Assembly (NCBI GenBank): GCA_964630095.1 | Contig: CAZVSZ010000001.1 | Location: 2,982-26,981, forward strand | Reading direction: 5' to 3' | Source: an uncultured Thermoplasmata archaeon | GTDB lineage: Archaea; Thermoplasmatota; Thermoplasmata; Thermoplasmatales; Aciduliprofundaceae | DNA: 24,000 nt | Part shown: one piece after another, positions 1-24,000 of the stretch | How the letters are laid out: the number at the start of each line of letters is the position of its first letter | Numbering within the stretch: position 1 is the stretch's first letter | Program-made: the position numbers and the translations under genes | Notes under the pieces: model-generated | Databases searched by the model: none | What the model was told of the DNA's origin: nothing | The model's input: the letters and a program-made list of their open reading frames with translations, nothing else

Positions 1-590
1 AAATATTCTCTCAAGGTATCCAGATTTACAAAATCATGTATTGCAGTGATACCATTTTTCAGAGCGTATTCTTGAGCATAATTGAAATTAGGTTTTCCAA
101 TCTTAAGTTTTTTCATTATTTTCTCAATTTCTTTTTCTCTTATTATTCCCTCTTCAATATCAATATTAAATTCTTTCATTGCCTTTGAATTAAGAACCCC
201 TAAATGCCCATCTTCCCTTATTAGAAATACTATCTTATTTTTGCAATAAGAATCAAGTTCCTCCCTGTTTAAATATTCTTTTTTCTCCCATATACTCTCA
301 TCCCAGCCACGACCGATTATTACTCTCCTTTTCCTGCATTCCTTTCCAATTATTTTCAAAACTTCATCTCTTTTCTTATTTGTCAGATCCAGAAAATCAT
401 GCATTAGAGCAATATTTATAAGATGTGTGTGTGAGTCGCAGAATCCCGGAAGAATTGTGGCTCCTTTCAAATCAATTCTTCTCGTAGATTCCGGTAAATT
501 CCCCTTCCCTATTTTCTCAATTTTGTTTCCTTTTATCAGAAGATATTCTGCATCTTCCCTTCCAAATATTTTTGCATTGTAGAGGAGCAT
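1..590 (-). CDS. amidohydrolase-superfamily metal-dependent hydrolase (N-terminal part; C-terminus lies beyond the window edge)
   Basis: Missing from the ORF track because it runs off the edge. A reverse-strand ATG at 590-588 opens a frame I read without stops to position 1: MLLYNAKIFGREDAEYLLIKGNKIEKIGKGNLPESTRRIDLKGATILPGFCDSHTHL... The ILPGFxDSHxH motif after a short beta-rich N-terminus is the classic amidohydrolase metal-binding signature (YtcJ/amidohydrolase-3-like). Confidence 0.7.
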   Translation of the reverse strand, partial: MLLYNAKIFGREDAEYLLIKGNKIEKIGKGNLPESTRRIDLKGATILPGFCDSHTHLINIALMHDFLDLTNKKRDEVLKIIGKECRKRRVIIGRGWDESIWEKKEYLNREELDSYCKNKIVFLIREDGHLGVLNSKAMKEFNIDIEEGIIREKEIEKIMKKLKIGKPNFNYAQEYALKNGITAIHDFVNLDTLREY

Positions 591-981
591 GGGGATTAAT
601 ACACAAAGATTATTAAATTTATTTTTTATCCGAATAAAGTGCCTTTATCTGTTTCTCTCTCAGAGGCAAAGGGGGAGAACTGTTGGATCAGCACCTGCTT
701 GAGGTTGTTGAAATATTCTATCAATTTCTGGCTTTATATTTATATGACCCGATGTATTTCATACTAAACTTCTTTTTTAAGATTTCTTTCAATTCTGGAT
801 ACAAAAATTCATTTGGAAAAGTTAATATTGATCTTTCAAGATGCCAAAATTTAACATCTTTCAAAATGCCAAATAATACCTTATCCTTTTCTTTGGATTT
901 TGCTTTTTTCCCCTTTTAAATCTATTGATAAGCCACCGAGCCGAATTTTGGACAACATAGAATATCCGAAATATATAAAAA

Positions 982-1587
982 TTATAAAAAGGGTGATACT
1001 GGTGATTTCTTATGCTGTCTCTCAATCATTGCCATGAGAAGAGCCCCGCCTAAAAGAACCCTTCTGTCAAAATTCTGTGGCATGTTGAGAACATTGACTT
1101 CCCAAATATCCCCAATAATTTTGAATTTCTGATTGATATTTGCCACCGGCTGACCATTGAGATACAGTGTCATCTTCTCAGGAACAAGTCCTCCACCAGG
1201 TGCATACTTTCTCACGAGACCACGTCCCTTCTTCTCCTCTATTTCTCCTACAAGAGCATTGTTTTTATCGTAGATGCTCCATGCATCCCAGGCGAATGTT
1301 GATAAGCCAACCTTTCTTTTTATGTATCCGAGGATTTCATTGGTTCTTGAGTCTATAACTGCAAATTTCCCCCATATATCAATAATCTGTGTTTGCTTTA
1401 TCCTGAATATTTCTTCTTTCATCTTCTCATCCTTGTAAATTCTTATATCCTCCTTCAGCTTGAACATCTTCTGCTTGCTGAATGCAAGCGTTTTTCCATT
1501 GGAATCTTCTATCCAGTACTTGTTGGTCAATGCGAGCACTTTCTTGCGAAGTCTGTAATAATTCTGATACCATATCGCTTCATTCAT
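982..1587 (-). CDS. LURP-one-related / YxjI-like (tubby C-terminal-like fold) family protein
   Basis: 201-aa ORF. The repeated beta-hairpin pattern (KYWIEDSNGKTLAFSKQKMFKLKEDIRIY..., FAVIDSRTNEILGYIKRK..., WSIYDKNNALVGEIEEK..., GDIWEVNV...DRRVLLGGALLMAMIE) matches my recollection of the LOR/YxjI family. No catalytic motif seen. Confidence 0.45.
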   Translation of the reverse strand: MNEAIWYQNYYRLRKKVLALTNKYWIEDSNGKTLAFSKQKMFKLKEDIRIYKDEKMKEEIFRIKQTQIIDIWGKFAVIDSRTNEILGYIKRKVGLSTFAWDAWSIYDKNNALVGEIEEKKGRGLVRKYAPGGGLVPEKMTLYLNGQPVANINQKFKIIGDIWEVNVLNMPQNFDRRVLLGGALLMAMIERQHKKSPVSPFL

Positions 1588-1681
1588 TATATCACCAAAG
1601 TGATAATAATCTCAAAGAATTTAAAATTTACCATCCTCTTCTCCTCCACAACTATTATTTATATGATTTCAATCTCCTCCT

Positions 1682-4957
<3,276 letters not shown>

Positions 4958-5027
4958 TCATGGTTCTCAATATAAAAAGCCTTCTCTCCCCAAAAAATTG
5001 TTATAGAAGTTGATATTATCCACATTC

Positions 5028-6263
5028 ATGGCAACGATAATTGAGAAGATTTTTAAGGAGCACACGAATGATGTTGTTGAGAGAGGAAGAATTGTCTGGC
5101 TCTCACTGGATATAATAACTGCAAGGGAATTTGGTGGACCCAATGTTGTAAAGAATCTCATTGAGAATTTTCACGATTATAAAGTTGCAAAGAGAAATGC
5201 GACTTTTTTCACATTTGATTTGAGTGTTCCTGCAAAAACATTGAAATATGCAAAGGCTCAGGATACATGCAGAAAATTCGCAAAAAAGGCGGGGATAAAA
5301 GTATTTGATATAAATCAGGGAATTGGAACACATGTCCTCATAGACCGTGGAATAATAAAGCCAGGGATGACTGCTGTTGGCACCGACTCTCATTACAACA
5401 TTCTTGGTGCTGTAGGAGCATTTGGTCAAGGAATGGGAGATAAGGATATAGCGTTTGCCTTTAGAACAGGAAAAACATGGTTTGAAGTGCCAGAAACCAT
5501 AAAAATAAATGTTGATGGTAAATACAATTTTCCTTCTGTTGCGAGAGATTTAACATTCAAGGTGATGGGAACACTTGGTCCCTCTGGAGCCTTGGGAATG
5601 GCAATTGAATATTATGGTGATGCCATTGAGGATTTGAGTATTGATGCCAGAATTACCCTCGCCTCTCAAACGACAGAGATGGGTGGTATTGTTGGGTTTT
5701 TGCCAGTAGACTCCAAACTCAAGAAATTCTACAGGGATAAAAAAATTGAAATAGGGGAGATAAAAGCGGACAAAGATGCAGAATATCGGGATGAGATAAA
5801 TATAGATGTAAACAACTTGGAGCCTATGATTGCAGTTCCACCAAATCCATGTAATGTTCATCCCGCTGTGGAATATGAGGGCATGGAGATTGATGGGGCA
5901 TTTATAGGCTCATGCACCAATGGCAGATATGAAGATTTGTTTATGGCTGCCAAGATTCTCAGGGGAAAAAAGGTGAAAGTTCCCCTCATAATAACTCCCA
6001 CAACAAGGGATGTCTGGATTAAAGCAATAAGAGAAGGATTATGGAATATATTTGCAGAAGCAGGTGCAGTGCTAACAAACCCCGGGTGTGGTGGCTGCGC
6101 CGAAGGAATGCCGGGGCTGATTGGCGATGAAATATACTTGAGCACAACAAATCGCAATTACCCCGGAAAGCAGGGACCCGGAAAATTGTATCTTGTCTCT
6201 CCTGTTATTGCAGCTGCAAGTGCAATAAAGGGAAAGGTTACAATTCCTGATTCAGATTCATAA
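5028..6263 (+). CDS. aconitase-superfamily dehydratase large subunit (LeuC/HacA-like, divergent)
   Basis: The track ORF starts at a TTG (5010). I prefer the ATG at 5028 (MATIIEKIFKEH), which lies ~25 nt after a TATA-like TTATAGAA. Family motifs present: GTDSHYN (canonical DSHT), GSCTNGRYEDL and NPGCGGC Fe-S cysteine ligands, and STTNRNYPGK. Confidence 0.75.
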   Translation: MATIIEKIFKEHTNDVVERGRIVWLSLDIITAREFGGPNVVKNLIENFHDYKVAKRNATFFTFDLSVPAKTLKYAKAQDTCRKFAKKAGIKVFDINQGIGTHVLIDRGIIKPGMTAVGTDSHYNILGAVGAFGQGMGDKDIAFAFRTGKTWFEVPETIKINVDGKYNFPSVARDLTFKVMGTLGPSGALGMAIEYYGDAIEDLSIDARITLASQTTEMGGIVGFLPVDSKLKKFYRDKKIEIGEIKADKDAEYRDEINIDVNNLEPMIAVPPNPCNVHPAVEYEGMEIDGAFIGSCTNGRYEDLFMAAKILRGKKVKVPLIITPTTRDVWIKAIREGLWNIFAEAGAVLTNPGCGGCAEGMPGLIGDEIYLSTTNRNYPGKQGPGKLYLVSPVIAAASAIKGKVTIPDSDS

Positions 6264-7251
6264 TTATTTCTTCAATTATTTTCCTTTTTGCGTCCGTCCT
6301 GATTCCCTGAGATGAGAATTGAGTTTTATATGCCTCATATCCCATATTTTTTAATTCGTCAATTATTCTTCCTGGCGATGGTGTTGAGCATTTCAATTCA
6401 CTTGCAATCTTCGGGATATAATAAAAAAGAAAAAATTTCTCATTTTTCCAGATTTCAAGATATTTTTTTATTTTTTTCTTCTCTAAAAGCCATTCTGGAA
6501 TCCTTGCACTACTCAAAAATTCAAAATCATGGATGTTAGAGAGCCATAGAGGACCACCAAGTTCGCATTTTCCAATGCTTTTCATAGTTTCTCTTGCTCT
6601 CGTAACTCCTCTCAAAACACGGATATAAACACGGTAAAAATGCCCGTGCCATATACTGAAAACTGGTTTTATTCCCAAATCAAATCTTGCAGCCATCCTG
6701 CCGATATATCCAAGGAGAACACGAATTCCAATTTCATGAGATAAGGGAGATTCGGAATGAATATCCGCAAGATACCTTCTTTTAACTCTCTCATTCCTTC
6801 CTCCAAGAGTTGCTGTATCTGTTGCAGTTATTCCCGCTATATTTGATGAGCGTATTGCAGAATCAATGAAATATACAGGACTTCCAAATGGGTCAATATC
6901 CACATAATCGTATTTTCTCTCAGATAGGATTGAATTGACATCTCTGTTTGTTATTTCAACATCCAAATTATTTATCTTTGCATTTTTTCTTATTATTTCA
7001 ACTGCCTTCCTGTTTATATCGTTGAGCGTTACTTCTTCCACATCATTCTCTTTTTTTATTCTCAATCCTCTTATTCCTGTGGCTGCAAGCCCATCTAAAG
7101 AGTTTTTCACATTCAGATTATGCAATAAAAATACAGTTGAATCCCTGTTAACTACCATAGCCCTATTATAAAATACCCCCTCAATCTTCCCGGGACCTTT
7201 TAAATTTATATTTGGCGCAAAAATCTTTATCATACCTTCTTCAACTATCAA
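6238..7251 (-). CDS. trm1: tRNA (guanine26-N2)-dimethyltransferase
   Basis: 337 aa. N-terminal EEG...FYNRAMVVNRD, SAM-binding LDGLAATGIRGLR and catalytic DIDPFGSP match archaeal Trm1. The TTG start overlaps the upstream gene's TGA stop (TTGA), suggesting translational coupling. The 3' end overlaps the convergent LeuC-like gene by 26 nt. Confidence 0.85.
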   Translation of the reverse strand: MIVEEGMIKIFAPNINLKGPGKIEGVFYNRAMVVNRDSTVFLLHNLNVKNSLDGLAATGIRGLRIKKENDVEEVTLNDINRKAVEIIRKNAKINNLDVEITNRDVNSILSERKYDYVDIDPFGSPVYFIDSAIRSSNIAGITATDTATLGGRNERVKRRYLADIHSESPLSHEIGIRVLLGYIGRMAARFDLGIKPVFSIWHGHFYRVYIRVLRGVTRARETMKSIGKCELGGPLWLSNIHDFEFLSSARIPEWLLEKKKIKKYLEIWKNEKFFLFYYIPKIASELKCSTPSPGRIIDELKNMGYEAYKTQFSSQGIRTDAKRKIIEEIIMNLNQEL

Positions 7252-7787
7252 ATCTGCTCCCCTTTTATAAGTTTGACTATCTTAAACGGCAAAAGATTCC
7301 TGTTTATGGGAGTGACTTCAAGCATTCTTATATCGTCCCTTCTCCTAATTTCCTGCAAAAGTGGGTTTCTTGATTTTTTGTGAAGAGTGATTATGAGATG
7401 CTTATCCATGTCCAGAATATCACGAACCATATTTACAAATCTCTTACTCTCAACTTCCATCTTGCCAATTTCATCTATGACTATAATATCTGCCTTCTCC
7501 ACAGCATCTTCTAAAGCTTTCAATCCGACTTCCTCAAGAACTTCAACTTTAATTCCATATTTTCCAACATGCTTCTTACTTTCAAAATCCTTATGTGCAA
7601 AAATCTTCTTTGTTTTGTTCATCCAATCGTACACATAAAATCCCACCCTTCTGTTCCTCTCCTTTACCTCTTCAGTTATCATTCCCCCTACAACATAACC
7701 TTCCTCTTCAAGAATATTTATGGTCTTTATTAATGTTGTCGTCTTTCCAACTCCCGGTAATCCACTTAACCCGATTTTAACATACAT
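7248..7787 (-). CDS. nucleoside-triphosphatase, THEP1 type (COG1618-like)
   Basis: P-loop GLPGVGKTT at the extreme N-terminus, Walker B IIVIDEIGKME, ~180 aa. The track start is a TTG at 7793. The ATG at 7787 (MYVKIGLSGLPGVGKTT) fits the family better and sits 2 nt after the mptD stop. Confidence 0.75.
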   Translation of the reverse strand: MYVKIGLSGLPGVGKTTTLIKTINILEEEGYVVGGMITEEVKERNRRVGFYVYDWMNKTKKIFAHKDFESKKHVGKYGIKVEVLEEVGLKALEDAVEKADIIVIDEIGKMEVESKRFVNMVRDILDMDKHLIITLHKKSRNPLLQEIRRRDDIRMLEVTPINRNLLPFKIVKLIKGEQI

Positions 7788-7789
7788 CT

Positions 7790-8179
7790 TCAATCCCCCC
7801 CATCTTTTATTTCTTTGATATACATAAGGGGATAATCAATCTCCTCTATGTATTCAAGTTTGCATATTGCAATCTTATTCTCGTATTGAACCTCCAGATC
7901 AATATCAAGCATATCCCCATGCAATGTCAGATATTTGTAAAATCCCTGCCTCTTTTTTATTCTCCTCCTGTCTATCTTGACCTTTGCATCCCTTACAAAC
8001 GGCTGAACTTTTATGCTTTCCTCTATCGCCTTCTCAAGAGTATCAACATTCTCTAAACTCAAAGGTGCGCCAACAAATTGGTGATACACCGTCCCTAACT
8101 TTATTCCCGCTTCAAATGCAGCCCTTTCTGAAGAAGAGCACTTGAAATACTTCTTTGCTAGATCCTTTTTCCGATACAT
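7790..8179 (-). CDS. mptD: archaeal-type dihydroneopterin aldolase (MptD family)
   Basis: 129 aa. ERAAFEAGIKLGTVYHQFVGAPLS...LEKAIEESIKVQPFV...LTLHGDML...YPLMYI closely matches my memory of the Methanocaldococcus MptD family (COG2098). Confidence 0.55.
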   Translation of the reverse strand: MYRKKDLAKKYFKCSSSERAAFEAGIKLGTVYHQFVGAPLSLENVDTLEKAIEESIKVQPFVRDAKVKIDRRRIKKRQGFYKYLTLHGDMLDIDLEVQYENKIAICKLEYIEEIDYPLMYIKEIKDGGD

Positions 8180-8323
8180 ATTTAGAGGGGGGTATGTAAT
8201 ACACCAATATTATTATTTTCATCTAAAAGGTAAAGTCCGTAGGAATTCTCAATTTTATCTCTGAGAAGAATATCTCTTACATTTTCCATATCTGTTCATA
8301 ACCTCAATTTATTTTAATTTTTC

Positions 8324-8665
8324 TTACAATGAGAGAACCTCATCTGGATTTTCTATCCACATTCTCACATATGAATTTATTCCAGCCAGCTCTCTTTCCA
8401 CAGGTATGTCCTGCATTGCAGAAATAAAAATAAGGGAAATTAAATGAGTTCTTGCTGGAGCTTTCCATTCCTTGCCGCCTGCACTCTTTATGCCCTCTGC
8501 AAGTGCCATTAGCTGATTCTCCACATATTCACTAATCCACCCTACCTTTGTGTAATACCTGAGAAGATTTTTAAGGCTCTCGTGATTTACTTGCTGAAGT
8601 AGGTAACTGAGCCACTTCACCGCAAGCACCTGTGTTTTCACATCATCATTTATTCTCTCCAACAT
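8324..8665 (-). CDS. flaE: archaellum accessory protein, stand-alone FlaD/FlaE (ArlD/E) domain
   Basis: 113 aa. It aligns with the C-terminal half of the 330-aa ORF at 9693-10676: WLSYLLQQVNHESLKNLLRYYTKVGWISEYVENQLMALAEG versus WIEFLFERVKRDKITLLLDYYVDIGWISREVKSEIMAYARG, and HLISLIFISAM versus HLKSLLFIMKI. This is the Arch_fla_DE-type domain. It starts 9 nt downstream of an archaellin gene. Confidence 0.7.
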   Translation of the reverse strand: MLERINDDVKTQVLAVKWLSYLLQQVNHESLKNLLRYYTKVGWISEYVENQLMALAEGIKSAGGKEWKAPARTHLISLIFISAMQDIPVERELAGINSYVRMWIENPDEVLSL

Positions 8666-8674
8666 TTTTCTCCC

Positions 8675-9541
8675 TCACAGAGAAATATACTTGGTTGTGT
8701 ATGTTGAGGGTGTGGTGAATTCTACAAGAGTGGGTGTCCCATGCTTGGGTATGAATTTTATCATTGTATCTGTTTGAGGCTCTAAATTGAGGCCTACCGC
8801 ACTGGCATTGATGTATATTCTCAAAACATCCCCTGCGGTTATCACACCATCTCTTTCCCAATTCATCGGTGGCATATCTCTTGCAATTACAGCCCCGAAA
8901 TGTTCTCCATCAAGCACCGAATAATTTGTTGCTGAGGCATTGTAAGTGAGTGTGGCGTCTGTGAATCCATCACTTATTTCAATAAGAACGCTATCTATGG
9001 CAATTGGTGGACTTCCAGCCATTAATCCAACCTTTATGTCAAGATAAGATATTGTTCTTTTGTATCCTGAGCCGTAAATTGCAGTAATCGTGGTTCCTCC
9101 TGATGGAGCTGTGGAATATTCAAGATGCACCGTTCCATTATCATATCCAACCCAACCGGATACACCAGAACCTGAAATTAACACAAGATTCCCTGTGCCA
9201 TCATCAACAAGCACATTAGTTCCATCAGTGATTCTTAATGAGTGAGGATTTATGGGGTGGTGAGACATCACATGTTCAAATACCCTTGTGCTACCGTCTC
9301 CTGTTCCTATTGTTTCTGTGTATTTCACATCTTCTCTAACTCCCTGAACCGTTATAACTTTGAATCCTGTGGAGACATCCTGCTGAGCAATCTCTCCTGT
9401 TTTCACTGCCTGCTGCTGCAGCTGGTATGCTGTCTGTATCAGCACGGTTGCGGCAACGGCAGCCACGATAATCATGGCTATGAGGATTATCAGAGTGCCT
9501 ATACCGAATTCGCCTTTTTCCTTGAAATACATTTTTCTCAT
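8675..9541 (-). CDS. flaB: archaellin (FlaB/ArlB) with ~95-aa internal insertion
   Basis: Class III signal peptide and hydrophobic helix [45 protein letters not shown]. The C-terminal archaellin core (IKVGLMAGSPPIAIDSVLIEISDG...LNLEPQTDTMIKFIPKHGTPT) is collinear with the 204-aa paralogue. An extra segment at aa ~69-163 has no counterpart there. AGGAG lies 9 nt upstream of the ATG. Confidence 0.9.
   Translation of the reverse strand: MRKMYFKEKGEFGIGTLIILIAMIIVAAVAATVLIQTAYQLQQQAVKTGEIAQQDVSTGFKVITVQGVREDVKYTETIGTGDGSTRVFEHVMSHHPINPHSLRITDGTNVLVDDGTGNLVLISGSGVSGWVGYDNGTVHLEYSTAPSGGTTITAIYGSGYKRTISYLDIKVGLMAGSPPIAIDSVLIEISDGFTDATLTYNASATNYSVLDGEHFGAVIARDMPPMNWERDGVITAGDVLRIYINASAVGLNLEPQTDTMIKFIPKHGTPTLVEFTTPSTYTTKYISL
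9406..9523 (-). repeat. 118-nt segment 94% identical to 11230-11347 (archaellin N-terminal helix coding region)
   Basis: Manual base-by-base alignment gives 111/118 identical. The flanking coding sequence of the two genes is much more diverged. Confidence 0.85.
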
Positions 9542-9580
9542 TTTTATTTCTCCTGAGAGAGGCCCGTACCCACAGGTGAT

Positions 9581-9588
9581 AATATATA
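9581..9588 (-). promoter_or_regulatory. candidate TATA box for the 288-aa archaellin gene
   Basis: The minus strand reads ACTATATATTATC about 40-50 nt upstream of the ATG at 9541. This would give a ~15-20 nt leader containing AGGAG. Confidence 0.35.
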
Positions 9589-9590
9589 GT

Positions 9591-9610
9591 TGTTCTCATA
9601 TCTGAGAACA
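9591..9610. promoter_or_regulatory. perfect 8-4-8 palindrome TGTTCTCA-TATC-TGAGAACA abutting the candidate TATA box
   Basis: Read directly: tgttctcatatctgagaaca. The arms are exact reverse complements. It lies immediately upstream (BRE side) of the TATATATT element. Confidence 0.6.
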
Positions 9611-9675
9611 ATCAATGATACTCATTGAAATTTTAAATAAGTTTTTATGTGGGTATCCAAAAAGAAACAAATCAC

Positions 9676-9692
9676 AAAAAAATTGTAAAAAA
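9676..9692 (-). terminator. oligo-T terminator candidate after the flaC/D/E gene
   Basis: The minus strand directly after the TAA stop (9693-9695) reads TTTTTTACAATTTTTTT. Oligo-T tracts are the usual archaeal intrinsic termination signal. Confidence 0.4.
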
Positions 9693-10676
9693 TTATACCC
9701 CATGGTATTCCCATAGGGATTTCTTGAACTTTTCAATCTCCTGTTCTAGGGAATTCAGAGTATCCTTATTAATCTCAATTCCTGCTATTTTCATAATGAA
9801 TAGCAGGGATTTCAGATGGTCCTCTGCACTCAGTCTCCAGTCATCTACTTTCTTGTAAATCTTGGGTGAAGGCGGCTTTATTGTTCCCTTCGGTGTTTCA
9901 ATCTCTGCTTCAATTTCCTCTTCTGGGAAATACCTTGTTACATCCTGAACTTCACCTCTCGCATATGCCATTATCTCAGATTTCACTTCTCTGCTTATCC
10001 AGCCAATGTCCACATAGTAATCCAGTAGCAAGGTAATCTTATCTCTTTTCACTCTTTCAAACAGGAACTCAATCCACCGCATAAGCAGAACTATTGTGTA
10101 GTAATCTTTTTTAATTTGGGTAAGAATTGGTGTACCAATTTTCTCTCTTTTCTCTGGCCTTGTAGGTGGTGGTTGTGCAATGGGGAGGTGAAACTCCTCT
10201 TCCACACTCTCCTTCTCTTTTTCTCCAGATTCTATATTCATAGCATTCTCTGGGATGAGTGGTTCATCCGTGGGTAATTTGGTGGGGAACTCTGAAGATT
10301 TTTCATCCATGTTTATGAATGGATTTATTTTCTGTGAAACTACCTCGTATATATCAAGCAATCTCTTTATATTGTCCTGTGATTCTTCATTGAGTTTTCG
10401 GAGCTCTGAAATCTCATTTTCCAATGAACCTATGAGTGAATCATGTCTTTCAATCTTGGACTGTAACTCATCAATTCTCCTTGATAAATCATCTATTTTT
10501 TCTGTGAGATCGTCTATTCCTGTGCCCTTGAGAGCATCACTGAGTATGTTCTGAAAATCATTTTCGTCCACTATTGTCTCTGATACCCCCTCCTGAGGGG
10601 ACTCAGTCATCTCTGATTCTTTCGTATCTTTCTTTTTTCTCGCTTTTTTCCTTTTTTTCTTAAACAACCCTGCCAT
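9693..10676 (-). CDS. flaD: archaellum accessory protein FlaC/D/E-type fusion (Lys-rich N-terminus, coiled coil, acidic linker, FlaD/E domain)
   Basis: The track ORF begins at a GTG (10685). I prefer the ATG at 10676 (MAGLFKKKRKK), preceded by AGGAGGTGA. It has coiled-coil heptads (LTEKIDDLSRRIDELQSKIERHDSLIGSLENEISELRKLNEE) and a C-terminal Arch_fla_DE-like domain (LLMRWIEFLFERV...YYVDIGWISREVKSEIMAYARG...HLKSLLFIMKIAG). Confidence 0.75.
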   Translation of the reverse strand: MAGLFKKKRKKARKKKDTKESEMTESPQEGVSETIVDENDFQNILSDALKGTGIDDLTEKIDDLSRRIDELQSKIERHDSLIGSLENEISELRKLNEESQDNIKRLLDIYEVVSQKINPFINMDEKSSEFPTKLPTDEPLIPENAMNIESGEKEKESVEEEFHLPIAQPPPTRPEKREKIGTPILTQIKKDYYTIVLLMRWIEFLFERVKRDKITLLLDYYVDIGWISREVKSEIMAYARGEVQDVTRYFPEEEIEAEIETPKGTIKPPSPKIYKKVDDWRLSAEDHLKSLLFIMKIAGIEINKDTLNSLEQEIEKFKKSLWEYHGV

Positions 10677-10716
10677 TTTTCTCACCTCCTTTGTGTTGTC
10701 AGTGGTTCATTGTTTT

Positions 10717-10736
10717 TGCTGTACAATGCTGTACAA
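10717..10736. repeat. perfect tandem 10-bp direct repeat TGCTGTACAA x2 (two TGTACA palindromes one helical turn apart)
   Basis: Read directly: tgctgtacaatgctgtacaa. It lies between the archaellin-204 stop (10754) and the flaC/D/E ATG (10676). Confidence 0.8.
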
Positions 10737-10750
10737 AGAAAAAATAAGAG
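10735..10750 (-). terminator. oligo-T tract directly after the archaellin-204 stop codon
   Basis: The minus strand after the TAA reads CCTCTCTTATTTTTTCTTT. Partial termination after major archaellin genes is known in fla operons. The same tract could instead serve as a weak TATA element for flaC/D/E. Confidence 0.35.
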
Positions 10751-10753
10751 AGG

Positions 10754-11368
10754 TTAGTAGAGATCAACATATGTGGTTGTCAGTGTGGATGGTACCATAA
10801 ACTCCGTATAGGTTGGCACTCCATGCTTAGGTATGAGATCTAAACTCACATCTGTTTGCGGTCCAAGATTCAGTCCTGCTGTGGTGGCATTTATGAATAT
10901 CTTCACCACATCTCCAGAACTCATCACATGGTCAGTGGCCCAGTTTGAGGGAGCCATATCTCTCAAAAGGGTAGCACCAAACTCTGTTGCTCCAAGCTGG
11001 GATGCACTTGTTGCACTAGAATTGAAACTAAGTGTCACATCTGTGGTTCCATCCGTTATTTCAATGAGAACATTGTCCATATCTATTGCGGGGCTCCCAG
11101 CCACGATTCCCACTTTCATCTCTATTACCTGTATCACTGGAGTTGCGTTGGGAACATTCGTCAGGCCTCCAATATGCAATACCTTGAACCCTGTTGAGAC
11201 ATCTGCAATTGCCTCATTTCCAGTTTTCTCTGCCTGCTGCTGCAGCTGGTACGCTGTCTGTATCAGCACGGTTGCGGCAACGGCAGCCACGATAACCATG
11301 GCTATGAAGATTATCAGGGTGCCGATGCCGAACTCGCCTTTTTCCTTCTTATTCCATACCTTCTTCAT
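10754..11368 (-). CDS. flaB: archaellin (FlaB/ArlB), canonical size
   Basis: 204 aa. [46 protein letters not shown] class III signal and helix, then the archaellin beta core ([22 protein letters not shown]..., [21 protein letters not shown]). GGTGAT Shine-Dalgarno lies 5 nt before the ATG. Confidence 0.92.
11230..11347 (-). repeat. 118-nt segment 94% identical to 9406-9523
   Basis: Same manual alignment as for 9406-9523. Direct orientation, ~1.8 kb apart, flanking the flaC/D/E gene. Confidence 0.85.
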
Positions 11369-11393
11369 TTTTCATCACCTCAGGTCTCTCTTG

Positions 11394-11412
11394 GAGAGCC
11401 ATTGTGGCTCTC
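11394..11412 (-). promoter_or_regulatory. 8-bp/3-nt-loop hairpin or palindromic operator GAGAGCCA-N3-TGGCTCTC in the archaellin-204 leader
   Basis: Read directly (plus strand gagagccattgtggctctc). It lies between the TATA candidate and the SD/ATG. A near-identical element occurs at 21510-21530. Confidence 0.6.
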
Positions 11413-11468
11413 AAAATAAGTTAGATAACTGGGGTTTAAAAATATTTAGTTTCAATTCTATATAAATG

Positions 11469-11476
11469 ATTAAAAT
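11469..11476 (-). promoter_or_regulatory. candidate TATA box (TTTATATA) for the archaellin-204 gene
   Basis: The minus strand reads ATCATTTATATAGAA ~100 nt upstream of the ATG at 11368. A second A/T box (TTTTTAAA, ~11445-11452) is also possible. Either one places the hairpin within the leader. Confidence 0.35.
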
Positions 11477-11509
11477 TTTTGATTTTAGAATTTGATAATC
11501 ACATGGGAA

Positions 11510-14380
11510 TCATTTACGGTAGTAAAGATATGCAATTATTGCAACTACAGCGATAACTCCAATAACTATGTAAAGGATATTGTCCATCACAATGTTCCAA
11601 ATAGTATCCCATACACTCTTTTTAATTTCGCCAACTCTAAATTTCAAAGTTATATTTTTATTTAAATTGAATTTTGAGAAAAACATCAAGGTCAGAGAAT
11701 AAACTCCATTTCTCAGTTTATTTTTGAGCTCCATTCTTACGGTTACATTTTCTCCCGGATTTAAAATGACCACTGTCTGATTTGTGTAATTTTTACCATT
11801 GTAAGTGAATATCCAGGTGGAATTTTTTATTTGAGAAAAATGAGGTATCACAGTTATTGCATCTAAAACATTTCCAGTATTTTTAATTTGAACATCAAAG
11901 AGCACCTTCTCTTCTCCCGATATTCTTTTTACTGTCACTTGGTAATTTGGTGATGGCTTAACATCTATATTTATCGGGAGCGTGGTAAGGGTAGTATTGC
12001 CCCTAAGCACATGGAAAATTAAAGGATATGTCCCCGCCGTAATATTTAGTGGCAGGAGAAGATCAATTTCCACAGTGATATTCTCCCCTGATTTAACAAC
12101 ACCGGAAGATGGAGATATGATGGAATAATGTAGCAATGGACCAGAGACATTGAAATTATAGAAATCCATAATGTTTCCTGTATTCACAACATTTATGATA
12201 GCGGTATATTTTCCCTCACTTCCATTAAGATATGTTACTGTGGCAATGGCAGAGTGGTGAGGAGCGACCATTAGTAAAATTGAGATATTTTTTGATACAT
12301 TGCCTAACCGGGGACTAAGATGCAAATAAATAATATCCTTTGTATAAGCGGCAGTTGAATTGGGGATATATACTGTGAAATTCATATTACGCTGGGTATT
12401 TGCAGGAACTGAGACAACATCATTGTAGTTTATCAGCCAAGTTTTCGTTTCTATTATTTTTACAAGATATGTATCATTGCAATTACCTAAATTTGAAATT
12501 GTGAAATTTATAGATGCTGCTCTATTCGGGAGTGAATACACAATTGGATTATAATAAACTTGAAAATTTACAACTCTCTCCACAACTACAGTTACATTAT
12601 TCACATAATTTTTTCCAGAGGAGGAATTAACCATAAGAGTTATGTTGTAATGCCCAAAAGATAAATTCTCATACGCGTAAATTGTAATGTTGAATGTGAT
12701 TTCCTTCTGCGGTGGCAGATTTTTTATGAGAGTCTGGGGTGAAATGATAAAAAGATTCGGAGAGTAATTGAAGTGAAGGTAATATGTATCATTCCAGTTC
12801 CCATCATTAACAATACTTACACTTAAATTAGTATAATTTCCCGGACTAATTTCACATTTATTAGGGACATATACCTGAAAACTGTATTCCCTAACGAAAA
12901 CATATTCCTCTGCATAATTATTGTATTCATTGGCTTCAAACACACTATTCTGTGGATCCAGAATAAATTTAATATAATGATACCCCCCTCCCATCCTCAA
13001 GCTGAAATTGAGAATCTCCTGCGATGATAGCGATATATTTCCCTGAATAACTGTTGAGTTATCAATCATAAGGATGTAATCCACCTCCCTGCCAATATCC
13101 CAAGTGATGCCCATATTTACCGATATATTCACCGTGTTATTATTCACACTATCTATTTTTAAATATTTTACATAGAGGTCCGGAAACTTTGCAAATTTTG
13201 AGAAAATATAGGTTCCATTATCGTATTTTTCAGACCATATCACCACTAAGGAGTTGGAGTTTACTGCAATCTCCGGTTTCTCAGAACTGTTTTCGTTGAG
13301 AACTAATATTCTGTCAATTTTAACTCCAGTGCCATTATACATACCTGATTTTATTGAACCACTGGGAATGTCGTTCCATACCACAAACAACCTTCCATTT
13401 TTTTCAATAGCATTGGGAGTGATTGAGTTCACACCATCCGGAAAAGTCAGATTTCTATCATCTACAAGCGTAATTCCAGTTGTATTAAGAGAGGTGAATA
13501 TGGGTTCATAACTTTCATTTTCTCGTGAACAGGAAAATACAACATATATCCTATTATCTCCATAATCAACACTGAGCGTGCTCTTGGGAGATACAACACT
13601 AATTCTTCTTATGGGCGTAATAAAATATCCGCAACAATCAAGGCCTTTGTACATTATACTGTATCCAGGAGTGGGGGTATCATCAATCCACAGAATATGA
13701 ACATGGTTGTAATTATCAACTACAAGTTTTGGCTGGGTGGAATTGTAATGGGAGTTAGAAACCATTATTGGGGAAAAAACAGAATTGCCGTTCTGGTCAA
13801 TTTTATCGTACATAACTACCCAGTGATCATTGATAAATTCCTGCCATGCAAGATGAAGAAATCCCTGTGAATCCATACCAAAAGAGGGATTGGTACAATT
13901 ATCTCCATTATCCCGTACTGATTTCGGTGGAATTTCTATTGAAATATTTTCATTGCTGTAAAGCAAACGGGAGAAAAATATTGTCCAGTGAGTATTTAGA
14001 AATCTCTGCCATACTATAAATATTCTGGATCCACTCACTTCAATCCGTGGATTTATATCATCCCCGGAGTAGTATGTGATTCGGGAATCGTTTAGCAATT
14101 TGAAGCCCTCCTCTGTGAGCTTGGTATAATATATTTCCCAGTTACCATTTCTATAATCCTGCCACACAACATCATATGTGTTGTTTTCTCCACTTTTTAC
14201 CACGGGATTTGTGGAGTTGCCAAGCCATGTTATTCTCTTTGTGGATGACCACAAAAAGCTATCTTCAACTGCATTTTTCCCCTGAACACTATGCTCTTGC
14301 ATGTAATTTATATGGGGGTAAACTGGAAATGTTGTTATCAGTAAGGCAAGGATTATAACGCCCGCTAATACTACTCTCAT
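11510..14380 (-). CDS. large secreted, C-terminally membrane-anchored, sequon-rich surface protein (beta-propeller-like repeats, CARDB-like domain, several Ig-like repeats)
   Basis: The track ORF starts at 14479 and would overlap the upstream wHTH gene. The ATG at 14380 gives a signal-peptide-like MRVVLAGVIILALLITTFPVYP. Six W-x-D/E...W-x-I/V-aromatic repeats are present (VVWQDYRNGNWEIYYTKL, IVWQRFLNTHWTIFFSRL, LAWQEFINDHWVVMYDKI, ILWIDDTPTPGYSIMYKGL, VVWNDIPSGSIKSGMY, VIWSEKYDNGTYIFSKF). A CARDB-like end motif FEANEYNNYAEEYVFV follows. Then come ~5 repeats of the pattern ISPG..L.V.I.N.GN..DTY...F.V.I.P. The C-terminal TM is NILYIVIGVIAVVAIIAYLYYRK. I count ~42 N-x-S/T sequons by hand. Confidence 0.7.
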   Translation of the reverse strand: MRVVLAGVIILALLITTFPVYPHINYMQEHSVQGKNAVEDSFLWSSTKRITWLGNSTNPVVKSGENNTYDVVWQDYRNGNWEIYYTKLTEEGFKLLNDSRITYYSGDDINPRIEVSGSRIFIVWQRFLNTHWTIFFSRLLYSNENISIEIPPKSVRDNGDNCTNPSFGMDSQGFLHLAWQEFINDHWVVMYDKIDQNGNSVFSPIMVSNSHYNSTQPKLVVDNYNHVHILWIDDTPTPGYSIMYKGLDCCGYFITPIRRISVVSPKSTLSVDYGDNRIYVVFSCSRENESYEPIFTSLNTTGITLVDDRNLTFPDGVNSITPNAIEKNGRLFVVWNDIPSGSIKSGMYNGTGVKIDRILVLNENSSEKPEIAVNSNSLVVIWSEKYDNGTYIFSKFAKFPDLYVKYLKIDSVNNNTVNISVNMGITWDIGREVDYILMIDNSTVIQGNISLSSQEILNFSLRMGGGYHYIKFILDPQNSVFEANEYNNYAEEYVFVREYSFQVYVPNKCEISPGNYTNLSVSIVNDGNWNDTYYLHFNYSPNLFIISPQTLIKNLPPQKEITFNITIYAYENLSFGHYNITLMVNSSSGKNYVNNVTVVVERVVNFQVYYNPIVYSLPNRAASINFTISNLGNCNDTYLVKIIETKTWLINYNDVVSVPANTQRNMNFTVYIPNSTAAYTKDIIYLHLSPRLGNVSKNISILLMVAPHHSAIATVTYLNGSEGKYTAIINVVNTGNIMDFYNFNVSGPLLHYSIISPSSGVVKSGENITVEIDLLLPLNITAGTYPLIFHVLRGNTTLTTLPINIDVKPSPNYQVTVKRISGEEKVLFDVQIKNTGNVLDAITVIPHFSQIKNSTWIFTYNGKNYTNQTVVILNPGENVTVRMELKNKLRNGVYSLTLMFFSKFNLNKNITLKFRVGEIKKSVWDTIWNIVMDNILYIVIGVIAVVAIIAYLYYRK

Positions 14381-14438
14381 AATTTTTCCTGTTTTTTCAC
14401 TTCTATTTATTACTTTTTTTGTGATTATCAAAGGAGAA

Positions 14439-14756
14439 TTACAGAATTGTGGATTTCTTTTCAAGGGTATCATCCCCATTTTTCAGTATCACATGCATGG
14501 TATTTTCTTCAAAATTGAGTATTGCCCTGAAGTTTTCCATGTTAGATATGTACTTAACTCTCTTACCCTCCTTTTCCTCAGATAATAGTCCCTTTCCCAC
14601 AAGTGACTTCACGCGTCGGTAACACATAGTAACCGGTATATTGTATTCTCTGCTGAGTTCCCTTATTCCCTTCGGCTTTTCAGATGTTCCCATCAGGATT
14701 TGAAGCGTATATCTTTCCATTATTATTGACATCACTTCCTTTGCATTCATTTCCAT
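14439..14756 (-). CDS. small winged-helix (wHTH) transcriptional regulator, paralogue A
   Basis: The track start is a TTG at 14798. I prefer the ATG at 14756 (MEMNAKEV...), ~25-30 nt downstream of a TTTATAATTAAATA A/T box. The HTH core YTLQILMGTSEKPKGIRELSREYNIPVTMCYRRVKSLVGKGLL, a wing and a beta tail align with the divergent neighbour at 14919-15278. Confidence 0.7.
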   Translation of the reverse strand: MEMNAKEVMSIIMERYTLQILMGTSEKPKGIRELSREYNIPVTMCYRRVKSLVGKGLLSEEKEGKRVKYISNMENFRAILNFEENTMHVILKNGDDTLEKKSTIL

Positions 14757-14918
14757 AAGTTGGAATTGACAGCAAGGATTATTAAATTTTCGTAACAAAT
14801 TTATAATTAAATATTGATTAATTACTATCAGGGCTCAGAATCACCCAATATTACCTTGTGAGAATATATCAAATAATTATCTGTATGGAAAATGAGGACG
14901 AAAATTATTTAAGTTAAA

Positions 14919-15278
14919 ATGCCCATAAATACCACGGGGATTCAAATGGATAAAAATGCATTGGGTCTGGTATTGATGGACGATTACAATCTAAAAATCC
15001 TCGCAGCCACAGCATTGAGACCAATGAGTGTTAGAGAATTAGCCTATAAATTTGATATTCCACTGGCGAGTGCTTACAGAAAAATAAAAGAACTGGAAAG
15101 TATGGAATTAATAAAAGTGGAAGATACAAGATTGACACCGGATGGCAAGAGATACAAACTTTACAGGTCACAGGTTGAAAACTTTGAAGTTACATATCAT
15201 AGAGACAAACTGAAAATAAAATTGCACATAAAGTGGAAGGAACCTGAGATCATTGAAAAGAATATCCTCACCATATAA
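14919..15278 (+). CDS. small winged-helix (wHTH) transcriptional regulator, paralogue B
   Basis: YNLKILAATALRPMSVRELAYKFDIPLASAYRKIKELESMELI...DGKRYKLY is an ArsR/TrmB-like wHTH, collinear with paralogue A. An alternative start at 14946 (MDKNAL) is possible, ~30 nt after TTATTTAA. Confidence 0.7.
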   Translation: MPINTTGIQMDKNALGLVLMDDYNLKILAATALRPMSVRELAYKFDIPLASAYRKIKELESMELIKVEDTRLTPDGKRYKLYRSQVENFEVTYHRDKLKIKLHIKWKEPEIIEKNILTI

Positions 15279-15302
15279 ATTTTTATAATCCCCTGCATGT
15301 TT

Positions 15303-16967
15303 TTAGAAAGCAAGCACCTTTCCAATGAGCCAGTTTGTTATATAGGAGGTGACTATTCCAATCCATACAAGCATTGAAAAATGCAAATAAATACTGTGTT
15401 TATGAGAACCGCTGACAATTTTTATCATCATTGAGGAGATTATTGCGTGTATAACTATTAAACTCAAAAACACAACATTTGCCGTTTGAATCGGAAATTT
15501 CGCCGCAAGTAATGGTATTTTTATATACTGCTGGAGATTCACAGGGTAGTACTTAATCATATGGGCCATCATTTTCATAAGATTCAGGGTTGTGTAAAGA
15601 GCAAATGCCATGCCCACCATAAGACCATAAAGTATGCCAGTTAGATTTGTTGCTGATTGATATCTCTTCTTCCTCAATCCCATCATTCTTATATATGCAT
15701 CACTTATTATTTTTGAAATTTTCCTTGGATTCCCACCCATCTCTATACCAGTGACGAACATATCTGTGAACTTGGAAATTAGATTGCTCCCTGTTTCGCC
15801 TGCAAAGAAATGCCATGCCTTCTTCTTATCTATTCTTGTAAGCAATCTTTTGTATAGACGATCAATATACTCTGTGAGTTTACCAAAATCATGTTTTCTC
15901 AATCTTTCCATGGCAGTCACATCACTTCCCTTTGCTTCAATATAACTGCCTACCGCCCTAATAAAAGCATCGTAGTTTCTATCACAGTTTATTAAATTAT
16001 TCTCGGCCGTATGTATTATATATCCTGGATAAAACAATGGAAGTATGGAGAGGGCAATCACTATCCCCAGATCAAGCCCAAGTGAGTAGACGACTATGAA
16101 AATAAGAAAAACGGATAAATACACAAATGGAAGACCCTTTAAAAGTTTGATTTCGTAGGGAGATCTCACATCCTTTCTGTTATGCCATATTTCATCCTCA
16201 GGTAACTTAACTTTTATGGCATAGACCATTATACCCTCCACAAAAAGAAATGCCAAGAGGGTTAGATAAAGAAATATTCTGGTATCTGTGGCTACAAACA
16301 TTGGGAGAATGGCAGCAAACACCGCAAAGAACAGCATGGAGATTATCATCGCCACAAATGTTTCCTTGTATACATCCATCTGTGATAATGAGGATTCATA
16401 TTTTATGGCATATGTCTCCACCACCACAGTTCTCTCCTTATCAAGAAATACCTCAAAATCCTCCCCTGCATCTGCACTATGTGCCAATCTATCCAGAAAA
16501 TCTGCAAGTTCAATGCTTGGAGAACGCTTGGCCACAATTCTAACTGCATCTGGTAAACTCATATTCCAGTATTCCATTAAATTGTATATCTTTTCAATTT
16601 CTTCACTCAATGCACCGTATTCCTTCACCTCAGACAGTATTCTAAATATTTCCTTTCTGGGAAGATGTGTGGATGCCAAGACAGCCATTCTCGTAATAAA
16701 AAGATGCATATATTTTTCAATCTCTATTTTTCTTCTTTCACCCCTCACCAATGGGAAAAGTAGTAAGAATAATATTCCAAATAGAGGTATCATATAAAGA
16801 ACAATATTCCACGGGAACTCTGACATGGATGGAAATACCGAGATGAGATAGTATGTGAGAATAATACTGAGAGTTATAACAGGTATCACATAGAAAAGGA
16901 TATACTTTCTCCAAGGAATATCAAACGAATGGTAAAGTCTCACTATTTTTTCTCTCATTGTAGCCAT
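15303..16967 (-). CDS. flaJ: archaellum membrane platform protein FlaJ (ArlJ), T2SS-F-like
   Basis: 554-aa polytopic membrane protein with two cytoplasmic helical domains separated by TM blocks. It starts 6 nt downstream of flaI, as in canonical fla operons. Confidence 0.88.
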   Translation of the reverse strand: MATMREKIVRLYHSFDIPWRKYILFYVIPVITLSIILTYYLISVFPSMSEFPWNIVLYMIPLFGILFLLLFPLVRGERRKIEIEKYMHLFITRMAVLASTHLPRKEIFRILSEVKEYGALSEEIEKIYNLMEYWNMSLPDAVRIVAKRSPSIELADFLDRLAHSADAGEDFEVFLDKERTVVVETYAIKYESSLSQMDVYKETFVAMIISMLFFAVFAAILPMFVATDTRIFLYLTLLAFLFVEGIMVYAIKVKLPEDEIWHNRKDVRSPYEIKLLKGLPFVYLSVFLIFIVVYSLGLDLGIVIALSILPLFYPGYIIHTAENNLINCDRNYDAFIRAVGSYIEAKGSDVTAMERLRKHDFGKLTEYIDRLYKRLLTRIDKKKAWHFFAGETGSNLISKFTDMFVTGIEMGGNPRKISKIISDAYIRMMGLRKKRYQSATNLTGILYGLMVGMAFALYTTLNLMKMMAHMIKYYPVNLQQYIKIPLLAAKFPIQTANVVFLSLIVIHAIISSMMIKIVSGSHKHSIYLHFSMLVWIGIVTSYITNWLIGKVLAF

Positions 16968-16973
16968 GGGGCA

Positions 16974-18611
16974 TCACACCGTAAATGGCAATTTCTCCAC
17001 TCCAAATTTCTGAAAATCCTGTATGATTTTAACCACATCCCTATATCGGAAGATATTGTGCTCTATCATTTTCCTTATAATCTTCGCCCTGAGAAACAGG
17101 TCATTGTACACTTTTCTTGGATCCGCATATCCTAAAAGTGGTGCTATTTTTTCCTCAAGAATGTAGGAGTTGTTGAGACCTCTGAAAATATGCTCATCTC
17201 TGAGGGGATCCCACACAAATACCGCCTTTGTCATAACACCACCGAGTTCCTCTGAATATCCTATTATTTCCTCAACAGAAAGAACCCTTCTCAAGCTCTT
17301 TCCCTTGAGATACACTGCTTGCTGAAATACGCCAATATTCAAATTATCCATGAAGGTAACGGGCACATTTATTGGAGGTGAACTCAATCTCTGAATCATC
17401 CTTTTTATAGAGGATGCATGGAATGTGGACATAACAGGGTGACCTGTCTGCATTGCCTGAAATGCCACATTCCCCTCTGCACCTCTTATCTCGCCAACAA
17501 TTATATAATTTGGTCTTGACCTCAACGCTGCCTTTAAAAGATCAAACATTTCAACTCTTGATTCTTTGGGACCTGATTCACGGGTAAGCAACCTCTGCCA
17601 TATCTCGTGGGGGACATGTACCTCGGGCGTGTCTTCTGCTGTGAAGACCTTGTAATTGTATCTTATGAAGGGAATTATTGAATTTAATGTTGTGGTTTTT
17701 CCACTTGCAGTTTCTCCAGCCACAAATATGCTCTTCCCATACTCTATGGTCATCCATAAGTATGCGGCAATTTCGGGCGAGAAAGTACCCCACTTCACCA
17801 GCTGTGTTACGCTGAGAGGCTCTGCAGCAAATTTTCTTATTGTAAATGACCCTCCTCTGATACTCACATCATCCGCATATATGATATTTATTCTTGAACC
17901 ATCGGGAAGTGCGCCATCCACAATAGGTCTTCCAGTGCTAACCGGTCTTCCCATTCTTTCGCTCATACCTCTGAGATACGAATCCAGTTCATCATAACTT
18001 CTGAACTGAACATTGGTTTCCAGCGTCTCAAATACTTTGTGAATTAAATGAATAGGATCAATACCTATGGTGTGGATATCCTCTATGTAAGGATCTCTGA
18101 GAAGAGGTTCCAGAGGACCACTCTCAATAATGTCTCTCTTTAAATAATACTCAATCTTATCATATTCCTCCGTTGTAACGGGCACTTTTACTTCCTTAAA
18201 AAGGGAAAAGAACGATTTTTCCTCTTCAAATGGCACAAATTCATCAGTAATCACCGTTGATTTTTTAAGCAATCTCTCTATCTGTCTCTCAAACTCTTCC
18301 TTTGTCTTGTGAGGGGGTTCATATCCTGCCTTTATGAAAATCAATTCCCTTATTTTTAGGTATTTCTTCAGTTCTTCATCGTTAAGCTGGGGCTGTATCA
18401 CAACATACTTTCTCTGAGCCATTCTGCCATATATATGGATGAATATGGGGTCACCAACAGGATATATAAGATTAACCCATTCCAGATCCCTCATATCTCT
18501 TGAAAGTTGTTCGTAAAACTCAGGCTTTTCCTTTAATTCTTTCTTGACTTTTTCAATATAGACCCCAAGATGAGGATTTCTTTTTATTGCAATATCCATT
18601 TTCATTGCCAT
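16974..18611 (-). CDS. flaI: archaellum assembly/motor ATPase FlaI (ArlI)
   Basis: 545 aa. Walker A GETASGKTT, Walker B/Asp box NYIIVGEIRGAE and His box GHPVMSTFHA are typical of the secretion ATPase superfamily (T2SS-E/VirB11-like). The N-terminal domain and gene context are FlaI-specific. Confidence 0.95.
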   Translation of the reverse strand: MAMKMDIAIKRNPHLGVYIEKVKKELKEKPEFYEQLSRDMRDLEWVNLIYPVGDPIFIHIYGRMAQRKYVVIQPQLNDEELKKYLKIRELIFIKAGYEPPHKTKEEFERQIERLLKKSTVITDEFVPFEEEKSFFSLFKEVKVPVTTEEYDKIEYYLKRDIIESGPLEPLLRDPYIEDIHTIGIDPIHLIHKVFETLETNVQFRSYDELDSYLRGMSERMGRPVSTGRPIVDGALPDGSRINIIYADDVSIRGGSFTIRKFAAEPLSVTQLVKWGTFSPEIAAYLWMTIEYGKSIFVAGETASGKTTTLNSIIPFIRYNYKVFTAEDTPEVHVPHEIWQRLLTRESGPKESRVEMFDLLKAALRSRPNYIIVGEIRGAEGNVAFQAMQTGHPVMSTFHASSIKRMIQRLSSPPINVPVTFMDNLNIGVFQQAVYLKGKSLRRVLSVEEIIGYSEELGGVMTKAVFVWDPLRDEHIFRGLNNSYILEEKIAPLLGYADPRKVYNDLFLRAKIIRKMIEHNIFRYRDVVKIIQDFQKFGVEKLPFTV

Positions 18612-18623
18612 AGCACCTCACCC

Positions 18624-19313
18624 CTACGAGATTGCCATTATCTCCAGAATTATTCCTGTTCCAGATTCAACCCTAAACACTATGGAATTCTCAACCCTTG
18701 CAGGAGCATTGGAGTATCTTTTTATGAATGCTACACGATTTACCATTCCACCAATTCTGTTTATTTTCGTCTCCATATAAACATGTGCTGCCGCCTTGAA
18801 AGGAGCCATCACTTCTTCTGGGATTGCATTTTTTTCCAATGTGAGTATTATTGTTCTTTCAAGTGCCAGAAGTCTTTTAAAAAAGGAGAGAAGTTGAACA
18901 GATCTTTCCTCCACCTTTAAACTTGCCTTTACCAGTGAGGATAATGTATCAATAATTATCACATCAGTTCTAAACAGAGATGGAGAGGTGATAAGTTTCC
19001 CCAAGAAATCCTTTCTGTTTCCCATTCTTCCTATGATTGGGTACACAGGCACAAAAACCAGCCTGTTTCTAAGAAGAAAGCTTGCTATGGGATAATTCAG
19101 AGAGTACATCTGATTTATAAAATCTCTCACCGTCAACTCTGTGGAGATTATGGTAACTGTATGACCATTGAGAAGTAATCCATATGCAAATCTCTGCACC
19201 AATGCGCTTTTTCCGCTTCCATTTTCACCTTCCAAAATCACAAGGGAACCATGAGGAAAACCCCCCGCCAATTTTGAATGAAGTTCATCCCTTTCTATTT
19301 TTATTCTGTACAT
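18624..19313 (-). CDS. flaH: archaellum RecA/KaiC-like ATP-binding protein FlaH (ArlH)
   Basis: 229 aa. LAGGFPHGSLVILEGENGSGKS Walker A and VIIIDTLS Walker B-like motifs. It lies between flaG and flaI. Confidence 0.85.
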   Translation of the reverse strand: MYRIKIERDELHSKLAGGFPHGSLVILEGENGSGKSALVQRFAYGLLLNGHTVTIISTELTVRDFINQMYSLNYPIASFLLRNRLVFVPVYPIIGRMGNRKDFLGKLITSPSLFRTDVIIIDTLSSLVKASLKVEERSVQLLSFFKRLLALERTIILTLEKNAIPEEVMAPFKAAAHVYMETKINRIGGMVNRVAFIKRYSNAPARVENSIVFRVESGTGIILEIMAIS

Positions 19314-19314
19314 T

Positions 19315-19746
19315 TTAACTCACCGTGAAATTGAAATTCTGCGATAAACCATCTTCAAGAACAACCTTCACCACATGAGTTCCAGAGGCAAGGTCAATGT
19401 CCACAACGAGAGTTATTGTGACTCCCGGATTCCATGTAATATTCGTCCCGTCTACAACGGTGAAATTTGCCGATATACCATCAACGAGAACTGTTATGTG
19501 CTGCACGCTCAATGCTATTTTACCCGTGTTTTTCAGATAGAGAATTACAGGATTATTAGTCATCCTCTCTGGGTCATTTATTATTTTGAAATCCTCCGAT
19601 AATTGCTTGGATATTATATCTCCCCTATCCTCAATTCCATTGGATATGTTCATTATTGCCACCACAGCCACTCCAACAAAGCTCGCCGCAATTATTATGG
19701 ACGCAATAAAGAATATTATATGGGTTGCACTTGTGCTCATACCCAT
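19315..19746 (-). CDS. flaG: archaellum stator-complex protein FlaG (ArlG)
   Basis: 143 aa. N-terminal archaellin-like TM helix MGMSTSATHIIFFIASIIIAASFVGVAVV, then a beta-sandwich-like domain (PVILYLKNTGKIALSVQHITVLVDG). Position between flaF and flaH, 1-nt gap to flaH. Confidence 0.7.
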   Translation of the reverse strand: MGMSTSATHIIFFIASIIIAASFVGVAVVAIMNISNGIEDRGDIISKQLSEDFKIINDPERMTNNPVILYLKNTGKIALSVQHITVLVDGISANFTVVDGTNITWNPGVTITLVVDIDLASGTHVVKVVLEDGLSQNFNFTVS

Positions 19747-19757
19747 TTCACATCACC

Positions 19758-20822
19758 TCACAAAAATCCATAAACTTCATTTCCATAATCATCCACAATC
19801 TTAATTCTATAACCGAAATTCATGGCCCATACCTCGTTCCCCGAAACATATATTTTCCCATAGATATCCAAGTTTTTCACCTTTTCCTCAAGCGTTATTT
19901 CCCTCACATAACTTCCATCTCTGAATATCAGAATCTGATTTCCGTTGTTAAGTATTATCATATAATCTTTACCATTCTCAAAATCCGATGAAATTTTTGT
20001 GGCATTGGTGATGTATGGGGATGTGATTTGATACAGATAAGCTCCCGTGTAATTGAATACCTTTACTGCGTTGCCATCCAAGACATACACATTCCTTCCC
20101 ACGGCTACATCCTTTCCATTATTCATGGATTGCGATGCAACAATATTCCCGGAAAATGTGTATATTACAAATGCACTTTTATTCACAGCATATACATAAT
20201 TGTAATTTGCATCCATGGCAATGAAATCATTATTTCCTACAATACTTCCAATTTTAGTTCCATTAAGTGTGTACTCAATTATACCCGTAGCATTTAGAAC
20301 AAATACTCTAGAGGAAACACTGCAATCAACTCCATCATTTATGTTAGAATACCAAGAAAGCGGGCCCTCATAGGCGTAAGAGTAAATCCCATCTGAATTG
20401 AGGATATATATCTTATCCTGTTCAGCGGTGGCAATCGCATCCATTCCCACTTTAAACTGTATACCATTATTCCCACCAATTTCGTAAGTTGTGTTTATAA
20501 AAAATTTTTTGAATTCACCTGGATACCAGTAATCCCCCGAGGTATTGAACCCTCGCATTGTTCCATTAACCATTATACTTACCTTGCTCAAATCTATGGT
20601 ATTTGGCCCCTCATTTTCAGCATAAATTTCAATTCTTGTTGTGTTGTAAACTATCCTTGTGATTGATATGCTATTTTTCTGATGATTCATTATATTTATT
20701 CTGTTTCTGAAACCATTCTGAGATTCATCATAACTGTAAATAACGCTATTGAGCAGAATACCCATCATGAATACGGATGCTGTGAATAACACACCATATG
20801 CTGCAATAGTGCTCAATCCCAT
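19758..20822 (-). CDS. flaF: FlaF (ArlF)-like protein fused to a ~230-aa C-terminal six-repeat beta-propeller-like domain
   Basis: The N-terminal ~125 aa are FlaF-like (TM helix MGLSTIAAYGVLFTASVFMMGILL; IEIYAENEGPNTIDLSKVSIMVNG). The remainder consists of six ~38-aa repeats with an NHL/YVTN-like pattern (KIYILNSDGIYSYAYEG, RVFVLNATGIIEYTLNG, YVYAVNKSAFVIYTFSG, NVYVLDGNAVKVFNYTG, YMIILNNGNQILIFRDG, KIYVSGNEVWAMNFGY). It starts 1 nt after the archaellin-216 stop. Confidence 0.65.
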   Translation of the reverse strand: MGLSTIAAYGVLFTASVFMMGILLNSVIYSYDESQNGFRNRINIMNHQKNSISITRIVYNTTRIEIYAENEGPNTIDLSKVSIMVNGTMRGFNTSGDYWYPGEFKKFFINTTYEIGGNNGIQFKVGMDAIATAEQDKIYILNSDGIYSYAYEGPLSWYSNINDGVDCSVSSRVFVLNATGIIEYTLNGTKIGSIVGNNDFIAMDANYNYVYAVNKSAFVIYTFSGNIVASQSMNNGKDVAVGRNVYVLDGNAVKVFNYTGAYLYQITSPYITNATKISSDFENGKDYMIILNNGNQILIFRDGSYVREITLEEKVKNLDIYGKIYVSGNEVWAMNFGYRIKIVDDYGNEVYGFL

Positions 20823-20823
20823 T

Positions 20824-21474
20824 TTAACTCATCTCCACATACCTCGTTGTGTAGGGAGATGGAGTCATAAGATTCTCAAGGGTAGGTACACCATGCTTTG
20901 GAATAATTTTCAGCAACAAATAACTCTGGGGAACGAGATTCAATCCGCATGCAGTGGCATTGAAAAAGAACTCCACAATATCCCCCTGCGTGATTGTTTT
21001 CTCATTCCATGTGAGCGGGCTCATGTCCCTGATTATCTTGGCTCCAAACTGTCCATTTCCGAGATGGGGATGACTCACACTTGGATCATATGTGGCTGTA
21101 GAATTAAAAACCAGATTCGTGGATATATTGCCATCATTCACTTCAATAATAATATCATTCACATTTATTGCCGGACTGCCTGCTATTGGCGAGACCTCCA
21201 CTGTTATCCAGTCAATTTTATTTCTATACGGTTCTCTAATTCCCCATGTGGTGTTGTATCTATAGCCACCAAGGGAAATTATCTTTAATCCCATAGACAC
21301 ATCTTGGATAGCTGAATTGCTTGTGCTCTCGGCCTGCTGCTGTAGACGATAGGATAACTGAATCAACACTTCGGCAGTTACTGCTGCCACAACAATCATT
21401 GCAATGAAAATTATCAGCGAACCTATGCCGAATTCTCCCTTATCTTTTTTTATTGTATTCATCCTATTCATCAC
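20824..21474 (-). CDS. flaB: archaellin (FlaB/ArlB), first gene of the flaB-F-G-H-I-J operon
   Basis: KDKG/EFGIGSLIIFIAMIVVAAVTAEVLIQLSYRLQQQA and the archaellin core ([43 protein letters not shown]). The track start is a GTG at 21474. The ATG at 21471 or at 21462 (GGTGAT 7 nt upstream) is the more likely true start. Confidence 0.9.
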   Translation of the reverse strand: MMNRMNTIKKDKGEFGIGSLIIFIAMIVVAAVTAEVLIQLSYRLQQQAESTSNSAIQDVSMGLKIISLGGYRYNTTWGIREPYRNKIDWITVEVSPIAGSPAINVNDIIIEVNDGNISTNLVFNSTATYDPSVSHPHLGNGQFGAKIIRDMSPLTWNEKTITQGDIVEFFFNATACGLNLVPQSYLLLKIIPKHGVPTLENLMTPSPYTTRYVEMS

Positions 21475-21509
21475 CTCTGATTATCACCTCCTGGAGAGGT
21501 TATTGGGAA

Positions 21510-21530
21510 GGAGAGCCACTATGGCTCTCC
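21510..21530 (-). promoter_or_regulatory. 9-bp/3-nt-loop hairpin or palindromic operator GGAGAGCCA-N3-TGGCTCTCC in the archaellin-216 leader
   Basis: Read directly (ggagagccactatggctctcc). Same core as 11394-11412. Confidence 0.6.
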
Positions 21531-21535
21531 TGAGA

Positions 21536-21579
21536 GAGGCCCGAGGTTTTAGTTATCACCTGCGGGTATACGGGACCTC
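21536..21579 (-). promoter_or_regulatory. second, imperfect leader stem (GAGGCCCG ... CGGGaCCTC, 8 bp with one bulge, 27-nt loop)
   Basis: Read directly. The loop contains a GGTGATAA Shine-Dalgarno-like sequence on the RNA strand. Confidence 0.35.
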
Positions 21580-21604
21580 CCTCAAAAATAAAAATGAATA
21601 CCAC

Positions 21605-21635
21605 TTTTAAAAATTTTTTCTTTGAGATTTATAAA
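21605..21635 (-). promoter_or_regulatory. candidate promoter region (ATTTTTAAAA and TTTATAAA boxes) for archaellin-216/flaF-J
   Basis: These are the only strong A/T octamers within 170 nt upstream of the start. Either one implies an unusually long (~110-135 nt) leader. Confidence 0.3.
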
Positions 21636-21872
21636 TTGTTAAACAAAAAAGATTATTCTCTCTGATTTTAAATATTGAAAATCAAAAGAATAAAACAGAA
21701 ATTTTTAAGATTTTATCATTTCCTAGAATATCTGACTCTACTGATTTAGTTCAATCTGTTTCTTGAGATTTTCATCGTATATCTTTATCCATGTTTTCTT
21801 TATTTTCCCCATAAAATCATATAATTTTCTAAGTGTATTTAAATGATTTCAAGTGAAAATCTTGAGATATAA

Positions 21873-22241
21873 TCATCTGTGATAATGTCTCTTGAGAAAT
21901 TTGGGGAAAGATATAAATCTCGGTTTATAATGCACCCTCTTTATTGCACCTAACCCTGCTGCTTGGATATTTTCCCTCTCCGGAACTATGCTCTCACCAG
22001 AGAGCATATCAATGCTCTTCTTTCTCTTCCCATCTATTTTTCCCTTCTTGTATGCCTTTTTTATTTCTTCAACAATTTTTAATCTCTTTGCCTCTTCAAT
22101 TATCTTTTCCATCTCCTTTTTTACCCATCCAACAGATTCATAGTGTTTGTAGTAACCCACCTCAAATCCCAGTTTATATGCTCTTTCCACAAGCGTTTTT
22201 CTTTCTACCTTCTGTGGTTTTTTTCTGAACATATTTTTCAC
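21873..22241 (-). CDS. hypothetical small, very basic Lys/Arg-rich protein, no TM segment
   Basis: 122-aa ORF starting 1 nt after the giant archaellin stop, so probably co-transcribed. Helical, charged (KKEMEKIIEEAKRLKIVEEIKKAYKKGKIDGKRKK). I recognise no family. Confidence 0.5.
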   Translation of the reverse strand: MKNMFRKKPQKVERKTLVERAYKLGFEVGYYKHYESVGWVKKEMEKIIEEAKRLKIVEEIKKAYKKGKIDGKRKKSIDMLSGESIVPERENIQAAGLGAIKRVHYKPRFISFPKFLKRHYHR

Positions 22242-22242
22242 C

Positions 22243-23859
22243 TCAGTATATCTCTACATACCTATTTAACATTATTGACGGTATATTTATGATTTTGTAT
22301 ATGGGTACCCCACTCCTCGGTAAGATTTTCATTACCAACTTTGTTTGAGGTGTCAATGTTAATCCAATTGCCCTCGCATTTATATACATTTTTATAATGG
22401 TACCCTCGTCAAGAATATAACTTTCCATGAATTCCCCCGTAGGGTCATTTATAACCTCCACACCGTAATGGGTTGAATCTGCCGCTTTTATCCCAAAACC
22501 ACTGGAATTAAGTTTCAGAGATGCATCTATCTTTCCATCCGTGAGCTCCACAATTACCGTATTGAAATCTATGGGCTGAGAGCCAGGACCCAGTGAGAGT
22601 TTAATCTGTAGAATCTGTATGGAAGACTGGGGAACAACTGGCTCACCGTACAAACTTGCATTGTTCACTGGGATCACTGCATAGTAATACATCTGATATG
22701 GCATGTAATGATAATCATCAAAACTCGTATTTGTGGTGAACCCGTACGGTTTTCTGTTGAACATTTCAGGAGTGGCAAGATTTATATAATTCAAACTCCT
22801 GTAAATATAATATCCCTTAATCCCGCTTTCATTATCAACCACTTTCTTCCATTCAAGATGAAGAGAATACTGCTCCGTTATGCCTGTAAGGCCCACAACA
22901 CTGGAGGGAGGTGTTGTATCCACAGTTTCAACACTTATATGGTCCGAAGAAGAGGAATAAATAGCAGAATTGCCGGCCCTGTCATATCCAACCACTGCAT
23001 AGTACCATATTCCCGGTTTTGAAGGGTAATCTATATAGTTTCTCACATTGCCATTCACAGTAGCTATCAGTGTTGAAGAGTTTATATTAGAGGATGTTAT
23101 GGTCTCATTTGAACGGTAAATTTTTTGATATGCGATACCACTTCCAGAATCATCTGCTGTCCAGGAAATCATCACCCCATAACCTGCCGTATCTATACTA
23201 TTCACATTACCGCTTGGTGGGGTTGTATCGGGAGTACCTGTGCCCGTGGATACCGTCTGATTTACAGCCATATAAAGTGCGGGATTTCCAGCAAAATCAT
23301 ATCCTATAATTGCGTAACCGTATATCTTATTGGACTCAACAGTGTAATCAATAAATTCACGATGATCAGTGAAATTGGAGGTTTGTATGGCAATCAATTT
23401 CCCTGTGGATTTTACAAAGTTCATATCCTGCAACACATAGGATAGAGAGGTATAATCCCCCTCCACCCTGTAAATTTCCTCCTTTGCCATCCCTGTTCCA
23501 GTATCCACCGCAGAGTTCCAAACTATTTTCACCGAGAGGGGGTTGGCACTGTTCACAGTAACATTCAAAATCAGGCCATTTTGGGGAGGGTCCCTATCTA
23601 TCTGTATGGGTGCCTTTACCCCAATCACAGATGGGTCCTTTCCGTCAATATCCCTATCACCTAAGATATTGAGTATGTTTATTGAACTCGTTATCTGGCT
23701 CACTGCATCTGAAGCAACCTTTTCTCCCTGCTCTCTCAGGGTTATACCCACATATATGATTAGGGATGATGCAATTGCTGCCACGATTATAATAGCAATG
23801 AAGAGTATCAGCGTTGCTATTCCAATATCTCCTTTTTCCTTCCCATATACTTTTTTCAT
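22243..23859 (-). CDS. giant archaellin-family protein with three FN3-like modules inserted between the N-terminal helix and the C-terminal archaellin core
   Basis: Class III signal and helix MKKVYGKEKG/DIGIATLILFIAIIIVAAIASSLIIYV. The C-terminal core is collinear with the other archaellins (IKLSLGPGSQPIDFNTVIVELTDG..., LTLTPQTKLVMKILPRSGVPI). aa ~88-412 form three modules, each with a PP-containing linker (DRDPPQ, DTTPPSG, DTTPPSS), a W strand (VKIVWNSAVDTGTG, VMISWTADDSGSG, LHLEWKKVVDNESG), Y-x-(I/V)-YR, and a Y-x-V-x-x-x-D-x-AGN-type last strand. Confidence 0.8.
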   Translation of the reverse strand: MKKVYGKEKGDIGIATLILFIAIIIVAAIASSLIIYVGITLREQGEKVASDAVSQITSSINILNILGDRDIDGKDPSVIGVKAPIQIDRDPPQNGLILNVTVNSANPLSVKIVWNSAVDTGTGMAKEEIYRVEGDYTSLSYVLQDMNFVKSTGKLIAIQTSNFTDHREFIDYTVESNKIYGYAIIGYDFAGNPALYMAVNQTVSTGTGTPDTTPPSGNVNSIDTAGYGVMISWTADDSGSGIAYQKIYRSNETITSSNINSSTLIATVNGNVRNYIDYPSKPGIWYYAVVGYDRAGNSAIYSSSSDHISVETVDTTPPSSVVGLTGITEQYSLHLEWKKVVDNESGIKGYYIYRSLNYINLATPEMFNRKPYGFTTNTSFDDYHYMPYQMYYYAVIPVNNASLYGEPVVPQSSIQILQIKLSLGPGSQPIDFNTVIVELTDGKIDASLKLNSSGFGIKAADSTHYGVEVINDPTGEFMESYILDEGTIIKMYINARAIGLTLTPQTKLVMKILPRSGVPIYKIINIPSIMLNRYVEIY

Positions 23860-24000
23860 AATTCACCACTTTATCTGTGTCTATTTAAATAATTAGATGT
23901 GATTACCAATGCATAAAATCACGGGGGAAACAAAGTTTAATATATCTCCCATTCATAATTACAACCAATGGAAAAACTCATTGCTCAGGCGAAGGTATAT

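Follow-up and report, generated by a model that had tools for sequence, protein, structure and literature searches.

All archaellum genes except the prepilin peptidase of an archaeon from the DHVE2/Aciduliprofundum lineage are very probably consolidated between positions 8324 and 23921 of the 24,000-nucleotide stretch of DNA analyzed here (the window), in the form of four conserved modules. These were contiguous on one strand and followed each other head-to-tail as D-A-B-C. Module D comprised a giant FN3 archaellin and a small basic protein, and was followed by the core, module A, which had the order arlB-arlF(propeller)-arlG-arlH-arlI-arlJ. Module B encoded a pair of wHTH regulators of the arCOG03067 type together with an S-layer-like glycoprotein, and also carried arlB and arlC-D/E; module C consisted of an arlB with an 85-aa insert and an arlD/E.

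Gene content of the four modules

All 15 open reading frames, from the minus and plus strands, that an earlier note on this DNA had described were present at the coordinates it gave (Table 1). Its domain calls held in Pfam and NCBIfam profile searches and, for the extra domains, in structure prediction, with FN3-like domains in the 538-aa archaellin and a propeller in ArlF. It was also correct about an AT-rich gap of 398 bp (21475-21872, 30% GC) and about regulators linked to the locus, namely the two wHTH genes of module B.

Table 1. Genes and regulatory elements of the archaellum locus, by module
Feature	Module	Position	Strand	Remarks
22-bp box	D	23900-23921	.	40 nt before giant-archaellin start, just upstream of TATA-like ATTATTTAAATA
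Giant archaellin, 538 aa	D	22243-23859	-	three predicted FN3-like domains inserted after first beta-strand
Small basic cytoplasmic protein, 122 aa	D	21873-22241	-	second gene of module; net charge +19
22-bp box	A	21663-21684	.	188 nt before archaellin-216 start, upstream of promoter elements TTTATAAA / TTTTTAAAA
Structured GC-rich 5′ leader, ~115 nt	A	21469-21583	-	core operon; predicted hairpin pairs Shine-Dalgarno
Archaellin-216	A	20824-21474	-	first core-operon gene; Pfam 2.5e-22
ArlF, 354 aa	A	19758-20822	-	N-terminal helix, ArlF beta-sandwich (1-111), predicted C-terminal propeller
ArlG	A	19315-19746	-	NCBIfam ArlG 3e-27
ArlH (KaiC-like ATPase)	A	18624-19313	-	NCBIfam ArlH 248 bits, cut-off 215
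ArlI motor/assembly ATPase	A	16974-18611	-	NCBIfam 775 bits, cut-off 550
ArlJ membrane platform	A	15303-16967	-	NCBIfam 628 bits, cut-off 550
wHTH regulator (PF12840/arCOG03067 type)	B	14919-15278	+	Pfam HTH_20 32.7 bits, cut-off 27
Second wHTH (TrmB/ArsR-like)	B	14439-14798	-	Pfam TrmB 1.4e-5, slightly below cut-off
Surface glycoprotein, 989-aa ORF	B	11510-14479	-	weak CARDB, choice-of-anchor-T and beta-propeller-repeat matches
22-bp box	B	11480-11501	.	111 nt before archaellin-204 start, 15 nt upstream of TTTATATA
Archaellin-204	B	10754-11368	-	minimal form without insert; Pfam 2e-29
ArlC-ArlD/E fusion, 330-aa ORF (called 327 aa)	B	9693-10685	-	FlaC_arch and Arch_fla_DE
Archaellin-288	C	8675-9541	-	split Pfam archaellin match
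Stand-alone ArlD/E, 113 aa	C	8324-8665	-	PF04659 4.6e-20

The core operon was tightly packed, with 1, 11, 1, 12, and 6 nt between successive genes, and its archaellin was 61-65% identical to the first core-operon gene of four relatives (L002, L003, L004, L006). Module A was conserved in these relatives and in Aciduliprofundum sp. MAR08-339, with a full-length ArlF of 352-357 aa; in L018, where a contig ended, only the C-terminal part of ArlF was present. The NCBIfam ArlF model covered residues 1-111 of the window protein, and the C-terminal part (approximately residues 121-344) formed a six-bladed NHL-like beta-propeller in an AF2 model (pLDDT 82). Foldseek matched ArlF best to the Brat NHL domain (4zlr, 3.8e-10) and next to WD40 propellers, such that the predicted structure confirmed an NHL/WD40-like propeller on ArlF. 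ArlF had 29 homolog clusters, MAR08-339 included, and all of them had lengths of 352-357 aa.

In the case of the giant archaellin, the N- and C-terminal parts matched Pfam Arch_flagellin, with a DUF7743 region between them. The AF2 model (pLDDT 83 overall, >90 over residues 90-410) matched FN3 tandems of contactin and LAR at 1e-10 in Foldseek, as well as the archaellins 7ofq and 5ya6, and thereby confirmed, as a modeled fold, three FN3-like beta-sandwiches. Approximately 29 full-length homolog clusters were recovered, among them proteins from MAR08-339 and A. boonei. The small protein encoded after it had no Pfam or NCBIfam match; in L012 and L013, a homolog with 43-48% identity began 9 nt past the end of the giant-archaellin gene, and a 115-aa gene was called at the same spacing in L020. 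By position and length it is the counterpart of a 119-aa arCOG05803 gene of MAR08-339, and its N-terminal domain had 105 representative homologs, some of them fused to V4R, receiver, or KaiC domains. Module D was found in MAR08-339 (L012), L013, and L020, and A. boonei has its giant archaellin as a protein.

An alignment of all four archaellins of the window revealed one common insertion site, and the insert of archaellin-288 (~85 aa) occupied the loop that also receives the other inserts. Counterparts of archaellin-288 were 291 aa in A. boonei and 289 aa in MAR08-339. The stand-alone ArlD/E began 9 nt after archaellin-288 and shared 28% identity with the D/E part of the ArlC-D/E fusion; in A. 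boonei and MAR08-339, the archaellin is likewise succeeded by a 114-aa ArlD/E counterpart, after gaps of 9 and 11 nt, respectively.

Module B was retained as a unit, with two wHTH genes, a glycoprotein of ~960 aa, an archaellin, and ArlC-D/E, in L007, L009, and L019, and also in A. boonei T469 and MAR08-339. The plus-strand wHTH gene, divergent from the remainder of the module and convergent with arlJ, was 82-84% identical in the first three of these, and the Aciduliprofundum gene at its position belongs to arCOG03067, a family (pfam12840) often located near flaB genes (PMC4858521). The second wHTH is paralogous to the first (34% identity over ~82 residues), was 48-54% identical among relatives, and probably starts at M15, which would give 105 aa and match the called gene. 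The glycoprotein probably starts at M34, supporting the previously suggested size of ~956 aa. Its sequence contained 43 N-X-S/T sequons, and residues 30-57 and 960-989 were hydrophobic. Weak profile matches and sequence repeats point to a putative layout of an N-terminal signal/TM segment, approximately seven propeller-like repeats of the form W-x-D...W-x-I-Y, CARDB/Ig-like repeats, and a TM anchor at the C-terminus; searches against PDB also returned weak CARDB matches. Over the entire protein, identity to the homologs in L007, L009, and L019 was 35-39%. Annotations of the Aciduliprofundum counterpart read S-layer protein or secreted PKD protein, and arl loci are known to include S-layer-like proteins (bioRxiv 10.64898/2026.04.22.720090). 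Archaellin-204 was 67-75% identical in the same three loci. Finally, the ArlC-D/E fusion (PF05377 at residues 70-124, PF04659 at 185-302) had 224 homologs; approximately 35 of these were 63-71% identical, and each of the ~35 carried the same fusion.

Shared regulatory elements and proposed filament composition

A 22-bp palindromic box, TGATT-N12-AATCA, matched the window exactly three times, where 0.16 matches would be expected, and all three were upstream of archaellin promoters. L012, L013, and L020 had the giant-archaellin box at an unchanged distance, and L009 had the archaellin-204 box at 110 nt, with variants in L007 and L019. At module A of relatives there was no exact box, only 2-mismatch variants, those of L002, L003, and L004 at 187-193 nt. 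Neither the region upstream of archaellin-288 nor the divergent wHTH region contained the box. Its presence at modules D, A, and B may place them in one regulon, for which the module B wHTH proteins would be the probable readers, as candidates. Additionally, the core-operon leader was predicted to be structured, with an RNAalifold consensus of -52 kcal/mol and a single-sequence MFE of -49 kcal/mol (z = -4.0). Its covariance model matched MAR08-339, which was outside the training set (79 bits, E = 1.4e-19). No double-sided covariation was seen among six close sequences, and no Rfam family matched. A hairpin over the Shine-Dalgarno could provide post-transcriptional control of the core operon.

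From the genes and predicted folds by which the locus is known here, we infer how the apparatus may work. ArlI, ArlJ, and ArlH would assemble and rotate the filament, and ArlC-D/E together with the stand-alone ArlD/E would form a cytoplasmic ring or switch. ArlG would build the stator filaments with ArlF as their cap; ArlF is known to cap filaments of ArlG and to bind the S-layer (PMC8667602; PMC12448462). The extra NHL-like propeller of the ArlF in the window may enlarge a head that binds the envelope, and the co-encoded glycoprotein is a possible docking site for it. The archaellins of canonical size (204 and 216 aa) would build the filament body, and those of 288 and 538 aa may be minor or alternative subunits with inserts at one surface loop, decorating part of the filament, be it the hook, a sheath segment, or the tip. 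There is precedent for large archaellins that carry outer domains (PMC13357602).

A tentative and rather unlikely alternative to this scheme is that the giant archaellin, and perhaps archaellin-288, serves as the major subunit under other conditions, generating a thick sheathed filament, akin to the ArlA2/ArlB ecoparalogs of Haloarcula marismortui. In its favor, the giant archaellin is preceded by a separate promoter with a short leader, resides at a locus of its own in relatives, and has an insert no less conserved than the protein core; moreover, large archaellins are known alongside canonical ones and have been proposed to be made under particular conditions only (PMC13357602). However, the promoter of the giant archaellin has the same box as the canonical-archaellin promoters, which suggests co-regulation, not alternation, and a published observation of A. 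boonei archaella mentions hooks (PMC10117864).

Distribution among relatives and contiguity of the window

The earlier note had interpreted the region as something other than a standard motility operon, namely an archaellum variant that is decorated or adhesive, with unrelated regulator and surface-protein genes inserted and the switch genes displaced. We consider this improbable, although several points favor it. The order is indeed non-canonical, differing from the arlB-C-D-E-F-G-H-I-J (flaB-C-D-E-F-G-H-I-J) kept in O. meridianum (Thermoplasmatales), adhesins often contain FN3 domains and propellers, and the glycoprotein carries the many glycosylation sequons noted above. A block between arlJ and archaellin-204 is also present, measuring ~3.9 kb and not the ~4.3 kb first reported. 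The genes of this "insert", however, were syntenic with arlB and arlC-D/E in every relative, including both Aciduliprofundum genomes, such that module B is a conserved unit and displacement of the switch genes by non-archaellum genes does not hold. Similarly, the four modules are the lineage-wide gene set, and both the ArlF with its propeller and the FN3 archaellin of 538 aa extend to A. boonei. The listings for T469 and MAR08-339 include no additional, canonical arl set, and the set described here is therefore the motility apparatus of the Aciduliprofundum genomes. Since the modules are lineage-wide and the cultured A. boonei is reported to bear hooked archaella (PMC10117864), we interpret the locus as the normal motility apparatus and not a special adhesive variant.

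What is not shared is the arrangement. Among loci with DNA past arlJ, module B did not follow in L002, L003, L004, L005, L017, or MAR08-339 (L021), where PolB3 follows arlJ, and in T469 module B was likewise not next after arlJ. Indeed, each module examined in A. boonei and related MAGs was apart from its neighbors in the window. The synteny comparison proposed in the earlier note hence gave a divided result, with the domain fusions and the "insert" conserved and the order not. The same applies to its question of whether relatives share the order with characterized proteins: the modules are shared but their order differs, and the proteins, though catalogued, are uncharacterized.

Continuity of the window was supported by two assemblies from one sample, with an ENA scaffold (L015) spanning modules D, A, and the start of B, and Logan contigs L001, L011, and L016 tiling A-B, B-C, and C-downstream, respectively. 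The sole long internal repeat was 129 nt with 93% identity between archaellin-288 and archaellin-204. A chimeric join via such repeated archaellin N-terminal coding sequence, the true modules being dispersed as in all relatives, could be suspected from this repeat, from the single sample, and from every k-mer-based Logan contig ending within an archaellin N-terminus, but is highly improbable given that the A-to-B (arlJ to wHTH) and D-to-A junctions are repeat-free and crossed by single contigs (L001 and L015, respectively), the B-to-C junction (arlC-D/E, 151 nt, archaellin-288 start) lies within L011, the remaining archaellin N-terminal copies are just 61-70% identical, composition is uniform over the joins, and the flanking genes of relatives (PolB3, epimerase, KaiC-like ATPase) are missing there.

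Comparison with catalogued archaellum loci

Judged from sequence, the unusual parts of the locus are real, but they are typical of the DHVE2/Aciduliprofundum lineage and already catalogued. Makarova et al. 2016 (Table S4) give four modules for MAR08-339 and three for A. boonei T469. In our comparison, the MAR08-339 modules occupied four separate chromosomal sites, while T469 had three modules plus the giant archaellin. Against this catalog, the new feature of the window is that four blocks normally scattered on the chromosome are side by side.

Gene content and contiguity of the locus

The locus belongs to the euryarchaeal archaellum family, with all of the defining components that we tested present except the peptidase. 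ORF listing and profile searches confirmed every gene named in the earlier note and required a single numerical correction, in that the block from arlJ to archaellin-204, previously put at ~4.3 kb, measures ~3.9 kb. The core run from archaellin-216 to ArlJ had intergenic gaps of 1, 11, 1, 12, and 6 nt. Against NCBIfam equivalog models, ArlI and ArlJ scored 775 and 628 bits (cut-off 550 each), and the KaiC-like ATPase ArlH 248 bits (cut-off 215). ArlG (95 bits) and ArlF (41 bits, residues 1-111) were under the equivalog cut-off of 110; each was the best match and in the expected position, with arlF ahead of arlG, consistent with their assignment as stator proteins. Pfam matches in the fusion gene and the 113-aa gene identified the cytoplasmic components as ArlC/D/E, not ArlX. 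All four archaellin genes passed PF01917, three of them (archaellins 204, 216, and 288) also passed TIGR02537, and each product had a class III signal peptide-type N-terminus, KG / (E/D)(F/I)GI(G/A)(T/S)LI. No prepilin/prearchaellin peptidase (ArlK/FlaK) was encoded within the window, as expected from the separate peptidase locus in Aciduliprofundum.

Features of the archaellum locus and its counterparts in relatives (identities are tblastn values between the window and the module B loci L007, L009, and L019)
Feature	Locus	Coordinates	Strand	Remarks
Giant archaellin, 538 aa	window	22243-23859	-	Arch_flagellin match in N and C parts, flanking DUF7743-matching region
Basic ORF, 122 aa	window	21873-22241	-	no family match
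AT-rich gap, 398 bp	window	21475-21872		30% GC; between basic ORF and archaellin-216
GC-rich 5' leader, ~115 nt	window	21469-21583	-	between module A promoter and archaellin-216 start
Archaellin-216	window	20824-21474	-	first gene of core run
ArlF-type protein, 354 aa	window	19758-20822	-	ArlF match confined to residues 1-111
ArlG, then ArlH, ArlI, ArlJ	window		-	after ArlF; profile matches
HTH_b (HTH_20)	window	14919-15278	+	PF12840; 82-84% identity
wHTH divergent region	window	14799-14918
HTH_a (TrmB-like HTH)	window	14439-14798	-	48-54% identity
Surface glycoprotein	window	11510-14479	-	989-aa ORF, probably 956 aa starting at M34; 35-39% identity, full length
Archaellin-204	window	10754-11368	-	67-75% identity
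ArlC-D/E	window	9693-10685	-	FlaC_arch + Arch_fla_DE fusion; PF05377 and PF04659 both above cut-off; 66-69% identity
Archaellin-288	window	8675-9541	-	archaellin match again split
ArlD/E (Arch_fla_DE), 113 aa	window	8324-8665	-	PF04659 above cut-off
Similar N-terminal coding sequences	window	9395-9523, 11219-11347		archaellin-288 and archaellin-204
Housekeeping flank	window	982-8179		LURP-one-like protein, phosphoglucomutase/phosphomannomutase, DNA gyrase B, aconitase-family protein, Trm1 tRNA methyltransferase, NTPase (PF03266), dihydroneopterin aldolase
22-bp box	window	23900-23921		40 nt before giant-archaellin start
22-bp box	window	21663-21684		188 nt before archaellin-216 start
22-bp box	window	11480-11501		111 nt before archaellin-204 start
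22-bp box, exact	L009	9152-9173
22-bp box, exact	L012	5939-5960
22-bp box, exact	L013	9939-9960
22-bp box, exact	L020	9939-9960
Leader copy	L002	5385-5500
Leader copy	L003	258-373
Leader copy	L004	3473-3586
Leader copy	L006	32-148
Leader copy	L021	7241-7355
Zn-finger and KaiC-like ATPase gene pair	L012	8148-9527	opposite	follows module D
Zn-finger and KaiC-like ATPase gene pair	L013	12138-13531	opposite	follows module D
Zn-finger and KaiC-like ATPase gene pair	L020	12133-13506	opposite	follows module D
Called ORF, 685-696 aa	L007	10885-12942	-	no Pfam match
Called ORF, 685-696 aa	L009	10903-12990	-	no Pfam match
Called ORF, 685-696 aa	L019	10855-12945	-	no Pfam match
Coiled-coil protein, 1424 aa	L007	13929-18203	-

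The genes fell into four modules: D (giant archaellin and basic protein), A (core arlB-F-G-H-I-J), B (wHTH pair, glycoprotein, archaellin-204, and ArlC-D/E), and C (archaellin-288 and ArlD/E). The window proteins were found in SRR8443420 assemblies and on ENA scaffold ERZ23499380 scaffold_185. Support for the assembly came from this one scaffold and Logan contigs of the same run, all of it from one sample: the scaffold covered the upstream genes, modules D and A, and the start of B, and three Logan contigs ran from archaellin-216 through to the glycoprotein (L001), from archaellin-204 past arlC-D/E as far as codon 20 of archaellin-288 (L011), and from archaellin-288 into the housekeeping genes (L016). 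The Logan contigs broke only in repeated archaellin N-terminal coding sequence, where a single near-identical pair was present (129 nt at 93% identity). We consider misassembly very unlikely. This pair, in archaellin-288 and archaellin-204, far exceeded the remainder of both genes in similarity, pointing to either a recent gene conversion or strong constraint. The housekeeping genes on the flank were unrelated to motility, and among them only the aconitase-family gene had a homolog close to the L002 arl core.

Modules conserved among the relatives

The closest genomes were MAGs of the DHVE2 group and Aciduliprofundum, whose ArlJ and ArlI were 74-80% and 87-94% identical, respectively. The unit arlB-216/arlF-354/G/H/I/J was kept in four loci (L002, L003, L004, and L006), ArlF aligning over its full length, and was present in a further one truncated inside arlF (L018). 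Where sequence existed beyond arlJ (L002-L005 and L017), the window's downstream genes never followed it. Three MAG loci (L007, L009, and L019) carried a unit of a divergent HTH_20 gene, a 98-105-aa HTH protein, a 960-969-aa protein, a ~200-aa archaellin, and ArlC-D/E, upstream of which were fibrillarin, a membrane-protein gene, and an epimerase, and not arlJ. The ArlC-D/E fusion had 224 homologs, ~35 of them at 63-71% identity.

Given this fixed unit, what had been described as an insert of non-archaellum genes makes up the first half of a conserved module whose last genes are arlB and arlC-D/E; this module also occurs in both Aciduliprofundum genomes. Horizontal acquisition of these genes was rejected on the basis of their conservation in relatives and a composition that was uniform throughout the window (GC ~38%).

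The same modules were cataloged for Aciduliprofundum sp. MAR08-339 (Makarova et al. 2016, Table S4, PMC4858521), at four loci: FlaB (539 aa) with a 119-aa arCOG05803 protein (~52 kb), FlaB (289 aa) with FlaD (114 aa; 338 kb), arCOG03067/arCOG03067/'secreted protein with PKD repeat'/FlaB/FlaC (804 kb), and FlaB/FlaF (1071 bp)/FlaG/FlaH/FlaI/FlaJ (1138 kb). A. boonei T469 has the same core, a regulator-S-layer-FlaB-FlaCDE unit, and a FlaB-291 and FlaD-114 pair (PMC4858521). All four modules recur in Aciduliprofundum with matching gene sizes (FlaF 356 aa, secreted/S-layer protein ~960 aa, FlaB 289-291 and 539 aa, FlaD 114 aa), and the giant archaellin and ArlF there are 68% and 46% identical, respectively, to the window proteins. 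Unlike in MAR08-339, the modules in the window are contiguous, and none of the genes that flank them in Aciduliprofundum (PolB3, CAAX protease, KaiC-like ATPase, and a large 'Tar'-annotated protein) was found at the window joins.

The non-canonical gene order pointed out in the earlier note was upheld, with arlC/D/E downstream of arlJ and archaellins over four transcription units. Its conclusion that this was not a standard motility operon was not supported; by the module matches in relatives and the 2016 catalog, every part, including the domain fusions, is the norm for the lineage. The window is distinguished by four modules contiguous on one strand, in the order D-A-B-C; each module examined in a relative lay away from its window neighbors, and a metagenome scan with ArlJ recovered two loci only, both dispersed or uninformative. 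The parts are already present in public Aciduliprofundum genomes and the 2016 census table, and what is new is the consolidated arrangement.

Several neighboring genes differed between the window and the relatives. Module D in MAR08-339 (L012) and two other loci (L013 and L020) was always followed by an opposite-strand pair, comprising a ~220-228-aa protein (weak Zn_Ribbon_TF match; arCOG05460 Zn-finger) and a KaiC-like ATPase of 235 aa. The window lacks these two genes and has the core operon at that point. The 685-696-aa ORF, on the opposite strand, overlapped the arlC-D/E 3' end by ~126 nt in relatives, and the 1424-aa coiled-coil protein, encoded close by in L007, appeared from its position and size to be the counterpart of the Aciduliprofundum arCOG06364 gene annotated 'Tar'. 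Neither was in the window.

Domain expansions and candidate regulatory elements

The extra domains that had been proposed for the giant archaellin and ArlF were recovered by AlphaFold2 and Foldseek as three FN3-like sandwiches and an NHL/WD40-like propeller, respectively. The giant-archaellin model (22 homologs, pLDDT 83) comprised an N-terminal helix, three beta-sandwich domains (residues ~85-410, pLDDT >90), and an archaellin beta-domain. The sandwiches matched FN3 tandems from contactins and LAR in the PDB at 1e-10, and the core matched the archaellins of M. villosus and M. jannaschii (7ofq and 5ya6). In an alignment of the four archaellins, inserts of 0, 12, ~85, and ~335 residues occupied one loop, after the first beta-strand, and from this position in the model the FN3-like domains would lie on the filament surface. 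The sole Pfam match of the ~85-aa insert of archaellin-288 was an insignificant one to Big_3_5 (E = 0.014). The ArlF model (24 homologs, pLDDT 82) had a helix and the ArlF beta-sandwich, followed by ~24 additional strands, and the top match was the NHL domain of Brat, a six-bladed propeller (3.8e-10), with WD40 propellers next. Full-length homologs of the giant archaellin formed ~29 clusters, including both Aciduliprofundum strains, and propeller-ArlF had 29, every one 352-357 aa and MAR08-339 among them. In the literature that we searched, FN3-bearing archaellins and beta-propeller-bearing ArlF proteins were not discussed; when ArlF proteins from Thermoplasmatales, the Aciduliprofundum lineage not among them, were compared in 2025, no special domain was reported (PMC12448462).

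In module B, the candidate surface glycoprotein of the earlier note was substantiated by 43 N-X-S/T sequons, an N-terminal hydrophobic signal/TM segment, a C-terminal TM anchor, and CARDB-type matches. It also contained seven propeller-like W-x-D...W-x-I-Y repeats. Its linkage to arl genes was kept in three MAGs and two genomes, as for S-layer-like proteins, with Ig/CARDB content indicated by sub-threshold matches only; a sequence search of the PDB gave no match and a profile search only marginal CARDB matches.

Of the two wHTH genes, HTH_b matched HTH_20 (PF12840) at 32.7 bits (cut-off 27), and HTH_a was its paralog (34% identity). The corresponding Aciduliprofundum genes both belong to arCOG03067, placing the pair with the arCOG03067/PF12840 regulators beside archaellin genes. 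Matches to the NCBIfam models for ArsR, Csa3, and Sta1 were weak only, and a PDB sequence search with HTH_b found none. Because no methyltransferase adjoined either gene in the window, L007, L009, or L019, we did not file them as EarA. The region between them and its counterparts in these three loci had conserved blocks of their own, TTTCG-N5-6-TTTTC-N6-GATAATTA and TTTATAAAAATT...AAAAATTTAATA, which differ from the box at the archaellin promoters and could serve in autoregulation.

That box, a 22-bp palindrome of the form TGATT-N12-AATCA (more fully TGATTTT-N8-AAAATCA), had exactly three matches in 24 kb against 0.16 expected, a count reached by none of 100 shuffles. All three lie upstream of a TATA-like element. 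Among 20 loci, every exact match was at a corresponding promoter and distance (L009, L010, L012, L013, L014, L015, and L020), and variants with 1-2 mismatches were present in L007, L019, and L002-L004. Upstream of archaellin-288 and arlC-D/E and between the wHTH genes, only 2-mismatch variants were found, and with one mismatch allowed the window count was not above chance. The box is common to modules that are physically apart in relatives, and could act as the operator of an archaellum regulon that they share. Genes of arCOG03067/pfam12840 are often near flaB genes (Makarova et al. 2016, PMC4858521), and the two wHTH proteins, both of arCOG03067, suggest themselves as candidate readers of the box, a pairing that we infer.

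The leader of the core operon, its 5' end predicted near GAGGGAGG at ~21583, folded computationally into three strong helices, with a short hairpin pairing the GGAGG Shine-Dalgarno sequence, with a consensus energy of -52 kcal/mol and single-sequence z-scores of about -4. A covariance model from five sequences found it in MAR08-339, outside the training set, at 79 bits, and only before the core-operon archaellin, not at other archaellin genes. It was unmatched in Rfam, for which the window scan returned one chance-level match. The 5' arm of the hairpin differed among copies (CCUCUCC, UCACCUC, and AUCACCU), always keeping its complement to the Shine-Dalgarno region, and no double-sided covariation was seen in the leader. 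An SD-like/anti-SD-like hairpin (AGGTGATA/TATCACCT) was also present; in the window copy the inner hairpin was degraded, with TAAAACC in place of TATCACC.

The N-terminal domain (~70 aa) of the basic protein had 105 representative homologs in an unnamed family (P0218, P0236, P0250, and P0288) with the motif RAYxLGFEVGYYxHYESVGWVKKE. In L012 (MAR08-339), L013, and L020, a 115-129-aa gene lay 9 nt after the giant archaellin, and the first two copies were homologous to the basic protein (43-48% identity, tblastn). Fusions of the domain to V4R, response-regulator receiver, or KaiC-ATPase domains in some homologs, together with the KaiC-like ATPase gene adjoining module D in relatives, may point to a regulatory or ATPase-interacting role. 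We also considered the protein as a divergent ArlD/E, with which it shares a local Y..VGW(I/V) motif, and rejected this assignment at an hhalign probability of 0.7%.

Proposed working and comparison with known systems

As established for their families, ArlI, ArlJ, and ArlH would assemble and rotate the filament, ArlC/D/E would form a cytoplasmic ring able to couple to chemotaxis, and ArlG filaments would be capped by S-layer-binding ArlF. The ArlF propeller may be an enlarged envelope-binding head, and the co-encoded glycoprotein its partner or a local envelope adaptor, by analogy with the S-layer-like proteins of Methanococcales and Thermococcales. The 204- and 216-aa archaellins would probably constitute the filament body, and the 288- and 538-aa archaellins minor or alternative subunits with inserts projecting from its surface, possibly in a hook of the A. 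boonei type or a Haloarcula-like sheath layer.

Taken together, these parts could represent an undescribed DHVE2 anchoring and decoration system, a joint reading that we consider rather unlikely. Propeller-ArlF would dock on a dedicated, co-regulated propeller-plus-Ig glycoprotein, not the general S-layer, the FN3-triple archaellin would form the 'elegant hook' or a sheath segment, and all would belong to one regulon through the 22-bp box, read by the paired arCOG03067 wHTH proteins, and the SD-masking leader RNA. If this were true, the consolidated locus would offer a natural 'minimal cassette' with which to reconstitute the system.

An apparently disrupted operon is in fact the regular modular archaellum set of the DHVE2/Aciduliprofundum lineage, and its contiguous arrangement independently supports the four dispersed modules of Aciduliprofundum forming one system. 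The corrected parts list for the lineage includes the ArlF-propeller fusion, the triple-FN3 archaellin, the locus-linked S-layer-like glycoprotein, and two paired regulators, of which we found no discussion in the literature searched. The domain fusions, as yet uncharacterized, the common promoter box, and the leader RNA deserve further study. The whole apparatus minus the peptidase is on 15.5 kb, handy for cloning or heterologous reconstitution, and propeller-bearing ArlF is a concrete lead on stator anchoring, a question raised for Thermoplasmatales. The box and structured leader are directly testable handles on euryarchaeal archaellum regulation, for which, to our knowledge, EarA and CsmR are the only regulators characterized so far.

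The locus shares its families with canonical Arl1 loci, arlB(n)-C-D-E-F-G-H-I-J (Methanococcus, Pyrococcus, and Oxyplasma meridianum of the Thermoplasmatales), as well as arlF-arlG followed by H-I-J and the use of ArlC/D/E, not ArlX. It differs in that arlC/D/E come after arlJ instead of between arlB and arlF, ArlC is fused to ArlD/E, ArlF has a propeller, and the archaellins are spread over four transcription units. The sheathed archaella of Haloarcula marismortui (ArlA2/ArlB; PMC13357602; PDB 9v95 and 9v96) are alike in combining an N-terminal helix and core beta-domain with an extra surface domain, and in large archaellins coexisting with ~200-aa ones. The extra part here is three tandem FN3-like domains (~335 aa), whereas the D2 domain of Haloarcula had no convincing structural counterpart according to its authors (PMC13357602). 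Hooked archaella have been reported for A. boonei (PMC10117864).

The glycoprotein resembles the arCOG05057 S-layer-like multi-Ig proteins of Methanococcales and Thermococcales in being a large secreted Ig-repeat protein within an arl locus; those were proposed to adapt the envelope locally around the filament (bioRxiv 10.64898/2026.04.22.720090). Its counterpart in Aciduliprofundum is instead arCOG02079 or arCOG02527, and the window protein has N-terminal propeller-like repeats and a C-terminal TM anchor. Finally, EarA (Methanococcus and Pyrococcus), CsmR (Haloferax), and ArnR (Sulfolobus) are likewise small winged-helix proteins encoded beside archaellin genes, and, akin to EarA, the candidate site here is just upstream of BRE/TATA. 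A neighboring gene for a predicted methyltransferase, reported as invariable for earA (PMC10117864), is lacking here, and in contrast to all three regulators the genes are two divergent paralogs of the PF12840/arCOG03067 type.

Follow-up and report, generated by a model that had tools for sequence, protein, structure and literature searches.

Of all parts of the archaellum, the one that holds the motor still against the envelope is understood least, and the current model of the stator, which is built on ArlF and ArlG, rests largely on work in Sulfolobus. Both proteins are paralogues of archaellin (PMC8667602). In the published model, a filament of ArlG spans the pseudo-periplasm and is capped by ArlF, which binds the S-layer, an anchoring thought to let the motor generate rotation (PMC8667602; PMC12448462). 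The ArlF (FlaF) proteins of Sulfolobus acidocaldarius and Pyrococcus furiosus consist of an N-terminal membrane helix and an archaellin-like beta-sandwich (Banerjee et al. 2015; Tsai et al. 2020; Umrekar et al. 2021, PMC8667602), and their genes adjoin arlG and precede arlH-arlI-arlJ; an ordinary ArlF is a single domain of ~130-170 aa. Thermoplasmatales without an S-layer (Oxyplasma, Thermoplasma), which belong to the same phylum as the archaeon considered here, have an operon of the type arlB-C-D-F-G-H-I-J, and a 2025 comparison of ArlF models for them revealed nothing beyond "minor differences" from other ArlF proteins and no binding motif that sets them apart (PMC12448462).

We analysed a window of 24,000 nucleotides (contig CAZVSZ010000001.1, assembly GCA_964630095.1; G+C ~38%) from an uncultured Thermoplasmata archaeon, in which the order arlB-arlF-arlG-arlH-arlI-arlJ, with F and then G as is usual in euryarchaea, is encoded entirely on the minus strand (Table 1). 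The ATG of arlF lies 1 nt past the stop of the archaellin gene arlB upstream, and 11 nt separate its own stop from the start of arlG, which is preceded by a GGTGAT ribosome-binding motif. The cluster also codes for several unusual archaellins, one of them 538 aa long. As in S. acidocaldarius and P. furiosus, the protein in the ArlF slot starts with a helix and an archaellin-like sandwich, its gene adjoins arlG ahead of arlH-arlI-arlJ, and the role of capping the ArlG filament is presumably common to all three. It does not match the small single-domain size of an ordinary ArlF: with 354 aa it is, as the original prediction had observed, more than twice the normal length, the addition being a predicted propeller of ~225 aa placed before the last hairpin of the sandwich. 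Because the ArlF proteins of Oxyplasma and Thermoplasma differ only in minor ways (PMC12448462), the propeller form is not a property of those species; we find it instead in DHVE2 and in other uncultured Thermoplasmatota.

Table 1. Features of the archaellum cluster, in window coordinates; the range for arlF takes in the stop codon (19758-19760).
Feature	Position	Strand	Basis
arlF, 354-aa ArlF/FlaF with nested NHL propeller	19758..20822	minus	uninterrupted single ORF
ArlF aa 1-46, N-terminal hydrophobic/transmembrane helix (MGLSTIAAYGVLFTAS...)	20685..20822	minus	AF2 helix 3-46; start of ArlF profiles matched
ArlF aa 47-113, first five ArlF beta-sandwich strands, the last being the W-x-P-G ... 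strand	20484..20684	minus	
ArlF aa 114-337, inserted six-bladed NHL-type beta-propeller (predicted)	19812..20483	minus	AF2, Foldseek, phmmer, hhalign
Blades ~129-164, 165-199, 200-236, 237-274, 275-315, 316-337; entry strand IQFKV 121-125			
ArlF aa 338-354 (YRIKIVDDYGNEVYGFL), putative final ArlF-sandwich beta-hairpin after the propeller	19761..19811	minus	splice tests
arlB, archaellin, 216 aa, directly upstream of arlF	20824..21474	minus	Pfam Arch_flagellin E 2.5e-22; NCBIfam flagellin
arlG, 143 aa, partner stator protein	19315..19746	minus	NCBIfam ArlG E 3e-27, 95.4 bits; Pfam Arch_flagellin
arlH, 229 aa	18624..19313	minus	NCBIfam ArlH 248 bits, exceeds cut-off
arlI, 545 aa, motor ATPase	16974..18611	minus	NCBIfam FlaI 775 bits
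arlJ, 554 aa, platform protein	15303..16967	minus	NCBIfam ArlJ 627.7 bits
Archaellin, 538 aa	22243-23859	minus	
Lys-rich ORF, 122 aa	between the 538-aa and 216-aa archaellin genes	minus	

We found that the archaellum operon is of DHVE2/Aciduliprofundum type and has the long protein as its only ArlF (FlaF) orthologue. The NCBIfam ArlF model aligns aa 1-111 with profile positions 1-121 of 137 (E 1.5e-10), and an HMM that we built from 49 short ArlF-like proteins returned by the family-profile search aligns aa 1-113 with its positions 1-117 (88.5 bits). That search, in which a profile of the long family was run against 1.84 billion representative proteins, retrieved dozens of short ArlF-like proteins (132-156 aa), whose alignments run from profile position 1 to ~110-129 and no further. 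No match of the long protein to the NCBIfam ArlG model was reported, and no second ArlF candidate was found in the archaellum cluster. The identity given to the gene in the original prediction is thus borne out by ArlF HMM matches together with gene order. The protein falls far below the NCBIfam ArlF equivalog cut-off of 110 bits (41.3 bits native, 50.4 bits in the spliced construct described below), and the ArlG of the window likewise lies under the 110-bit cut-off of its own model; since even a clear ArlG misses its threshold, both models appear to be narrow. A swap of the ArlF and ArlG labels was rejected on HMM scores and gene order, the window ArlG scoring 95.4 bits with the ArlG model and 56.9 bits with the ArlF model.

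The same protein (100% identity) is present in two assemblies of the source sample, and its homologues form 29 clusters at 90% identity (the window protein plus 28 further clusters that share 41-77% identity with it), with lengths of 352-357 aa and query coverage of 99-100%. Among the members is one that carries the annotation [quoted passage not shown] When one genome per GTDB species was scanned, 17 loci were returned, all of them in MAGs of DHVE2, Aciduliprofundum or "Thermoplasmata." A DHVE2 locus (L007) repeats the gene order of the window, and at L019 and L020 the long arlF adjoins arlG upstream of arlH-arlI-arlJ. Within the family, mean column identity is 0.74 for the helix, 0.62 for the sandwich, and 0.61 for the propeller. 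We conclude that the long ArlF is real and under selection, with the propeller conserved as much as the sandwich.

The original prediction had read the extra length as six repeats of NHL/YVTN type, and structure prediction for the full protein is in keeping with six blades. The AF2 model (29-sequence alignment; mean pLDDT 83.7, pTM 0.73) places a helix at residues 3-46, five sandwich strands (52-59, 63-70, 82-85, 88-90, and 104-110), 24 strands grouped as six fours, and two terminal strands, with pLDDT of 84-95 in most 10-residue blocks of 130-330; a fold other than a repeat propeller for aa 126-354, which would have refuted the original prediction, was thus not obtained. In a Foldseek search of the PDB, the top match to this model was the NHL domain of Brat (1q7f_B; E 1.7e-10, target TM 0.66, rmsd 3.4 Å), followed by other six- to eight-bladed propellers. 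Starting from the sequence of the single protein, phmmer also recovered Brat NHL (E 2e-4, over aa 233-341), along with the archaeal PQQ-like propeller 3hxj (E 2e-4), while the family profile, run against PDB sequences, recovered only 3hxj and did so more weakly (E 0.0044). Profiles of blades 1-5 recognised one another in hhalign in eight of the ten pairings (probability 76-98.6%); the short blade 6 is visible in the structure model only. The pattern that recurs is h-Y-V-L-[ND]-x2-G-x-h-x2-Y-x3-G, in agreement with the original prediction. For aa 121-354, autocorrelation by ungapped shifts was no higher than in shuffles because the blades vary in length (24-41 aa). On the basis of the model and these matches we predict with good confidence that the ~225 additional residues fold into a six-bladed NHL-type propeller whose blades each comprise four antiparallel strands.

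The choice among propeller families was less direct, and here the search for NHL, YVTN and SMP-30 models proposed with the original prediction gave a divided answer. Pfam assigned no domain to the protein, PF01436 (NHL) did not match it even at E ≤ 1, and the YVTN and SMP-30 (SGL) models gave no direct match, but the phmmer hit to Brat NHL and the NHL-bearing relatives of the family point to NHL. Outside ArlF, the proteins closest in sequence to the family profile (E 1e-20 to 1e-9) carry PF01436 at 28-109 bits, and SGL is seen in them just as a weaker, overlapping match. Because the Pfam NHL model misses the protein itself, the label "NHL-type" draws on the predicted fold and on transitive homology; it is a better label than YVTN/SMP-30.

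The original prediction described an ArlF-like N terminus followed by a C-terminal propeller, which it placed at 19761-20447, exactly aa 126-354 or the last 229 codons of the ORF. Both parts are present, but their order is not as described, since the profile evidence indicates that aa 338-354 return to the ArlF fold. Short ArlF sequences finish with a motif like R-[IV]-K-[IV]-V-T-x-N-G-[IV]-x-x-Y. The long protein lacks this motif behind aa 113 and has it instead at the extreme C terminus as GYRIKIVDDYGNEVYGFL. The leading G of this tail motif is the invariant G337, the last residue of the propeller part. When we spliced the last 20 aa onto aa 1-113, the score with the short-ArlF HMM rose by 13.7 ± 2.0 bits in 29/29 DHVE2 homologues. 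Control additions gained much less: a shuffled tail gave 1.0 bit, 20-mers from inside the protein gave 0.8, and the 20 contiguous aa that come next gave 2.1. Scored against the NCBIfam ArlF model, the construct with the tail reached 50.4 bits and was aligned over profile positions 1-136 of 137, whereas the truncated, contiguous, and shuffled controls scored 44.3-44.6 bits and ended at position 121. The tail is moreover the best-conserved segment of the family (mean column identity 0.80).

Strand counting in the model gives the same picture: the 24 strands of the propeller are accounted for by 121-125 plus 131-334, so that 340-343 and 349-353 remain, and this supports their assignment as the ArlF hairpin. 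The strand at 121-125 (IQFKV), in which Q122 and F123 are invariant, is probably the fourth strand of blade 6 and would provide the "velcro" closure of the ring. Pairing of the tail with the sandwich in three dimensions is proposed from sequence profiles and strand counting; pLDDT of the tail is low (62-48) in the model of the window protein and 91-93 in that of a distant homologue (P0033). Some DHVE2 members align with GxxHxIQF (aa 116-123) as the last ArlF strand, a candidate that we rejected as the main reading because the contiguous 20 aa add 2.1 rather than 13.7 bits and because the distant family lacks this motif yet keeps the tail. As judged from the profiles, then, the propeller is nested in the loop before the last ArlF hairpin and is not a C-terminal appendage. 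The two ends of a beta-propeller adjoin, and such a domain can therefore be placed within a loop and leave the fold of its host undisturbed.

The distribution of long FlaF proteins, which the original prediction had proposed to map, extends beyond the 17 DHVE2/Aciduliprofundum loci to a distant group in other Thermoplasmatota. These proteins (~377-416 aa) align end to end in the family-profile search (for example P0033, E 2.4e-22) and come from uncultured "Thermoplasmata/Thermoplasmatota/Methanobacteriota archaeon" genomes, several being annotated FlaF by JGI. At one such locus (L018) the order is arlCDE-[397 aa]-arlG-arlH-arlI-arlJ, and a second (L021) is similar. Alignment of the DHVE2 and distant-group profiles with hhalign gave a probability of 100% (E 1.4e-46 over 355 columns), and the two groups share the insertion point and align in their tails; this combination argues for a single origin of the two nested forms. 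Adding the tail in the splice test gained 6.7 ± 4.4 bits in the distant group, with a maximum of 14.8. The AF2 model of P0033 (pLDDT 91.7, pTM 0.85) shows the same strand arithmetic as that of the window protein, and its best PDB matches are the Lin41 filamin-NHL unit (E 9e-14), Brat, TRIM71 (TM 0.73), and Mei-P26. The distant group is likewise related in sequence to NHL-bearing proteins, and Pfam assigned PF01436 weakly to 7/41 of its members (best E 0.0012), LVIVD to 10/41, and DUF5128 to 5/41. Further domains are nested inside the propeller itself in some members: a Laminin_G_3/ConA-like lectin domain (E 4e-20) in the 627-aa P0172, and unassigned inserts of ~170-190 aa in P0037 and P0062. 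The nested-propeller architecture is lineage-specific, being found in DHVE2 and some other Thermoplasmatota. A propeller-bearing or nested ArlF is undescribed in the full-text literature as far as it was covered, incompletely but including the main archaellum reviews and surveys, and database entries for family members read "FlaF" or "hypothetical," with the propeller carrying no domain assignment.

Several better known proteins resemble parts of this architecture. The best structural matches, the TRIM-NHL proteins (Brat, TRIM71/Lin41, and Mei-P26), have a six-bladed NHL propeller like that predicted here, and the filamin(Ig)-NHL unit of Lin41 (PDB 6fpt) likewise pairs an Ig-like sandwich with an NHL propeller, although the two domains stand in series there and would be nested in the long ArlF. 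These are eukaryotic cytoplasmic RNA-binding proteins with just 16-20% identity to the window protein, and the likeness does not imply functional equivalence. PilY1 of bacterial type IV pili, a large protein in its own right, sits at the pilus tip and has a seven-bladed propeller that is used for binding; both it and the long ArlF thus put a propeller on a type-IV-filament machine, but the sequences are unrelated and the comparison is an analogy only. Bacterial flagella also have lineage-specific periplasmic stator scaffolds, such as the disk proteins of Campylobacter and Vibrio and the peptidoglycan-binding domain of MotB. What these might have in common with the long ArlF is the idea of an elaborated wall anchor, both the proteins and the machine being unrelated.

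What, then, might the propeller do? The published ArlF-cap/S-layer model (PMC8667602) makes an envelope-binding role reasonable. If the long ArlF caps the ArlG filament in the same way, the cap would bear a large, rigidly attached propeller, which may serve as a platform to which an envelope partner binds, be it an S-layer protein or the glycans on it. The propeller would then supplant, or add to, the small surface by which an ordinary ArlF binds, and the enlarged cap could fix the stator to the S-layer or envelope and thereby give the motor something to push against. The high pTM suggests a fixed, two-point attachment of the propeller to its host domain, and the lectin domain nested in the propeller of P0172 fits a binding role. 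Nine N-x-S/T sequons follow the helix of the window protein, and we count these N-glycosylation sequons as a point in support of an envelope-binding face. Extracellular location, binding role, and partner are all attributed to the propeller by inference, and an envelope-binding face is the most economical reading. On balance we lean, with limited assurance, toward the view that the protein is an ArlF orthologue in which the nested propeller provides the stator cap with an enlarged face for binding the envelope. The original prediction had further suggested a different cell-envelope anchor in this lineage; A. boonei reportedly has an ordinary S-layer (Reysenbach et al. 2006), and a different envelope is for this reason not evident.

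Other explanations can be weighed against this one. Unusual length, together with a Pfam search that sees no domain, could be taken as the mark of an artefact in which a frameshift or the loss of a stop joined a normal flaF to a propeller gene downstream, an outcome for which the original prediction had allowed. The ORF is continuous, the protein is identical in two assemblies of the sample, 28 further clusters and 17 loci keep the length constant, and the distant family has the same layout; moreover, the C-terminal 17 aa would complete the ArlF fold, a result that fusing two genes would not give. The probability of such an artefact is therefore negligible. A different proposal accepts the protein as it stands and has the propeller contact the machine rather than the envelope, as a collar or bushing round the filament or hook or as a ring-forming ArlF/ArlG platform. 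Propellers are generic protein-protein platforms, ArlF and ArlG are themselves archaellin paralogues, the cluster contains several unusual archaellins including the 538-aa one, and the archaella of A. boonei are reported to have unusual, conspicuous hooks (PMC10117864). We nonetheless consider contact with the machine unlikely, because co-variation of the propeller with archaellin types is not evident (L018 and L021 retain it despite different archaellin sets) and because the variant with a lectin domain suggests a glycan or envelope component as ligand, with the qualification that archaellins are glycosylated too.

It is also conceivable that the protein serves at the surface as an adhesin, or in the filament as a minor subunit, and that, by analogy with PilY1, it would turn its propeller toward external substrates. 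Such a role would draw on the analogy of a propeller on a type-IV-filament protein, on the PilY-like domains in archaeal pili discussed by Makarova et al., and on the lectin-like nested domain of some relatives. It seems to us improbable, given that the gene occupies the arlF slot right before arlG-arlH-arlI-arlJ in all loci examined with no other ArlF present, and that its N terminus is ArlF-type (MG[LF]S...) and starts straight with the hydrophobic helix, unlike the window archaellins, in which a charged leader of ~10-18 residues comes before the helix. The NHL/SGL fold includes lactonases and lyases, and sequence relatives of the family overlap the SGL, phytase-like, and arylesterase Pfam models, so an enzyme that acts on envelope or glycan substrates near the motor might also be imagined. 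The invariant residues, however, are mostly structural G/Y/D at repeated blade positions, no constellation of metal-binding or catalytic type is conserved, and the structures matched best are NHL domains that bind rather than catalyse, and we hold catalysis to be very improbable.

The preferred reading, an envelope-binding face on the stator cap, can be extended, and we do so tentatively, since the balance seems to tilt somewhat against the full claim: a whole branch of the Thermoplasmatota, DHVE2 together with several uncultured lineages, may have rebuilt its stator cap by way of a propeller nested in ArlF, with a lectin domain inside the propeller in some members, which would give a torque anchor that binds glycan or protein and is of another kind than the S-layer contact made by ArlF in Sulfolobus. 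If this is true, no "anchor module" would have been identifiable in an archaellum stator before this propeller, which could be expressed by itself as bait for the envelope receptor. The adjacency of its ends is what should make the propeller producible on its own to identify an envelope partner. Its presence or absence across the Thermoplasmatota can be correlated with envelope type, and, Aciduliprofundum being cultivable, it should give a large, recognisable density by which to locate ArlF in cryo-tomograms of these cells. The protein also illustrates cleanly how a domain can be nested in an archaellin fold. The anchor question gains a concrete handle from a conserved ArlF whose putative binding domain is large, discrete, and probably rigidly mounted, and the nested propeller probably gives this deep-sea vent group a much larger module with which to grip the envelope.

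The archaellum cluster extends downstream of arlJ through window positions 8324-14798 on the minus strand, an unusual, split arrangement that comprises a TrmB-like protein, a large 989-aa protein, two archaellins, an ArlC/DE fusion, and an ArlD/E-like protein. The gyrase B gene lies in the same window, as do genes for phosphoglucomutase, a member of the aconitase family, and Trm1, the tRNA (m2,2G) methyltransferase; all four belong to the ordinary housekeeping context of a Thermoplasmata-type genome.

Genes of the window discussed in this section
Feature	Length (aa)	Window position	Strand	Remark
DNA gyrase B gene	641	3026-4951	-	
ArlD/E-like protein	113	8324-8665	-	
Archaellin	288	8675-9541	-	
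ArlC/DE fusion	330	9693-10685	-	
Archaellin	204	10754-11368	-	
Large protein	989	11510-14479	-	Sole match Wzt_C, weak
TrmB-like HTH protein		14439-14798	-	
Lysine-rich ORF	122	21873-22241	-	Flanked by two archaellin genes
Archaellin	538	22243-23859	-	Arch_flagellin profile match in two pieces

Gene neighbors (at L018 15877-17194 and L021 1-1487) were also observed at two distant loci of uncultured Thermoplasmatota that encode a long ArlF. At L018, arlJ is followed directly by a gene for a CARDB-domain protein of >1000 aa. At L021, the gene for a DUF835/bactofilin-like protein immediately precedes the long arlF, and a second T2SSE ATPase is present after arlJ.

Among the relatives recovered by the family-profile search, three long ArlF proteins display a second level of nesting: in P0172, aa 319-461 form a Laminin_G_3 domain of the ConA-like lectin type, and the propellers of P0037 and P0062 are interrupted by unassigned inserts of ~170-190 aa. 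Enlargement by another route was observed in four ArlF/ArlG-like proteins (P0048, P0113, P0061, and P0082; 256-468 aa), in which the beta-sandwich domain is repeated in tandem in two to four copies.

In the upstream part of the cluster, the public contig calls the lysine-rich ORF as 119 aa, and searches of the Pfam and NCBIfam families returned no match to it. In the adjacent 538-aa archaellin, one part of the Arch_flagellin profile matches aa 10-75 and the other the C-terminus; the two are separated by a DUF7743/fn3-like stretch in which three segments of ~100 aa are alike as judged by eye. This archaellin is a second archaellin-fold protein with inserted domains in the cluster.

Follow-up and report, generated by a model that had tools for sequence, protein, structure and literature searches.

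We found an archaellin paralogue of 538 aa that carries three FN3-like modules between its N- and C-terminal archaellin parts. This design, the tri-FN3 archaellin, is conserved across Thermoplasmatota and is unstudied. The gene comes from a 24,000-nt stretch of DNA (the window) of an uncultured archaeon, a relative of Aciduliprofundum (DHVE2), and lies directly upstream of arlB-F-G-H-I-J. Our preferred reading, held with moderate confidence, is that the protein is an archaellin with the FN3 cassette set in a surface loop, polymerised by ArlHIJ, with the FN3 domains forming an outer layer of the filament.

Archaellin halves and inserted modules

The 538-aa archaellin ORF is present as described in the initial annotation, and its product is 100% identical to P0001, encoded on a 28-kb metagenomic scaffold. 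The gene and its parts, from the N-terminus on, are as follows.

22243..23859, minus strand: tri-FN3 archaellin paralogue gene, 538 aa, ATG start, stop codon included (ORF list, PF01917)
23830..23859, minus strand: class III signal peptide, aa 1–10 (MKKVYGKEKG), cut predicted after G10 (alignment to mature archaellins)
23689..23829, minus strand: N-terminal hydrophobic helix, aa 11–57, the archaellin filament-core element (AF2 helix aa 11–56)
23599..23688, minus strand: first strands of the archaellin globular core, aa 58–87 (strands 60–67 and 78–82; AF2 and alignment)
23242..23598, minus strand: FN3-like module 1, aa 88–206, with an extra helical excursion at aa 136–152 (repeat HMM, AF2, Foldseek)
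22924..23241, minus strand: FN3-like module 2, aa 207–312 (repeat HMM, PF24893/DUF7743, neogenin alignment)
22627..22923, minus strand: FN3-like module 3, aa 313–411 (repeat HMM, weak PF00041 match, pLDDT 83–94)
22243..22626, minus strand: rest of the archaellin beta core, aa 412–538, and stop codon (5o4u alignment, Foldseek 7ofq_B/A)

The class III leader, the N-terminal helix and the C-terminal archaellin beta core had been noted as retained, and the comparisons bear this out. The archaellin model PF01917 scored 62.8 bits (gathering score 29.5). Its match is split into two separated stretches, the N-terminal one covering aa 10–75, and the model also matched all 26 aligned homologues. The NCBIfam "flagellin" model PRK08541 gave 75.6 bits, under its full-length cut-off of 210, because the archaellin match is split. 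P. furiosus FlaB0 (5o4u) could be aligned to aa 8–71 and to aa 414–536, the latter corresponding to 5o4u residues 71–210, while the gap between them was unmatched. With Foldseek, the core matched the M. villosus archaellin 7ofq_B (E 8.5e-8, TM 0.49 on the target, 150 aligned columns). The 5o4u alignment and this match identify the globular domain as an archaellin-type beta-sandwich, modelled by AF2 at a pLDDT of only 60–78, as opposed to >90 for the FN3 modules. The strands at aa 58–87 align with the equivalent strands of three canonical archaellins in the window. These co-resident archaellins are 49–52% identical among themselves, whereas the tri-FN3 core is only 32% identical to them; for ArlB216, the comparison was made with an insert-deleted construct (aa 1–90 joined to 403–538). 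The second half of the helix, SSLIIYVGITLREQGEKVA, is also unlike that of the co-resident archaellins, and co-polymerisation may therefore be limited.

The N-terminus reads KG|DIGIATLILFIA and continues into the hydrophobic helix; the predicted cut lies two residues ahead of the G-I-(G/A)-T-L-I motif in the alignment to mature P. furiosus and M. villosus archaellins. The leader MKKVYGKEKG|DIGIATLILFIAIIIVAAIA, with Gly at −1 and +3, Lys at −2 and a hydrophobic helix of ~45 residues after it, is compatible with class III processing, as had been proposed. Position −2, which is Lys or Arg in canonical archaellins and Lys in this protein, is occupied by Glu in most orthologues (KEEG|D, DEEA|D), so that class III processing could be atypical. 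No class III peptidase gene of the ArlK/PibD type was found within the window. The protein contains nine N-glycosylation sequons; N99 and N451 are conserved in tri-FN3 archaellins, and the N451-S-S sequon is common to the 538-aa protein and the three canonical archaellins.

An insertion at 22624–23658 (aa 68–412) had been placed at the junction of helix and beta core. The insert is there, but its site lies after the first core strands, past the first one (aa 60–67) and a short second one (aa 78–82). We delimit it as aa 88–411, that is, ~325 aa with archaellin core strands on either side and two linkers. The 288-aa archaellin paralogue in the window has an insertion at the same core site, which shows that this loop tolerates insertions.

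The three tandem modules of the insert are mutually homologous beyond chance in pairwise BLAST comparisons (1.4e-13 for modules 1 and 2, 8e-8 for modules 2 and 3, and 3e-6 for modules 1 and 3). A repeat HMM delineated domains at aa 88–205 (E 1e-32), 211–310 (E 2e-38) and 313–415 (E 2.5e-30); as it was built partly from the protein's own repeats, it provides no independent test of the three domains. The AF2 model has three confident beta-sandwiches over aa ~90–410, each of six to seven strands, with a pLDDT >90 (93–96 in module 1). In the Foldseek search, the top matches were solved tandem FN3 structures, namely contactin FN1–FN3, LAR FN1-4 and titin FnIII (probability 1.00, E from 4.7e-10 to 1e-8), and FN3 arrays dominated the top 25 PDB matches; the global TM to these structures is low because the inter-domain angles differ. 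Model and matches thus agree with the FN3-like fold that had been read from the repeats.

PF00041 remained below its threshold on this protein (15.8 bits against 25, a weak match at aa 325–357), but nine of 26 orthologues gave PF00041 matches with E<=0.01 (the best being 1.8e-6), and the model is part of the precomputed annotation of P0028 and P0029. PF24893/DUF7743, an FN3-clan-like family, matched module 2 at 28.4 bits (gathering score 27) and 11 of the 26 homologues, and the neogenin FN3 pair was aligned to aa 207–357. Judged from sequence alone, the modules are best described as divergent FN3-like domains. The FN3 signatures listed in the initial annotation are present, with one exception. 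The DxxPP linkers are DRDPP, DTTPP and DTTPP; the strand B tryptophans (W114, W233, W337) and the tyrosine corners (Y130-R131, Y248-R249, Y350...R354) are invariant among 26 homologues. The Y-x-V/I...(A)GN motif is clear in two copies (YAIIGYDFAGN and YAVVGYDRAGN), while the third, YAVIPVNNASL, is degenerate in this protein. The repeat HMM did not match the 989-aa CARDB-like protein, the 354-aa ArlF or the 288-aa archaellin of the window; local domain shuffling as the source of the FN3 modules, which we had considered, is therefore without evidence.

Distribution and genomic context

Orthologues were found in both cultured Aciduliprofundum strains (ABOONEI_32 in A. boonei T469) and in about 15 DHVE2 MAGs, and remote relatives of 572–745 aa with 29–35% identity in other Thermoplasmatota. 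All intact homologues have three complete modules, save the one at locus L018, where the first module is truncated. A variable module number was considered and rejected: tblastn spans of 2.2–2.4 kb proved to be joined matches to neighbouring archaellin genes, and the intact ORFs contain three modules. Among 22 DHVE2-type orthologues, the mean pairwise identity is highest in the helix (92%), lower in the core (76%) and lowest in the FN3 modules (~60%), as expected of a buried packing core and an exposed outer layer. Each place examined had one tri-FN3 copy, always alongside canonical archaellins of ~205–216 aa, which numbered from one to four.

Linkage to arl genes was observed in the window and in four other Thermoplasmatota lineages. 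At 13 loci of the 29–35%-identical Thermoplasmata clade, the gene is located inside the operon, between arlB/arlDE and arlB/arlCDE-F-G-H-I-J. The 745-aa and 602-aa relatives adjoin archaellin and ArlDE/ArlCDE genes, and the former also che genes. On the other hand, no arl genes were found within 8–10 kb of the DHVE2 gene pair (see below) in A. boonei, strain MAR08-339 and most DHVE2 MAGs, which means that the linkage to the machinery is not universal. In most DHVE2 genomes, the neighbours are a KaiC-like ATPase and a zinc-ribbon protein.

In DHVE2, the gene is part of a two-gene unit behind a conserved palindrome and a TATA box. In the window, the surroundings of the gene comprise the following elements.

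23899..23922, minus strand: imperfect palindrome GTGATTTTAT-N5-GGTAATCAC upstream of the gene, candidate regulator-binding site (conservation)
23882..23895, minus strand: BRE/TATA-like box TAATTATTTAAATA, putative promoter (conserved in 18 of 18 aligned upstream regions)
21873..22232, minus strand: companion gene encoding a 119-aa basic protein, pI ~10 (gene call on the source contig)
21463..21872, minus strand: AT-rich spacer of ~400 nt with T-tracts, a TATA-like box and a leader hairpin, between the two-gene unit and arlB216 (sequence)
15303..21462, minus strand: arlB (212–216 aa), arlF-like (354 aa), arlG, arlH, arlI and arlJ, presumed assembly and motor machinery (Pfam, NCBIfam)

The palindrome, with the general form GTGATTTTAT-N5/6-TGATAATCAC, is conserved in the window and at 17 DHVE2 loci despite differing surrounding spacers and flanking genes, which is consistent with a role in regulator binding. 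The BRE/TATA-like box is tentatively assigned as the promoter on the basis of archaeal promoter geometry; its TATA centre is ~26 nt ahead of the ATG, so the leader would be very short or absent. The gene had been called the first of the locus, which the gene calls confirm for this contig, and separately transcribed. The latter is supported as regards the downstream arlB operon by the AT-rich ~400-nt spacer with its T-tracts and TATA-like box, in which a leader hairpin (GAGAGCCA-NNN-TGGCTCTC at 21511–21529) is also found, but the gene is paired with the small companion and is probably not monocistronic. An Rfam scan of the window gave zero family matches. Scans of the window for sigma-70 promoters and intrinsic terminators yielded counts equal to the shuffled expectation, these models being uninformative for an archaeon.

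The companion starts 10 nt past the archaellin stop codon, and has its own GGTG ribosome-binding motif; all 17 full-length DHVE2 loci have it 3' of the large archaellin. Its AF2 model consists of helices at residues 6–27, 29–33, 35–51 and 54–78, followed by a disordered tail. No match of weight was obtained in Pfam, NCBIfam, PHROG or PDB sequences (the best weak scores being 14.9 bits for FliH_bacil, with a cut-off of 148.9, and a PDB match at E 0.044), and a Foldseek search of the helical model against the PDB returned nothing at E<1. A relationship to ArlD/E was rejected: a Y-x-x-VGW(V/I) motif is common to both, but hhalign against the ArlD/E of the window gave a probability of 4%. In the clade of the 573-aa relatives, the ~450-nt gap after the gene holds only non-conserved spurious ORFs and no analogue of the companion.

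Assembly model, precedents and alternatives

In the preferred reading, the N-terminal hydrophobic helix would insert the preprotein into the membrane, a class III peptidase of the ArlK/PibD type would remove the short leader after Gly10, and the ectodomain would be N-glycosylated. ArlH, ArlI and ArlJ, encoded just downstream, would then extract the subunit and stack it into the archaellum via the conserved helix and the archaellin core. Since both insert ends are joined to the core by short linkers, the FN3 domains must fold back on themselves, and may form a closed outer lobe, roughly triangular or horseshoe-shaped. Such lobes would add a protein layer around the ~10-nm core, making the filament thicker wherever the subunit is present. 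According to our rough volume estimate, ~36 kDa of extra mass per 5.5-Å rise would bring the outer radius to ~9 nm; on this basis we tentatively suppose that the insertion site faces outward and that the insert fits sterically in the helical lattice. The gene has its own putative promoter with an operator-like palindrome, canonical archaellins are always present, and the copy is single. This suggests that the tri-FN3 archaellin is probably not the sole building block but an accessory subunit or one expressed conditionally, which may serve to protect the surface, stiffen the filament or mediate adhesion.

The canonical euryarchaeal archaellins P. furiosus FlaB0 (5o4u), M. villosus ArlB1/B2 (7ofq) and O. 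meridianum ArlB (8rh5) have in common with this protein the class III leader, the helix with G-I-G/A-T-L-I-x-F-I-A and the beta-sandwich core, and canonical genes also share the arlF-J linkage. They lack the about 325 extra residues after the first core strands, and size variation among solved archaellins is much smaller; O. meridianum ArlB, for instance, has a spike of 28 residues. Large archaellins with outer domains have recently been described, and the tri-FN3 archaellin is a variation on them, the closest precedent being Haloarcula ArlA2/ArlB (9v95, 9v96; Nat Commun 2026, PMC13357602). These proteins of ~450 aa in Har. marismortui are likewise far above the ~200-aa norm, and they too keep the N-terminal helix (D0) and a globular D1 with an extra domain inserted within D1 by two chain crossings. 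In the filament, this domain makes up an outer sheath, and the diameter is thereby doubled to ~20 nm (PMC13357602). Large archaellins usually coexist with canonical ones, and the authors proposed conditional expression (PMC13357602). The Haloarcula D2 is one bi-lobal beta-sandwich without a convincing structural homologue, whereas here we have three discrete FN3 domains. Similarity in sequence is limited to the N-terminal ~85 residues, 9v95_A and 9v96_A aligning to aa ~3–90 only. Haloarcula archaellins have no N-glycosylation sequons, they belong to Halobacteria and not to Thermoplasmatota, and ArlA2/ArlB are proven major subunits, while the tri-FN3 archaellin is known here from sequence and model.

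Contactin FN1–FN3, LAR, titin and the prokaryotic giant FN3-repeat proteins have the same fold and the same W, Y-R and Y-x-V...D-x-A-G-N signatures, and searching with the FN3 profile also retrieved hundreds of multi-repeat proteins, in which the modules number as many as 29. Known tandem arrays are linear and open-ended. The present one has exactly three modules and is closed into a loop of another domain, which forces its two ends back to a single point on the core. Bacterial flagellins (D2/D3, sheath-forming dimers) follow the same principle of a conserved polymerising core with a divergent mid-insert on the surface (PMC13357602; PMC11532411). They are unrelated, with type III export and growth at the tip as opposed to the type-IV-pilus-like archaella growing at the base, and this is an analogy only.

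Archaella grow from the base, and the earliest subunits end up at the tip. It is conceivable, though we consider it rather unlikely, that the protein is a low-copy specialised subunit confined to one place, either the distal tip, for priming or as an adhesin, or a cell-proximal hook or collar at the S-layer. A single copy beside one to four canonical archaellins, the separate, regulated-looking promoter and the helix distinct from the co-resident ones would fit such a role, and an architecture that changes so little down to about 30% sequence identity points to a fixed structural role more than to an ecoparalogue. The Methanococcus hook is formed by a minor archaellin, but a normal-sized one. 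Nor does the sequence bear any mark of a terminal position; the archaellin core is complete, which would allow incorporation anywhere in the lattice, and the only solved large-archaellin precedents are major subunits (PMC13357602). A more elaborate version, speculative and somewhat more doubtful, makes it a low-copy element of the Thermoplasmatota archaellum, either a tip priming subunit or adhesin or the thick curved "hook" or collar of A. boonei, in which the closed FN3 triad would form a ring-like outer assembly and the basic partner and the palindrome would control timing.

It seems improbable that the protein functions outside the swimming filament, whether in a separate non-rotating adhesive fibre built by the archaellum or other type-IV machinery, or as a membrane-anchored surface protein resembling ArlF/ArlG, its helix a mere anchor and its FN3 domains spacers to the S-layer. 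The unlinked position beside the KaiC-like ATPase and zinc-ribbon genes in most DHVE2 genomes and the atypical −2 residue could be explained in this way; the FN3 subtype otherwise occurs in giant multi-repeat surface proteins of 1,000–6,000 aa, and the archaellin Pfam model picks up ArlF and ArlG too. However, the ArlG model gave 17.8 bits on the N-terminus alone, while true archaellins give the best matches, and do so over both halves, and dedicated ArlF and ArlG genes are already there. Moreover, arl/che clusters contain or adjoin the gene in four other Thermoplasmatota lineages, and the extreme purifying selection on the helix would be unneeded for a mere anchor. As the contig is metagenomic and one relative (P0148, 419 aa) looks chimeric and has no archaellin N-terminus, we also considered a misassembled chimera of archaellin and FN3 surface-protein genes or a decaying gene. 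Two cultured strains with complete genomes and >30 independent assemblies have the same full-length architecture, all reading frames are intact, and conservation is consistent with purifying selection; these conservation data effectively refute an artefact, whose probability we take to be negligible.

Implications for archaellum biology

To our knowledge, archaella were regarded before 2026 as uniform ~10-nm filaments of ~200-aa subunits. In the literature searched, we found no paper pairing an archaellin with FN3, although the predicted large archaellins in the supplement of PMC13357602 may include this family. That study gave the first sheathed archaellum structures, those of Haloarcula, and explicitly left open the roles of "large archaellins" (PMC13357602). 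The tri-FN3 family would be a second, independent solution to large archaellins, based on a modular FN3 triad in the archaellin core. If the protein proves to be a low-copy tip or hook/collar element, it would represent a component not yet identified in any archaellum. Deep conservation in Thermoplasmatota and the presence of the gene in the cultured A. boonei T469 make the function of the outer domains directly testable. In particular, one may ask whether they act as sheaths, hooks, tips or adhesins, why there are exactly three modules, and how the filaments of thermoacidophiles protect or functionalise their surface. Finally, an archaellin loop tolerating insertions of 85 to >500 residues may be useful for display engineering on archaella.

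Architecture of the large archaellin

The large archaellin paralogue of the window, hereafter the tri-FN3 archaellin, is encoded by the following open reading frame:

22243–23859, minus strand: tri-FN3 archaellin, 538 aa, ATG start

The region 22624–23658 highlighted in the initial annotation corresponds to aa 68–412 of this ORF, that is, to the proposed insertion. The archaeal flagellin domain PF01917 matches the protein with 62.8 bits (gathering score 29.5) in two separated stretches, and the P. furiosus archaellin 5o4u matches aa 8–71 and aa 414–536 with no alignment in between. Hence, the protein is an archaellin with ∼325–345 extra residues in its middle. The three units of the insert are mutually homologous (pairwise BLAST E-values of 1.4e-13, 8e-8, and 3e-6). 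A repeat HMM derived from 26 homologues delineates domains at aa 88–205, 211–310, and 313–415 (E from 1e-30 to 1e-38), although this is no independent test, as the protein's own repeats are included in the HMM. The signatures named in the initial annotation (DxxPP linkers, Trp, Tyr-Arg, and Y-x-V...D-x-AGN) are indeed present, and all 26 aligned sequences have the same residues at the Trp, Tyr, and Arg positions.

The AlphaFold2 model, obtained with the alignment of 26 homologues as input, has a mean pLDDT of 81 and a pTM of 0.60, with pLDDT above 90 over aa ∼90–410. It comprises a long N-terminal helix (aa 11–56), two short core strands (aa 60–67 and 78–82), three all-beta domains, and the remaining archaellin core; the latter is modelled less confidently, not surprisingly for a single subunit outside the filament. 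The best Foldseek matches in PDB are tandem FN3 arrays, namely contactin FN1-FN3, LAR FN1-4, and the titin FnIII tandem (probability 1.00, E from 5e-10 to 1e-8), while the core matches M. villosus archaellins 7ofq_B and 7ofq_A (E 8.5e-8, TM 0.49–0.50 on target). The evidence from sequence comparison is weaker but consistent with FN3. Of the two HMMs proposed as checks, PF01917 scored above its gathering score and PF00041 (fn3) fell below threshold (15.8 vs. 25 bits); PF24893/DUF7743 is above threshold on module 2, and among the 26 orthologues PF00041 matches nine and DUF7743 eleven. The family profile retrieves neogenin FN3 pairs from PDB (E 3.6e-8) and hundreds of giant multi-FN3 surface proteins from a library of 1.84 billion proteins. 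Therefore, the three modules, initially suggested to be FN3-like, are divergent members of the FN3 fold, as follows from the structural matches together with the weaker sequence ones.

The insert had been placed at the junction of the helix and the core. Alignment of the core, with the insert removed, to the three archaellins of canonical type in the window (216, 204, and 288 aa) instead places it behind the first globular-domain strands. The 288-aa paralogue has an unrelated insertion of ∼85 aa at exactly the same point, so this loop of the core is evidently permissive. The FN3 cassette is joined to the core by short linkers of about 8 and 6 residues, and the termini of an FN3 domain lie at opposite poles; hence the triad would be expected to close back on itself as a triangle or horseshoe. 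The window protein has nine N-x-S/T sequons, and DHVE2 orthologues have 9–12. Sequon N99 is retained in 24 of 26 sequences and N451, common to the tri-FN3 archaellin and the canonical paralogues, in 22 of 26.

8675–9541, minus strand: 288-aa archaellin gene, insert of ∼85 aa (DVKYTETIGTGDGSTRVF...TITAIYGSGY)

This smaller insert is not FN3-like by the repeat HMM, and its matches to Big_3_5 (E 0.016) and the phage family phrog_6128 (E 8e-6) are weak. ORFs of ∼289–293 aa with an archaellin-type N-terminus recur in DHVE2 loci from other genomes (L037, L040, L041, L043, L044, L046, and L048).

Distribution and genomic context

The tri-FN3 archaellin is 100% identical to the product of a gene on a 28-kb metagenomic scaffold. 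Full-length homologues with 57–73% identity are found in A. boonei T469 (ABOONEI_32, annotated as "hypothetical protein"), Aciduliprofundum sp. MAR08-339 (annotated as "archaeal flagellin"), and ∼15 DHVE2 species-level genomes. A distant version of 572–589 aa with 29–35% identity, the 573-aa clade, is present in 13 other Thermoplasmata genomes, and further Thermoplasmatota MAGs encode versions of 582–745 aa, all annotated as hypothetical. Three modules were detected in every intact family member, the length varying by insertions within or between them. The one exception is a 450-aa DHVE2 variant (L018, 10001–11353) with FN3 module 1 shortened to ∼35 residues, which may reflect a natural deletion or misassembly. 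In DHVE2, sequences of the helix share a mean pairwise identity of 92%, those of the core 76%, and those of each FN3 module about 60%; such a gradient would be expected if the polymerisation core is buried and the outer layer exposed. A database protein, P0148 (419 aa), combines an unrelated basic N-terminal half with the last FN3 module and the archaellin core, lacks the archaellin helix, and is probably a gene-call or assembly chimera.

In the window, the next gene, 10 nt beyond the tri-FN3 gene, encodes a 119-aa basic protein (the companion); then come an AT-rich spacer of ∼400 nt and arlB (212–216 aa), arlF-like (354 aa), arlG, arlH, arlI, and arlJ. In each of the 17 full-length DHVE2 loci, the companion comes after the large archaellin. 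It has a pI of 10.1 and two A-x3-G-x3-G motifs, and its AlphaFold2 model is helical with a disordered tail ending in the conserved P-x-F-L-K/R-K/R. By inspection it has no signal sequence, and neither Pfam matches nor structural homologues were found; we regard it as a putative cytoplasmic accessory or regulatory factor. A companion homologue in Ca. Mnemosynella (L055) adjoins an arl operon and a KaiC-like ATPase gene, overlapping the end of the latter and divergent from the former; there is no tri-FN3 gene at this locus.

In the two cultured Aciduliprofundum strains and the majority of DHVE2 MAGs, the archaellin–companion pair has no arl genes within 8–10 kb and is surrounded by housekeeping genes, often near a KaiC-like ATPase; the arrangement in the window is thus an exception within DHVE2. 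In the 573-aa clade, the operon order is ArlB, ArlD/E, the tri-FN3 gene, ArlB, ArlCDE, ArlF, ArlG, ArlH, ArlI, ArlI2, and ArlJ; the 745-aa relative adjoins ArlD/E, four archaellins, and che genes, and the 602-aa one is upstream of an archaellin and ArlCDE.

In many DHVE2 genomes, the pair has as a neighbour the KaiC-like ATPase (235–252 aa, only weakly similar to ArlH), in some cases together with a zinc-ribbon protein; L055, with a companion homologue alone, is listed as well:

L001, 12163–13536: KaiC-like ATPase neighbourhood
L003, 10148–11527: KaiC-like ATPase neighbourhood
L014, L015, L018, L019, L030: KaiC-like ATPase neighbourhood upstream
L055, 7083–8155: KaiC-like ATPase and companion homologue (Ca. 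Mnemosynella), no tri-FN3 gene

The flagellar gene organisation of A. boonei was reportedly described as a distinct type by Reysenbach and Flores in 2008. The archaellum cluster of the window has an unusual split order, with arlB-arlF-G-H-I-J first:

8324–21474: archaellum cluster
19758–20822, minus strand: ArlF-like protein, 354 aa
14919–15278, plus strand: HTH/TrmB regulator, after arlJ
14439–14798, minus strand: HTH/TrmB regulator, after arlJ
11510–14479, minus strand: 989-aa protein, between the cluster halves

The remainder of the cluster consists of the 989-aa gene followed by arlB204-arlCDE(330 aa)-arlB288-arlDE(113 aa). Only aa 1–111 of the ArlF-like protein match the 137-position NCBIfam ArlF model, and its C-terminal extension of ∼240 aa has no Pfam match; ArlF of the 573-aa clade is likewise long (396–419 aa). 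In the same clade, two ArlI (T2SSE ATPase) paralogues lie in tandem between arlH and arlJ (L004, L020–L028, L031, and L032; e.g., L020, 16396–19905). The 989-aa protein has weak CARDB, NPCBM_assoc, and Ig-like matches, and homologues beside arl genes elsewhere in Thermoplasmatota (L035, 5445–8270; L086, 5583–8651; after arlJ in L026, L027, and L032). In Thermococcales and Methanococcales, arl loci are reported to encode a multi-Ig S-layer-like protein (bioRxiv 10.64898/2026.04.22.720090), of which the 989-aa protein may be the counterpart.

The ATG of the tri-FN3 gene is preceded, at about 26 nt, by a BRE/TATA-like box, TAATT(A/C)TTTAAATA, which adjoins an imperfect palindrome, GTGATTTTAT-N5/6-TGATAATCAC:

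23882–23922, minus strand: palindrome and BRE/TATA-like box, kept in 18 of 18 upstream regions (the window, L001, L003, and L005–L019)

The block is conserved despite differing flanking genes. We read it as a promoter with an adjacent candidate regulator-binding site; this supports the view that the two genes are transcribed as a unit of their own and under regulation. Other elements are found upstream of the canonical archaellin genes:

11493–11502: related half-site GTGATTATCA, upstream of arlB204
21511–21529 and 11394–11412: hairpin with identical 8-bp stems, GAGAGCCA-NNN-TGGCTCTC, in the leaders of arlB216 and arlB204, respectively

The hairpins are 25–40 nt before the start codons, and two matches occurred in none of 100 shuffles. 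The hairpin is absent upstream of the tri-FN3 gene, was not found in the other loci compared, and has no Rfam match.

Possible role in the filament

The tri-FN3 protein is most likely a functional archaellin. It would be inserted into the membrane, cleaved after Gly10 (Gly at −1, Lys at −2, Gly at +3), N-glycosylated, and polymerised via the helix and core by ArlH/I/J, with the FN3 triad adding a further layer outside the ∼10-nm core. Two caveats apply to this account: residue −2 is Glu, not Lys/Arg, in most orthologues, and the helix departs from that of the co-resident archaellins in its second half. Our rough volume estimate, assuming ∼36 kDa of extra mass per 5.5-Å rise, suggests that a homopolymer is sterically possible at a diameter of about 18–25 nm. 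Still, an accessory or conditional role seems to us likelier than that of the sole major subunit, because the gene is single-copy at every place examined, never occurs without canonical archaellins, and has its own putative promoter and operator. A serious rival is a low-copy specialised location, such as a tip or priming adhesin, or the hook of A. boonei, for which "very elegant hooks" have been reported. The protein could also act outside the swimming filament, but this is less likely, as the gene is embedded in the arl operon in other lineages and the helix is extremely conserved.

A direct precedent for a filament archaellin of this kind is provided by ArlA2/ArlB of Har. marismortui, which have ∼450 aa and an inserted D2 domain; the sheath made by this domain gives the filament twice the diameter (PMC13357602). 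According to the same study, archaellins enlarged by outer domains are present in various archaea, usually together with canonical ones, with a role that its authors leave open (PMC13357602). Since 2026, it has been known that a large archaellin can contain an inserted outer domain, and insertions between archaellin core strands had been noted before (PMC6500986). No paper in the literature searched, which covered the main text of the Haloarcula paper (its supplement shows predicted large archaellins), ties archaellins to FN3 domains. What is new is the nature of the insert, a closed FN3 triad, its strict conservation across Thermoplasmatota, and the DHVE2-specific two-gene module with a conserved candidate operator. 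As A. boonei is cultured, the tri-FN3 archaellin is readily testable.
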